NCBI RefSeq assembly: GCF_036321535.1 | Contig: NC_087436.1 | Span: 62,001 to 126,000 of the forward strand | Source of the DNA: Camelus dromedarius | Taxonomy: Eukaryota | Reading direction: 5' to 3' | Length of the DNA stretch: 64,000 nt | Shown here: positions 1 through 64,000 of the stretch, one piece after another | Layout: each line of letters opens with the position of its first letter | Numbering within the stretch: position 1 is the first letter of the stretch | The notes under the pieces: generated by a model | Databases searched by the model: none | What the model saw: only the letters and a program-made list of their open reading frames with translations | Told to the model about the DNA's origin: nothing | Position numbers and translations under genes: made by a program

Positions 1-2619
1 GTTTTGTTTTTTTTTTTAAGTGCTTGTTTCATTGTGGTGTGAATGAATGTTTAAAATTTCTGGATTTTGATGTTTAGAACATGCTGATTTATCAGAACTG
101 TTAAAAACCTGATTGTTGTTTGGTCCTCGTTTGGTGGGGCAACCTATTGAATTCTGTTGTCTGTTAAAGAGGGAAATTCTTCCTCTAGCCTGTAGATCAT
201 TAAGTGAATGGTTTGCAGTGTGCCTTTAAAATTCTTTGAATGCATTGAGCATGTTTGTCCAGTGAATTTTGAATTGACTCATAGTAATGAATTTGTTTGA
301 TTCTGTGGCTTTTGCTCCTCTCCACATGAATTTGAATTCTCTGTTGCATTTTGTATACGTGTTCTTAACAGGGGAAGAAATTTTGCATTTTTTACATAGG
401 TGGGTTTTCCTATCCCCTCTGAATGCCTTCTGTAATTGATACAGCGAAAATCTGTTATTTCAGTGCTTAATTATTTCATAAACTATTTTTTGGCTTAATC
501 AGAAACAATGACAAAGAATGATAATAAAAAACATGAAAACCTTCCTTCCTTTGAAGAATAGAAATGAGGTGGTCAGGCTCACGCGTGCTTTGTACCTGAC
601 ACCCGTACTTTCATGTCATTGTGTATCATGATTCGGAGATGGAGTTGCTTCAGGTTTGTAGATTTTTGTTTTAACATTTGTGTTGAATTCATTCTCTAGG
701 CTGATGTTTCCTGTTGCGTTTGTGGAAAGTGTAGGTGAAGGGAAACAGATGCTACGTTTTGTATTCAGGAGGCCTGAGTTGCTGAAGAGTATAGAGTAGA
801 GGGTGGGCTGAGGAACAGAGTGACACTCCCTCACCTCCAGGCTGAAATTGATGAACGATGAAATCAATTAGGTGTATCGGTATTTATTTGACCAATAGAA
901 GTCAGAGGGCCCAGACTGTCTAGTTATGCGCAATGGAAAGTACTGAATTCACCTGCAGAATTAGGTGATTTACCAAGTAGAAACAGCTTAGAGCAATCAG
1001 AAAAATCAGTTCTATGATGAGATATAAAAAGAATATAATATCTATTATTTCTGAAACTTTTCTATGTTAAGTTGTGTAGAGCTAAAATTAAGTTCCAAGC
1101 ACCAGGAGTTAAGAGTCTGGGTGGTTCTGTGGGATCGTTATTCAGGGATGTGTCTAGACCCTGCTGGAATGGCCGAAGCTGGCAGGAAAAGACGCAGAGG
1201 CAGGATTTGTCATCCTAGGGTGTCCTCCATAATGGTTCCATGTGATAGCCCATGATTGGGTTAACAAATTTAACAGACACCAGACGCATGTCAACCTTAA
1301 GAAGAAAAAGTGTGCTTAGTAACTGCTTTCAAGCAAGCACCTGTGCATCCTCACTCCTGTCTCCTTGCCATAAAAAGCAGAGACAATGCCTTGCTTGCAT
1401 ATTTGAGGTTTTAGATAGCACTCTGTTCATTGCACAGCAATGACCCAGGCCCTCAGCTATAAATGCTGGGCGTGCGTGCTGTTAGATAGTCTATTATCCC
1501 CAAAACACGGACCTGGCTGGACTGGTGGTCTGCTTTGTAATGAATATCTAAAGAATTTATCTTGTTCCCCTCTCCCCATGACTCCCCTAAAGGTAAACTA
1601 AGCCTTTTTACTCATTGTGGATTCTACAATCTCTGTCTCATCCTGTCTTTCCCCAAGTTCCTGTTTACTATCACACAACTGTTAAAGACTATTTTCTTTG
1701 ATTATACACAATAAATATGGGAGGATTTGAGAGGCTCTTGGAGTTGGCTCCCTACTCCCTCTCGCTTTCTTTCCTTTTTCCACAGTCTTGAGTCATTCAT
1801 TCCATGTCGGTAAGACTTCTGCCAGCCAGAACCCACAGTTCCAGGTGAGAAGGATGCAGACTTTATCTCTCCTACCCGAGGGAGAGAGAGAAGAGAATTG
1901 AGATCTGCTCCCCCGTGGTCCCTTCCTGCCCCAGGGCCACTCCAGTTCACCTGCAGCCTTCTGGCCTCTGCTCTCAGGGCCTCTGTCCCAAGACTGACAT
2001 CAGCCTTTTTTTCCCTTGTCAATATTTCCTGTGCCTTTCAGGAGTTGGTCTCTTCTCTGCAATTCCACCCTGGCAGATGTGATGGTGGTCAGCGTGCTGG
2101 TGGGCAGTCATTTGGGGACTCCCAGGAACCATTCTGATTCTCCTGAGTCTCTCATTCGGGGTTACAAAACTGTCGAGAACCGGAGGAAGCCCATTCACGT
2201 GAGGTCAACACAGTATTACATCACTTTCTTTTTATTTTTGAATTTTCAGTGGAGAAATTATTTGTAACAAACTGTTCCAGATTTTCGGCCGCCTGCTTTC
2301 CTCACCACTATTTCCTTGTTGGCTCTGGTGATTGTTTAAAGAACCAGGTTTCTTCTCTGGTCATTTCTAGCAGCTGGGCTTGCCGAATCCTTGATCTGCA
2401 TTTGAAGCAGAATGCTTCTTCGTGATGTCAAACTGATTTTCCTTGTCATGTCTTAATATTTTGTGTACACTCAGTAACTGTTTCAAGTGAAATGCTCTTG
2501 TCCAATTTCGGTTAACTCACATTTGCTGAACTCCTGCTTTCATGCTGAGGGCAGTTTCTTCTTCCTGTAATAAAATTTAGCAATTTGCATTTACTATGGG
2601 AAGGTACTGGCCCGAGGTG

Positions 2620-3740
2620 CTCTCGTTCTTAACAGTTTTAATAACAATTCACCCATTAAAATGTACAGTGGTTTTTACTCTATGCCCAGAATTGTGCATC
2701 CCATTCAATCTTAGAACATTTTCATCCCCCCAACAGGAAGCTCCTTACGCATAAGCAGACATCCCCATCTTCCCCATCCTCCCACAGCCCCAGGGAGCCA
2801 CTTTTCTCTCTCTGTGGGTTTGCCTCTGCTGGAAATTTCATGTAAATCGAGTTACTTCATGTAAGTGGAAGCATCTATTGTGACTGACTTCTTTCACACT
2901 GAGTAACGTTTTCAATATTTGTCCACGTTGTGGCCTGGGTCAGTACTCAATGCTTTGCTATTGCTGAATAATATTCCTCTGTATGGCTGGGCCCCTCTGT
3001 TTACCCATTCATCACGTGATAGGCATTTGTGTTGTTTCTGCTTTTTGGCTGTGATGAGTAATGGCTCCGTGAATATTCCTGTAGGAGTTTTTATGTGAAC
3101 ATTTGTTTTCAGTTCTCTTACGTGTGTGCCCAGGAAGCAAAATTGCCTGGTTATTCAGAAACCAAATGTTCAACTCTCTAAGGACCTGCCAGGCGTTTTT
3201 CCAAAGTGGCCAGGCTGTGTTACATCCTCACCAGCAACGGCTGCGTCCTCTGCATCTTCTGTGTCCTCATTAGTGCTTTTTACTCTTTTTTTGATTATAA
3301 CCTATTGTAGTGAGTGTGAAGCGGTTTCTCCTAGTGGTTTTGACTTGATTTCCCTTACAGCTAATGATATTGAACATCGTTTCGTTGTGCTTATTGGTCA
3401 TTTGTATATTTTCCTTGATAAATGTTTTTCAGATCCTCTATTCATTTTTTAATTGAGTTGCCTTTTTATTGTTGAGTTGTAGGAGGTTATTTTTGTTTTT
3501 GTTTTGTTTTGTTTTTTTTTTTGGTAGATACAAATTCCTTATCAGATAAATGATTTGAAAAAATTTCTGCTGTGTGTTGTTTTTTCACTTTCTGGATGGT
3601 GTCCTTTGAAGCAATGTTTTAAAATTTGATGAACTCCAATTTATCTCTGTTTTCTTTTTCCTTGTCCTTTTTCCTTATCCTCTGTTTTCTTTTTCCTTGT
3701 CCTTTCCTTCAGTTTACCTTGTCCTTTTGGGGTAATATTT
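2620..3740 (-). mobile_element. Old L1 (L1MB-like) 3' fragment
   Basis: Typical antisense L1M 3' UTR/ORF2-end text (acaattcacccattaaaatgtacagtgg; ttgatttcccttacagctaatgatattgaacatc). Boundaries approximate. Confidence 0.8.
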
Positions 3741-3809
3741 AATATCTGAGGTATTTTATTTAAACTTTTATACATAAAATAACTTAATTATTAGGACAGT
3801 TCTAGGAGA

Positions 3810-3960
3810 CGGGTGCTGTTGTTGTCCCCAGTCTATGGATAGGAGACTGGGTTGCAGAAAATTTCACTGACTTATCAGTGTCAAAGCTACCCAGTGCTTT
3901 GGGAGTTCAGACCCTCATGTTTGTCCCCAGCGTCTGTGCTCTTCACCACCATGCTCCACT
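3810..3960 (-). mobile_element. MIR relic
   Basis: Degenerate MIR core (ccccagtctatggataggagactggg ... ctgtgctcttcaccaccatgc). Confidence 0.55.
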
Positions 3961-6900
3961 CCTTCCTGGAATCGTTAATGAAAAAGTCTTTACTTTTTTG
4001 ATTTCTTGTTAGTTTTTGTTTTTCTCATTGGGGCCTCATCTCCTCATTTTCCTTAAAGAGATCAGTGTAGGTTTATTTTAGGTCTCATGTAGGCAGAAGC
4101 ATTGCTATCAGTTAACTTCTTTATTACTCACTCCCCAGTGATGGCTGTTGCTAATTGACCTAATGAAGTCTTGCTTTAGTCTTTCCTTCTCATGACACTA
4201 ACAACAGAGTCATGACTTACAGAATGCTTAAAGAAGAAAGTACTTGATTGATTTTATTTTGCTACCCAATCAAACCAATCAAATAAGAACCCCAGAGTTG
4301 ACACAGACGGTAAGCCCTCCAGAATAGGGTCACTGTCTTCCTTGTGTTTCATTTGTTTGGTCACAGTGTCTGGATAGTGCCTTGCTGTCCAGCAGTTTTG
4401 TTAGGATACAGTGTTCGTGAATCATTGTAAGGACAGAATTTTGACAACAGACTGTGCTGTTCATTTCACGAGGGAAAAGTTAATATAGAAATACTGCTCA
4501 GATCTATTTTAAAATTAAGCTTGGAATTTTGAGAAGAGTTCAAGAAACCATACAAAGATCTTTTTCACTAATTTTAGATCTATCTTAGACACATTATGGT
4601 TACATAGCAGAGTACCTTATCAAGTAGATTTGACGAGAGGTGTGTATTATTGATTATTTGTTTTAGTTGAAATATTCTACCTGGGATAAAATATTCAGTG
4701 CCCATAAATGAACAAATATGTTTGTATTTCTATGCAACATGGGAGCAGACTTCATATGTTTCTATATAATATATATGACTGTGTGTTTTAATCTGTCTTT
4801 CAGTGTTTTTATAGTTTTTCAGCAATGTTGTAACTTTAGAATTCTTCTAAGAAAATCACCCCAGATTCTAGTGCAGTTTGTACTGTGTATCCTGTCTTAT
4901 GCATGGGATTCCACTGTCCCCACAGGGAGGAATTTCCTCTTATATTGAGTTAGTATCAGAGTTAAAGGAACTGTGATTTCTAGGCCTTTGCTCTCCATGT
5001 GTTTGCATTTGGCTGTCAATCGCGATTTTCCCTTTCTTGAGTTTTCATTGTTCAATTAGAATTTTTGAAAATAACTATTAATATGTTGCATCGATCTCCC
5101 TAGAAACTTGATGTGTTTGTGCTTTTCAGTTTTCAATTTATGAAAAATGTAAATACACACTTGTTTTTAAGTAGTCCTTTTTCACTAGATATTTGGTTAC
5201 CTCTTTATAGTTAAAATATTTTTTCCCAATGTATGAATCAGTGTGCATGTTTTAAAAGATACCTTACTTTTTATTTTTCTTATTGTAACAGTTATATTCA
5301 TTGTAGAGAATTTAGAAAATACGGATAAACACATTAATAACTTAAAATGGCCTCTAATCTCACCTAGACATACAGTTGTAAGGTTTGAAATTGAGAATTA
5401 CAAGTCCTCTCACATTGTTCTTCTTTTTCAAGTACGTTTTGGTTACTGAGACCCTCGAATTCCCATATGAATTGTAGCAGCAGCTAGTCAGTTTCTGCAG
5501 AGGAGACCGCAGGGATTGTGATCGAGACCACGTTGAATATACGGATCGTTCTGGGGAGCACTGCCATTCCAAAAGCGCTGTCTTCTGATCCAGCAATGTG
5601 TGTGGTTTGTCCAGGTATTTAGGTATTGTTTAATTTTTTTTTAACAATGCTTTGAGTTTACAGAGTTATTTTACTTTGTTTTTTTTTTTTGCCTTTATAC
5701 TGAGGACAATTGTGCCAGGTACCGGGATCAGAAGTGTATTTGAGCCCCGCCACTTGCTGCCACCATGGTCACTGCGCTCTTGCTTCACCCGCTCTACAAT
5801 CTTGCACAGAATAGGACCTCAGTAACTCTCTCTCTCGAATGATTATATGCTTGTTGGATGATGCTTGAGAGTCCGTGTGATGATTTTTTTCCCCAGCCTT
5901 TCCCCACTTCTTTACTATGCCCTTTCTCTTCCTTTCCTCCAGCCTGGGTTTCAGTTTACCTGTGGCATTGATTTTTCTTGTCTGTAGACACTTCCTTTCA
6001 CTGGTTCACGATAATTTTACATGTGGGCTGTGGAAACTTGCTAGATGTCAAGAAAGAGCCAATCCATTGCATGCTAGTATTTTTAGAGTGCATTATTGTT
6101 TTATCGATTGAAATTAAATCAGGGTGACCCCCTGAGCCCTCCTGTGAGCTGTTTTTGCCATCCTACAGGTGATAATGCTCTGGCTGCTGAATGTGCCCTT
6201 TCCCCAGACTTGGTTTTGGAGTTAAGTCACCATCAGTGGAGCCCTCTCTTTAAAAGATGAAGAAAACATTTGCTCCTTCTCCCTGGTTGGGGACTTGGAT
6301 GAGATGAGGTAACAGATAAAGAATGGAGCCCCACCTCATTCTAACACCCGCTCGTTCCGTTCCTTTCTCCACGGAAAAAGAGTACAATTCAACACTATAA
6401 AGATTGATTGTGAGCAAATGAGATAGACAGGACAACCGATCATTTATTAAATATACTTTCATGCCAGAAACAAATGTATTATTCACACAAAAAGCACACA
6501 AAGCACGGTAGTACCGTGATTACCAACGTGGGTCCGAGTTCGAGTCCTGCTCTGGAGTGACCAGTCCTGTGAGATGGAGAACTGGTAGGTCGGCTTAGCC
6601 TCTCCCGGGCTTGTTTTCTGTCCTGCAGAGATGGGGCTCGCTAGGCGTCCCTCCCCCATAGAGATGCTGTAGGGTGCAAATGATGCGCATGGGCAGCCCG
6701 AGCATAGCTGCTCATTCCTCGTAAGTGAAGGAGAGCATAGCTTTTGTGGTGAAGGCTTTATAACAGCCCCGTGTGGACTTTCAGTGCTCCGAAGGAATGC
6801 CTTGTGATTTGGAGATGGGATTCTCATTTCTGTAAATACCCAAGGATTGTGTAATTGGGCCCTGCTGATTTGAATCTATTCTTTAGAAAGTACATATTGT

Positions 6901-8098
6901 GGATATATTTTTCAAGCATGCATGCTTTTTTCTTTTATCATTTATTGTTCTACCCTCTCTCTTGGTGGGACTTTTCATGGAATCCAGGAAACAGCCCTAA
7001 GCCACCTGCCTCTTCACACGTCTCCGTGGCGGTTTTCTTCCCTGACTAGAAGAGGGTTCTGCATAGGGAATTTTCTTTGTTCCCCTTTTCTTGGAGTCTC
7101 TCTGTCTGTCTGCCCACCTCTCACCTGTCCAACTGTCCATTTCTCTACCCACTCATTCTTCTGACTTGTTCCAAATAGCATTTCAGGCAGCTTACAGAAG
7201 AACAGATACCAAATAAACAGGTGAGATAATGGGACCAAGTTCAGACAGTGAGGCTAGGAGGCGAGCCTGTGTGAGGGTGGCAGGCATGAGAGACACGCGT
7301 CTGCCCTGTGACTTATAAGATCGACAGCAAGAGTGTGCCTGAGGCTCCCAGCAGACACAGGTTAACAGGGTTTGTGGGAGATGCTCACTGGCTGTGAAAT
7401 AAATAAGTGGCTGAGGAGAAGCCCAGCCTTTCCAGCTACTAAGGCTTAGGAGAATATTTTGAGTGTCTTCAACATCAGAGTATTTCATCTTTTCTTTTGT
7501 CAGAGTTCTACATATAGATGGTTACATTCTGTACCTGGAAATTTCTACAAAATTTCTTCCCACTTGAGTCCCATGACTCGGGAATGGGGTGGTTCTGCTC
7601 ATTGACTGGGGTTGGCCAGAAACCAAAAATGACAGCTTCAAAGGAGCCTGGGATTTGTCAGTTATGTTTTGTCAGTACTGTAGAGTTCAAAAAATGCTTT
7701 CACAGTATCTCTCCATCTGAGGCGGCAGCGTGCTCTCTTACCAGCATCAGGAGCTCAGGGCCATGGGATGGTGGGGGCTGACTGCTTTGCCGTCAAGACA
7801 GCTGAGCTAGTCACTGCAGGTTTGATTCTTTTACGTAAGGCCTTTCATGTTCTTTACTTGAATGTTTCAACAGGGAGTTAATTAACTGAGTTAATTAACA
7901 TTTAATAAATATGATTCTTTGTTGAAAAGACAGTTATAGACAGAATATAAGCTCTGAAGCCTTTAAAAACGGTTTCATTACTGAAATTTCAGTAGGGGAG
8001 ATACACAGTTTATCTTATTTATGCCTGTCTTTTAAAGTAACAAAGAAACAAGACAGAAAAGGCAGAGGATTGTTTCTGTTCTTCCTTTCTGCTTGCAG

Positions 8099-8219
8099 GT
8101 GCCCTCACCTCCAGTAGCATCCATCCAGACACCGGAACTGACACTGGCCGTGCTCCGAACTGCCTCAGCCCTGAAGACACAACTGACAAATAGAAGGGGA
8201 CCACGCCCTGTTACAGCAG
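8099..8219 (+). pseudogene. TRAPPC9: TRAPPC9 pseudo-exon 6, upstream unit
   Basis: Acceptor ttcctttctgcttgcag. Reads [39 protein letters not shown] versus recalled TRAPPC9 [41 protein letters not shown]. TAG at 8191-8193, 1 nt short at the 3' end, GT at 8220-8221. Confidence 0.93.
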
Positions 8220-8499
8220 GTGCTCTCACTTTGTGGATCCTTATGTAACTGAGCGGTGTTAATCAGGATTGCCCGTTCTACATTGTGTGGCGCTGCTGCG
8301 GTGTCTCCTAGTTACTTGTTTCTGTAAGTATTCATGTATTATTCCCCACTGAGTGGTACTACACGTCTAAAAATGCTTTTTTCAGATGAAAAATAATGTG
8401 CATTTAATATAATATGTCTGAAAAAAGGGGCAAAAGATTCTATCCTGGTCCCTCTACTCAGAGATAATAATTAACAATTTAACATTTATTTTCTGTTCT

Positions 8500-10820
8500 T
8501 TTCGTTAGTGTGTATCATCTCTGTCATAAAAACCAGTGAGCACTCTGTCCCTGTTTACTGTTCGGAGACCTCCATTTTCCATTCGGCTTATTACATGTTT
8601 TTCTACAATATTCTATCTCCCCTGGCATGATTTTTAAAGACCAGTGTAGCATTCTGTCTTATGGAGGCATGGTCCATTTTACTTCGGACTTAAATAAACT
8701 TTTAAATTCCAAGTGTACTTAACTGAAATACTGAAAAGAGAACTGTGGTGGTACAGGAAGGCCCCTAACTCCCTTCTCATTATTTCCTGAGAGTAAAAGC
8801 TGTTGAAAATTTGGTATATATATTTCATGACCTTTATGCCTATGAGATACATATATATATACACATATGAGAAATCAATATATAGGTGTGTGTATATATG
8901 CTTTATTTAAAAATGAGACCATACTATATGTTTTTCTGCAGCTCGCTTTATTCACTCAGGGGTATATCATGGACGTCCTCCCACTCCAGACTCACCCGGC
9001 CCTTTCAGATAGATTGGAGGGGTCTCCTGATGTGCGGGTGTCGTCTCTTGTCCACGGAAACATTTGGTGCGAGACTGCTGTGGACAAGGCCCTGGACCAC
9101 GGCGAAACGCCGGCTCCCTCAGCGCCCGCAGCTCGCCTTGATTTACCGCATCATTGTCTTGATGGTGGACAGTTAAGTTTTCTCCATTTTCCACTGTCAG
9201 AAAGAATGTTTGAGTTGCATCCTTCTTGTACAGAACTTCCTGTGATCTTGTATGTGTATTCCTTTAGTTAAGGCTTCTGGAAATTTAGTCCCTGGATGTG
9301 ACATTTACATTCATCACAGACTCCTTTCAAGTGACTAGAAATTCCTTCTCCATTGGGGAATGAAAAAATGCACAATTACTTATGTAACCAATTCTCTATC
9401 GCTGGATATGATTTCACTTCAGTTTTTCTTCCCACCTTTGTAAACAGTGCTGTGTAAATGCCCTGATGGGTACATCTTTTTGGACTGATTTTTTTTTCCT
9501 AAAGGAAACGATTCCTAGAAGTGGAGTTGAGTCAGTGTGTATGTACGTTTTTCAGAGCTTACAAATCCATTGATATGTCATCCTCTGAAAAAGTCGCTCA
9601 TGATTTGTTCTCCCACAGATGGACACTAGCTAGATTATCTTAAAAATATTTGCCAATATGATAAGCAAAAGTGCTTTTTCATTGTTTTTTTTTGCATTTG
9701 ATGACCAGTGAAGTTTTGAGCATTTTTCACTCATTAGTCATTTGACTTTTTTAAAATGAATGATTCCTTTTGTCCTTTGCCCACATTTAAGTGAGGGAGC
9801 TTCTTGTTGCTTTGTGACAGCTTTTTGTATGTTATGAAAATTAACTTCGTGAATTCATCAACATGTATCACAGAGCTTTTTCTTGTCATTTCTTTCCTTT
9901 CATTTTGTTCAGGAAGTTTTCTGATTTTTGTTGTGGCTCAAACTATTCTTAGGATAGTAAATGTCTTCCTTATGGGTTTTATCTTTGACATTATTCTTAG
10001 AAATACTCTCTTATAATGGAATAAATCTCTTCTGTAGGTATTTTTTAATCTCTAAGATGGAGATTATAATAGTACATGTTATAGTGAGGAGAAGTTGAGT
10101 TAATAAGAGCAAAGAGTTGTATTTGCTGTTACTAGTACTTTTTAATATTTACATCGCTATCTGCAATTTATCTTGTGGTCATTATGACAGGAGTAGAATT
10201 TATTCTTTCCAGGTGATTCTCTGTCCCAGGACAATTATCGAATTCATAATTTTCTCTTTGATTTGAAATCCCACCTGTACAAAATACTTACATACACTAG
10301 AGTCTTTTTTGAGCTCATGGTTCCCTTCTGTCAATCTCCTTTCCTTACTCCAGCACCATATCTTACATGTTGTAAAAATTTATTTAATAACTGGCAGTCT
10401 GATTTTTTTTGATTCTTTTCTTCCATCCCAAATTTTCTTGTCAAGTATTATGACTTTATTATTCCTGAAGAATTCCAAAATATTTTGTTCAAGTTAAAAA
10501 AAATCAGATTGGAATTTTCATGGGATTTTTTAGTAAGTTTTGAATTATTCTTAGGAGAACTTACATCTTTACAAAACTGCTTTTCTCCATGCAATATGTT
10601 TATGTCTCTACATTCATACCTCTTACTTTAACCCTCAGTACAGTCCTGAAGTTTCTCCATTTAGAATATGGGCATTATTTTTGAATTTATTCCAGATTAT
10701 TGTTTATGTTTTTGTTAATTTTGTAAGTGAGAATTTTTTGCTATTATATTTTTAAATGTTTAAAACTGACATTTAGAAAGGAAGATTCGGTTTGTCAATA
10801 CTCACTTTGTAACTTGTCAT
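8500..10820 (-). mobile_element. Fragmented ancient L1 (L1ME-like) relics
   Basis: T-rich stretches with degenerate antisense L1 motifs (tttgcatttgatgaccagtgaagttttgagcatttttcac; ggagaacttacatctttacaaaactg). Poorly resolved. Confidence 0.5.
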
Positions 10821-11259
10821 TTAAAATTGTAAGTATTAAGTACTTGTTCCAGAATCCTTTCTTTTCTGTTTTTTAAAATTTGTTTCCAAGATTCTCAAAA
10901 TGTTCATAGCTAAGTAGTATAGGTGGGGACACAGATGGAGAGAGGAAGTGTGGCTCACGAACAAACTGTGAGCAATTTCATGGCTGCCTTTAGGCTGGAG
11001 AAGCCACAGAAGAGCCCAGGTTAGACCAAGGGTGGCTTTGTATGCACTTGAAAGCCAGCTTTCCTGCCTGTATGGTGAAGCCTGGTGGGCGTGGCAGGTA
11101 GATGATCAAGGTCTGATCAAGGTCATTGGCTGCACAGAGCACTGTGTCTGTGAGAACTGGAGACCATTACCATGGGAAATGCTTGGCGCCAGGAACACTG
11201 CAGGGGAGCTGGGGAGCCTGTGTGTTAAGGATTTTCCAGCCCTGGGAGTGGGAAGATGA

Positions 11260-11430
11260 GACTCTGCATTCAGATCTGAGTTTGAATTCATCCTCTCTTG
11301 TTTACTGGTCCTCTGACTTTTGTCAAGTTATCTACCCGCTTTGAACTCCTGTTTTCTTGTCTCTCAAAACAGGAGAATTACAGCCTGCTGCTAGAGTGTT
11401 TGATCAGGGTAAATGATTTGTGTCTATAAG
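11260..11430 (+). mobile_element. MIR relic
   Basis: cagatctgagtttgaattc ... ctgacttttgtcaagttatctacc ... gttttcttgtctctcaaaacaggag matches the MIR layout. Confidence 0.6.
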
Positions 11431-11767
11431 ATGCCACGTACAGTCACAATCTCAGTGAGAAATGGGCTGTCGCCTCTTCTTCTGCAACTCAGTGCTCGAT
11501 AAGACATCGGGGGAAAGCCAGTCCCTAATTTGTATGTGATGCAATGAGGAACAAAATTAACGTCTTGCCTTTCCCTAGCAGGATTCTTATTTCTTTGCTT
11601 CATTTACCTCTTTCCTCCTTTACTCTCCCCTTTCACCTCCTCCACCAAAAGAGACTGAGTCTGTCTCAGAACACTACATTCAAATTACTTTAAATGTTGG
11701 CTCATCCCCATGAAATTACAGTGAAATTAAAAATAATCTGTACACGTCCCAGACATGATTATATTTG

Positions 11768-11771
<4 letters not shown>

Positions 11772-11816
<45 letters not shown>
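11772..11816. repeat. (AC)22 microsatellite
   Basis: Perfect dinucleotide run. Confidence 0.98.
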
Positions 11817-11819
<3 letters not shown>

Positions 11820-12529
11820 AGGCTACCTCCCATTTGCTGAGGGAGAAGGACCACTTTTTCTGAGTTTTCATTCACTGAGCGTGAGAGCAAAGTCTCTTAA
11901 GCAGAAATTCGCCTGGCTTCTTGCATGGTTTTTTAAATTGGATTTCTGCTTTGTGTCCACAGAAATAGACTCCTATTAGAAGAGGGGAAGTGGAGACATA
12001 GATATTCTGCTGAGATATTGGTGTCATCATATTTGAGTTGGAAAGGACTTACGACAGCATAGAGTCGTACCTTTTTATGGGTGAGAATCCATGATAGTGT
12101 AACTTGGACAAGAACCCGGGTCTTCTGTCTTCATGTCCACGCGGATGAAGAGGCAACTGGGTGGGGGATGGCAGGGATCCTTACTTGAGTTCCGGGGTCT
12201 TGCTAGTTTCCATTGTTCAGCTGCCTTTAGTTTATGTCCATGTGGCCTCTCATGGGAAGGTCACTCTATCCTGATAGATTGAGTTTCTAATCAGCAAAAA
12301 GGTCTGGACCCACTCATGTTTCCCAGAGATTTTCTGCTGACCTGCTGACAGTTTATATACATGAGATCTTAGAAACTGCTGGATATAAAATCCTTATTGT
12401 TATCATTTGCCCTCGAGTTCCACAGGAATGGGGTGCTGTCTCAGGCTGTCTAAGGCCAGCTCTGAACAAAGATAGGGTGATAGGCTGTGCAGCTGGACAC
12501 TCCCCAGTCGAATGGGATTTCCACCTTAG

Positions 12530-12690
12530 TTTTTAGAATCAGGCAGATGAGTTCAAATCTTACCTTTACCAGTTATTAGCTTTGTGACCTTGAGGAAGAA
12601 ACTTTACTTTTTTGGGGACAAATTTTCTTTATCCGTAAATAAGTTCAGTATTTATTTTAGGGTTTTTGTTTTAGAATAGAATGAGCTAAT
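12530..12690 (+). mobile_element. MIR relic
   Basis: gagttcaaatcttacctttaccagttattagctttgtgaccttgagg is the MIR core. Confidence 0.65.
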
Positions 12691-13301
12691 TCCCTCATTT
12701 ATTCCTAAAATACTGATCACATGGTTCTATGCTGGTGACCTAGTGGTTGATTACTAAGGGACTCAGTAGTGAGAATGTGGGTGAGGCTCCCTGGATAATA
12801 GAGCTTATATTCCATGATATGCTTGTAAAAGACTGGATTGCAGTGGATTTTTAGTAAATGTCCATTCTTTTCCTAATCCCCATTGATTGTGTATATATCT
12901 TTATACTAATATATGAACAATTTTTTATTGCAATATAAGTCTTTTTGTAGTATTTAAAGTATGTAGCTATAACAAAAATACGTGAAATAAAATGATTTGA
13001 CTTTTATTTTCTTTTCAATAAACAAAACAAAATAAAATAGAAAAGAAAAGAAAAAGTTTTGAAGGAGTAGAAATAATTTTATTTCCGTGTAATCGACTCC
13101 CTATGTTAGGTTTTTCGGTTGTGTTCTTAAACAGCATATAAAATTGACAGGTTTTGACTTCAGTGTTGATAGCTGGGTGAGTATAGTTTCTTTTTGTGGT
13201 TGTCTTTGATGAATTATTTGCACTAGATCATAAATAATGTGCATGTTACATATTGGAAACGAGGAAAGAGTGGAGACATACTACCTCCAATGCAGTCATT
13301 T

Positions 13302-13841
13302 TGTTACCGAGTCCAAACTCATTCTGCTCACCAAATGACAGGCCAATAAACTGGGAGATGAGGTGTTGGAGCAAGGAATAGTGACTTTATTTGCAAAGCT
13401 GGCAGACCCAGAAGATGGCAGACTGATGTCCTGAAGAACCATCTTCCCCAAGTCAGAATTGAGTCTCCTTTTATACTAAAAAGGGGTGGGGCTGCAGTTG
13501 GTTGTTGGAAACTTCTTGTTGTATGAATTGCTTGTCCTTTGAATCCGCTGTTCTTGCAGCTGTCCATGTGGATCAAATCATGTTGCCATTGTAATACCTC
13601 CAAAAGTAAAACAAAGTTATTCTCTATTTTGCAACTTGCCATCTCTACATAAGTGCAGATTAGTTAGCATCCTTCAAGATCACGGCCAGGAGAAGAGGCT
13701 GTCCTGGATATTTCAGTCTAAAGGCAACTTTCTTTTACAAATGGTGCAGAGATAGCAAGTCTGAGCCTAGAAAACAGGGCACAGGTTTAAAGCCAAAGGA
13801 ACAGACCTAACATGGGGTCAAAATTGTTCTTTTCTATTACA
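13302..13841 (-). mobile_element. Solo ERV1-type LTR (540 bp) in pseudo-intron 6
   Basis: TGTTA...TTACA termini, near-perfect 4-bp TSD attt/attc, minus-strand AATAAA and TATA (tttatt ~13386, ttttata ~13469). Same family as 30813-31296. Confidence 0.85.
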
Positions 13842-14997
13842 ATTCCCTTTTCCGCTTCATAGATAATTTTAGTAAGAAACATGAGCAATTTTGTATTTTT
13901 GCTTCTTAATAACCGATAAGTGGGCCAACTATATTTTTGTGAGCAGGGATGCTGTGCGGGCATAGGGGTCACAGCAAACTCTTGTTGGGGGTGGCCGACC
14001 CTGGAACATGTCTGATGCCCCGTGAGTGTTGGTGAGGGTCCCCTAGCCAGCGGCTCTCTTCAGGAGGCAGCATATGGGCATTGATATCTGGAGACCTCAT
14101 TTTCGGCTGCAGGAAATTTTTTAGATACTGCGATTGAAAAATCACTCCAGCTGGGGATAATTAGGGAAAAAAGGAAAAGTAAAAGGGTTTGGAGTAGAGT
14201 AGAAGAGAAGGACATCAGATCACGGAGCCTGAGTGCTTGGCAGCGGGGCTTCGGGGGAGAGGGGAGCAGACGTGGGGAGGGGCCTGGCACCGGAACCAGC
14301 TCCTGCACCTGTCCCCGTGCCCAAGCCACATAGCTTTTAATTGGGCCACCTCTCTGGGCTGGATGTCACCCTGTGCAGAACCTTGAGAATCGAAGGTAAG
14401 GGGTGGGCAGCACTCACCTAGGGGTCACTGTAGATTTCGGTCAAGTCCACAGTGCCTTTTCTGTTCATGTGTCTTCACTTGTCCTTTATCTCAGGATCTG
14501 AGGAGGAGGAGAAAGGAACTCAGATAGAGATCCAGGAAGATATCCGACTGTGTTAAGAGAGGACAGACACAGTGACACGGGGAGCGAGGACACTTGCAGC
14601 AAAGTAAAATGACTTCACAACTATTGCTTCAGAGCTGCAGGTGTGAGAGAGCCTAAGCCTGTCTCAGAGTGCAGGGGACAAGCGGAAAGGAATGGCAAAA
14701 TTTCCACTGAAAATTGAAATTTTTTTAAATAGCCTGCTACTGTTGCTTGTATCACTTGAATGAATGCAGGCATATTTCTGTGGGCATTTATAGGTTCACT
14801 CAACCCCACCAGCCCCTCTTGCCCCCATCGGGGATGGGATTTCTCAACCACAGTGCACCTCCTGCTTCGGTGGGCCACGCTTCGGGTCCTCGCCTGGGGC
14901 CGGGCTGCTGCAAGGCACAGAGTCCCTGAGGCACGGCCTGTGATACACGACAGGAACATCTCTGCTATCGACTGAGGGCCTCCTTTTCCCCCTGCAG

Positions 14998-15121
14998 TGT
15001 AAGAATTCCGGTGACTGAGTTAGAAGCATGCTTCCAAGCTGTCCGTGTCCTCGGCATCCAGAAGCGGAGCCTGGAAGCTTCCGAATTTCTCCAGAATGCA
15101 GTCTACATTCACCTTCGGCAG
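14998..15121 (+). pseudogene. TRAPPC9: TRAPPC9 pseudo-exon 7, upstream unit (last TRAPPC9 exon detected in the unit)
   Basis: Acceptor ccttttccccctgcag and donor CAG|gtgagt both intact. Reads CKNS-(2-nt deletion)[37 protein letters not shown] versus recalled [42 protein letters not shown]. Confidence 0.95.
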
Positions 15122-15719
15122 GTGAGTGTATGTCCTTACACAAGTGGAGGAATTTCTGCAGTTTTCCTGGAACTTACTCACCACTAGTCCATCTGATTTT
15201 TCTGTGCTAGGATTCAGTATGGCCTGCTAAAAAATCTGGAGTCAGATTTTGAAACCCTGATGAAGAGGATTATTTATTTTATTTCACTATATGATAATCT
15301 TTTACTTTCAAAATTCAGAATTTTTGGTTCTTTCAGGCATTTTTGGGGGGGTTCGCAAAACAAATTTGCTCTTACCGTCTTTGCGACCTGTTGCTTTGTG
15401 CCTCTCACCTGTCTTCTGTCACTTGTGAGAGGCAGTTCCATTTGTGACCCTGTCCGTGTTGTTCATGTTATACAACATAAAGTCTGTAAAAGTACAGTCC
15501 CTTTTACTCCGAAGACATTCCACAAATAACTCCTTAAATCTGGGTGTTGTTTTAAGAAGACAGAATCATTAGAACATGTAATTGCAGGTTGCTAGTGCAA
15601 AATCCCCAAATCAATAGTCTAGCTCAACATCTAAAATCTTTCTAATCTACCTTGGATTTGTATGGATAAGTGAAGCAATTTGCTAAGAATTGAACACCAG
15701 GGTTAGAATACAGGATGGT

Positions 15720-16300
15720 GTAGCTCAGCAGGTCCTCCTGAGCCAGCGCTATGCCAGAGGGCGGGGCCGAGGGAGAGGGTGGGGCTTAGGGAAAGAGGAG
15801 GGCCAAGGAGGAGGAGGGTCCTGCCCTCCCTGAGCTGACAGTTTCATGGCAAACACCTTCACCATGTGAAGAACTTGGAGTTTCTTCTAAGAACACTAGG
15901 TTTGAAAAGAGTCATAAAAGAACGGGAGTGACAAAATCCAATTTGTGTCAAGTAGGGGAGAGCAGCTGGAAGGCCACTTGGGAGACTCGTGAGTCCAGGT
16001 GGGCAGTGTTGGTGGCTTCTACCTGAGCGGTGGGACAGTCAGTGGGACAGTCACCGGGAAAAAACGAACAGATTTTAGGCATGTTTAGATGGTAAAAAGG
16101 AAAGGATGAATGATGTCTGTGAAGGTAGGATGGAGTAAGGCCCAGGTTTCTGGGTGGATTAATGAGGTAAATGATGGTCCTGCTGTGCTCTGAGCAGGGA
16201 AAGCTGCAGAGGGAGCTTTGGGGGAACCCTGATGAGTTCAGCTGTGGATAAAGTGAAAGGCTGTTAAATGTGTGGTCTGGGAGCTCAGGTGAGAGCCAGT
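15720..16300 (-). mobile_element. L2 relic
   Basis: Purine-rich degenerate L2 motifs (gtcctgccctccctgagctgacagtt; gatgagttcagctgtggata; ggtctgggagctcagg). Confidence 0.55.
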
Positions 16301-17619
16301 AGCGAGTAGGGGGAGGGGAGAGAGACGTTCAAATCATTTTGTCTTGTGAGCATACAAATAATTATGAGTAATGATACACTTACGCCTCTATATTCTGGAT
16401 TTAACACCCATTAACATTTTGTTATATTGACTGCAGAGGTTCCTAATATTTTTTAATAGAAATAAAATAAATAGAAACAAAATAGTGGAGTTAATAAACA
16501 TCTTAGAGTTGATGTGTGTCCTTCTATGTATTTTGATACCTCATCTGTTTATAAACATAATCTAAAAAAAGTTAACTAGTTTAGCATAAGTGTTAAACAG
16601 AGGGACGTGACACACAGTTTTGGGGCTTGAAGCTGATCTTCTCGGGCAAATTATGTAGCCTCTCTGTACCTTTGTTCCATTTTCTGTGACTGCCCCCGGG
16701 CCCCTCATCAGAGATGATTTCCTAGACTAGATGATGGGAGGGAGGCTGCTGAAGGGAGTAAGAAGTGGCAACTGCTAGGGACACTTAAGAGAGAGACAAA
16801 AAGAGATTGAAGTCAATAAACTCAGTACAAACAAATACTCTCAAAAGAGAAAGAATCCTGCAGTGTTTTGAGCCACTTAGCATAAGGGAAACAAAATCAC
16901 GTGGACCCAAAACTCTTGAGCATGTGAGTATTGTGGGTGGGAATGTCTCATCAGAAAAGGGTTGAGAAAAGGTCTTTTGGTTTCCCTTGACGTTTCCATT
17001 AAGGATGGGGAGCAGAAGTGAAAACCCTCAGCTTCAGTGGAAGCTGCTGTTTTGTGTGAAACTGACCAAACTTTGGAGACCAGTCATCAGCGGTGCTGGC
17101 AAATGAAGAGATTTCGGGATTGGGTGGGGCACTTGCTGTGACTTCCAGGTGACCTACTGGCTGGGGGCTGTGAGGCGGGCAGTAGGTTTGCAGGGAGACC
17201 CGGGCATAATCCCTGGCTCTGAGGCTGCTGCTCTGACTAGCAGACCTGGGCACAGGCAGACCTAATGGGGCAGCTCGGGATGTGGCCTGGGACACCTGCC
17301 GTGCTGAGGGGGAGAAGAGCGCTTCCCTGAGGGGGTGTCCCTGCGGAGAGTGGAAACGTCCTCCTGCAGGGGAGGAAGAGCCTCTGAGCAGGGTGCTGGT
17401 TGCACAGGCAAGACCACCCTGAGCACTGAGGGTTTGGGGAGCCGGAAGTCACACAGTGGCCCGAGCAGCCTTGTTCCTGAGAAACTAGAGGGAGAAGAGG
17501 CTGAAAAGTCAGGCTAGGGTCAGACACTGTGGTGGGTTATGAGTGACAGTAAAGGACTGGTCAGGCAGGCACGAGAGAACCCTGTCGGTGTCCCAGCTGG
17601 AGCGTCACGCCAGAGGATG

Positions 17620-17745
17620 GAGCTGAGTTATAGACTTTGCCACTTATTAGCTGTGTGACTTTGAGCAAGTTCACCCCACCTCTCTATATATACATTCATC
17701 TGTAAAATGACACAGTGACAAGCTCGTGTCATAAGAAGGCTTAGT
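17620..17745 (+). mobile_element. MIR relic
   Basis: ctttgccacttattagctgtgtgactttgagcaagtt ... catctgtaaaatg. Confidence 0.7.
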
Positions 17746-18421
17746 TTAGCTCTGATCCTCTGTGTCCAGTCCTGTCAGTGCTGCCCTGCAAGTTTCTGCA
17801 GTGGCTGCTCTTACCCTGAGATGGGAGGGCATAGAGGGATTTTGTAGCGCCCGAGGGCAGGAAGGGGTTGCTTTAAAAACAGACATGTAGCCGCCTGCAG
17901 CTGCAGGCTTGCAGGCAGTTTGGTTGATGGTCCTGGAGAGGACTTTGGAGGCCTTAGCATCATCATAAGACTTGTTTTCCCTTGGGGGCCGGAATTGCCT
18001 ATGCAGATTAATGTGGAAAATTTGGGCTTCTGGCAAAGCTGTTTTCAGAGATGGTAATATACATAACATATCGTAGAAAATATAATGCTTTTATTTAATC
18101 TGTGGGACTTTGCAGCTGTTGGGAACACCTCTGTTGGCCTGGTTTCCACGGAGGACACTAGGGGTCGGCAGAGCGTGCGGGAGGGCAGGTAGCCTGCAGT
18201 GCTGCTGCGGGGTGTTCTCCCGAGTAGAGCACTCTGCTGAGTTGACTCTTCTCTGAGTTTGGTTGCCAGATGAGCAGACAGCAAATTAATGAGTTCTGGT
18301 GGGATTGTATAATGACAGAAAGAAAGAGGGACCTGTAGTTTTTCTGGACTAGAACACGCTTTTGGTTCCTGATCCAGTGTGTTCCATTACAGAATTGATG
18401 AGTTGTGTCTATTCTGGGACT

Positions 18422-18899
18422 TGTCGACTGAAAAAAATGTGTAGCCTGAAAGTTTAGAGTTACACTTTATTAGGCGGGAGGACTCGAGGCGGGATGACAG
18501 CCTTCAAATCTGTCTGAGGGACTGCTCCCAAGAAGTAGGGGAGGAACTAGGATTATATGGCAGCTTTACAACAAAGACCAGGGAGTTGGAACAATAAAAG
18601 ATTGCTTGTTATCTAAAGAAATCCAGGCATCTCAAGTTAAAGAATTTAGTGCCTTTGTATGTATCATTTGACCTCACTGGATTCATTCTTTAGACAAGCA
18701 CCTAGCTATCTAGGGCAATTATCCTGTCTTCTTATTCTCAGTCTGTTCAGAGGGCAGCATTGTGAGGGGCTGTAGAGGCTGGGCTTCAGGTCTGTCCGCA
18801 CTGGGGGGTGGCGGCAGCCTTGATGACTTGGTTTCAGCATTCTTTGTTTACTGACATGGTTGTAGTATTTTAATTCACATTGTAGTATTTTCATTCACA
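18422..18899 (-). mobile_element. Solo ERV1-type (MER41-like) LTR, 478 bp
   Basis: TGTCGA...TTCACA termini, perfect 4-bp TSD GACT (18418-18421 and 18900-18903), minus-strand AATAAA near 18466. Confidence 0.88.
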
Positions 18900-19259
18900 G
18901 ACTGATTGTGGATAATCTGGAAACTTGCAAAGGAAACGAGATGGAATTACTGCAGGTACCTTCTACTTTAATAAGCCGTGTGCAAACATAAACATGGAGG
19001 AAGCATACATTTGAATTTGGTGGTGTAGGGAAGGGTTTCTGCACATTACAGGAGAACGCAAGGCAGAATATCTCTTCTTTGTTGGCAGGGATGTGGGTCA
19101 ACCTGTCATTTCTGTAGCGGTTTCTGAGAGCACTTTATGGTAATTAACAAACATTGACAAACGGTGGCACACTTTGCATTTAAGAGCTGACCTGTACAAA
19201 CGTGTATTGGACAGGTGGATTTCATAGGCAAGTGGTGAGGTGGATTGGAGAGAGGTGTA

Positions 19260-19460
19260 GCCCAGGCCTGGGCTCAGATTCAGGTTTAAATCGCCATTTC
19301 CTCACCAAAGGACCTTGGACTAGAGTGTAACCTCCATTAAACTGTTGGTGAATCTGTGAAATATGCATTATAATATTCGTTTCTTCCTGGGTTTGTTGTA
19401 AGTTTTAAACAGTATTATAACACACATGAAACACTTAACAGACACTTAGCAGTGTTCACT
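19260..19460 (+). mobile_element. MIR relic
   Basis: caggtttaaatcgcc ... gaccttggac ... aatctgtgaaatatg ... catgaaacacttaacagacactta. Confidence 0.5.
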
Positions 19461-20659
19461 GTGTCCTACCGCCCCGCTTAGCGTGTGTTACAGCCGTAAA
19501 GGTAGCATGTGCCTGTTGAGGACGTACTGGCAGCCCCTTGAATAGGTTGTGAATTTGGTGATTTCCTTTAATCCTTGAAACTCTACGTGCCATGGGCAGT
19601 TATTTTCATGAACAGATGAGGAATCTTAGGGTAAAGAAGACGGTGTAATTTGCCCAAAGTCAGACCATAATTTTGGGTGCAGGGGCCTCTGTTCAGCATG
19701 GGCCCCTGGGCTTTCTGCCCTCTCTGTTCAGCACCAGAGCCAGACGTGGAGTCGCCTGTCTCCCAGCCCAGAATATCCGGCAGGCAGCAACACAAACCTG
19801 GACCTGTTCTGCTTAAGCAAAAACTCCGGAGGGGAGGCAGGTACTAAAGGGATAAATGTAAAAACAGACGACTGCAAACTGTTATCAGCTCAGAGAAGGA
19901 AAGGAACACGCCTCGCCGTGCAGAGCTGGGAGCTTTCCCTTCAGGGCTGCTCTGGGGGCGTTTATTTCAGCTAAACAATCTCCGCTCCTGCACCAAGGCA
20001 TGAAGGCAGGGTGCATGTAACCAGGCTGACTGTGCCTCGTTGATCATATTCATTCCTAATCCAGTGTCAGCTGTCACGGGCACTTACCTAGTAAACAGAT
20101 GTCGGCCATAATCATCACGCACTTTGCTTGGTAGTTTTATTGGCCCCACTTTTGAGATGAGGTAATTGAAGCTGGGGAGTTTGCTGCATGCCCGTGATTA
20201 CCTTGGAAATACCCCTACTGGTCTTTCAACATAGACTGGTGTGGCTGTTACATCCCAGCCCTGTGAATGGCATCGTGTAGCTTCTACCAAGTGGCCCAAA
20301 TGACTGACATTGATTTTCTTAATCCGTAGGAAATGGTATGTGACAATAAGAGAAAAGGTGGTAAGAAATTCTTTGGAAAACTAGAACAAAATCCAATACT
20401 TCCACAGCTGGGGTAGCGTACCCAGTGTCACTCATCCCACTCACAGCCTGGCACCTCCTCCCTCCCGACTCCGTGTTCAGAAGCCACTCTGAGCCTTCGA
20501 AGAACATTTTGCCTCGTGACACTTTTGACTAAGACCTATGACCTCTCTGTCCCTGGTTTACTCTCTCTTCAAGGTCATTTAAATTTTGTGCAGGCTCCTC
20601 AACTCCGATGTAAGAAAAGACTCTTTAAACTTCTTGATGAAGCTCCTTAATGAAGATCT

Positions 20660-21187
20660 TGTGAAGGAAACCTAGTCAAAACCTGGGAGGTATGCACACA
20701 GTGAGTGCATGCAACCTCAGCACTTTGTGAAGTTCAGAATCAGAGGGGTGGGAGACTCAGGAAAGGCTTTTTAAGGTAGAAAGGGGAAAGTGAAAGGATG
20801 CAGGCTGTGTGAGACTGAAACATCTCGGTCCCAGCCAGCAAGGCACCTGCGTTCAGGATGGTGTATGGGGAGTACAGAGTTCTCACAAAGAAAGAAGTGG
20901 TTGGATGGGAGGGAGGACAGATAGATTCTTTACTAGGGAAGGAAAAAGTGGGCTGAAAATTTACTGGTTGAATAAGAGGACTGTGACATGATGTGCTTGC
21001 ATTTTGGAGATAAGGGTTTTGTGGGGACAGGCCTAGGAGAACGCTCTCTGGCTGGGGAGTCAGCACAACAGAGAACCACAGAGAACCGGGCTGACCTCAA
21101 GGCCCCTGCTGGGGGAGGGGCTGCCCGCCATTTTGGTCCTGGGGGCTACTTCTGTCCCTTAGCTGGGGCCTCAGAACTCCCTTCACA
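20660..21187. mobile_element. Probable solo LTR
   Basis: Bounded by 8-bp inverted termini TGTGAAGG...CCTTCACA and LTR-sized. No TSD matched, so the left boundary is uncertain. Confidence 0.5.
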
Positions 21188-21199
21188 TCCCAGTCCTGT

Positions 21200-21824
21200 T
21201 GATACAAGAAAACATATGTGGGGCATGGGAAGGGCTGTGTCCCAGGCTTTGGTTGAGCCCCTGGAATGTGCCCCACCAGACGTGGGTCCTTGGCTTCATG
21301 CAGGAAAGGTTTCAAGAGCAAGCCACTGTTGAGTAAAGGTAGATTTATTCACAGAGACACATTGAAAGGCAAGAGAAAGGCCACGAGGTTTGGGGGTTGG
21401 GTGCTCAGATTAAAAGTAGGTACACACTCCACAGACAAAGTGTGGGCCTTCTCCGAAGAGGGAGAGAGAGTGATGACCGCGAGGTGGCGCTGTGTTGCTG
21501 GTTTTCATGGGCTTGGTTGTTTTATATGCTAATAATTAGAAGGAGCAGCCTAAGGGCAAGGGGCTGGGATTCCCTGGGATTTGGCCATTTCCCACCGTTT
21601 GATCTTTTGTGGCTAGCCTTGGGATGGCCATGGTGCCTTGGGGCGTGTTATTCACCATGTTACTATTACAACGGGTGTATAATGAAGCTCAAGATCTGCT
21701 AGAAGTAAAATCTCTTCATCCTGAGCCTCAAGGCCTACTGGGGGTTGAATCCTTCACCATTTTGATGTTAATTGCTGTGGCCTGCATTGAATGGCTGTGC
21801 TCTGGCCCCTTCCATCCTGTCTCA
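21200..21824 (-). mobile_element. Solo ERV1-type LTR, 625 bp
   Basis: TGA...TCA termini, perfect 4-bp TSD CTGT (21196-21199 and 21825-21828), minus-strand AATAAA (~21344) and TATA (~21520). Confidence 0.88.
21477..21490 (+). promoter_or_regulatory. Candidate CTCF site inside LTR
   Basis: CCGCGAGGTGGCGC closely fits the CTCF core consensus. Motif evidence only. Confidence 0.5.
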
Positions 21825-22120
21825 CTGTGTTGACACAGAGAGAGCAAAGGCCGGGCCCCGCCTGTGCTCCTGCATTTAACAGGAAGAGGGGTGGGGTGGG
21901 CTGATGATGACTCTGAGTGGTGAGAAGGATGTTTCAGATTTTCCCACGTGGGACATGGGGAAGTGCCAGCAGCCACCGCAGATTTATCTCACGGGCATTA
22001 TCACTTGTGTCACTCATATTTTTCTATTTTTCTTTCTTTTTTTTTTTCAATTATTTAATCTAAATTTAACATCAGGTTTTCTTAGGAAAGAAATTTCTCT
22101 TTTTCTTTTCATTGGGGCTC

Positions 22121-22233
22121 TTTTGGGGGGGTAGGTAATTAGGTGTATTTATCTGTTAGAGGAGGCCCTGGCGGTTGAACCCGGGACCCCGTGCACGCTA
22201 AGAACACGCTCTACCACTGAGCTCTACCACCAC
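22121..22233 (-). mobile_element. Vic-1-type camelid SINE
   Basis: Reverse strand reads GGTAGAGCTCAGTGGTAGAGCGTG...CCCGGGTTCAACC (A and B boxes) followed by the AAATACACCTAATTACC tail. Confidence 0.88.
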
Positions 22234-22589
22234 CTCATCATCTTTTACTTTTTGCTTTAGCTGCCAAGAATCTTACGGCTGAATTTCTAGTCGGCCTTTA
22301 ACACTTACCCTGACTTCATGGCATTCGTTTTTATGAGTTTACTTCCCCCTGGTTTCATTTAAGTATTGAATCTCCATTTTCTCTACACTCTAACTTTTGT
22401 CTTTTTGTTGTTATGGTTGTTAAGCTGTGTTAAAAATTGTTTAATTCCTCTTTTAGCAGGAGGCTGAAAGTAAATAAATATGTAAACAAACTTATCACAC
22501 TTAAATGTTTTATACATTCTAAGCTGTTTATTAGTTACTTAAAAACCGAATTGAATACTGAAGTGATAACATTTTAAAATTATTTTTTA

Positions 22590-22750
22590 ACATTTTATAA
22601 AAGTATAGCTGATTTACAATATGATATGTTTCAGGTGTACAATAATTGCACAATTTTTATTGTTATGCTCCATTTATAGTTATTGTAAAACATTGGCTAT
22701 ATTCCCTGTGTCGTAAGATACATCCCTGTAGCGTGTTTATGTTACATGGA
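22590..22750 (-). mobile_element. L1 3'-end fragment
   Basis: aagtatagctgatttacaatatgatatgtttcaggtgtaca ... ttggctatattccctgtg. Confidence 0.75.
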
Positions 22751-23227
22751 GCAGTTTGTATAAGAAACTTGGGTAATACAAAGTCTGGGGCGTGGCTCTG
22801 TCTAACCCATGTTCCCGGTCACCCTTCCTGTCAGAGCCCAGGCCCTCACTCCTGTCTGCAGGGGAGCAACTGGAGGCAGCCCTCATCAGCGCTGGCACCA
22901 CCCTCTGAGTGGCAGTGACAGCAGTGACTGTGTGTGGACGTGTAAATTATTGTTCCAGGAGCTTTACATGCATTTCTGCATTTAATAATTAAAGCCCTCC
23001 TGTGAGGAATCATTTTAGGTTTTTAATGAATAATACATTTTATTTTGATTTTGAGAGTTCAAACTTCCAGAAAATTTACTGGAATAGTACAATAAAGGCT
23101 TAGATACAGTTCACCTAAAAGGGCACTGTTTGCCCTTTTGTGTCTGGCTTATTTTAGTATAAACTTTCATGGTCCATCCATGTTGTATCCTCAGTCAGTA
23201 CTTTATTCTTTTGGTTTTATAATATCC

Positions 23228-24700
23228 TTTTTCTTTTTTTTTTCGTTTTTTCTCTATTTAAAAATATTTTCATTGAATTCTAGTCAGTTTATAATGTTGC
23301 GTCAGTTTATAATTTTGCATCAGTTTCTTGTGTACAGCACAACACTTCATTTATATAGGAACATACATGTATTCATTTTCATATTCTTTTTCAACATAAG
23401 TTACTATGTTATTAAATATATTCTCCTGTGCTATACAGTATAAACTTGCTGTTTACTCTATACATATTCAGTATCTGCAAATCTTGAACTCCCAATTTAT
23501 TTCTTCCCACACCCTCTCCCCTCTGGTAACCATAGTTTGGTTTCTATGTCTGTGTGTCTGTTTCTGTTCTGTAGATAAGTTTATCTTTTTGTTTGTTTGT
23601 TTTTTTAGATTCCACATGTGAGCGATCTCATATGGTATTTTTCTTTCTCTTTCTGGCTTACTTCACTTAGAATGACATTCTCCAAGTCCATTCATGTTTC
23701 TACAAATGGCATTATTTTATTATTTTTTTATGGCTGAATAGTAGTCTATTGTACAAATATACTACAACCTCTTAATCCAGTCATCTGTCAGTGGACATTT
23801 AGGTTGTTTCCATGTCTTGCTATTGTAAATAGTGCTGCTCTGAATATTGGGGTGTAGGTATCTTTTTGAATTACGGTTCCTTCTGGATATATGCCCAGGA
23901 GTGGGATTGCTGGGTCATATGGGAGGTCAATATTTTGTCTTTTGAGGAACCTCTGTACTGTTTTCCACAATGGCTCCACCAAACTGCAACCACAGTGTAG
24001 GAGGGTTCCCTATTCTCCACAGCCTCTCCAGCATTTATTGTTTGTGAACTTCTGAATGATGCCTATTCTGACTGGTGAGATGTGATATTTGATTGCAGTT
24101 TTGATTTGCATTTCTCTGATAATGATATTGAGCATTTTTTCATGTGCCTATTGGCCATTTGTATGTCTTCATTGGAGAAAAGCTTCTTTAGGCCTTCTGC
24201 CCATTTTTGAATTGAATTGTTTGTTTTTCTTTCTTATCAAGTGTAAAAGGTGTTATATATTCTGGGAATTAAGCCCTTGTCAGTCTCATTTATTGCAACT
24301 ATTTTCTCCCATTCCATAGGTTGTCTTTTAGTTTTGCTTACTGTTTCCTTTGCTGTGCAAAACCTTGTAAGTTTAATTACATCCCACTTGTATATTTTTG
24401 CTTGTATTTCTATTGCTTGAGTAGACTGCTCTAGGAGAACATTGCTGAGATGTATGTCAGATATTTTGCCTATGTTTTCTTCTAAGAAGTTTATAGTGTC
24501 TTGTCTACATGTTTAAGTCTTTAAGCCATTTTGAATTTATTTTTGTGTATGCTGTGAGGGAGTAGTCTAACTTCATTCATTTACATGCAGCTGTCCAGTT
24601 ATCCCTACACCATTTGCTGAAGAGGCTGTCTTTACTCCATTGTATGTTCTCACCTCATTTGTCAAAGATTCAATGACCAAAAGTTTGTGGGCCTATTCTT
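23228..24700 (-). mobile_element. Younger 5'-truncated L1 (~1.5 kb)
   Basis: T-rich tail from 23228, L1 3' UTR, and ORF2 C-terminal remnant [29 protein letters not shown] (23788-23982). Confidence 0.92.
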
Positions 24701-24828
24701 GGTAATTTTGTTTATCCGTTCATTGATGGATGGATATTGTTTGTAACCTTTGGCTACTCTGAATGATACTGCCATGAATATTGATGTGCAAGTTTTTGTG
24801 AGAATATGTTTTCATTCTGTTGGCTGTA

Positions 24829-24968
24829 CAGTTGGCCCGCCATATCTGTAATTTCCACTTCATGGATCCAGATGGCTGATTGTAAAGGGACTCGAACATC
24901 CTTGGATTATGGTATCCAGGGTGGGGGGTTCCTGAAACCAACCCCCCGAGGATACTGAGGGATGACTC
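24829..24968. mobile_element. Short MER2-like TcMar-Tigger DNA transposon
   Basis: TA-flanked; termini cagttggccc...gagggatgactc; internal cttggattatggtatccagggtggggggttcctgaaaccaacccccc resembles MER2. Confidence 0.75.
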
Positions 24969-25375
24969 TACATGTAGGAGTGGAATTGCTGAGCCATATA
25001 ACTCTAACCTTTTGAGGAAACACCAGACTTCTCCAAAGAAGCTGCACCATTGTCCCTTTCCATTGGCCGCAAATGAGGTATCTCTGCCTCCTCAACGACA
25101 CTTGTTATTGTCCATGTTTTGATTAAAACCGTCCTAGTGGGTGTAAAATGAGAACTCATTTTGATTTTGATTTGGCTAGTGATGCTGAGCTTCTTTTCAT
25201 GTGCTTATCGGGCATTTGTGTATTTATTTAAATCCTTGGCAAATTTAAACATTGGGTCGATTTTCTTTGTATTGTTCAGTTGTAAGCATTTTTTATATAT
25301 CCTGAATACTAGTCTCTTCTTAGATACATGCTTTGCAAAATTTTTCTCCTATTCTGCAGATTGTCCTTTCACTTT

Positions 25376-25488
25376 AGTTTTTTTAAGCATTAAAACAATT
25401 TCTTTACAGGGGAGGTAATTAGATGTATTGATTTATTTTATTTTTCTTGCTAAGCATGCACTCTGTCACTTGATATACCCACTTCCCC
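25376..25488 (-). mobile_element. Internally deleted Vic-1-type SINE
   Basis: ggggaggtaattag tail and gctaagcatgcactctgtcact head; flanked by tgtcctttcacttt / tgtcatttcacttt TSD. Confidence 0.78.
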
Positions 25489-26959
25489 TGTCATTTCACT
25501 TTCTTGATGATGTAATTTGTAACAAAAAGGTTTTAACTTTGATGAAGTCCAGTTTATCTGCTTTTTTCTTCTATCACTTGTGCTCTTCGTATTGTATCTA
25601 GGAAACCAAAGCCTATCCTAGGACCACAAAGATTTATACTGTGTCTTCTTTTAGAAAGTTTATAGGTTTAGTTTTTACGTTTCTGTCTGTGATCAATTTT
25701 GAATTAATTTTTATTTATTTAAAATATGGGGGTCCAGATTCCAGATTCATTCTTTTGCCTGCAGATACTCAGCACTCCCTGCACCATTTGTTGAATAGAC
25801 TATTCTTTCAATGGAGTGTTGTTGACACCCTTGTGGAAAACTGACTGTAAATGTAAGTTTTTCCCCCTGGGTTTTTATTATGTCTCATAGATTTATTTAT
25901 CCAAACTTATGCCAGTACCATTCTGACTTAGTACTATAGCTTTTTAGTACCCTTTAAAGTGAGTCCTCCAACTTTGCTCTGCTTTTTCAAGATTGTTTTG
26001 GCTGACCTGGGCCCCTTGCACTTCCATATGAATTTTGGGATCACTTTTTCAATTTTTGCAAAGAATTCAGCTGGAATATTGATAAGGATTCCACTGAATT
26101 TGTAACTCACTTTGGGGAGTCTTAACAATTTTAACAATATTGTCTACCATTCCATGAACATGGGATGTGTTCCATATATGTAGGTCTTTTAAGTATTATT
26201 TCGGTGATACATCAAAATATTCAATGTACAAATCTTGTAAATTTTTGTTAAATGTATCTCTCATTTTATTTTTAATGCTGTTGTAAATGGAAAGGCTGAG
26301 CTTCTTGAGGGTAGGACTATATATTAATTTGTTTATTTCTAGGATTTCTACACAGCAAATACTCTAGGTTTATATTTGCTACATAAATCTATCCACAACT
26401 CTTCCCACCCCCGTGTTATAAGAAACCAAGACCCAGGTTAAGCTACCTGAACACGTATGTGGAAGTGAGAAATGAGACCCTTGGGTGGGGCTTTGTGAAG
26501 ATGATACTGAGAGCTTATTTAGGATGGCTTCATCTTAAATTCCTTTAAACAACACTTTTGGTGTAGTCAGATACATTAAGATCATGCCCTTTTGATGTGC
26601 ATAGGAGCTAAGACTATCATTTTCAAATAATTTCTAGTGAGAGTGTTGTACTTGAAATCAAATTTGCATCAATCTTTGAAGATATATGTTTCAGGAATTT
26701 TGACTAAAGAACACCTGTCTTTATTCATTAATGACAACTAAATTCTCAAGCAACATGTAAGAGTTTGAGCAAACTGCCCCAGCCCCGTAGTGCTGGTTGG
26801 CTGCAGCTGTAACTGGAGTCAGTGCTTACCTCTCCCAGCACACTTGGGCTGATCTGCTCAAAGGTGTTCGTCCAAATGTTTGTCTGTAGTCTGTTGGACA
26901 AAGCCATAAAACATTGAGTTAAGGTTGCTGGAATGCAATATATTCCTATTAATATTAAC

Positions 26960-27085
26960 TAAGCACATATTGAGTGCTTACTGTATGTTGGGAATTGTCC
27001 CTCAGCCTCACATGTATATTATTTCACTTAAAACTTCATATATTTCCTTGTTATTCTCACTTTACAGATAAGGAGACTGAGAATT
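26960..27085 (-). mobile_element. MIR relic
   Basis: attgagtgcttactgtatg ... ttattctcactttacagataaggagactgag. Confidence 0.7.
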
Positions 27086-27549
27086 AGGTCTTCTGTATTT
27101 TGGATGGAGCTCATTATCAATGACAGGAAGTTGTAAGGAAAAAGATATTGATTCATCCTGAGAAAATATTTTTCTGACCGTCAGCAGTGAAGAGGGTGAA
27201 CACTGAAGAACGTGATCATTGTTTGAGTGAGACGAGCCCCGGGTTGTACGGAGTCAGCATCCCTGTCTTGGACACGGCACGTGTAGATCTGTGTGGTGGG
27301 TGAGGCGGCGAGGCCGCGCAGGGAACGCGGATGCCGGGCCATTGGGCTGTGCTCAGGCCCAGTGGGGCTTTCTCCTAAGGGCAGTGGGCCGTCATTGACA
27401 GATCTTAAGTAGGGGAGTGGGGTGCTCTCGTAGATCACTTTTGTCTTGTAGAATGCTTAGAAACATTTAGAAGGCTCTGCAGGAGGTGATGTGATGAGTC
27501 AGAGTAGGGTGGCTGCCAGGTGTAGAAGTGTAGAATTTTCAAGTGGTTT

Positions 27550-27745
27550 TCAGTCCCAGTTTTGTGGCTGAGTAGCTGTGTCACTTTGGATGATGCACTC
27601 AAGGAAGTAAACAATTTATCTAATCAATTGAAGAAGTGATGTACCGACCTCCCAGGACTGCTGTGGCAATCCAGTGAGATAACGTGTGCACAGTGTGCAG
27701 CGTGGTCCCCAGCACACAGTCAGTGCTGAGTGAGTGCCAGTGAGT
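27550..27745 (+). mobile_element. MIR relic
   Basis: tagctgtgtcactttgg ... acctcccaggactgctgtgg ... gtgagataacgtgtg ... agcacacagtcagtgct. Confidence 0.6.
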
Positions 27746-29599
27746 ACCTGGTAGGTCAGGTGTGGGTGGTGGGACTCAGTGACTGAGGAAATCTGGGCCC
27801 TAAATGTGGGGTCCAGTCACATCTGTGAGTGATGGGCCTGAGCTGGGAGAGGCAGGGAGACCTTGCCCCCCGACCAGGGGCCCTGGGTAGGACGGCTATG
27901 GGAGGAGCACCGTGAAGTCAGCTCTTTGCAGGTGGAGCTCGAATTGCCTTTGAGACATCTAAGTGCATTGTCATGAGCTCAAAGAGGAGGTCTGTGCCCG
28001 GGCTGTGAATTTTCCTATAATCTTAATCCCTGAGGACGCCGAGGTATTGATCACTGAACGTGAAGACATACTTTACAGGACAAGTGAATAGTAGTATCAT
28101 CTCTGTCATCAAAGCTCACATCTCTTTATTCATCACAAGTTTGCTATTGGGTACTTACAGAGCTCACTTCACCGCCATCCCCTGGGCTCAGGCTCCACAG
28201 TAAAGAGCTGGTGAGCCTCCCTCTTTTCCAGAAGAAGACACATTTAGCTGGTAGAATTCTGTACCTCGCCAGACTTAGAATTTTAGTTTGTTGTTTTAAT
28301 TCTATTTTCTGTTAGCCATCTCCTGACAGGAGAGACGTTTTACCTCATGGACATATTTCAATTAGCTGTTACTGAGAATTGCTGATCTGATCCATAGTGT
28401 AAGTATTATATTAAACTTGTAGAGTATATATCATTTTTCTGTCTTTGCCCTTTAATTTTGTATGCCCCTTCAAGTCTCTATCCTATTTGGGGCCTTATTT
28501 TTTTAAATTAAAAAATGTCTATTTGCAGTTAAGAAAACAAAAGAAAAGAAAAAATACACATGATAGCTAAACTTAGAAAATATCTAGTGTGTTTTCTGTC
28601 TCGGCAACGGAGGGTTCTAGAAACTCGTGAAAACCTTCATTACACAAGTTTCTTAAAATGCTGATTAAGAAATAAAACCTTCCTTCTTCATCTTTCAAGC
28701 TGCACAGCTAATTGTGAAGAAAGTGAGGGGAAATCCTCAGAAGCCAAGACAAACCAGAAAGCAGGAATTCTGGGTGATACACGAGCCTTAGAAGCCCTGG
28801 GGTGCCTGTTGGCTCCTGTACTGAGTTTCAGTTGCCTTGACAGGAGGGTAGGAGCTGAGCCCGAGTCTTCTCACACTGGGAGTTGGATGACTGATCATAT
28901 GTAAGGCCAAGCCCATTCCGAGAAGCATGGTTTACTAAAGGGTTAACTATGAAAAATAATTCCTCAAGGTAAGACAGTAAGGAAAGTCAATTTTTTTGGA
29001 AGAGGGGAAAAATAACAAATCCAAAGTAAGGATATAGTTTAAAGCTCTTCTGGCATGAGAGTAACCACAAACTCCTGGCAGAGAATCACAGCTACTCCTG
29101 GAATGAGAAGCTGTGGTTTGAATGAATCAGTGAGCAGCCATTCCGAAAAAGGCCTCCAGAGTCTTGAGGATCAAGATACTTGACTGCAAACACCTGTCTT
29201 CCAAGGTCTCTATCAAATAACCAGAAAGGTTTTAAAGGAAAGAAGCCATAATCATAGTTTTATTTCTTAACATTACTTTATGCTAGGAATTCAGAGGTGA
29301 CTATGGAGTTGTCTCCTCTTTTATGGACCTTACCTTCTCTTTGGGGAGACAAACTGACATAGTTGGGGAGCTTGGTGGAGGGAGGTGATAGTCTGTTGCA
29401 ATTAGCCAGGAGAGGAGATTAAGAAAGCAGTGAAGGGTGGGTGAACTTTTTAGCTAAGGACATTCTTGTTCTGCTGGCCCTTAATTGCAGGCTCAATGAG
29501 TAGTCACTGGAGGGAATAGATCTTACGGAGGATGGACTTAGCTCAGGCCTCTTTAGAATGGACAAGTGAACCTGGAGAAAGACAGTCAAATCTGTGCAG

Positions 29600-30091
29600 A
29601 CATTAAAGTTCACTTGAACGTGCTCCATCCCTGAGCCAAAGATAGGACAAATATGCAGCACTTCTTAAGGACAGAGGAGTGGTTTTTAAGGTTCTCCAAG
29701 AATGAAGCCCAGGGAACCGAGATGGCCAGTTGTCAAACTGTGACTTTGCACTTAGGACGGTGTACCCACCAAGGGTATTGGCCTTTTATACATTTCCATT
29801 TCTCTTTAATACATGTCAGGTGATGAGGACGTGGGCACAAGTGTTTGACATCTTGTCGAGGCGACTTTGGGTACCTGCCTAGAAACGCGGGCACGGCTAC
29901 AGCTGCGTCACACATGTTGCCGCCCATCCCACTCCCCGGCTCTGTGATCACGGCAGAGTGGTTCCTTGTTGACCTGTCCATCTCCTCTGTGACATCATAA
30001 CCCATGAAAAGACCGGAGAGTATTAACTTGGCTTTGTTAAAGTCAAAGGAACAGATCTAATATGGAGTCAGATTTGTTCTTTCCTATTTCA
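29600..30091 (-). mobile_element. ERV1-type LTR or LTR fragment
   Basis: The last ~55 bp (aaagtcaaaggaacagatctaatatggagtcagatttgttctttcctatttca) match the terminus of the 13302 and 30813 LTRs. The left boundary is not determined. Confidence 0.55.
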
Positions 30092-30343
30092 GTATTGCCA
30101 TGGAGAAGACAGTTTGGGCAGCTTTTTATAGGGTCCTCGAGGCTTTCTCTCTCAGCCTCTGGGCACCTTTATTGAAAACCCTACATAGCTGTCTGGAGTG
30201 CTGGAAAACCACTCCGACTGTTTTGCCCTGAAGATGTGTTCAGTTTATAACTCATCTCTACTCCTTGGAAAACAACTCAATAAAAACTCAGTTGGTTTTC
30301 CACCAGCCATGGGCAGGGGTGAGGGATACCTTGTTATTATTTC

Positions 30344-30398
30344 ATAAAATAATAATAATAATAAAAATAGTAATAATAAAAATAATAAAAATAATAAA

Positions 30399-30429
<31 letters not shown>
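30344..30429. repeat. Imperfect (AAT)n/(AAAAT) simple repeat
   Basis: Directly visible. Confidence 0.95.
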
Positions 30430-30812
30430 GAAGTCTTAAAACAGCACTGGGCACATAGTTGAGAGTCAATAAATGCTTCCTGGCTTAAATCAAAAGTGAT
30501 GACTCAGTGATTCCATGGCTGATGTATTGGCTGAGCTAGTTACTCCTTTGCTCCATTACACATTTTTTTAACTGAAAAAGAAATACATGCAAATGGTTAA
30601 AAAAAATTCAAACAGCACAAAAATACACAAGTGAAAGAAGTTTTCCCTCATCCTCAGTTCTTCCGGCCCTCCCTGGAGATGCCACTGTTTACTATCCTTT
30701 GGGTGCTTTTCCAGATATGCTATGCACATTCCCACCTATGTATGTAAATTCCTTTAAAGTTTTAGTTATTTTTAACTTAAAGGGATTTAAATCCTCAAGT
30801 GGCTTCTGCCTG

Positions 30813-31296
30813 GGTAATAGAACAGAACAAATCTGACTCCATATTAGATCTTTTCCTTTGACTTTAACCCTATGCTCTGTCTCCTAGGCTTCATCTTGCT
30901 TGTAAAACAATGTTGCTTAGAGCCTGAAATATACAGGAGAACCTATTCTGAAGGCTCTGATCTTTAAGTATATTTAACACATTTTCATTCATAAAAAGAT
31001 TAGAAATTGCAGAATAGAAAATAACGTTTGTTTTGTTAGAGGTTTACAGAGATTTGACCCAGGCAGATAGCTGCAAGAACAAAGGATTCTAACAAGAAGG
31101 AATTCCTACACCAAGAAGATTGCAACAACCAAGCACGTAGGAAAAAAGCCTGAATTCTGACTTGGGGAGATGGTTTTCCAGGACATTAGTTTGCCATCTA
31201 GGTCTACAGAAACTTGCTATTCCATACCCCAACACCTGGTCTCCCAACTTATTGGCCTGTCCTGCACTGAAGAGAATGAATTTGGATTTGGTAGCA
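30813..31296 (+). mobile_element. Solo ERV1-type LTR, sense orientation
   Basis: Reverse-complement homologue of 13302-13841 at both ends (gtaatagaacagaacaaatctgactcc... and ...ttattggcctgtcc...tttggatttggtagca). No clear TSD. Confidence 0.8.
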
Positions 31297-31333
31297 CTCC
31301 TATATACCTAGCAAGCTGGGCACTGGAACTGAG

Positions 31334-31733
31334 TGTTATGGAAACAACAGGCCAGCCAAGGAACAATCACCACTCGGAGTGTTGGCGTACTCAGATTTAT
31401 TATGCCGGCGGGCTCAGAGGGGCTTCTGCTCCGAATTTCTGAGCACCCACCTCCAAGACATACACATGAAGTTTTAAAGGGTTAATTACAAGTAAGGGTG
31501 TATTAGCCAATAAGGCTTAAGCAACAAAAAGCAAGGAATCAGCACACTGGTGCTTGTCAACTTGTAATAGACACTTGTTGAGCTTCGATTTACGGCTTAG
31601 CTTGTTAGCCCAGTAAACTGACACTAAACTTCAGATTTACGAGTTAGCCCAGCAGAATTTAGATCAGTAAACTGACACATCACACTTAGATTTGTGACTT
31701 AGCTTGTTAGCCCAGCTGGGCTTTTCCTTCACA
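31334..31733 (-). mobile_element. Solo ERV1-type LTR, 400 bp
   Basis: TGTT...CACA termini, perfect 4-bp TSD TGAG, minus-strand AATAAA near 31396, internal direct repeats. Confidence 0.88.
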
Positions 31734-32029
31734 TGAGGACAGCTCTCCCACACCCAGGGAACTACTGTGAGCCCTTGATGGTTCCACTAGGGTGGAGTGT
31801 GGTTTACCCAGGACGGATGGGGACTATGCACCAACACTCAGGCAGTCTGCTCTGTCTGGGGCTCTGATCTTGAACCACCCCGCTCCCTGCCAGCCCAACA
31901 CCTGGGACAGTGGAGCTAAGGCAAAGATCGTGCCTGCCTGTTTCCCAGCGTGTAAAAGGGGAATATGTACTCTTCCCAAGGTAGTTCTGAGCGACAACAC
32001 CTGCGGGTGCTTGGTTCCCAGACCAACAG

Positions 32030-33120
32030 AAAACCCTGCTCCGCGTGGGGGCAACAGGTGTGATACCCGTAGGGGTTCTGCAGCAGCATCGGATGGAGGG
32101 CTGGATCAGGGAGGTAAAACTTGAGCTGCGGGCCTTGAAGTGTTACAGAAGGGTACAGAGGCAGGACTGCCGCCTTCTTCAGGGTGCCACCAGAGGTAAA
32201 GCTTTTTCTCTCCATCCTCGCTAGGACCTTACCCTTTCAGGATCCCTCCATTCTCTCTGCTATTCCTGTCCATCTGTCTCCCTCCACTTTTTCCCTCCTC
32301 TCCTCCCCCTCCCATCTTTTCCCTCCCTCACTGCCCCACCTTCTCTCGCAGAACCCAGAGCGGATTGCTGGCCCTCCTGCGCATGGGCGGTCGGTGTCAG
32401 CTGGACCGCGGGTTGGAAGCTCCAGCTCGGAGCCGGGGATTAGCCCCAAAGGCTTCTCAGCTCTGTCGCCCGGCAGGCCTTTAGCTCCTGCCCGGGGCCG
32501 GTGCCTCTGGCCGTGGAAGTGCAATGTGGGGTCTCCCGGGAAAGGGGTCAGGTGGCTGCGGGAGGGCGGTCCGCGTGTCACAGACCACGAGGGCGCGAGT
32601 CAGCCTGTGTTCAGCTGAATTGCTCGGGCCAGACCCCTCTGCCCGCGCCACCTGCCCCAGTGCCCCAGTGCCACAGCTTCCCGGGGCCAGGTGTGCACCT
32701 GCCGCCTCTCACCCAGCCGGGCTCCCCTCAGTCCGCTGCTGGCGTCCCCTTCCCCTCTCTCGCCCGCGAGTCCTCTCCTCCCGGGCTTCCTCTCCTCGGC
32801 CACCGGCCCGTTCCCACAACTGGGCGGGCTGCGTCCCAGGCGGGCGGGGTCTGCGGACCCGGACGGGGCAGCTGGGGCTGGGGCTGGGGATGGCCTCCGA
32901 GCGGGGATGCAGCCCGCGTTTCCACCCATTTCCCTGCCCCGCGACTCCGGGGCTGCCCTGGTCTTCCTTTCCCGCTCCCTGAGGAACAGCTCAGTGGCGT
33001 CTGCACTGCTCCCTGGGCTGAGAGCCTCCGGCTGTAAAGCCCAGCTACTGGTGGAGTCGGGAAAAGGGATCCTCAGTGCCAAGCGAGCTTCTGTCTCCTC
33101 CCTCAGTGTTTCTGCCCCAG
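32030..33120 (+). promoter_or_regulatory. TRAPPC9: CpG island / duplicated TRAPPC9 promoter and first-exon region
   Basis: Most GC- and CpG-rich part of the window. GC boxes (gggcgg), ETS-like GGAAGT at 32515, candidate donors gcgagt (32595) and CAG|gtaagt (33120/33121); ~4 kb upstream of exon 2. Confidence 0.78.
32111..32140 (+). pseudogene. TRAPPC9: Remnant homologous to the upstream exon of the long human TRAPPC9 isoform
   Basis: Translates EVKLELRALK versus recalled EVKFELRALK in the N-terminal extension; a PRGG motif also occurs at 32041. Confidence 0.6.
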
Positions 33121-33509
33121 GTAAGTACCTTGAACACTTTCAGGTGTTATGATGGCGGTGCTTGTTGGTGTCATGTGTTTTTATAGTGAGAGGGATTACC
33201 GTGTTGAAAGCAGGGCTTGGTTCAGTTAAAAATGAGCTGAAGGCATAAGGCTGTGTCATCCTCCTTCCTTCCCTCTCCCAGGGTGAAAAGTGTGACCATC
33301 GATTTTAAAAAGACAGTTACATTCCCTAACTAGCCCAGCCCAGCTTGGTGTGTTAACAGGAAGAGCACCACCAGAGGCGTTGGAGACCCAGGGACATTGC
33401 AGTCCTAAAGAGCTCCTGGCACAGTTTGGTTTGTTTTGGTTTTTTGTTTTCCTTAAATTGTGGGGCAGACTAAGTAGTATAGAGGGAAAAATAATTGTCA
33501 AGAAATATT

Positions 33510-33690
33510 TTTTCATATAACAGCTTTATTGTGATATTGTTCACACACCATGAAGTCCACCCATTTAAATGGTACAATTCAGCAGCTTTTAGCATATTTA
33601 CAGTTGTGCAACAATTATTATTCCAGAACGTTTTCATCACATCATAAAGACCAGTGGAAATGAATGACCAATCCACCCCTCCCCAGTGGT
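33510..33690 (-). mobile_element. L1MB-like 3' end
   Basis: aacagctttattgtgatattgttcacacaccatgaagtccacccatttaaatggtacaattcag. Confidence 0.8.
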
Positions 33691-34164
33691 GGTTCTAAAG
33701 AAGTTTCTTGGCTATTCTTGACCATAAATTAACTTGTTACATTCCATGAAAATTCTGGTAGGAATTCTAATCAGAATTGCAATGAATCTGTCTATCAAAA
33801 TAGGAAGACTTAATGTCTTTATGGCATAAACTTCTTCTACTCATGAATATAACTGGGACCCTATATTTTCATCTCTCCAGAGCCTGGCCCATGGGAAGTC
33901 CTCACTAATTGTTGGGCTTGTGAATGATGAGATTCTATACATCATTAGTTGCAACTGTAGCCTTTCACAGAAGAGAAAATTAACCTCAGTGAAGCCAAGT
34001 GACTCTCTGATGGTCAGAAAGAGTGACAGCCAGTGCTGGAGTGATCCAGTGGACTTGGTGCTTGCAACTAAAAATATTCAGCAGCTACAGCTAAGGGGAT
34101 TAGAGTGTTCTTTTATTTTTCCTTAATGGCGTTGCTTTTATTTTTACTTATTTTTTTAAATTAA

Positions 34165-34420
34165 TTTTTTTGAAGTGTAGTCAATTTACAATGTTAGTTT
34201 CAGGTGTACAGCAGAGATTCAGTTATGAACATATGCATATGTGTATAAATATGTTTTAGATTGTTTTTAGTACAACTCATTACAAGAAATTGAATATAGT
34301 TCCCTGTGCTATATAGTAGGTCCTTGTCATTTATTTTATATTTATTAACGTGTATCTGTTAATCCCCCCTTTCCTGCCTGCTAACCACAGTTGGCTTTCT
34401 ATGTCCATGAGTCCATTTCT
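34165..34420 (-). mobile_element. L1 3'-end fragment (younger type)
   Basis: ttttgaagtgtagtcaatttacaatgttagtttcaggtgtacagca ... aatatagttccctgtgctatatagtaggtcctt. Confidence 0.85.
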
Positions 34421-36659
34421 AGGAGCACCATTTTTCTTAGTAATATATGCTGGTTGGCTGCTTTCAGTTTCAGTAATTCCATCTGTGGGTGCTTTTCTTC
34501 TGGTGGCCTTTATGTGGTTTGTACACGTGGTAATAGAGGTCTGTATTTGGGAGAACTCCAGGCCTCGCGTAGTCCCTGGTACAGAGTTCCCACTGAGTTG
34601 ATGCTTGAACTGGGAAAAAAACAAAGTAAATGTTGGAATTTCCAATATGGTTGAGACTTCCAGGTTTCTATAACCTGCTTGGCCCACCTTAATATTGGCT
34701 GCACCCTTACTTGGTAATTTGGTTGAATTCCATGGTATGGTGGTGTAGAGACAGGGCCTTTTATGCTTATTCTCTTTCCTTTTTCTAACACTCATTCTCC
34801 TGGGTCTCCCAGATCCTCCCCCAGCAGTGCCCAGGGCTGGCTTGGTGCTGCACTGAGGATATATTTATTAATAAGGACCTTTCCTCATCTCTTCTGAGCC
34901 TCCATTTTTTTCTCTGCACAATGAGGGCTTAGACTAGATATGTGCTTTTCAGTTTCTTTTAAAGCCATGTTTCCTTTGAGAAACAGAAAATGCAAATCAC
35001 TCCTCCCATCCCAACCCTTTAGATTTTGATACAGCCTCCAAGGAGTGACATAGCACTTTGTGGAAAATTGATGTGATTGTGATTCCAGGTGGCACAGAAA
35101 AGACTCTTCAGAGATTTATTGCAGGGAGAGGGCAGGAAAGGTGCAGTATGTCACACTTTCTAGTGTGAGCACTGGAGCAGTGGCTTGGATTTAAATACGG
35201 TGTCTGACGTGGCCTCTCTCTAATCATGTACAATGTGATAAACTTCTCTACCTCAGTTTTTCTTGATGTGTCAAGTTGGCGTGATAATATTTTAGGGCTT
35301 TTGTGAAACATTATACACATAATCCATTTGTGTTTCGGTAGAAATAAGACCTGCTAGGGATTCAGGGATTTGTTTAAAAAAAAAAATCTTGTCCATAGCA
35401 ATCTGTCGGTGTGTATTTTGAATTTCCTGGAGGGTGAGGGTTGAGTCTAAAGTCCATCGTGGGACAGGTGGCCCATAGTTTTCTGTGCGCCTGATTGCCC
35501 CCTCCTCCCCAGTCCTCTTCCTCAGTCCAGGATTAAGTTCCCTAGTAGATTTACACAGAGGTCTTGTGGAAATGGATTTTCATTTTATTGTTTCACCAAG
35601 AAGGGCTGCCATCATGATCTCTGTGGTCAGGTTTTGAAGGGCTGCCATCATGATGTCTAGTCAGGTGAAGGCTATGCAATTGGGAGTTTCTATTTAATAA
35701 AAAGAAAAAAATTACAAATAGAAAATTAGAACAAGGGTGATGACAGGAGCTCTTGGAAGTGGGCACCATTAGTTTTGTTAGCTTCAGGTGCAGTGGCCTC
35801 TTGCCACGAGGACCCATCCTCTTGCTCTGAAGTTGGAGGGACCAATGGGTTGAGTGGGAATGTTAACTGAGTGTATCTCATGTGCTGGGCATTGTCCTAT
35901 TTGTGCTTTGTGTTCCTTATTTGAGACAGTGAGCTCATTTAACCTCAATAGCCTCTTTAAAAAATTAGACTTTTTATTTTGAGATATAATGTAGATTCCC
36001 ATGTAGTTGTAAGAGATAATATGGAGAGGGCCTATGGACCCTTTGTATAGTTTTCCTTAATGGTTCCAACTTGAAAGTTTGGGGTACAATTCATTACTGA
36101 CTCACTAACAATTTGAGGTTTGTTTTATTGCCCTAATTTTATTCACGATTAAACTGGGGCTTAGAGAATCACACAGGCCTGACCAGGTCACCCACATGGT
36201 TAGTGTCGAGACGGGTGGAACGTGGGCTTGGGATTTCCAGGCAGTACCATTATGATGGTCTGTGGCAGGGAGCAGCATTCACTTTGCTGGTTTATTCATT
36301 CATTCAACAAATATTATTGAGTAACCTCTGTGGGTCAGATGCTTTCATAGGGTTATCTGATTCTTCAGCAGTCCTGAGAATCAGGTAATGTTTATATTTT
36401 TTAATCTGAGAAAATTAGCTCTAAGAAGTTATAAGCCCCCCAAAGGAAATATAGCTCATAAAGGAGCGATACTAAATTTTACAGTCACCCCTTTTTATGC
36501 AGGTGGTACCCTAGGCATTTTACATTTGCAAACTTCTGTAATCCAGATATTTTCATGTAAGACAAAGATTTTTTTTTTAATGGAAGTATAGTAAAGTTTA
36601 CAATGTTGTGTCAATTGCAAGGTTTTTTTTTGAATTTTGAATTAAAAAATATTTTTTCA

Positions 36660-36777
36660 GGAGGGTAATTAGGTTTATTTATTTGTTTCATTTTTTAAAA
36701 TGAGGTACTGGTGTTTGAACCCAGGACCTCGTACATGCTAAGCACGTGCTCTACCACTGAACTGTACCCTTCTCCCC
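36660..36777 (-). mobile_element. Vic-1-type camelid SINE
   Basis: gggtaattaggtttatttattt ... gaggtactggtgtttgaacccaggacctcgtacatgctaagcacgtgctctaccactga. Confidence 0.92.
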
Positions 36778-37208
36778 AAGGCAAGTTTTCTTATCCATTA
36801 TTCTGAAGCTTAGGAGTTCAAATAAATTGGATAGAAAACCAGATCTTTTGATCCCACTGTAGTCCTTTTCTTTATATTCTGCTGAAGGAGGTTGGGGAAA
36901 GCACTTCCTTTGTTCACTTCCTTATTCAGCATTTTTCAGCAGTGACTTTGCATCAGGGCCTTGGTAGGTGCTTGGAAACAGAAAACAAGAAATGACCCTT
37001 CTCTGCAGGGCAGGAAGCCTAGACCAAAAGCTGGGTAATGTGATCCGAGCTACGGTAGCCATTTGAAGACTCTGAGGACAAACTGTACCTCCGGATTTAC
37101 TTGAGCTTCCCTTGCCTTCTGGTTGGTACACACCAGGTCATCGCAACCCAGATGGACCTGCAGCCCACAGTACAGTATGTACCTCGATCTCCTCTCCCCT
37201 CTCGTCAG

Positions 37209-37780
37209 GGCCTGCAGCATGAGCATCCCTGACTACGTGCAGTGTGCTGAGGACCACCAGACTTTCCCCGTGGTGGTCGAACACGTGGGGATCATCTCAG
37301 AGGAGAATTTCTTTTGCATCTATAAGTGAATCACCTTGGTGAGTCAGATCAGTCCGTGCAGCTCCCAGTGGGCAAACTGTATCCACTACAGGCACCACTA
37401 TGCACCCAAGAATGGGTGGAGCGACTTCCAGACCCACCGCAAGGTCTTGGGCCTTGTCATCATTACTGAATGCCTCTCGGCCAAGGCTTCGAAAAGCTCC
37501 ACGTGCAGAGGAGCTGTATGGCACCACGCTCTATGACTCTCAGCTCTTTGACTTTCTGCTGCATGGGGAGGTGGCCGAGCAGCCACGCACCGAAGTGGCC
37601 TTCAATTTACGAGGACTGCAGGGTGGTGGAGAAGAGGATCGACGACTTCACTGAGTCACTCTTCATCTTGCCCAAGTCCAAGTGGCTGGACGGTGCATCC
37701 GACAATTCTGGGGACAAAATCCTCCTTCTCTGCATCCCATTTGAGAAGGAGGACATCATGGGACTGGACACAGAAAGCAG
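37209..37780 (+). pseudogene. TRAPPC9: TRAPPC9 pseudo-exon 2 (first coding exon)
   Basis: Acceptor ctcctctcccctctcgtcag, ATG at 37219, [36 protein letters not shown] (TGA 37327-37329). Then [25 protein letters not shown] and [14 protein letters not shown]...GDKILLLCIPFEKEDIMGLDTESR in shifting frames. Donor CAG|gtaagt. Confidence 0.97.
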
Positions 37781-38119
37781 GTAAGTTTACCTGGAGGCCA
37801 GTCCACCCTGGCTGTGTGCCGGGGTTCTTCCCTACATCCAGAAAGTGATTAGCAAGGAAGAGGACTCTCTTGTAGCCAAGGGTGGAGGGAGGTGCAGCCC
37901 GCCGCTTTACAGACATTTAAAAGTGAATCCGCCTTTGTTTCAGAGAGATCCTTTTAGGGTTATTGTGGACACTTACTGCAGCTTTTCAGCCAGGACCCTG
38001 GTGGGACCCCAGGAGTTGCTGACCAATAGAGTAGCCACAGCCACTGATGCTAGGAGAGCTGGGGAGGAGGCTGCTCTGAGCTGAGATTTGCTGTAGGTCA
38101 AATGAACATCAGACGCTGA

Positions 38120-38342
38120 GACTTGTCTAGTAAAAAGAATGTAAACTATCTTATCACTTCCTATATTGATTACATGTCAAAATGATAGTATTTTACATAC
38201 AGTAGGTTAAGATTTGTTCTTAAAATCATTTTCTAGTATTTGTTTTTTGTTTGTTGGTTTGTTTCTTTGTTTACCGTTTTAAATGTGGCAACTGGGAAAC
38301 TTTCTTTACATGGCTCTCATTTCATTTATGTTGGGCAGCCTG
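38120..38342. mobile_element. MER33/MER3-like hAT-Charlie relic
   Basis: aaaaagaatgtaaactatct ... tatattgattacatgtcaaaatgatagtatttt ... aatgtggcaactggg. Confidence 0.75.
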
Positions 38343-41300
38343 TCTTTAGATAGTCTCATCCCTTTGCTTGTAGATGAGATGCTGAATCCCGAGAGGCAGA
38401 ACGAGGCGCTGGTTGAGCTGGGGCTGGAGCCGGTGTCTCCTGCCTCCCAGGCCCAGCACCTGTTCGGCTCAGGCCCTCTCTTCCTGCCCGACAGCCAGCA
38501 TGCCATGTTAGGACATCAGAATCACCGCCAGGGACCTCCGAATGAACTCCTTATGCAGGGAAAGGCGTATCACGGAGTATGGGAAAGAGCAGGGAAATGT
38601 TCATCCTCACTTTGTCCCTGTGATTAAGTCAACGGCCCCACTTTGTCTCGGAATTACAGACGAGCTCTTCTGGGCTGCCTAACCCCCCACCATCTGCTCT
38701 GTTTCCCCGTGTATCTATAGTGCTGTCCTTCGTGCAGAAGAGGGTGACATGCCTTTGCCGAGAGGTGGTCCCCCTTTGCTGGGGAGAGTGAGGGAAGCTG
38801 TGTGCCCACGGCCTACGGCCTCAGGCCTTGAGTCTGGAGAGTACTCATGGCGGTCTGACAGGTGACTGTCGGAGGACCTGGCACGGCTGCCGGGCCCACT
38901 GTGGAGGCGGTGCTCTGTGATTCTTGAAATTAACTAAGATCAGATTCTACTTTCTGGTTATTGGTAAGTTGGAGGAGAAGATGCCAGAGAATTGATAAAA
39001 AGAATGTCCAGACCAGCCCTGTGAGTGATAGGCACAGGGGACCCGAGTCCCCCACGTGTGTGAGGTGCCTAGCGGGCTCTGGATGAATTTTCTGTTCCTC
39101 CCGGACATAACTCTATGGCTTAAGGAAGGGGCAAGTCATGTCATGGCCTGTACTTGTCCTCACAGGGCCCTGTGATCTTCATGCCCACACTCCCCTTCTG
39201 CTCCTTGGAGATGAGGTGTCAGGTTTAGGAGCCTGGGCACTGCTGAGGGCATAGCTGCCAGCACTGTGCTACACCGAGGCTGGCTCCGTTCACCTCACAT
39301 GTCACCTCCTGCTGAGCCCCCAGGCGTCAGTCAAGGTAGGTGCATAGGTGCAACATACGCAGAGACCACGTTCTCCCCCTGGACAGATTGATTGGTGAGC
39401 AGTGGAAGCCTAGAGCCCTGCCCCAGCCCCAGGCCAGTGCCTCCTCTTTTGTCATAGGAGGCACTGGTGTCATTTTTGCTCAGCAAATGCTTGGCTCTGA
39501 CTCTGCAGACCCACCAGAGAATGCCAACTTGTTTTTGCCTTTTGAAGTCTGCCCTTGGGATTTGGCGGAGTAGCTGGATGTGTGCTTAGCCCATAGTGGT
39601 TGACACTGTCACCATTGTTTACCCAGAACCTCGTGTACCAGGCATGGCTCTCGGCATCAAAATACAGCAGCGCATTAAACCTCCCTCCTGGTGGGTCTGT
39701 CTGTTTTGCTACCATAAGGGCTCAGCCAGCATCTTAACGTCAGTGAGATAACGTGGCCAGTGAGCTCGGGTCAAGCACATTCTCCTCCAGTCACTTTTAC
39801 TCAATTTTTTCTTTTACTATTCCACAGTCATTAATTTTTTAAACAATGCTTTGGTACAGGAACAGCGTAATTCTCTCCTGCTACTCTTGGTGGAAGTGAG
39901 TAAAACTGTCCAGCCTGAAATGCGACCACAATTTGTAGCTCAAAAGCTGCCTAGACGCATATAGGTGGAGTTTTGGTTAGGGGCGCTGATCACGTTGGGG
40001 TCCTCCGGCAGCACCGCTCCCCTCAGGCCCCTGCCTTCCCTGGAGCAGGAGGTGAGTGTGGGTCTCACCGTCCCAGCATCCCTGGCCTCACACACTCACA
40101 TAAATTCTTGTACATGCTGTCAAAATCATTTTTGTTCTTGTGTGTTTCTAATTTTCTCTTGTTCCTCTTTTCCTTTTTCTTTATTCTTTTTCTCTTGTAC
40201 TGCCCAGTGAGCATGTTGTTGCGTCTGAAAATGTGGGCTGTGCACACTCTGCATTGGAAATATCCAGATTGCCCTCCGTACAGTCTCCATCGCTTTAAAG
40301 AGCAAAAACTTAACAGTTGCCTTGATCCATGTATTATCCTAGTCATTTTTTATTTTCTAATTTTTTGGAATATTTGCTTTGTTAGCACATCACCCACTGG
40401 TTTTTGATACCTGTTAAAATCCTTGCTTTGAGGAACCTGTTTGGTCCTCCTTATATTTGGTGACAAATGCGCCCTTATTAAATTTGTTTGATTGTTTTGA
40501 AGAAGTGAGATGCGAATTGATTTAGGCGGCTGCTGAGGGATTCTTTTCATGGAGTATTTAAACTTGGAAAGTCAAAGTCTGCAGCATCTTGCTCGATTCC
40601 TGCTTTTACAGAAACGTGCTCTTCACGCGGTTCCTGGCTGTCACAGTGTGACGTGCTTGATGGCACTTCCTGGCCAGCGGTCACTGGTGAGAAAGTGGCA
40701 GGCTCATGGGTGTGCAGCTGCAGGGGACGCTGTTGGAGGAAGCAGTCACCGTTTACTTATTTAATTTTTTTTTTTTGCATTCAACATCCCTGTGCCATTT
40801 ACTTTACTTTGCCTTCATAAAGGGGCAGAAGTGGGTCTAAAATCCATGCCACTCTTGTGTTCCCTTTACGAGGCTGGTTTTTCTGAGTATCAGGAAAACA
40901 TGGCCTTCTCCTAAGTAGCTGGCTCACCTGGATCTTGTTGACACAGCGACCGCTAAAGGGGACCGTAGCTTCCTCTCTTCTCCAGCCAGTGGGCATTCAG
41001 AGCCGGGTCTGTGCTTTGCCTCAGCAGCCGTGCAGGCCTCCCTGCCCCGGCCTTTACTTTTAACCCATGTTGGCATAAATATCTGACTCCGTGTCTGTTG
41101 CAGCTGATTTCCACCACTGACGGCCGTGTAGTTAGTTTGCGGTAGGGAGTCTGCAACACCCCAGCCAACCTTGAAGGAAGATGTTTTGGCCGACCTAGGA
41201 CCTTGGATTCTCACCCCCATCATGGTTCATCTCACTCGGTGGAAGGGTTTGGCCACCACCATCATGCTGAACATGAGGCCTTGTTTCTCCTTTCATGCTC

Positions 41301-44049
41301 TGGTCCAAATGTGGACACTTCATTTATCACTGAATTTGTATCGCTTGAGACAGGCCATAATATCTGAATGAGTCCATCACATTCTGGGTGGGGAACAGAA
41401 CAGAAGTAATTGTCACAATTAGATGGAGACTAGGCTGTCCGTGTTGGCTAATGCTGGCTGGGATCTGTGATGGTCGGGCTGTGCCCTGGACACAGGCCTT
41501 TCCCGTGGCTCCCGAGAGCCCAGGGGTTGGAGTGAGAACAGCCTTGCCTGGGTTCCTCCATCCTCATCTGCTCACTGGCAAGTGTGTCTGCTAATTAGGA
41601 GCTCCCCCAGACCTCGGGCCCCTCAAAGCTCAGACCACGGGAGAACCTTGAGTCCCTTCTCCTGGGCCTCCTTTGTGAGAATCCAGTGCCTTCTGAGGTG
41701 ACCAGCGGCAGGAGATGCCTCCCCCTCCAGGGAGCACCCTACGGAGGACTGTTAGTCAGTGTACCATGCTGTGAACTTGGGGGGTTACGGCCATGGTCCC
41801 TGTAGAACCACATTTGAGATGGGCTTAGCGACGGAAATAATAGGACTGATTCCAGGGCAGGGATTAGGGGAGGGAACATTGGAAATTGAATGTGACCTCA
41901 AACACATAGTTGGGTGCTGGGGCTGTTACTAAAATGGGGAGTCTGGGAGGTACCTGCCAGGAATCGAATTCCAGAGTAAATGGTTAACATGAGGCATTTT
42001 TAAGATGCCATTTGTCATCCAAGTTAGGACTTCAAAGAGGCACTCGTGTCTATGAGATTGTGGCTCAGGTGAAGGAGCCGGACTATAGATACACGTTGGG
42101 AGTCGTCATTCTTAGCTGGTGTTCATAGCCTTGCATGTGAATTAGATCATCTCGAGAGCTGCAGACTGAGGCTGAGGGGGGGCAGGGCCCTGCCTGTGTT
42201 GGAGGAAAGCCCAGACCATGCAGCTTTGGTGTGTCAGTCAGAGGCATTTGCGATTTTCAGCCTAATGCCATTTATCTTTAAGGGGCCGGGGGGTGTGCAG
42301 GGCCAGCCAGGAAGAAATCTGAAGGGAGGGTCGTGGCCACGTGTGTGTCTTGGGAACATGCAGAGTCTGCAGGGTCCTGGAGGGTAGACTTCTTAGAAGC
42401 TGGAGTTGGAGTGAGGAGTGGGCAGAAGGTAGTCACACTCACCTGTGAGGGAGGGGGGAGTCCTTGGGAGTCCCCACCCTACCGGACTCGCTTTCCCATG
42501 AACAGACGGCAATCATACAGAGTATCTGAAGTGAGAAAGGATGGGTGCTGGGAGGGGAGCCAACCTGGAGAATGGTGCTTGGAAAGTTCTGGAATAGTCT
42601 CCCTGGAAAATAGAGTTAAAAATACCCAGAATCTTAAGAACGTTGATAGTGACTGGGGAGGAAGCAGTTTTTCTGGCCTCCTAAGGGTAAGTCATGTATC
42701 CGGGGATACACAGAAAAATCGGGCATTCTGTTCCGTGGTCTTGATCCTTACCGGGGGAACAGTGCAAGTTTAAAGGGGGAGAAGGGCAGCGGAGGGAAGC
42801 TAGTCAGGCCCCGTGTCAGGTACCAGTCGGCAGCCCTACTTGCGTGTTGCGTTCTCATCCATGCCTCCCAGGTGAGCGGTGGCAGCCCCCTTTTGCAGAT
42901 CGGGAAGCCTTCTCAGAGGGTTAAGGAATTGGTCCATTTAGTGGCTAGTAAATGCTGCAGCAGAATTCAAGCCAGGCCTTGTCAGACTTCAAGGGCATGT
43001 TTTCTCTACTAAATCCGGTACCTCCCTGTTGAACCTGGAATGGTGAATTGGGTCAGTTTTGGAGCCTTTCAGAAAAAGTACGATTTAAGTGCCTCAGGAC
43101 TGTTTCACAAAGCTCAGCGTTCTTTGATTTTTCTGAAGCACCTCAGTGCTTTTCGCCCCACAGTTGTTAGGTTTTCTCCATTCTCGATGACGTGGTTGCA
43201 AATAACGTACAGGTGCAAAACCAGACTTAGCAGCTTCTGAAGGGAAACTCTCCAGTTCTCCCTTGATCGGCTTTCTTCCACGGGATGTAACTGCTGCAGC
43301 GTAGGCCTGAGTTTTACTTATGGAGTGAGGGTTTAATATCCAAAGTTAGCATAAAACGGTCAGATGAAGAAAATCGACGTTGACAATTTATTTTTGGGTT
43401 TCATTAGACAAGATATACTATCAATTAATGACCCATATAGCAAATGAAATTGACTACAGAACATTGCATTTCTTACTTTCTATTTAGAGTTCTCTTACAG
43501 AATAATGTTGCCTGCTTTGGAACATCATCTCCACCACCACGGCACCTATCAGTGTGTTGGTGTGATTGCATTTACGCAGTGAATGTAATCTGGGCTTCCT
43601 CAGCCCCAAACACTCCAGTGAAGAATCACGGGCTGTAGCCATCTCTTGGTCACGCAAATACTTCTAAAATTATATGATGCCAGAAAAGAAGGAAGAGAGA
43701 TAGAGAGATTGCCTTTATCAAAGTTCCTTTCAATTCTAACTGCAAACTGTTTTTGAGCAGCTCTGGTTTCCTTTGGATATGAATATATACATTTCTTTGC
43801 ATGTAATCTGGGTTTTGGACTAGAACACCAAGTTCTTGCTGTCCACAAGCCACAAAAACAGTAGCCAAATTGCACACGTGTGAAATTGTTTATAATTTTT
43901 CCTGAGAAAGTATCTTTGAATTTGGGACTTGGGCTGTGATTTTTGCTTTTTGCTTCCCGCACCCCTCTTGTAATCTCTCACTCCTTCCCACGTGACCCCC
44001 AAGAGTTCGTGGTCTCAAAGGAGCGGGCAAACACCCAGTTGGTCACCAT

Positions 44050-44870
44050 GTACTGCTGCTATAGATGAAGCCCAACCAAGACCTAAAGGACATTATCAGA
44101 GAGGACTTCCTGGAAGAAATGGACTCTATATTCATTTGTGAGGACAGAGTGTCAGCCAGGAGAAGTAGTCAAGAATGTGGCTCAGGTGGCAGGTGCAGCC
44201 CGGGCAGATGCCTGGAGGCTTTTGGCGTGGGGAAACGGGGAGAGTGCCCTGTGTGGTCCAGGGTGGAAGGTGCCCCTGCTGGTGAGGACACTGGAGAGAG
44301 TCCGGGATGGAGGGCTTTGGAAGAGCTTGGGTTTTACTAGAACTGACACAGTAGTCAGTGAAGGGTGTCATCAGAAAGTGACCCTCAGTAAAGGTAATTC
44401 TGGTTTTTCTTCTGATATTCTACAGACACAAGGGTAGGGACGGGTGAGAGTAGGTATGTCTGTCCCTTTGAGACCCACCCCGTCATTCATTTATTCATAA
44501 CACGTGCACTTTTGTGTGTCTAGGGGAGAGAGGGTGGACCCACATTAGTAAGCAAAATGTATTTGCTTCTTGTGAGCTTAGCATTGTCAGAAGTTGACTT
44601 AGCCTAGAATGTTCTAGGAATAGAGGAACAAATTGTGGTAGTTGGAAGGAGGGAAGGCTTCCTTGGGAAACAGTCAAAATGAGCCTGGAGACAAGTGGGG
44701 AGTAGGAGCAAGTCAGGGGGCCCCTGAGGTCACTGGGGACCTGTGTACTGAGGTGAGGCTGGGCAAGCAGTGTCTGGGGTGGGGCTAGAATTCCACCAGG
44801 GAGCCTCTGAAGGGTTTGAAGTGGGGGTGATGTAATCAAATTTGTGATTTGGGAAGACTGCTGTGGCTCT
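44050..44870 (-). mobile_element. L2 relic fragments
   Basis: atcagagaggacttcctggaagaaatggac; ggagcctctgaagggtttgaagtgggggtgatgtaatcaaatttgtg. Confidence 0.55.
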
Positions 44871-44888
44871 GTGTGTGTGTGTGTGTGT
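44870..44888. repeat. (TG)9 microsatellite
   Basis: Directly visible. Confidence 0.9.
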
Positions 44889-46026
44889 AGCAGGGAAGAG
44901 GGGAAGGGTGCCACCAACAGGGGGGGTCATTAGAAGAACATTCACAGGCTGGGAGAGAGGCGTCGGGACTGCTTGGGGACGGCAGGGGCAGTGTGGATGC
45001 CGGATTTCCTTATGGGGGGGGCTTGTTAGCAGGGCGACCCTAGAGGCGACTTTTGGCTGGAAGTAAACAGATGGAGGCTGCCAGGTGGACTTTCCTCTTC
45101 TTTCCTTCCCTGCCTTGTGTGATGATCTTAGCTCAGCCAACTTTTGGAAAAGAAGAGCTAAGTTCCAGGGTAGCCCAGGACTTTGTTGAGCTCGTTCGAG
45201 TGAGATCTGATAGGATTTAGGTTTGTGTTCTGATCTGCATGTTCACTTAGCTAGAAACATCCCGTCATTTCAATTTCTATAGGGGTTTTTATTCTTGATA
45301 AAGATTGCTTTCTTGGTGAGAGGAAATTTAATACAGCTGTTGGCTTTCTCAAAAAAATCATATCTTTTAAGAACTTTAATATTCAAAACAATAGGAATAT
45401 ATTAAAATGTTAAAATAAGTCTTTGGTGCAGTTTCTTTGCTTTCTGAGCTAGTGTGGAGTTAGAGCCTTTGCATTACTTAAGAGCACATACTTGTCAGTA
45501 TTTAAAAAGCTGTTAGTGAGCGCCCCAGGCCCCACCTCTCAAAACATCATTAAAGTTTGCTCTGAAATAGTGAGGTCATAAAGGTCTTATTTGCAGAAAC
45601 CAAACAGTTGGTTTATAATATGCAGCATAGCTCCCTTTATAAAATAATAATAGGTTCAAAATTAAGAAAGTGGAGGATAATTGATTTTTTTAAAGCTGAA
45701 ACATAAACTTTCTTGTGCTAATGTTGCAACTGGAAATTTTGAAAAGAAAAATCCTACTGTAATATCATCTACGTGGAATACATATATGACTTTCACGTTT
45801 GAAAAGTAACTGCGCGGTGGTTTTTGAAGTCAGGAGAATTCCAGCTCAGATACTGGCAGTGATGGTTGCTGGTTTTTAATGGAAGGGCCTAAATTTGCCT
45901 TCTTAGCATTTTTTTTTTTTTGGAGTGAAAAGTTTGAGTAGTGCTTTGCCAGCATGATTTTGGGGCAATTTGAGGGCAGATGTCGTGTACCAGCAATGAG
46001 ATATTTCCATGCATTTTATTTTCCGG

Positions 46027-46147
46027 TCATCACCAGGGCACATGTGGGGTTTGTGCCTGCAGGCTGGAATGCTGCTGGACTCCCTGATCCATCACCGTTA
46101 TGTCCTGGAGCTGCTCCGGTCAGTGAATGATTTTCTGTGGCTTCTAG
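46027..46147 (+). pseudogene. TRAPPC9: TRAPPC9 pseudo-exon 3 remnant
   Basis: Reads [32 protein letters not shown] versus recalled [32 protein letters not shown]. Donor G|gtaatg at 46148. The 5' part is partly deleted and the acceptor reads ttttccgg. Confidence 0.93.
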
Positions 46148-46754
46148 GTAATGTGGTCTGAGGCAGATGATCAGATGTGCAGTTAAAGTACTATTACTTG
46201 AAATAAGAGTAACCTAGAAACATGGCTTTAACAATACAGGGTGAGGGAGAATTGGCTGAGCTGCTTGCAGTGGGGAGTTTTCTCAGGTGACTCCCTCACC
46301 GTGATTCTTGCCAGTATCCGCCCCAGCCCTGCACGGTAGTCCTGCCGAAGCAAGCATGCTCTTTGCTCAGAAACGCACTGAATTTCCTTGTGCCTCTGTT
46401 TGTTGGCTTGTTTTTTGAAAGCACGTCTTGCCCTTTGCTTAAATGCCATCCATGATAGTCACTTCTTACACTCATTCTACTGGACTTCGTCCAAAAATAG
46501 CTGCTGAATGGAAGAACAGAATGTAGTAACTCCATGTTGTGGAACATTATTCACATGTAAGAGTGAATAAAAAAGAAAAAACAAATAAAGAGGAAAATGA
46601 AAAAGGCCACCTGTTCTGGGAAATCCTCCCTGACTGTTCAACCCGCACTTTTCCCTTTGAAACCCAATCACTTATGCTCCACCGTACTCTTTTTGATAGT
46701 ACTTACTACCTTCTAATAAACTTTAACGGTTTCAAAAAAAAAAAAAAGAGAGAG

Positions 46755-47040
46755 AGAGATGCTGATACCACTTCAAAATGGACAAGCCTTGAAAACAGCA
46801 TTTTAAGTGAAAGGAAGCAGACACAAACGGCCACATATTGTTGATTTCAGTGATCTGAAATGCCCAGAAAAGGCACATGCAGAGGCAGAGAGCAGGTGAT
46901 GGTTGAAAGGGGCTGGGTGGAGGGGGATTAGGGAGTGACTGTTAGTGACAGGAGGTTTCTTCTGGGGTGATGAAGTGTTCAGGAAATAGATGGTGGTGAG
47001 GGCTGCACAACTGTGAGTGTGCAGAAGACTGCTGAGCTCT
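46755..47040 (+). mobile_element. L1MB-like 3' fragment
   Basis: atggacaagccttgaaaacagcattttaagtgaaaggaagcagacacaaacggccacatattg ... ggtggtgagggctgcacaactgtgag. Confidence 0.85.
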
Positions 47041-48120
47041 GTCTCTGGGAGTGCCTGTTGTTGGGGCGGCTTTATTTTGTTCTCATCGTGCAATGAGAAG
47101 TCTCATCTGCTGCTGTGGCCGTTCTACTCCCGTGAGTGTTGAGGGTCAGAGACTTTGTAGAGTCATGTTTCTTTTTTTTTTTGCCCCTTGCTGAGTGTAG
47201 GCAAAAAAGGTTTAAGCCTGAGAAAGTGCTCCATCTGCAGAAATTTCTTTCAGTTTTGCATGGTGTAAAAATCTTGAGAGCTTTTTAATCGTTGAGGACA
47301 GCCTGTGGGGGGAAACAGCCCGTGAATCCTGGGTGAGTCCCGGAAGAGCTGCGAGTCCCTCCCTGACACGGGTGGGGATTTCACCCCTGTTCAGGCAGTG
47401 AAGGTCCCAGACCCGTGAGCGGAGTTGACAGTCGTGAATATTTACGTGAATCCGCTGCTTCACCTTGGATATTAATTTCAAGCTGAGTCAGTTTGTGGCG
47501 GCAGCCTCATCCTACATCAGGAATTTATAGTATCTGCTCTTTGAGGTGAAGACCTGACAGACTTGACTATTTAACAGTCTCCCTTGAATTGTTATCTCAG
47601 ATTACTTTGTCAAAAGCAAAACAGCAGAAATACAGACGTCCTTTAATGCCAATGTGACCTGGAAAGGGTTTAGTCTCTGTGCCTCAGTGGCCTTATCTGC
47701 AGGTGGGGATAATGATAACAGTGCTTCCCTCAGAGGGGCTGGTGAGGGGAGAGTTAGAAGCACACATGGAGGACTTACACGAGATGCTCATGAATGACCG
47801 AATTTAGTGCTCTCAGCCTGGTCAGGCCTCAGGAGCAGAGATGTCAGAACAGAGCAGTCCTAGCGGGAGCTCGATCCGTGTTGGCAGGTGTTACGATCAG
47901 TATCACCTCTGTGGGTTATCAGGTAGTTTTAAGACTTGGTAATATGAATTCATGAATAATGTTAGAAGACTAGACATCTCAGATACTCTTTACATAGTTC
48001 TCAAGATTTCCTCTGAGAAATGGATGTTTTCTCCCCATCTTAAATCTGAGATGAGTCTCTAAAATATTCTGTATTCCTCCATCTTTTTGCTTTAATTCTC
48101 CATTTCTTAAAAAAGAAAGT

Positions 48121-48202
48121 TTTTAAATGGAGTTTATGGGGACTGAACTGAGGGCCTCATGCATGCTAAGCACATACTCTCCCAAATGATGTATAATCTC
48201 CC
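48121..48202 (-). mobile_element. Degenerate Vic-1-type SINE
   Basis: ggggactgaactgagggcctcatgcatgctaagcacatactct. Confidence 0.7.
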
Positions 48203-48479
48203 AAATGATTTTTTTTTAATTTACTTTCTTAGTATTCAGAGGTTAGAGGCCTCTAATTCTTTTTCTGGAGACTTGTCCATGAACCTGTAAATCTATAATT
48301 AATGGACAAAACTTGGTTTATTAAAAACATCAATAGAACATTCTGCAATCCATCCAAAAGGAAATGCTGATTGAATTAAAATGTTTCTCCTTGAAGGTGA
48401 TTTCTCCTTTTTGGTCTAGCTTAATTTATTAACAGCCATCCTCATCATCATAATGACCAAACTCGCTCTGAGTGGACAC

Positions 48480-48670
48480 CTACCTAACACTAAAATGCTT
48501 TCCTCATGTTTTACTTCATAGCAGGTGTTTGAGGGTAGGTATCAGTGTCTCCTTTTTTGCAGCTGAGGGATTGAGAGATGGAGCAGCTTGTCCTAAATCA
48601 CACCCAGCTGGCCGTGGCTAGCTCGGTGCTGGAACCCAGGCTGCACAGGATGCATTCTTAATTGCTCCTC
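48480..48670 (-). mobile_element. MIR relic
   Basis: ttttgcagctgaggga ... cttgtcctaaatcacacccagct ... gctggaacccagg. Confidence 0.65.
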
Positions 48671-50639
48671 TAATCAGCCTCCCGTTGAGTGGCTACCTGA
48701 ACTTCTGTGACTCCATAAATGGCCGATTTTAGTGATCTCAGCCTTATGAGGACTTCAAAGGAGAGACACCAGTGAGAATGTGAGACAGAGTGTCATAAAT
48801 TAAAATTGTACATTTTCACAAATGTTTAATTCTCAGGTAATTACTTAAAAAGTTAATTTTTTTAATTTAGTGGTCTGTTAGCACAAAAAACAAAACATTA
48901 AAAACAATTATAGTGCCAAAGAGAAGTGGGCTTTGAAAGTCCAACCACTGTTAATGATGTTACTTGTTTTTCTCTAGTGGCCCTTATTGACAGAAATACT
49001 TACAAAGACTGAATTGGTTTTATGTAGTCTTAATATGGAAGACAAGATTGTCAGTGAATATTATAAGTAAAATCTTTACTCTTTTCTTTCCTGATGGTGA
49101 ATATGTAAGTTGTTTTCATGGCTTAAGTACATTTCCTTATTTGTGAAATTTGAGTAATATCGTTTAACTTGTCTGACTGTGAGAGTTAGACGCCTTGTAT
49201 ACAAAGAACCCAAGAGGTGCTTAATAAAAATGTGCTGTCAGAATGACAGATATTTTAGAAGGATCAACTCTGAATACTAAAGAGTGTCGCTTATTTCTGA
49301 TGCATATTCAATATTTATAATATTTATATATATGATATATTTGAATATGGTTTAAAGTAACAAGGATTCTTTTTTTTTTTTTTTAGTGTAGTATGAAGTT
49401 TTAATGAAATCTGTATCATACTAGTGAGACAGGGACTAGTTAAATTGCCTTAATCAGACGACCTTGAATATTATTTACACAGAATATGTATTGTTACAAC
49501 TCAGAATTCATGTTGCCGTGTAACCATCCACACAGACATTTAAATTCGTGGAATTCTGACCAGATTCATTAAGTTTAGTAAAATCCACATTGATCATTTT
49601 CAGGGAATAAGCTTCTCTCTTTTGTGATTAAGCAAAATTTTGATTTTTTTTCCTGCACTCTTAACAGGTTTAAAATATCAAAACATTGATTTAACAAGTC
49701 ACTTTTTTAATAGAATAAAGCTCATGCTGTTTTATTATGTAAATAAATGTTTTTGTATTTCATCAATCTTGTATGATATCCTGGCTCTTTGAGAATTATT
49801 TTGCAAGATACTTAGATAACCTACTGTTGGAAAAATACAAACGTGACTTTTATGAATATAGGCCTAGTACAGATCTGTTGGTTTATGCTACAGTGCAAGA
49901 CATGAGGCCTGGGAGAGCTTTGCTGCCGATTGCAGGACAGAACCCATGTCTCAGTTTCCCCTCCTGTAAAATGAAGTGGCTGGACTGGATTCTTTCCTCT
50001 TCTAAGATGAGTTTCCATGAACCTATGTCTTTTGTTTATATTCAGGAGTATTAGCAATATCAGATTAAATACTGAATACCCTTCCCTTCCCCCGAAGCAA
50101 AGTGCAGTATGTGCTACATAAGCTTTTAGTTATCTGATTCTCTTTTCTGATCCTACAGGCAATTTTTGTGTTGCATCTTTCCCGGCAACCTGGAAGGTCA
50201 TTTTAGCCATAGGTGGCGCTGTTGCAACTTCTAACAGTCTTAATATTCCTTTTGCAAAAGAAGGCTTAACAAATGTTATTTTGTTTTGATTCCGTTGCTT
50301 AGTGCTTCAGAATAGCACAATGTCCATTATGTCTGTCTACCTGGAAAAATTATTCTGCTTATGTCTTAGACTTATTCTGTCATCTCGCTGTGAACATTTC
50401 AGACTTGCTGTGCAAACAATGGCAAAATCGGTCTTTTCTTCCAGTGTTAGAAGTCAGTGAGCCGGGATTTTATAAAACAGCTTGAAGCGGCCTCTGGAGC
50501 ACCTTAAAGCTGAAAAGTGTATTGAGTTCCCTGAGTATTGACTCCGCCGCTGTGTGTTAATTGGTGGTAGGAGGTTTGGTACATATATGAAGGGGTGTAG
50601 ATTTTTGAGTTGGGTTTGCGTGCACGTGCTGCCACTGAG

Positions 50640-50790
50640 CCACGTGAGCCTGAGTCAGTTTGCTCTGAGTTTTTCCCTTGTCTGTGAGATGGGGACATTC
50701 ATATCTGCTTTGTAGAATTGTGAGAATTAGAAATTATGTAAAGTGTTTACCACAGTGGGTATGTCAAGAGGGCTCATAAACTTTAGCTGC
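50640..50790 (+). mobile_element. MIR relic
   Basis: ctctgagtttttcccttgtctgtgagatggggaca ... ttgtgagaattag ... atgtaaagtgttta. Confidence 0.65.
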
Positions 50791-51609
50791 TTTTTTGTGT
50801 GAAGCCATCATTTGAGAGTCTTTGGCAATTACTAAGAAACAGGAAAATAAGAAAAGCTGGTTTTATGCTGAAAGATATTTGAGGAGGTTCCTTAGTTCCT
50901 ATACCCATAATTAAGCATCAGCAGAGTCAGAACTGTTACACAGTCGCCCTGAACCAACGTTAAGCCACAGAATTCTTTGTTACTTCATATATTTTGGGGC
51001 TTAAAGGGATCCAATACTTATACACATGTTGTCTCCAGCAGCCAACTGAGAGATGACACAAAAGAGTAGGCAGGCGATAAATGTCTTATTTGTTACTGAT
51101 GAAGCCACGTTCTCCATGAACTTCAGGGCTGTGGGAAAATGCGTGTCATGATACTGTGTCCCAGAATTAGAGACTCACCCTGTCCCATGTAGCTCTGTGA
51201 CATAGCGAGCCTTCCCTTGAGAGGACCTGCCCGTTCATGCACAAAGCTGTCCTGTCATGAAGCCGAGCATCCCAAGTGCTTCCCAATGGTGATCAACACT
51301 GGAGGGAAAGGAAGGGTTTCAAATGCCCTGCTTGTCTCCCCGGACTCACACCTCACTCTGTTAGTGTGACGAGGGCTAGCTGTTGGCCAGGGGCCAGGGG
51401 TGTGAATGGAGAAGCACTCTCCATGGCCCAGAGGAGTGGTTAGGAGGCATTCCCTCCCTCGGTTTAAACAGGTGGTGGGATGGAAGAGAAGGGTCCTCCC
51501 CAAGAGTTTATAAAAGGAGTAATAAGGATTTTCTTTGGGACTTATACTAGCCAGGAAACACATAAGATGATTAGAAGGGAGACTTGTAAATCACTTTGAT
51601 ATTAAGTTG

Positions 51610-51830
51610 ACATTTGTTGAACACCCAAAATGTGCTACATTCTTTTCTGAGAGTTTTACAGAAATGAATCCTTCAATCTTCTCAACAAGCGAGTAAGGAA
51701 GGTTTGATTGTTATCCCAGTTTTACAGTGTGGAAATTGAGGCACACAGAGGGTAAGTTGGCCAAAATCACAGAAATAGTAAGTGGCAGAGCTGGTATCTA
51801 AACCCTGGCTTACTGGTTTGAGGCTCCCAG
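51610..51830 (-). mobile_element. MIR relic
   Basis: ttatcccagttttacagtgtggaaattgaggcacacagagggtaagt ... gtaagtggcagagctgg. Confidence 0.8.
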
Positions 51831-53212
51831 AGATGGGCTTTGGGTGTTTAGTGTTATCTGCATCCCTGAATCTTTGTACCTCTGTGCATATTTTAGCCCA
51901 GAAAGGACAGGGAAAAGAGAGTTACACAGATGCTCATAGTCATGTATTGGCCACTGTCCACAGAGAGTGAATCGTGATTGGCGTTATTTGTTTTCCAGGC
52001 AGTAGATCAGTTCTTATAACAGAAATTTAGTCCATTGAGTTAATCTAGAAACCCTTCCTGCTCTGTTTCTGTCCATGCTTGCCATGTGACTGCCTCCCCG
52101 TGATTAGGCCATTGAGAAAATGTACTCATGGTTGAACTCTGATATTTCAGTCTGGTTCATAGTTTCACGTCTTCTGTTACATTAATAAGTTAAGTTTCTG
52201 GTTTTCTTTCATCAGTGTGTCATGAGTTTGGTTAATGTGAAACAAGTCCATGGGAGCCCAGGGGTGATGACGGTATAATTTCTGAGCACGTTGTGGCAAT
52301 TCTACCCTTGCAGACCTGGCGGGAGTATGTCCGCCTTCCTCACTGATTTCCCCCAACAGCAGGGTCCTCTCCCACCCCCGCATGTGAGGCTGGGAGCTCT
52401 CTGAGTAGGCCAGTCAGAGGCCAAGTCCACCAATCAGAAAATGATGAAGTATCTGGAAGTGGTTTTAATAGAAGAAAAGGGTTTCCAGATAGTACAATGG
52501 GCTGTTCGAGTCCGTTTGGTGAAAAGCTGTCCAGTGTCTGTGGTTGAGGTGCTTCTTTGCTGTTGAAAAGCCTGGATTAGATGAAGGGATTTTAAAAAGC
52601 AGAAAGGAGTGATTTCAGGTGGTACGTCCACACCGGTGAGAAGTGATGGATGACCACCTGTGTGAGGCATAGACAGGGTCTTACAAACTTCTTAAAATAA
52701 CTTTAAAAGCTCTTCCATCTGAGTGCATTTCATATGGGGTCCAGTTCTTCACTGGTCACCCTGAGAGGGCAAATAATTGATGATGGCAGAAAGGACACGG
52801 AGGCATCAAAAAGGTCTCAGTCATTTTCCCTTTTTAAAGGATGTGGCAAAGTGTAATATATTTGAGCTGGTTTTTCACTGAACAATTTTTAGTGTTTTCT
52901 GGGACTCCCCAATGCCCCAAGGTTCCATGCAGCTGGGTGTCCCCTCAGAGCATGTCTGTCAGAGCTTGCCCTGGGTTGACGTGGTGTCACGGGGAGCAGG
53001 ACGGTCAGAGTCCCCGGATCTTCCGAGCTCCGTCTCCTCATCCTCAGTGCCGGGTTTCTCATCCGTGTCTACTTAGGGTTGTTGAGAATCACACGTGATG
53101 GTTCAGGTGTGATTTGTGATAGTCTCTGTGATTGGCATATAGTCAATATTTGAAAGAAACACTTTTTTTTTAGTATAATTGTAGCATATAGATTGCAGTG
53201 CTTTTTAGTCTG

Positions 53213-53349
53213 CTTTTTTTTATATAAGTTTATTCTTATTTTTAAATATGCACTTATTTTTATTTATTTTTTTGGAGGTACTGGGGACTGAATCCAGGAC
53301 ATTGTTCATGCTAAGCAGGTGCTCTACAACTGAGTAATACACACCCTCC
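53213..53349 (-). mobile_element. Vic-1-type camelid SINE
   Basis: ggaggtactggggactgaatccaggac ... catgctaagcaggtgctctacaactgag; imperfect TSD around gtctgc. Confidence 0.85.
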
Positions 53350-54210
53350 TTGTCTGCACTTGAAAATAAATATTTCAATGCACAAAATAGCTCTTAAACA
53401 CCATCATGGGACCTAGTCACTGTATAGAGAGTTGAACACGTATGCTTTTTCAATAAGAATAAATGTTGTTGAGACATACATTTCTGAATCTGTTAATGTG
53501 CTTAAAAACGATCATAGGTAGTGATAAACACGAATCTTTGATCCAGTACTTCTTAGGGTCTGTTTTGCCATCAAGTGAAATTACATTCTACAGAGAAAGC
53601 TAATTGGATCTCTTTGATATTTGGATGGTTTAGCAGATGATCAAGGCTTTCAAAAGCTGACAGATTTGTATTTTAAACTAACTACAAAGTTATCTTCTAG
53701 AAGTTGGAATTCCTAAACTTGTGAAGTGCCCAGTAATCCAGGGGGTATGTGTCTGTGTCTGTGTGAACGTTTGTGTGTGTGATTTCAGGAATCTAGAAAT
53801 AAGTTTCATATGGACTTCTGATACCTTTCTCCTACAGTTCAAGGTATAGGCATATATTTACACAAATAAATTGATATTCTTTTGTCATTTTGCATATTGG
53901 TGGGAATAAGAGTTTCTCATACTTGTTTCAGAAGGGTTGGGGAGCATGAGCTCAGAAAACGGGAGGAGAAAGAGGCAGGGAGGCACTTCACACTTTGTGC
54001 AGGATATGAGAAACAGTAGCTTTTTTTTCTCTTTTCTTCTAAAGCAAACTGGCACTGAATTGTAACCGACTATTACCCAGAATTGCTTTTCTGATCAGAT
54101 ACAAGTGCCTCAGATTTTTCAAGGCAACATGAATGATGAAATGTGTTTTAGCAGTTATCATTAAAAGTAGTTTTATTTTTCAAGTAAAAGGCTATAGCCT
54201 GTTCTTCCAG

Positions 54211-54237
54211 CGGTACATGAAGTCCTCATTGTTCTAT
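54211..54237 (+). pseudogene. TRAPPC9: TRAPPC9 pseudo-micro-exon 5 (27 nt)
   Basis: Exactly 27 nt between gttcttccag and gtacat. Encodes VHEVLIVL versus recalled AQEVLIDP, and lies between exons 3 and 6. Confidence 0.8.
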
Positions 54238-56869
54238 GTACATGATCTATGTGCTTAGTTTCTTTGTTTTTTTTTTTTTTTTAAGTGCTTGTTTCATTGT
54301 GGTGTGAATGAATGTTTAAAATTTCTGGATTTTGATCTTTAGAACATGCTGATTTATCAGAGCTGTTAAAAACCTGATTGTTCTTTGGTCCTTGTTTGTT
54401 GGGGCACCCTATTGATTTCTGTTGTCTGTTAAAGCAGGAAATGCTTCCTCTAGCCTGCAGATCATAAAGTGAATGGTTTGCAGTGTGCCTTTAAAATTAT
54501 TTGAATACATTGAGCATGTTTGTCCATTGAATACTGAATTAACTCATTCTGTTGACTTTGCTTTCGTTCTGTGGCTTTTGCACCTCTCCACAAGAATTTG
54601 AATTCTCTGTTGCATTTTGTATACGTGTTCTTAACAGGGGAAGAAATTTTGCATTTTTTACAGAGGTGGCTTTTCCTATCCCCTCTGAATGCCTTCTATA
54701 ATTGATACAATAGTAACCTGTTATTGCAGTGCATAATTCTTTCATAAACTATTTTTTGGCATATTCAGAAACAATGACAAAGAATGATAATAAAAAATAT
54801 GAAAACCTTCCTTCCTTTGAAGAATAGAAATCAGGTGGTCAGGCTCACGCATGCTTTGTGCCTGACACACTTACTCTCATGTCATTGTGTATCATGATTC
54901 GGAGATGGAGTTGCTCCAGGTTTATAGATTTTTGTTTTAACATTTGTGTTGAATTCTTTCTCCAGGCTGATGTTTCCTGTTGGTTTTGTGGAAAGAGTAG
55001 AAGGGAAACAAATCCTTTGTTTTGTTTTCAGGAGGCCTGAGTTGATGAGAAAAGTGTTGAGGGTGGGCTGAGGAAAAGAGTGACACTCCCTCTCCTCCCG
55101 GCTGAAATTGATAAACAAAGAAATCAATTAAGTGTATCGGTATTTGACCAATAGAAGTTAGAGAGCCCAAAATGGCTAGATATTCCCAATGGAAATTACT
55201 GAATTCACCTGCAGAATTATCTGCTTTACCAAGTAGAAGCAACTTAGAGCAATCAGAAAAATCAGTAATATGATGAGATATAAAAGGAATATTATACCTT
55301 TTATTTCTGAAACTTTTCTACGGTAAGTTGTGTAGAGCTAAAATTAAGTTTCAAGCACCAGGAGTTAAGAGTGTGGGTAGTTCTGTAGGATCGTTATTCA
55401 CGGATGTACCTAGACCCTGCTAGAGTGGCTGAAGATGGCAGGAAAAGACCCAGAGGCAGGATTTGTCATCTTAGGGTGTCCTCCATAATGGTTCCATGTG
55501 GGAGCCCATGATTGGTTTAACAAATTGTAACACACTCCAGCCGCCTGTGAACTTTAAGAAGAAAAATATATGCTTAAAAACTGCTTTACAAGCAAGTGCC
55601 TGTACATCCTCACTCCAGTCTCCTTGCATTAAAAAGCAGAGACAATGCTTTGCTTGCATAGTTGAGGTTTTAGATAGCACTCTGCTGGTTGCAAAGCAAG
55701 GACCGAGGCCCTCAGGTATAAACGCTGAGCTTGTGTGCTGTTAGATAGTCTATGATCCACAGAACAAGGACCTGGCTGGTCTGGTGGTCTGCTTTGTAAT
55801 TCACATGTCTAAAAATGTATCTTGTTCCCCTCACTCCATTACTTCCCTAAAGATACACTAATCCTTTGTACTCATTGTGTATTCTACAATCTCTGCTTCA
55901 TACTGTCTTTCCCGAAGTTCCTATTACTATCACACAATTGTTAATGAATTTTTCCTTTGATTATACACAATAAATAAGGGTGCAATTGAGAGGCTTGTGG
56001 AGTTGGCTCCCTACTCCCTCTCGATTTATTGACTTTTTCCACAGAGACTTGAATAATCATTCCATGTCGGTAAGACTTCTGCCAGCCAACCCACAGTTCC
56101 AGGTGAGAAGGATGCAGGTTTACCACTCCTACCCGATGGAGAGAGAGGAGAGAATTGAGATATGCTCCCCCATGGTCGCTTCCTGTCCCACGGCCACTGC
56201 AGTTCACCTGCAGCCTTCTGGCCTCTGCTCTCAGGGCCTCTGTCCCAGGACTGACTGCAGCCTTTTCTTCCCTTGTCAACATTTCCTGTGCCTTTCAGAA
56301 GTTGGTCTCTTCTCTGCAATTCAACCCTGGCAGATGTGATGGTGGTCAGCGTGCTGGTGGGCAGTCCTTTGGGGACTCCCAGGAGACATGCTGATTCTCC
56401 TGAGTCTCTCAATCGGGGTTACAGAACAGTCGAGCACCGAAGGAAGCCCATTCACGTGAGGTCAACAGAGCATTTTATCACTTTCATTTTATTTTTAAAT
56501 TTTCAGTGGAGAAATTATTTGTAGCAAACTGTTCCAGATATTCGGCCGCCTGCTTTCCTCACCACCATTTCCTTGTTGGCTCTGGTGCTTGTTTTAAGAA
56601 CCAGGTTTCTTCTCTGGTCATTTGTAGCAGCTGGGCTTGCTGAATCCTTGATCTGCATTTGAAGAAGAATGCTTCTTCCTGATGTGAAACTGATTTTCCT
56701 ATTTCTGAATATTTCGTGTACACTCAGCAACTGTTTCAAGTGAAATGCTCTTGTCCAATTTTGGTTAACTCACATTTGCTGATCTCCTACTTTCATGCTG
56801 AGGGCAGTTTCTTCTTCCTCTAATAAAAGTTAGCAATTTGCATTTACTAGGGAAGGTACTGGCCCGAGT

Positions 56870-57910
56870 TGCTTTTTTTCTTACCAGTTTTAATACAATT
56901 CACCCATTTAAATATACAGTCGTTTTTACTCTATGCCCAGAATTGTGCATCCCATTTAATCTTAGAATATTTTCATTCCCCCAACAGGAAGCCCCGTATG
57001 CATAAGCAGTCATTCCCATCTTCCCCATCCTCCCCCAGCCCCAAGGAGCCACTCTTCTCTCTCTGTGGATTTGCCTGTGCTGGACATTTCATTTAAATCG
57101 AGTCACTTCATGTAGGTGGAACCGTCTATTGTGACTGACTTATTTAACACTGAGTAACGTTATCAAAGTTTGTCCACGTTGTGGCCTGGGTCAGTACTCT
57201 ATGCTTTGCTATTGCTGACTAATATTCCACTGTATGGCTGGGCCCCACTGTTTACCCATTCATCAGGTGATAGGCAATTGGGTTGTTTCTGCTTTTTGGC
57301 TGTGATGAGTAGTGTCGCCATGAATATTCCTGTAGGAGTTTTTATGTGGACATTTGTTTTCAGTTCTCTTACGTTTGTGCCCAGACAGCAGAATTGCTGG
57401 GTCATTCAGAAACCAAATGTTCAACTCTCTGAGGACCTGCCAGGCTGTTTTCCAAAGTGGCCACGCTGTGTTACGTCCTCACCAGCAAGGGCTGCGCGCT
57501 CCGCTTCCTCTGTGTCCTTATTAGTGCTTGTTACTCTTTTTTTTATTATAACCTATTGTTGTGAGTGTGAAGCGGTTTCTCCTAGTGGGTTTGACTTGAT
57601 TTCCCTTACAGCTAATGATATTGAACATCGTTTCATTGTGCTTATTGGCCATTTGTATATTTTCCTTGAAAAATACCATTTCAGATCCTTTATTCACCTT
57701 TTAATTGAGTTGCCTTTTTATTGTTGATTTGTAGGAGGTACTTTATTTTTTATAGATACAAATTCCTTATCAGATAAATGATTTGAAAAAAATTTCTTCT
57801 GTGTGTTGTTTTTTCACTTTCTGGATGGTGCCCTTTGAAGCAAAGTTTTAAATTTTGATGAACTCCAATTTATCTCTGTTTTCTTTGTTCCTTGTGCTTT
57901 TGGGGTATTA
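56870..57910 (-). mobile_element. Old L1 (L1MB-like) 3' fragment, paralogue of 2620-3740
   Basis: Same element at the same position in copy B. Confidence 0.8.
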
Positions 57911-60900
57911 TTTAAAATCTGAGGTATTTTATTTAAAATTTTATATATAAAATAACTTAATTCGTAGGACCGTTCTAGGAGATGGGTGCGGTTGTTGTCC
58001 CCAGTGTATGGATAGAAGACTGAGATGCAGAAAATTTCTCTGAAATATCAGTTTCACAGCTACCCAGTGCTGTGGGAGTTCAGGCACTCATGTTCGTCCC
58101 AAACATCTGTGATCCTCACCACCATGCTCCACTACTGCCTGGAATCGTTAATGAAAACGTCTTTCCTTTTTTGATTCCTTGTTTGTTTTCTCGGGGACCT
58201 CATCTCCTCATTTTCCTTTCGGATATCAGTATAGATTTATTTTAGGTCTCATGTAGGCAGAAGCATTTCTATCAGTTAACTTCTTTATTACTCACTCTCC
58301 AGTGATGATTGTTGCTAGTTGACCTAATCAAGTCATGCTTAAGTCTTTCCTTCTCATGACACTAAAAACAGTCATGACTTACAGAATGCTAAAAGCAGAA
58401 AGTACTTGATTGATTTTATTTTGCTACCCAATCAAACCAATCAAATAAAAACCCGCTGTTGACACAGATTATAAGCCCTCCAGGTTAGGGTCACTGTCTT
58501 CCTTGTGTTTCATTTATTTGGTCACAGTGTCTGGATAGTGCCTTGCTGTTCAGCAGTTTTGTTAGGAAATGGTGCTCGTGAATCATTGTAAGGACAGAAT
58601 TTTGACAACAGACTGTGTTGTTCATTTCACAAGGGAAAAGATAATATAGAAATACTGCTCAGATCTATTTGAAAATTAAGCTTGGAATTTTGAGAACAAT
58701 TCAAGAAACCATACAAAGATTTTTCACTAATTTTAGATCTATCTTAAACACATTATGGTTACATAGCAGAGTAACTTATCAAGTAGATTTGTCAAGAGGA
58801 GTGTATTATTGATTATTTGTTTTAGTTGAAATATTCTACCTGGGATAAAATATTCAGTGCCCATAAATGAACAAATATGTTTGTATTTCTATGCAACATG
58901 GGAGCAGACTACATATGTTTCAATATAATATATATGACTGTGTGTTTTAATCTGTCTGTCAGTGTTTTTATAGTTTTTCAGCAATGTTGTAACATTAGAA
59001 TTCTAAGAAATTCACTCCCGATACTACTGCAGTTTGTACTGTGTATCCTGTCTTATGTATGGGATTCCACTGTCCCCTAAGTGAGGAATTTCCTCTCCTA
59101 TTGAGTTAGAAGCAGATTTAAAGGAACTGTGATTTCTAGGCCTTTGCTCTCCATGTGTTTGCACTTGGGTGTCAATCACAATTTTCCCTTTCTTGAGTTT
59201 TCATTGTTCAATTAGAATTTTTGAAAATAACTATTAATATGTTTCACTAGTCTCCCTAGAAACTTGATGTTTTTGTGCTTTTCAGTTTTCAATTTATGAA
59301 AATTATAAATGCACACTTGTTTTTAAGTAGTCCTTTTTCACTAGATATTTGTTTACCTCTTTATAGTTAAAATAATTTTTTTCCTAATGAATGAATCACT
59401 GTGCATGTTTTACAAGATATCTTACTTTTTATTTTTCTTATTCTAACAGGTATATTCATTGTACAGAATTTTGAAAATAAGGATAAACCCAGTAATAACT
59501 TAAAAATGGCCTCTAATCTCACCTGGAGATACAGTTGTAAGGTTTGAAATTGAGAATTACAAGTCCTCTCATGTTTTTCTTCTTTTTCAAGTACGTTTTG
59601 GTTACTGAGTCCCTCAAATTCCCATATGAATAGTAGCAGCAGCTAGTCAGTTACTGCAGAGGAGCCCGCTGGGATTGTGATCGAGACCACGTTGAGTATA
59701 CAGATCGCTCTGGGGAGCACTGCCATCCCAAGAGCTCTGTCATCTGATCCAGGAATGTGCGTGGTGTGTCTGTCCAGGTATTTAGGTCTTCTTTAATTTT
59801 TTTCAACCATGCGTAGAGTTTACATAGTATTATTTTACCTTATTTTTTTGCCTTTATACTGAGTACAATTGTGCAAGGTACTAGGATCAGAATTGTATTA
59901 TAGCCCCGCCACTTGCTGCCACCATGGACGCTGCACTCTTGCTTTGCCCTGTGTAAAATCTTGCACAAAATAGGACCTAAGTAACTCTCTCTTGAATGAA
60001 TGATTATATGATTGCTGGATGATGCTGGAGAGTCCTTGTGATGATGTCTTTTTCCCAGACTTTCCCCTCTTCTTAACTATACCTTTTCTCTTCCTTTCCT
60101 CCAACCTGGGTTTCAGCCTGCCTGTGGCATTGATTTTCCCTGAGTGTGGACTCTTCCTTTCACTAGTTCACGATAATGTTTCATGCGGGCTATGAAAACT
60201 TGCTAGATGTCAAGAAATAGCAAATTCACTGCATGCTAGTATTTTTAGTCTGTGGTATTATATTATCCATTGAAATTAAATCAGGCTGACCCCCTGAGCC
60301 CTCCCCTGATCTCTTTTCTCCTTCCTACGGGTGATACTTCTCTGGTTGCTGTCTGTGCCCTTCCCCCAGACTTGGTTTTGGAGTTGAGTAAGTCACCATC
60401 AGTGGAGCTCTCTCTTTAAAGATGAAGAGAACATTTGCTCCTTCTTCCTGGTTGGGGACTGGATGAGATGTGGTAACAGATAAAGAATGGAGCCCCATCT
60501 CATTCTGACCCTCGCTCTTTCCGTTCCTTTCTCCAGGGGAAAAGAGTACAATTCAAAAATATAAAGATTGTGAGCTAATGAGATAGACAAGACAACCGAA
60601 CATTTGTTAAATATCCTTTCATGCCGGACACAAATGTATTATACACACAAAAAGCACACAAATCACGGTAGTACTGCGGTTACAAACGTGGGTCCGAGTT
60701 CGAGTCCTGCTCTGGAGTGACCAGTCCTGTGAGATGGAGAACTGGTAGGTCGGCTTAGCCTCTCCTGGACTTGTTTTCTGTCCTGCAGAGATGGGGCTCG
60801 CTAGGCGTCCCTCTCCCGTAGAGGTGCTGTGGGGTGTAAATGGCGCGCGTCGGCAGCCCGAGCACAGCTGCTCATTCCTCGTAAGGGCAGGATAGCATCG

Positions 60901-62253
60901 CTTTTGCGGTGACAGCTTTATGACCGTCCCGTGTAGACTCTTAGTGCTCCGAAGGGATGCCTTGTGGTTTGGAGATGGGATTCTCACTTCTGTAAATACC
61001 CAAGGATTGTGTTATTGGGCCGTGCTGATTTGAATCTATTCTTTAGAAAGTACATATTGTAGATATATTTTTCAAGCATGCATGCTTTTTTCTTTTATTA
61101 TTTATAGTTCTACCCTCTCATCTCTTGGTGTGACTTTTCATGGAATCCAGGAAACAGTCCTAAGCCACCTGCCTCTTCACACTTCTCCGTGGTGGTTTTC
61201 TTCCCTGACTAGAAGAGGGTTCTGCATAGGAAATTTTCTTTGTTCCCCTTTCCTTGGAGTCACTCTGTCTCCCCAACTCTCACCTGTACATCTGTCCATT
61301 TCTCTACCCACTGATTCTTCTGACTTGTTCCAAAAAGCATTTCAGGCAGCTTACAGAAGAACAGATACCAAATAAACAGGTGAGAAAATGGGGCCAAGTT
61401 CAGACAGTGAGGCTAGGAGGTGAGCCTGTGTGAGAGTTGCAGGCGTGAGACACACGCCTCAGCCCTGTGACTTATAAGATCGACAGCAACAGTGTGCCTG
61501 AGGCTCCCAGCAGACACAGGGAAACAGGGTTTGTGGGAGATGCTCACTGGCTGTGAAATAAATAAGTGGCTTAGGAGATGCCCAGCCTTTCCAGCTACTA
61601 AGGCTTAGGAGAATATTTTGAGTTTCTTCCAAAATCAGAGTATTGCATCTTTTCTTTTTTCAGAGTTCTATGTATAGTTGGTTACATTCTATACCTGGAA
61701 ATTTCTCCAAAACTGCTTCCCACTTGAGTCCCATGGCTCGGGAATGGGGTGGTTCTGCTCATTGACGGGTGTAGGCCAGAAACAGAAAATGACAGCCTCA
61801 AAGGAGCCTGGGATTTCTCAGATATGTTTTGTCAGTGCTGTAGATTTCAGAAAACTCTTTCACCGTTTCTCTCCATCTGAGGTGGCAGCGTGCTCTCTTA
61901 GCAGCATCAGGAGCTCAGGGCCAAGGGATGGTGGGGGCTGACTGCACTGCTATCAAGACAGCTGTGCCAGTCACTGCAGGCGTGGTGATTTTACATAGTG
62001 CATTTCATGTTCTTTAATAGGTTTCAACAGGTAGTTAATTAGCTGAGTTAATTAACATTTAAGAAATATGATGTTTTGTTGAAAAGACAGTTATAGGCAG
62101 AATATAAGTTGTGAACACTTGAAAAACGGTTTCATTACTGAAATTTTAGTAGGGAAGATTTAGTTTATCTTATTTACACCTCTCTTCAAAAGTAACAAAG
62201 AAACAAGACAGAAAAAGCAGAGGATGATTTCTGTTCTTCCTCTCGGCTTGCAG

Positions 62254-62374
62254 GTGCCCTCACCTCCAGTGGCATCCATCCAGACACCAGCACTGACACT
62301 GGCCGTGCTCAGAACTGCCTCAGCCCTGAAGACACAACTGACAAATAGAAGGGGGCTACGCCCTATGACAGCAG
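62254..62374 (+). pseudogene. TRAPPC9: TRAPPC9 pseudo-exon 6, downstream unit
   Basis: Reads [42 protein letters not shown] at 62346-62348; acceptor intact; donor GT changed to AT at 62375. Confidence 0.93.
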
Positions 62375-64000
62375 ATGCTCTCACTTTGTGGGTCCTTATG
62401 TAACTGCGCGGTGTTATTCAGGATCGCCCGTTCTACACTGTGTGACGCTGCTGCCGTGTCTCCTAGTTATTTCTGTAAGTACTAGTGTAATTTTTTCAAT
62501 GTGTGGTACTAGACATCTAAAAATGCTTTTTTCAGATGAAAAATAATGTGTATTTAATATAATAAGTCTGAAAAAAGCGACAAAAGTTTCTATCCTGGTC
62601 CCACTACTCAGAGATAATAATTAACACTTTAACATCTATTTTCTGTTCTTTTCATCAGTGTGTATTACGTCTGTCATAAAAACCAGCGAGCACTCTGTGC
62701 CTCTTTACTGTGTGGAGACCTCCATTTTCCATTCGGCTTATTACACATTTTTCTACACTATTCTCTCTCCCCTGGCATGATTTTTAATGACCAGTATAGC
62801 ATTCTGTCTTGTAGAGGCATCGTCCATTTTACTTCGGACTTAAATAAACTTTTAAATTCCAAGTATATTTAACTGAAATACTGAAAAGAGAACTGTGGTG
62901 GTACCGAAAGGCCCCTACATCCCTTCCCCTTTTTTTCCTGAGAGTAAAAACTGCTGACAATGTGGTGTATATATTTCATGACCTTTATGCCTGTCATATA
63001 TATATACACATACATACATGTATATGAGAAATCTATGTATATGTGTGTGTATATATGCTTTATTGAAAAATAAGGCCATACTATATGTTTTGTGCAGCTC
63101 GGTTTATTCACTGAGGTGTATATCATAGACGTCCTCCCACTCCAGACTCATCCGGTCCTTTCAGATAGAGTAGAGGGGTCTCCTGATGTGCAGTAGATTT
63201 GGTCTCTTGTGTAAGGACACCTTTGGTGGGAGAGTAATGTGGACAAGGCCTTGGACCACGCCAAAACGCCTGCCCCTTAGTGCCCACAGCTCGCCTTGAT
63301 TTACCGCATCATTGTCTTGATGGTGGATACTTAAGTTTTCTCCATTTTCCACTGTCAGAAAGGGTGTTTGACTGGCGTCCTTCTTGTACAAACATTCCTG
63401 TGATCTTGTATGAGTATTCCTTTAGTTAAGGTTTCTGGGAATTTAGTCCCTGGATGTGACAATTACATACATCACAGGATCCTTTCAAGTGACTCTAGAA
63501 ATTCCTTCTCCTGCGGGGAATGAAAAGATGTAGAATAACTTATGTAACCAATTCTCTATCGCTGGATATGATTTCACTTCAGCTTTTCTTCCCACCATTG
63601 TAAAAAGTGCTGTGTAAATGCTCTGATGAGTACATCTTTTTGAACTGATTTTTTTTCTAAACGAAATGATTCCTAAAATGGAGTTCAGTCTGTGTGTACA
63701 CACATTTTTCAGAGTTTACATATCCATTGACACGTCGTCCTCCAAAAAGATCGCTCAGTTTGTTCTCTCAAAGATGGACACTACCTAGAATATTTTTTAA
63801 AAACATTTGCCAATATGATGAGCAAAATTGCTTTTTCATTGTTTTAGTTTGCACTTGATGACCAGTGAGGTATTGAGCATTTTTCACTCATTAGCCATCT
63901 GACTTTTAAAAGGTGAATCATCCCTTTTGTCCTTTGCACACATTTAAGTGAGGGAGCTTCTTGTTGCTTTGTGACAGCTCTTTGTATGTTATGAACATTA

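Follow-up and report, generated by a model that had tools for sequence, protein, structure and literature searches.

Decayed tandem units in the dromedary genome likely belong to a camelid segmental-duplication family derived from the 5' part of TRAPPC9

Results

The 64,000-nucleotide stretch of Camelus dromedarius DNA analyzed here (NC_087436.1, positions 62,001 to 126,000 of the forward strand; hereafter the window) is likely part of a camelid-specific segmental-duplication family that grew out of the 5' end of TRAPPC9 and is present here as tandem units of ~54.2 kb, which have decayed and go back to one founder. The family is old, camelid-wide and probably non-coding. In a self-megablast, window positions 1–9843 matched 54266–64000 in direct orientation with 89.6% identity, as two collinear HSPs joining 1–3671 with 54266–57901 (89.57% over 3681 columns) and 3717–9843 with 57890–64000 (89.57% over 6162 columns), the offset passing from 54,265 bp at the start to 54,157 bp at the end. 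This bears out the initial annotation, made from the letters alone, in which the first 9.8 kb recur 54.2 kb downstream, as well as the arrangement it had described, a head-to-tail series running from the promoter through the exon for aa 342–380 in one orientation and with a 54.2-kb period. Copy 1 (1–9843, + strand) is the tail of one unit, cut at the window start, and copy 2 (54266–64000, + strand) is the equivalent part of the next unit, cut at the window end, so that the window holds ~1.2 head-to-tail units of ~54 kb each; because each copy runs into an end of the window, no boundary of the duplication is visible. No other self-matches of at least 300 bp were found within the window, and Tandem Repeats Finder reported microsatellites only.

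A segmental duplication is usually defined as a sequence of at least 1 kb that shares at least 90% identity with its copy and is not a transposon. Here 9.8 kb is visible with both ends open, and the identity lies at the 90% threshold, with 89.6% when gaps are counted and 90.7% when they are not. The content is that of a host gene, with exons and introns recognized by tblastn, and a Pfam screen covering 396 + strand ORFs of at least 40 aa and 113 − strand ORFs of at least 70 aa (stop-to-stop, with 319 − strand ORFs of 40–69 aa lying outside) gave no match to reverse transcriptase, gag, env or transposase, a negative that is weaker than it appears because Pfam is also blind to the decayed TRAPPC9 pieces. 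A transposon reading was rejected on the lack of TE protein domains and on contents made up of host exons and introns.

A codon-usage scan revealed TRAPPC9 pieces that Pfam had missed, and tblastn with a full-length TRAPPC9 (P0030, Ursus, 1147 aa) returned six significant HSPs within the window, all on the + strand (E 1e-8 to 2e-52), which supports the TRAPPC9 origin proposed earlier. The amino acid identity between the window pieces and true TRAPPC9 ranged from 50 to 82%. The piece for aa 296–336 occurs in both copies of the repeat, at 8098–8220 (58.5% to P0030, E 1e-8) and at 62253–62375 (65.9%, E 2e-10), and carries in both an identical in-frame stop at the position of a TRAPPC9 Tyr; the first has an acceptor AG and a GT donor, and in the second the donor GT has become AT. 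The best-kept piece, for aa 342–380 at 15011–15127 (82%, E 1e-12), has an open frame and is flanked by a pyrimidine tract with a CAG acceptor upstream and by a CAG|GTGAGT donor. The start-codon pseudo-exon at 37219–37781, located with TRAPPC9 and with the family proteins described below, spans aa 1–195 in two HSPs (aa 1–90 at 37219–37485 and aa 94–195 at 37482–37781) and is followed by a piece for aa 208–242 at 46039–46143 (71%, E 3e-10) with a GTAATG donor just downstream. The only CpG island of the window (32401–33000; GC 0.69–0.73, CpG observed/expected 0.57–0.73, 48 CpGs in 600 bp) is promoter-like and precedes the piece beginning at aa 1 by 4.2 kb. An exon-1-like region on the + strand at 31876–32551 is matched by the coding exons that come first in paralogous gene models, at most 11 of the 73 family proteins mapping there by tblastn. 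Paralogous models also account for two further + strand blocks in copy 2, an exon not coding for TRAPPC9 at 59587–59784 (copy 1 counterpart 5428–5610) and a block at 61106–61339 (copy 1 counterpart 6958–7083).

Taken in order, the pieces agree with the + strand succession 6, 7, promoter, 2, 3, 5, 6 of the initial annotation in order and strand, but not in its exon 5, as aa 243–295 gave only chance-level matches and nothing at E<6 anywhere in the window. The exon numbers used fit with a human reference in which exon 7 presumably contains the codon for aa 377 (in the P0030 isoform). From aa 381 onward there were likewise only chance-level matches in the window and nothing at E<6, and tblastn detected no TRAPPC9 match between 46.2 and 62.2 kb. 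The window does not hold a functional TRAPPC9: stops interrupt 37219–37485, 8098–8220 and 62253–62375, the frame changes within 37219–37781, and of the exon set for a protein of about 1,100–1,200 aa only aa 1–195, 208–242, 296–336 and 342–380 are present. A processed pseudogene (retrocopy), which would lack introns and the parental promoter and carry a poly-A tail, was also rejected, because the pieces extend over ~37 kb, have splice signals and are preceded by a CpG island. No TRAPPC9 match was obtained with Pfam at E<=10 for the window ORFs or the family proteins, intact members included. With true TRAPPC9 as a control, the best PF08626 match lay at aa 360–751, a model that barely covers the part present in the window, and the absence in the window ORFs is a false negative, intact family members being likewise undetected. 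As a separate observation, the sole Rfam match in the window was a tRNA-like sequence at 36704–36768 on the − strand, which is probably a SINE; ARAGORN found no tRNA genes in the window.

The window is related to a family of 73 short proteins annotated as "TRAPPC9-like" (a label that the NCBI annotation already gives to these loci) or as uncharacterized, from V. pacos (35), C. dromedarius (22), C. bactrianus (13) and C. ferus (3), with species labels assigned by hand from source names. Among the matches listed, all were camelid (20 of 20 from 47 candidates and 68 of 68 from 113 candidates, 88 of 88 together), which confirms the camelid lineage that the initial annotation had guessed. A search of metagenomes for further exon-2 DNA gave 428 pattern matches and 0 relatives. 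The start-codon exon is the common element, with 72 of the 73 proteins having an HSP of at least 40 aa at 37219–37781 and the best matches being P0001 from C. bactrianus (93.5% over 108 aa) and P0189 from C. dromedarius (100% over 52 aa). An alignment of 22 family rows with three true TRAPPC9 sequences (Ursus, Sus and Homo, whose N-termini are nearly identical) showed family-wide changes in the aligned members, namely deletions of 1 aa and of 4 aa and a compensated double frameshift that puts ~32 aa into a different frame. These changes are common to all aligned members covering the stretch, from camels and alpaca, which therefore descend from one founder that was already mutated. In the tree, true TRAPPC9 formed a clade of its own (100/100), set off by a branch of 0.4; 7 of the 17 inner branches are open, and the expansion is not ordered relative to the Camelini–Lamini split.

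Six RNA runs hold 21–43% of the sampled 31-mers of window positions 30001–40000, which suggests that the units are transcribed, on 31-mer shares in contigs to which DNA carry-over may contribute. Also in favour of transcription, the + strand of the window has more T (20289) than A (16369) and more G (14394) than C (12948).

The alternative that survives best, although it is unlikely, is a new protein-coding family of ~190 aa TRAPPC9 N-terminal proteins with a novel 32-aa stretch, expressed from the promoter and selected in some copies. P0004, P0005 and P0007 have an open frame of ~190 aa, uninterrupted over the whole start-codon exon, and a protein product from some of these open-frame copies is possible; such paralogues occur in both camels and alpaca, the two frameshifts compensate one another, the CpG island is still recognizable and the RNA runs contain words from 30001–40000. 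However, the start-codon exon of the window is stopped after codon 36 and bears, besides the family-wide double frameshift, a further frameshift near 37485 that is peculiar to this copy, and the aa 296–336 piece is stopped in both copies. Between the two units, identity is 91.6% in the blocks that paralogues use as exons and 90.6% elsewhere (Fisher p 0.26; a weak comparison covering 1.3 kb), the amino acid identity between paralogues (about 50–84%) is near the neutral expectation at ~10% DNA divergence (~80% by our own rough estimate), and Pfam detected no domain, even in intact members. Because only copies with open frames enter the annotation, chance should account for a few such copies among the dozens. 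In the window, the units of the duplication family drift neutrally, with stops, frameshifts, one lost splice donor and exons without extra conservation.

A second alternative, in which the locus holds just two copies and no array and the TRAPPC9-like proteins stem from unrelated dispersed copies, is more doubtful still. Only two partial copies lie within the window, but both run beyond its ends without a boundary. Moreover, LOC141578004, LOC141578007 and LOC141578013 are distinct sequences on contigs equal in size to that of the best hit (113,810,372), and five dromedary TRAPPC9-like models lie on equal-sized contigs (1,473,704), location on the same chromosome being inferred from equal contig sizes. 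In other camelids, the gene models P0006, P0012 and P0018 (alpaca) and P0016 (wild camel) extend from one unit into exon 2 of the next. Equal-sized contigs and unit-spanning models thus point indirectly to more than two units. Family members are also found on many contigs (for example of 113.8, 164.1, 136.6, 105.4, 53.4 and 47.3 Mb in C. bactrianus). Judged from these annotated sequences, the family is dispersed beyond one array over many chromosomes of Old and New World camelids, a chromosome count that may be too high where one species is represented by more than one assembly.

In a MAFFT alignment, the two copies showed 8791 matches and 903 mismatches, with a largest internal indel of at most 56 bp, giving a mismatch divergence of 9.3% and a K2P distance of 0.0996 (~0.10). 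Because the copies are ~10% diverged the duplication is old, at ~23–50 My if rates of 2.2e-9 to 1e-9 per site per year are assumed. CpG context accounted for 141 of the 903 differences, with 70 CpGs shared out of 140 and 131 per copy, and transversions (485) outnumbered transitions (418); as a control for this ratio, the other repeats that the window contains provided 6 pairs over 1003 columns, which is too small a sample. The copy 2 block at 59587–59784 was 98% identical to C. bactrianus P0008 and 95% to P0001, compared with 84–85% for its copy 1 counterpart (5428–5610). The copies match different C. bactrianus loci, and the two are therefore distinct natural paralogues. An assembly artefact (false duplication, a haplotype left uncollapsed, or paralogous reads joined into a chimaera) is barely credible. 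The odd 418:485 ratio could reflect consensus errors in a difficult repeat, but the 9.3% divergence far exceeds haplotype differences, CpG-specific decay is present, the copies match different loci of another species' assembly and 14 DNA runs from four organisms hold 52–65% of the words of 30001–40000, a stretch in the unique part of the unit that has no bearing on copy 2.

Discussion

The camelid-specific duplication family probably arose from a segment of TRAPPC9 that runs from the CpG-island promoter over the start-codon exon to the exon for aa 342–380. Unequal crossing-over may have multiplied the founder in tandem and duplicative transposition may have carried it to further chromosomes, at about the time when Old and New World camelids separated or earlier. 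The retained promoter presumably still drives + strand transcripts, so that the units would act as transcribed pseudogenes or lncRNA genes and not as TRAPPC9. Compared with the parent gene, a TRAPPII subunit of the PF08626 family, the window pieces have kept gene order, a single strand, introns and the upstream CpG island, but they represent only the 5' part (to aa 380) and differ by their stops and frameshifts, their limited identity and the absence of Pfam matches.

Primate core duplicons such as NPIP and NBPF are lineage-specific families of gene fragments in segmental duplications. The camelid family resembles them as a promoter-bearing gene segment multiplied in one lineage, in tandem and on many chromosomes, with many short "-like" genes. 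Unlike them, it gives no sign of positive selection or new function (in the weak 1.3-kb comparison of exons with the rest between two units), and its copies, at ~10% divergence, fall under the usual 90% cut-off when gaps are counted. It is rather unlikely, if conceivable, that camelids have in the TRAPPC9 5' segment an equivalent of a core duplicon, a promoter-bearing and germline-transcribed segment, in tandem and on many chromosomes since before the camel–llama split, some copies of which encode a ~190 aa protein with a middle part made by the compensated double frameshift. If this were so, the family could shape camelid chromosome architecture, and the new protein could interfere with or modify TRAPPII trafficking.

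Pseudogene-rich repetitive blocks containing NEK10-like, ATF5, FMN2-like and other sequences have been described on alpaca chromosomes 11, 17 and 36 (PMC13751797). Like the TRAPPC9-like family, they consist of multicopy gene fragments in repeat-rich camelid DNA, read by their authors as segmental duplication followed by decay; they differ in being reported, in the parts of the article available, as absent from camel assemblies, whereas the TRAPPC9-like family occurs in camels and alpaca. TRAPPC9 has 0 listed occurrences in that article. A large gene-derived duplication family common to Old and New World camelids would thus contrast with blocks that, according to the same parts, are confined to alpaca. 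For the TRAPPC9-like family, the only mention found in the literature, as far as the accessible texts go, is one row of a published table giving 0 copies in domestic Bactrian, 4 in Arabian and 8 in wild Bactrian camel annotations under the label "melanin-correlated"; the copies were counted by orthogroup clustering only, and the accessible part does not describe structure, origin, frameshift, tandem units or presence in alpaca. The family provides a dated marker (~10% divergence) of camelid repeat building, and TRAPPC9 read mapping, SNP calling and orthology tables in camelids must allow for dozens of paralogues. POFUT2, DDX27, CSE1L, ARFGEF1 and SUPT20H are genes of different human chromosomes, and because a "TRAPPC9" candidate gene on dromedary chr14 has them as neighbours, it may be one of the copies of the family and not the real gene. 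This candidate was placed beside these five genes at chr14:31.08–31.37 Mb in two association studies, in the sections accessible (PMC10357240, PMC8027435).

Tandem repetition of the TRAPPC9 5′ region

In a self-comparison of the window, 54266–57901 was a direct match of 1–3671 and 57890–64000 a direct match of 3717–9843, collinear with the first and both at 89.57% identity; no further self-match of at least 300 bp was recovered in the window. Global alignment of copy 1 (1–9843) with copy 2 (54266–64000) gave 8791 matches and 903 mismatches, with internal indels all ≤56 bp, in agreement with the initial annotation, which had the first 9.8 kb recurring 54.2 kb further on. Copy 1 reaches the 5′ end of the window and copy 2 its 3′ end, so the repeat is open on both sides and has no visible duplication boundary, a geometry that a tandem period of ~54.2 kb would give with only ~1.2 units visible.

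A tblastn search of the window with P0030, the true TRAPPC9 of Ursus (1147 aa), gave six significant pieces, every one on the + strand: aa 296–336 at 8098–8220 (59% identity, in-frame stop), aa 342–380 at 15011–15127 (82%, open frame), aa 1–90 at 37219–37485 (68%, stop), aa 94–195 at 37482–37781 (50%, in another frame and with the middle read out of frame), aa 208–242 at 46039–46143 (71%) and again aa 296–336 at 62253–62375 (66%, with a stop identical to that at 8.1 kb). The exons therefore derive from TRAPPC9 and all lie on +, as had been claimed. Just one CpG island is present in the window (32401–33000; GC 0.69–0.73, observed/expected 0.57–0.73); the start-codon piece follows 4.2 kb downstream of it, and up to 11 paralogous gene models have their first coding exon at 31876–32551. 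Along +, the order is two late pieces, promoter, start-codon exon, next exon and the first late piece again; the initially annotated order (exons 6, 7, promoter, 2, 3, 5, 6) is thus retained apart from “exon 5”, as no match to TRAPPC9 aa 243–295 was found within the window by tblastn with P0030. The codon for aa 377 of the P0030-type isoform presumably belongs to exon 7 of the human reference, in agreement with these exon numbers. The same search gave no match within the window to TRAPPC9 residues past aa 380. P0020, a family protein of Vicugna pacos encoded outside the window, includes a TRAPPC9 stretch after aa 380, so that some copies reach further into the gene than the unit described here.

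A Pfam screen of 396 + strand stop-to-stop ORFs (≥40 aa) and 113 – strand ORFs (≥70 aa) gave no TRAPPC9 match. In a control, the best PF08626 match of true TRAPPC9 covered aa 360–751, and even at E≤10 Pfam matched neither the window ORFs nor the intact family proteins, so this null result is a false negative for the TRAPPC9 pieces and does not refute the annotation. A codon-usage scan picked out + strand segments near 37.2–37.8 kb and 62.2 kb, which we take to be TRAPPC9-like.

A camelid family with a common founder

Using the ORF at 37470–37781 as query, 20 proteins among 47 candidates were matched at E≤1e-3, all from Camelus bactrianus, C. dromedarius, C. ferus or V. pacos, with LOC141578013 of C. 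bactrianus as the top match (97%). With the 191-aa paralogue P0007 as query, 68 of 113 candidates matched at E≤1e-5, and every one of the 68 was camelid. The proposed amplification in a camelid lineage is thus supported by 20/20 and 68/68 protein matches. Pooling both searches yielded 73 family proteins, short proteins annotated as “TRAPPC9-like” or uncharacterized (35 from V. pacos, 22 from C. dromedarius, 13 from C. bactrianus and three from C. ferus, with species labels assigned by hand from source names), 72 of which had an HSP of at least 40 aa on window 37.1–38.1 kb. A second protein search with one camelid family protein as query reached 700 full-length TRAPPC9 proteins; among the matches listed (120 of 700) were TRAPPC9 proteins of many mammals and no camelid entry.

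The family proteins are encoded on contigs of widely differing sizes (six values of 47–164 Mb in C. bactrianus and about eighteen in V. pacos), placing the family on many chromosomes or scaffolds, a count that several assemblies of one species may inflate. Some members share contigs of equal size, as shown for LOC141578004, LOC141578007 and LOC141578013 in Bactrian camel (113,810,372), P0002, P0146, P0187, P0189 and P0190 in dromedary (1,473,704) and five alpaca models (78,532,025). In addition, the models for P0006, P0012 and P0018 from alpaca and P0016 from wild camel cross from one unit into the start-codon exon of the next, so the head-to-tail layout characterizes the family in both camelid tribes and extends beyond the window.

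In an alignment of 22 family rows with the N-termini of three true TRAPPC9 proteins (bear, pig and human), the family members covering the region had in common a one-residue deletion, a four-residue deletion, many substitutions and ~32 residues read in another frame, flanked by two compensating frameshifts. The true TRAPPC9 proteins grouped apart from the family with 100/100 support, on a branch of 0.4 changes per site. Resolution inside the family was poor (7 of 17 inner branches open, the three alpaca rows not grouped), so the tree cannot place most copies before or after the camel–llama split. Judged from the aligned sequences, what the common lesions establish is a founder that predates this split, and no more.

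Decay, divergence and probable transcription of the units

In the start-codon piece (37219–37781), the frame is interrupted by a stop following codon 36 and shifts by one base near 37485, in addition to the family-wide lesions. One stop is common to both aa 296–336 pieces and is thus older than the duplication giving these two units; the piece in copy 2 has also lost its GT donor. The aa 342–380 piece has kept an open frame and both splice signals, a CAG acceptor preceded by a pyrimidine tract and a CAG/GTGAGT donor. Between the two units, blocks serving as exons in paralogues were 91.6% identical and the remainder 90.6%, so that no constraint on the exon blocks was detectable (Fisher p 0.26).

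From the observed repeat, TRAPPC9 origin, decay, common founder lesions and camelid-only matches, we read the locus as part of an old, camelid-wide segmental-duplication family seeded by the TRAPPC9 promoter-to-exon-7 segment, tandem here and consisting of decaying, probably transcribed pseudogenes. Unequal crossing-over would have made the tandem units and duplicative transposition the dispersed copies; array length at this locus and activity of the promoter are likewise putative. The chief alternative would be a new family of coding genes, based on a few paralogues with an open frame of ~190 aa; however, such frames are explicable by dozens of copies together with annotation bias, and the copies in the window are broken. 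An assembly duplicate or uncollapsed haplotype is excluded, and the divergence between the copies is natural, given that CpG context holds 141 of the 903 differences, that only 70 CpGs are shared (of 140 and 131) and that copy 2 matches annotated loci of another species at 95–98% and copy 1 at 84–85%, with different loci matched.

The two units are separated by a K2P distance of 0.0996, corresponding to ~23–50 My at assumed neutral rates of 1.0–2.2e-9 per site per year, a range that would allow an origin before or around the time at which the two camelid tribes parted, taking the generally accepted date for that split. Transversions (485) outnumber transitions (418) between the units, also outside CpG context (422 and 340, respectively). 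The resulting ratio of 0.86 falls well short of the usual mammalian value and of the 1.78 given for human segmental duplications in PMC10172114, where unique DNA has 2.06. This transversion excess stands beside a CpG decay that looks natural; an in-window control of six repeat pairs covered only 1003 aligned columns, too little data for a comparison.

Between 21 and 43% of sampled 31-mers of 30001–40000 were present in six RNA runs. Paralogues at 10% divergence have few 31-mers in common, which makes most of the words found specific to the unit or its orthologues. On the + strand, T exceeds A and G exceeds C, as expected for a sense strand long transcribed. Based on the 31-mer shares, to which DNA carry-over may contribute, the units are probably transcribed. 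In the stretch directly preceding the CpG island (28001–32000), the T-over-A skew of most of the window is gone (AT skew about 0 to +0.04). One possible reading is that this DNA, 5′ of the TRAPPC9 promoter, was ancestrally untranscribed, which would hint at the position of the unit junction, predicted to fall at 15.1–31.9 kb.

Previous reports and other sequence features

The family loci are already named “TRAPPC9-like” in NCBI annotation. In the literature on TRAPPC9 and camel, alpaca or segmental duplication, covered largely by title, the structure, origin and distribution of the family were not described. POFUT2, DDX27, CSE1L, ARFGEF1 and SUPT20H are genes of different human chromosomes. 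At dromedary chr14:30.8–31.4 Mb they are listed beside TRAPPC9 in association studies (PMC10357240, PMC8027435), a gene mix that suggests a duplication-rich mosaic with TRAPPC9-like copies; in the portions of these studies consulted, TRAPPC9 is named only as a candidate gene (chr14:31.08–31.37 Mb). For three camel annotations, PMC10568864 gives family copy counts of 0, 4 and 8 and terms the family melanin-related, and alpaca-only pseudogene blocks from other genes have been described (PMC13751797).

Recognizable young interspersed repeats seem scarce in the window, as blastn gave only six other repeat pairs in 64 kb and the scanned ORFs had no reverse-transcriptase match. A tRNA-like Rfam match at 36704–36768 (–) is probably the remnant of a tRNA-derived SINE, since it scored only at the gathering threshold (29.5 bits vs 29) and had no ARAGORN call; similar stretches occur at 22134–22228 and 53254–53333. 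The only – strand blocks matching a family protein, 52318–52410 and 52907–53062, matched one protein each and are probably non-TRAPPC9 or repeat-derived portions of a gene model.

Follow-up and report, generated by a model that had tools for sequence, protein, structure and literature searches.

The 64,000-nt window analysed here, that is, the whole stretch of DNA, very probably shows a dimer from a segmental-duplication family of camelids, in which a dead copy of the 5′ portion of TRAPPC9 is the repeated module. The family consists of a few hundred copies over most camel chromosomes and is an ordinary kind of feature in a large example. Coordinates given without a contig label refer to the window, and C1 denotes the contig on which it lies.

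TRAPPC9-derived pieces in two tandem units

TRAPPC9 pieces were located by tblastn with five full-length mammalian TRAPPC9 proteins, and all of them lay on the plus strand with E-values of 1e-8 to 1e-54, in line with the earlier note, which had recognised TRAPPC9 exons in the window. The first unit (unit A) contained a pseudo-exon for aa 296–336 at 8098–8220 (56–59% identity, with an in-frame stop) and another for aa 342–380 at 15011–15127 (82% identity). In the second unit (unit B), a pseudo-exon homologous to the first TRAPPC9 coding exon (aa 1–195) was found at 37219–37781, where aa 1–90 aligned at 68% and aa 94–195 at 50% identity with a frame break, followed by aa 208–242, a part of the aa 196–243 exon, at 46039–46143 (71% identity) and a further aa 296–336 pseudo-exon at 62253–62375 (63% identity, again with an in-frame stop). 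TRAPPC9 coverage of the unit was limited to aa 1–195, ∼196–244, 296–336 and 342–380, and aa 244–295 gave no match within the unit (best E-value 0.45). The single aa 243–300 exon of the true gene (C20:2931922–2932095) lies inside a 3.1-kb stretch that is missing from both units, the deletion site being at 47035–47043 on the plus strand. Six of the seven items in the order proposed earlier (exons 6 and 7, promoter, exons 2, 3, 5 and 6, all on the plus strand) were found in that order; the item that was not found was ‘exon 5’, the aa 243–300 exon having been deleted. The aa 382–452 exon was seen only past unit B (C1:154749–154961), and no TRAPPC9 homology was detected beyond aa 452 in C1:1–256,000. 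The full TRAPPC9 reading frame of ∼1150 aa was absent, the copies having frame-breaking indels and stops, and the Pfam domain TRAPPC9-Trs120 (PF08626) was matched by none of the 143 plus-strand ORFs of at least 60 aa.

The intact TRAPPC9 is single and lies on contig C20, with the ancestral locus at C20:2.91–2.95 Mb. Within it, C20:2920148–2920735 is 95–97% identical to TRAPPC9 of other mammals, and a stricter initial scan of the genome gave a TRAPPC9-Trs120 match over the cut-off on C20 only. The promoter, first coding exon, intron and aa 196–243 exon of the window were collinear with this locus at 69–81% DNA identity, and divergence from the true gene was about equal in exon (81.7–84.4% identity) and introns (78–81%). 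Judged by these alignments, the window pieces derive from TRAPPC9. A partly decayed homologue of the promoter CpG island was found at 31894–33650 on the plus strand, aligning at 69–79% to its C20 counterpart, the CpG island upstream of true TRAPPC9 exon 2. This stretch includes the window's single CpG island (32501–33000) and still has 57–63% of its CpGs, with an observed/expected ratio of 0.50 versus 0.74 in the true gene. An insertion of ∼1.5 kb at 35566–37095, common to both units and absent at the true locus, includes a tRNA-like (SINE-type) match on the minus strand (36704–36768).

Self-megablast aligned 1–3671 with 54266–57901 (offset 54,265) and 3717–9843 with 57890–64000 (offset 54,173), both at 89.6% identity. 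The recurrence of the first 9.8 kb at a distance of 54.2 kb, noticed before, was thereby recovered, 1–9843 of unit A being repeated on the plus strand in unit B at 54266–64000, though with ∼10% divergence and not as near-identical sequence. The window holds the 3′ part of unit A (1–30037; whole unit C1:38246–92037, 53.8 kb) and the 5′ part of unit B (30037–64000; whole unit C1:92037–153029, 61.0 kb), both on the plus strand, which are collinear at 87–90% identity and are the sole two units in C1:1–256,000. Their head-to-tail joining, also proposed earlier, was found as an A|B tandem-duplication junction at 30017–30057 (plus strand), where the intron-side end abuts the sequence that lies 5′ of the promoter, possibly with GTT microhomology. 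The unit starts upstream of the promoter and ends in the intron following the aa 342–380 exon. An inverted-repeat pair of ∼53 bp at the start of unit B (30036–30088 and 30816–30868) forms the inner portion of a more extended inverted repeat, the whole of which is found only on the left side of unit A. Homogenisation of neighbouring units was not observed, the identity being 87–90% between A and B versus 98–100% between the window and copies on other contigs, and we read the pair as an old tandem duplication and not as a growing array.

Copy number, dispersal and chromosomal placement

A 41-mer from exon 2 occurred 261 times in the genome (control, 0) in near-equal orientations (140 and 121), and the 100 exact matches listed spanned 42 contigs. 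A 41-mer across the A|B junction occurred 115 times at up to three mismatches (control, 0), with sequence variants present. There were 115 junctions for 261 exon-2 segments, averaging ∼1.8 units per run, and the runs are therefore mostly dimers. Among the matches listed, the longest head-to-tail run was of three exon-2 segments, seen on C72 and C127 with a spacing of ∼54.2–54.8 kb. Copies lay on at least 20 large contigs (17–123 Mb), several of which carried multiple copies, and on many small contigs; all copy counts come from a single assembly, in which haplotype contigs left uncollapsed among the small ones could have raised the numbers. At least 24 full-length copies of 30000–36000 were found at 98–100% identity, and a 5-kb piece of each flank had at least 30 copies at 94–100% identity. 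Junction and dimer recurred along with both flanks at fixed distances on many contigs, and several copy subfamilies were ∼5–10% apart. As expected of segmental duplications, the family has copies of ≥1 kb with ≥90% identity, both within and between chromosomes and traceable to a unique ancestral locus. The high copy number comes from the copying of larger dimer-containing blocks to many chromosomes and not from array growth.

The earlier proposal that the promoter-to-intron-7 segment was amplified as a tandem array was abandoned in view of the intact gene on another contig, C20, the two units in C1:1–256,000 and the predominance of dimers genome-wide. The outcome that would have spoken against that proposal, only two copies in a simple duplication, describes C1:1–256,000 and does not hold genome-wide, where there are 261 exon-2 segments. 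A long head-to-tail array, in which the 54-kb unit recurs many times beyond the two copies seen and other copies are hidden or collapsed, would be consistent with the head-to-tail junction, with the three-segment runs on C72 and C127 and with the start of C1, where the assembly is unfinished because the contig begins inside the block. We nevertheless regard such an array as highly improbable, given that C1:1–256,000 has two units only, which at 87–90% identity are unlike a homogenised array, that the runs average ∼1.8 units, that the orientations are near-equal and that the flanks were copied along with the dimer.

Dimer-containing blocks also showed a palindromic layout. C1:1–2841 matches its reverse complement at 98.5%, and C1 starts 1.4 kb past the palindrome centre, which has no spacer. 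Among the matches listed, inverted exon-2 pairs ∼87.6 kb apart were seen on six contigs and inverted flank pairs ∼42 kb apart on seven. Copies were mostly close to contig ends, lying within ∼0.4 Mb of one on C1, C3, C4, C19, C20, C23 and C27, and far inside the contig on C9, C13 and C25. Telomere repeats were absent from all seven contig ends adjoining copies, and three of the eight opposite ends (C3, C19 and C27) carried 24–45 CCCTAA units in 300 bp. The contig-end position and the absent telomere repeats suggest that the copies may be centromere-proximal, and no centromere marker was found. Short-arm satellite primers (8 of the 26 in a published Table 1) had no site in C1:1–256,000. No second gene fragment was found in the flanks, where 79 ORFs of at least 125 aa gave a single reverse-transcriptase match, and hence no mosaic of duplicons was evident.

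The start of C1 so close to a spacer-less palindrome centre, the many copies on small unplaced contigs and the adapter-like 18-mers at 5 of the 15 contig ends inspected could suggest that false duplications, haplotigs or fold-back reads made the repeat and its copies. The two units are, however, 10–13% apart and therefore are not haplotypes or mis-joins, the several subfamilies have diverged from one another as well, and copies lie inside 20 of the large contigs. Gene models of the family also come from assemblies of other camelid species, on contigs that differ widely in length, and at least 54% of the sampled words were present in each of 14 DNA-type runs from three organisms. An assembly artefact is extremely improbable on this evidence.

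Coding potential, selection and transcription

Of 35 matches to one open copy, 31 were Camelus or Vicugna gene models, from four species and with several isoforms, which agrees with the camelid lineage assigned in the earlier note; the remaining four were true TRAPPC9 at 56–61% identity. The aligned camelid models, including two from Vicugna, have the same deletions and out-of-frame stretch, and the true TRAPPC9s formed a clade (100/100) separate from all copies in the tree. The camelid models splice an exon-2-like segment to later pseudo-exons and then to an exon-2-like segment again.

The pseudo-exon at 37219–37781 carries indels of −3, −12/13, −1 and −5 bp, common to all four aligned copies, and a TGA stop, with an additional 1-bp deletion in the window's copy. 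TAG or TGA was found in 29 of the 39 scored exon-2 copies, 10 being stop-free, and by our count the same TAG is present in 126 of 130 aa 296–336 copies. Some copies have open frames as long as 282–331 aa. In these, as in all other copies, the −1/−5 bp indels displace ∼33 codons from the reading frame. Three of the four aligned copies have GA as the donor splice site of the first coding exon.

Among copies, dN/dS was 0.27–0.62 in the TRAPPC9 frame (six pairs) and 0.53–2.1 in the two wrong frames, and a value below 1 in the TRAPPC9 frame would, on its own, suggest constraint. Third positions were G/C in 131 of 156 cases, G/C and CpG sites were the most variable at all codon positions, and the variable fraction of non-CpG G/C sites was 0.11, 0.13 and 0.20 at codon positions 1, 2 and 3, respectively. 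Splitting the sites by base class caused most of the dN/dS signal to vanish, leaving a small residue. Base composition would largely account for dN/dS, with no convincing selection signal among the copies. Six RNA runs, available as contigs that may include DNA or unspliced RNA, contained 24–42% of the sampled words from 32000–41999.

The camelid gene models with their isoforms and splicing, the stop-free copies and long open frames, the lower dN/dS in frame than out of frame, the partly retained CpG island and the RNA runs would all favour a ‘core duplicon’, a lineage-specific family of functional genes or lncRNAs in which useful transcripts, or a short protein resembling the TRAPPC9 N terminus, are made from the retained promoter and selection for them aided the expansion. 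We consider this unlikely, given the shifted codons in all copies, the stops in most exon-2 copies, the GA donor, the largely compositional origin of the dN/dS signal, the lack of a recognised Pfam domain in any of the ORFs and the possible DNA or unspliced RNA in the RNA runs. Similarly, we give little credence to a camelid ‘core duplicon’ in which the CpG-island promoter is active in hundreds of copies across palindromic centromere-proximal blocks, yielding transcripts by read-through, or a short novel protein encoded in the 282–331-aa frames, and in which this activity, not chance, explains the ∼260 copies in camels and alpacas.

Proposed history and comparison with known systems

For a dead TRAPPC9 module spread in dimer-containing blocks, the preferred reading, the comparisons show three steps. 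A genomic segment that began upstream of the promoter CpG island of TRAPPC9 and reached at least as far as the aa 382–452 exon was copied away from the gene. In this copy the −1 and −5 bp indels broke the reading frame, the 3.1-kb deletion removed one exon and the 1.5-kb insertion was acquired, all before the camel/alpaca split. One internal tandem duplication, with one breakpoint on the 5′ side of the promoter and the other in the intron that follows the aa 342–380 exon, then produced the A|B dimer. Larger blocks with the dimer and its flanks, which form the arms of big palindromes, were later copied to most chromosomes, in some cases very recently as judged by the 98–100% identity. We infer that the copies are passengers without a coding role, carried along by duplicative transposition and by exchange between repeat-rich regions that are probably centromere-proximal, and that their partly kept CpG-island promoters and splice sites probably still yield transcripts, which annotation pipelines would convert into ‘TRAPPC9-like’ gene models.

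The family is apparently undescribed, the published traces found being a gene-count table and GWAS labels. The table gives TRAPPC9-like gene-family counts of 0, 4 and 8 in three camel annotations (PMC10568864), and these counts, together with the ‘TRAPPC9-like’ models, reflect assembly completeness and not biology. Dromedary GWAS signals at chr14 ∼31 Mb are labelled TRAPPC9 (PMC10357240, PMC8027435), a GWAS table placing POFUT2, DDX27, ARFGEF1, CSE1L and SUPT20H beside them, and may fall in copies and not in the real gene. At ∼54 kb each, ∼260 copies add up to some 14 Mb, which is ∼0.6% of the assembly. The common indels and the 41-mer across the A|B junction provide ready markers for FISH, ddPCR and cross-species dating. 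Duplication architecture of this type is best known from primates, and camelids gain a concrete, datable case of it that is common to Old and New World camelids.

Human pericentromeric gene-fragment duplicons, such as the NF1 partial pseudogenes and the ABCD1/ALD duplicon, follow a two-step pericentromeric duplication model, in which an intron-containing piece of a single-copy gene enters a repeat-rich acceptor region, decays and spreads between non-homologous chromosomes in larger blocks. The TRAPPC9 family shows this second step and, like the human duplicons, has old parent-copy divergence beside young copy-copy divergence. Human duplicons have a handful to a dozen copies, whereas the 261 exon-2 segments of the camelid family are a far higher number; the latter also has an internal tandem dimer and a palindromic layout, and its site is only presumably centromere-proximal. 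Primate core duplicons (LCR16a/NPIP, NBPF and TBC1D3) similarly consist of one over-represented module in many blocks and chromosomes with a retained promoter, but they encode expressed, fast-evolving proteins under positive selection, while the TRAPPC9 copies are frame-broken throughout and lack a convincing selection signal.

The mouse Sp100-rs (chromosome 1) and R2d2/Cwc22 clusters resemble the TRAPPC9 family in having units of tens to more than 100 kb that carry a host gene, either as a copy or as its 5′ part, and that reached high copy numbers in one lineage. They are, however, copy-number-polymorphic tandem clusters at single loci, whereas TRAPPC9 copies stand in short runs scattered across 20 or more large contigs. 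The macrosatellites D4Z4 and DXZ4 share kilobase-scale units with a CpG-rich promoter-like element, but their units are 3–5 kb long in long homogeneous arrays, in contrast to 54–61 kb, two per run and 87–90% alike. Pseudogene-rich repetitive blocks of the alpaca, involving NEK10-like (19 copies), ATF5, FMN2-like and ABHD17A-like sequences, were reported to be specific to the alpaca and missing from assemblies of camels in a paper whose main text contains no mention of TRAPPC9 (PMC13751797). As described there, these blocks come from the same animal family and likewise consist of dispersed gene fragments in repeat-rich domains, with no simple tandem array and the real gene outside, but the TRAPPC9 family is present in both Camelus and Vicugna and its copy number is an order of magnitude higher.

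Two decayed TRAPPC9 units on C1

In a self-comparison of the window, positions 1-3671 were aligned with 54266-57901 (offset 54,265 bp) and positions 3717-9843 with 57890-64000 (offset 54,173 bp), both collinearly and at 89.6% identity. The recurrence of the window start after ~54.2 kb, as described in the earlier note, is therefore real, with the copies differing at one base in ten. The PF08626 profile matched the genome over its cut-off only once, on C20, the contig with the intact TRAPPC9. Full-length mammalian TRAPPC9 proteins were retrieved by means of this exon, and five of them were used as tblastn queries against the window. The pieces found were all on the plus strand: amino acids (aa) 296-336 at 8098-8220 (56-59% identity), aa342-380 at 15011-15127 (82%), aa1-195 at 37219-37781 (68% and 50%, with a frame break), aa208-242 at 46039-46143 (71%) and a second copy of aa296-336 at 62253-62375 (63%). 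The host stretch of the sole CpG island in the window (32501-33000) aligned at 69-79% identity to the island before the true TRAPPC9.

These matches bore out the assignment to TRAPPC9, and since the tblastn pieces and the CpG-island homology fall in the order that had been listed (exons 6, 7, promoter, 2, 3, 5, 6), the promoter and the pieces stand as described, but no exon was found to separate the aa196-243 piece from the aa296-336 piece. No match to aa244-295 was obtained in the unit (best E 0.45). In the true gene, aa243-300 form a single exon (C20:2931922-2932095), which a comparison with 15.4 kb of the true locus placed in a 3.1-kb stretch missing from both units. Both units also have 1.5 kb of sequence that the true locus lacks (window 35566-37095). 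This insertion closely precedes the first coding pseudo-exon and has a tRNA-like match on the minus strand (window 36704-36768, 29.5 bits) that is probably a SINE. The Rfam scan gave nothing beyond this match, and the Pfam scan of the 143 plus-strand ORFs of at least 60 aa in the window gave no TRAPPC9 match and one sub-threshold match to Toxin_29, taken as chance.

The local analysis covered positions 1-256,000 of C1, the 123-Mb contig of which the window is positions 62001-126000, and found two units only, arranged head to tail: unit A at C1:38246-92037 (53.8 kb) and unit B at C1:92037-153029 (61.0 kb, with ~6.6 kb extra), which are 87-90% identical. At their junction (window ~30037), the intron after the aa342-380 exon is joined to sequence that lies ~1.9 kb 5' of the promoter homology, and GTT microhomology may have mediated the join. 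The aa382-452 exon occurs only once in the analyzed region, beyond unit B (C1:154749-154961); the TRAPPC9 piece first copied therefore exceeded the unit in length, and internal tandem duplication gave rise to the unit. An inverted repeat with arms of ~490 bp and 76% identity lies at the start of unit A (C1:37809-38298 and C1:39026-39477), its inner 48-53 bp being 94-98% identical. The corresponding repeat at the start of unit B (window 30036-30088 and, inverted, 30816-30868) has its left arm cut by the unit start, so that the tandem duplication has its left breakpoint in a hairpin-prone site.

The surroundings of the units were also surveyed. A satellite array of ~8 kb with a 247-bp repeat (also read as a 492-bp dimer; internal likeness 72-77%) begins at ~C1:172,750 and runs through C1:176001-180636, ~20 kb past unit B. 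CpG islands with many long ORFs on both strands, which may or may not be promoters of further gene fragments captured in the blocks, were found in the multi-copy flanks (C1:14501-15500, C1:25001-25500 and C1:246501-247250); ORFs of at least 125 aa in these islands had no Pfam match, and the single match among all 79 flank ORFs of this size was to RVT_1. Within C1:1-256,000 we found no telomere repeats and, allowing up to two mismatches, no site for the eight primers of four short-arm satellites reported in alpaca (PMC13751797). Further copies of the TRAPPC9 sequence were present on C1 at ~0.33-0.36 Mb and at 4.02 Mb.

A dispersed family of dimers

A 41-mer from the exon-2-like segment, the pseudo-exon homologous to the first coding exon, occurred 261 times in the genome with up to three mismatches (140 forward, 121 reverse; reversed control 0), and the 100 exact matches listed were spread over 42 contigs. 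For a 41-mer across the junction of units A and B there were 115 occurrences (60 forward, 55 reverse; control 0), which comprised several sequence variants. One old junction has been copied many times, with ~1.8 units per run on average, and the local tandem array proposed in the earlier note gives way to a dispersed family of old dimers. Among the matches listed, same-strand exon-2 spacings of ~54.2-54.8, ~50.8-50.9 and ~61 kb recurred, and the longest runs contained three units, on C72 and C127.

The copied sequence extends beyond the units. At least 24 full-length copies of window 30000-36000, which spans the junction, were found at 98-100% identity, and 5-kb queries from the two flanks returned at least 30 copies each (C1:20001-25000, 96-100% identity; C1:156001-161000, 94-100%). 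A young LINE behind the many 6-kb matches was considered and set aside, as the window has no ORF of at least 200 aa and the flanks are copied too. The copies divide into subfamilies: the copy on C96 was 95% identical to unit A and 90-92% to unit B, and that on C112 was ~91-92% identical to both. The aa243-300 exon was retained in 18 copies elsewhere, none of which had a stop. At four loci (C37:69597842, C19:40223192, C35:12517116 and C22:8030933) the distance between this exon and a junction variant is 81.4-81.8 kb, and its constancy indicates that a differently built block type also exists, which is probably the older one.

Inverted exon-2 pairs ~87.6 kb apart were found on six contigs and inverted pairs of the inner flank ~42 kb apart on seven, in both cases among the matches listed, and both spacings place the symmetry centre near C1:1,400. 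C1:1-2841 is its own reverse complement at 98.5% identity, so that C1 begins just past the palindrome centre and is unfinished there. Copies were located on twenty contigs of 17-123 Mb: within ~0.4 Mb of the contig end on C1, C3, C4, C19, C20, C23 and C27, from a few to ~14 Mb from the end on C2, C14, C15, C16, C22, C11 and C6, and in the interior of C9, C13, C25, C18 and C37. None of the seven contig ends adjoining copies had telomere repeats, and the far ends of C3, C19 and C27 had 24-45 CCCTAA units per 300 bases; the copy-bearing ends are probably unfinished, centromere-proximal regions. Five of 15 contig ends examined (two of C3, and one each of C20, C2 and C19) had a shared ~18-base sequence at the tip, as such or reverse-complemented. 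On C3 and C19 it immediately follows the telomere repeats on their outer side, and it looks like an adapter remnant in the assembly.

Decay and possible transcription of the copies

TRAPPC9 of other mammals shares 95-97% identity with the true first coding exon (C20:2920148-2920735) and 61-66% with the copies of this exon. Four copies, those of units A and B and one each from C112 and C96, were aligned with the true exon at the DNA level. Deletions of 3, 12-13, 1 and 5 bases were common to all four, those of 1 and 5 bases putting ~33 codons out of frame. The exon-2-like segment of unit A has a TAA stop, that of unit B a TGA stop and an extra 1-base deletion, and three copies of the four have GA as their splice donor. 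More widely, TAG or TGA was found in 29 of 39 scored exon-2 copies and neither in the other 10, and of the 130 aa296-336 pieces scored, 126 had an identical TAG by our count. Divergence from the true gene was about alike in exon DNA (81.7-84.4% identity) and intron DNA (78-81%). Judged from their sequence, the copies are to be regarded as dead.

Nei-Gojobori dN/dS among the four copies was 0.27-0.62 in the TRAPPC9 frame and 0.53-2.1 in the two wrong frames, which on its own would argue for constraint. The third positions of the exon are, however, G or C in 131 of 156 cases, and when sites were split by base class, the variable fraction was similar across codon positions 1, 2 and 3: 0.05, 0.02 and 0.08 for A/T sites, 0.44, 0.67 and 0.50 for CpG sites, and 0.11, 0.13 and 0.20 for other G/C sites. 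We read the low dN/dS as the likely product of decay in a GC3-rich exon, with a weak residue at most.

The pseudo-exons, along with other exon-like parts of the unit, are matched by gene models. Several of these models run from a late pseudo-exon back into an exon-2-like segment, a pattern suggestive of read-through between units. The promoter island retains 57-63% of the parent CpGs, with an observed/expected ratio of 0.50 vs 0.74 in the parent (0.31-0.33 for whole units). Six RNA runs, all kept as contigs, each contained 24-42% of the words sampled from window 32000-41999, and transcription of the copies is plausible. Among the runs were some with the labels reproductive-system metagenome and tick metagenome, and these repeats seem to contribute host nucleic acid to metatranscriptomes. 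An older dromedary 'TRAPPC9' model, P0145, matched the minus strand of the window at 100% over its first 52 residues (52907-53062 and 52318-52410) and exon-2-like sequence on the plus strand over the rest, and probably mixes inverted copies.

Lineage and relation to reported camelid repeats

An open copy had 35 matches in the protein database, 31 of which were 'TRAPPC9-like' or 'uncharacterized' models of Camelus bactrianus, C. ferus, C. dromedarius and Vicugna pacos, located on contigs with a variety of lengths; the remaining four were fragments of true TRAPPC9 (56-61% identity). The deletions and the out-of-frame stretch of the copies were also found in the aligned camelid models, including both from Vicugna, which means that camels and alpacas split after the founding copy had been broken. 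In a tree of exon-2 proteins, the true TRAPPC9s formed a clade with 100/100 support on a branch of 0.32 apart from all copies; the tree gave no resolved order among the subfamilies, which may or may not predate that split.

Two dromedary genome-wide association studies (GWAS) give the label TRAPPC9 to associations at chr14 ~31.08-31.37 Mb, and one table places it beside POFUT2, DDX27, ARFGEF1, CSE1L and SUPT20H (PMC10357240, PMC8027435). The chr14 TRAPPC9 at ~31 Mb may be a duplication block, not the real gene, in which case SNP calls there would be unreliable. Its neighbours in the table map to several different human chromosomes. In searches of the literature on TRAPPC9, camelids and segmental duplication, we found no description of this structure, and no title or abstract on TRAPPC9 and segmental duplication concerned it. 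In alpaca, pseudogene-rich blocks (NEK10-like and others) have been described in a 2026 paper on satellites, according to which they are absent from camel assemblies; TRAPPC9 does not appear in its main text (PMC13751797).

Divergence fell into three tiers, ~20-22% between the parent gene and the copies, ~5-13% between units A and B and between subfamilies, and 0-6% among recent copies. The first of these values might point to an origin of the family before the camelid stem. The family is a segmental duplication and as such a known kind of object, in which the module is unusually abundant and the three-step history clear.
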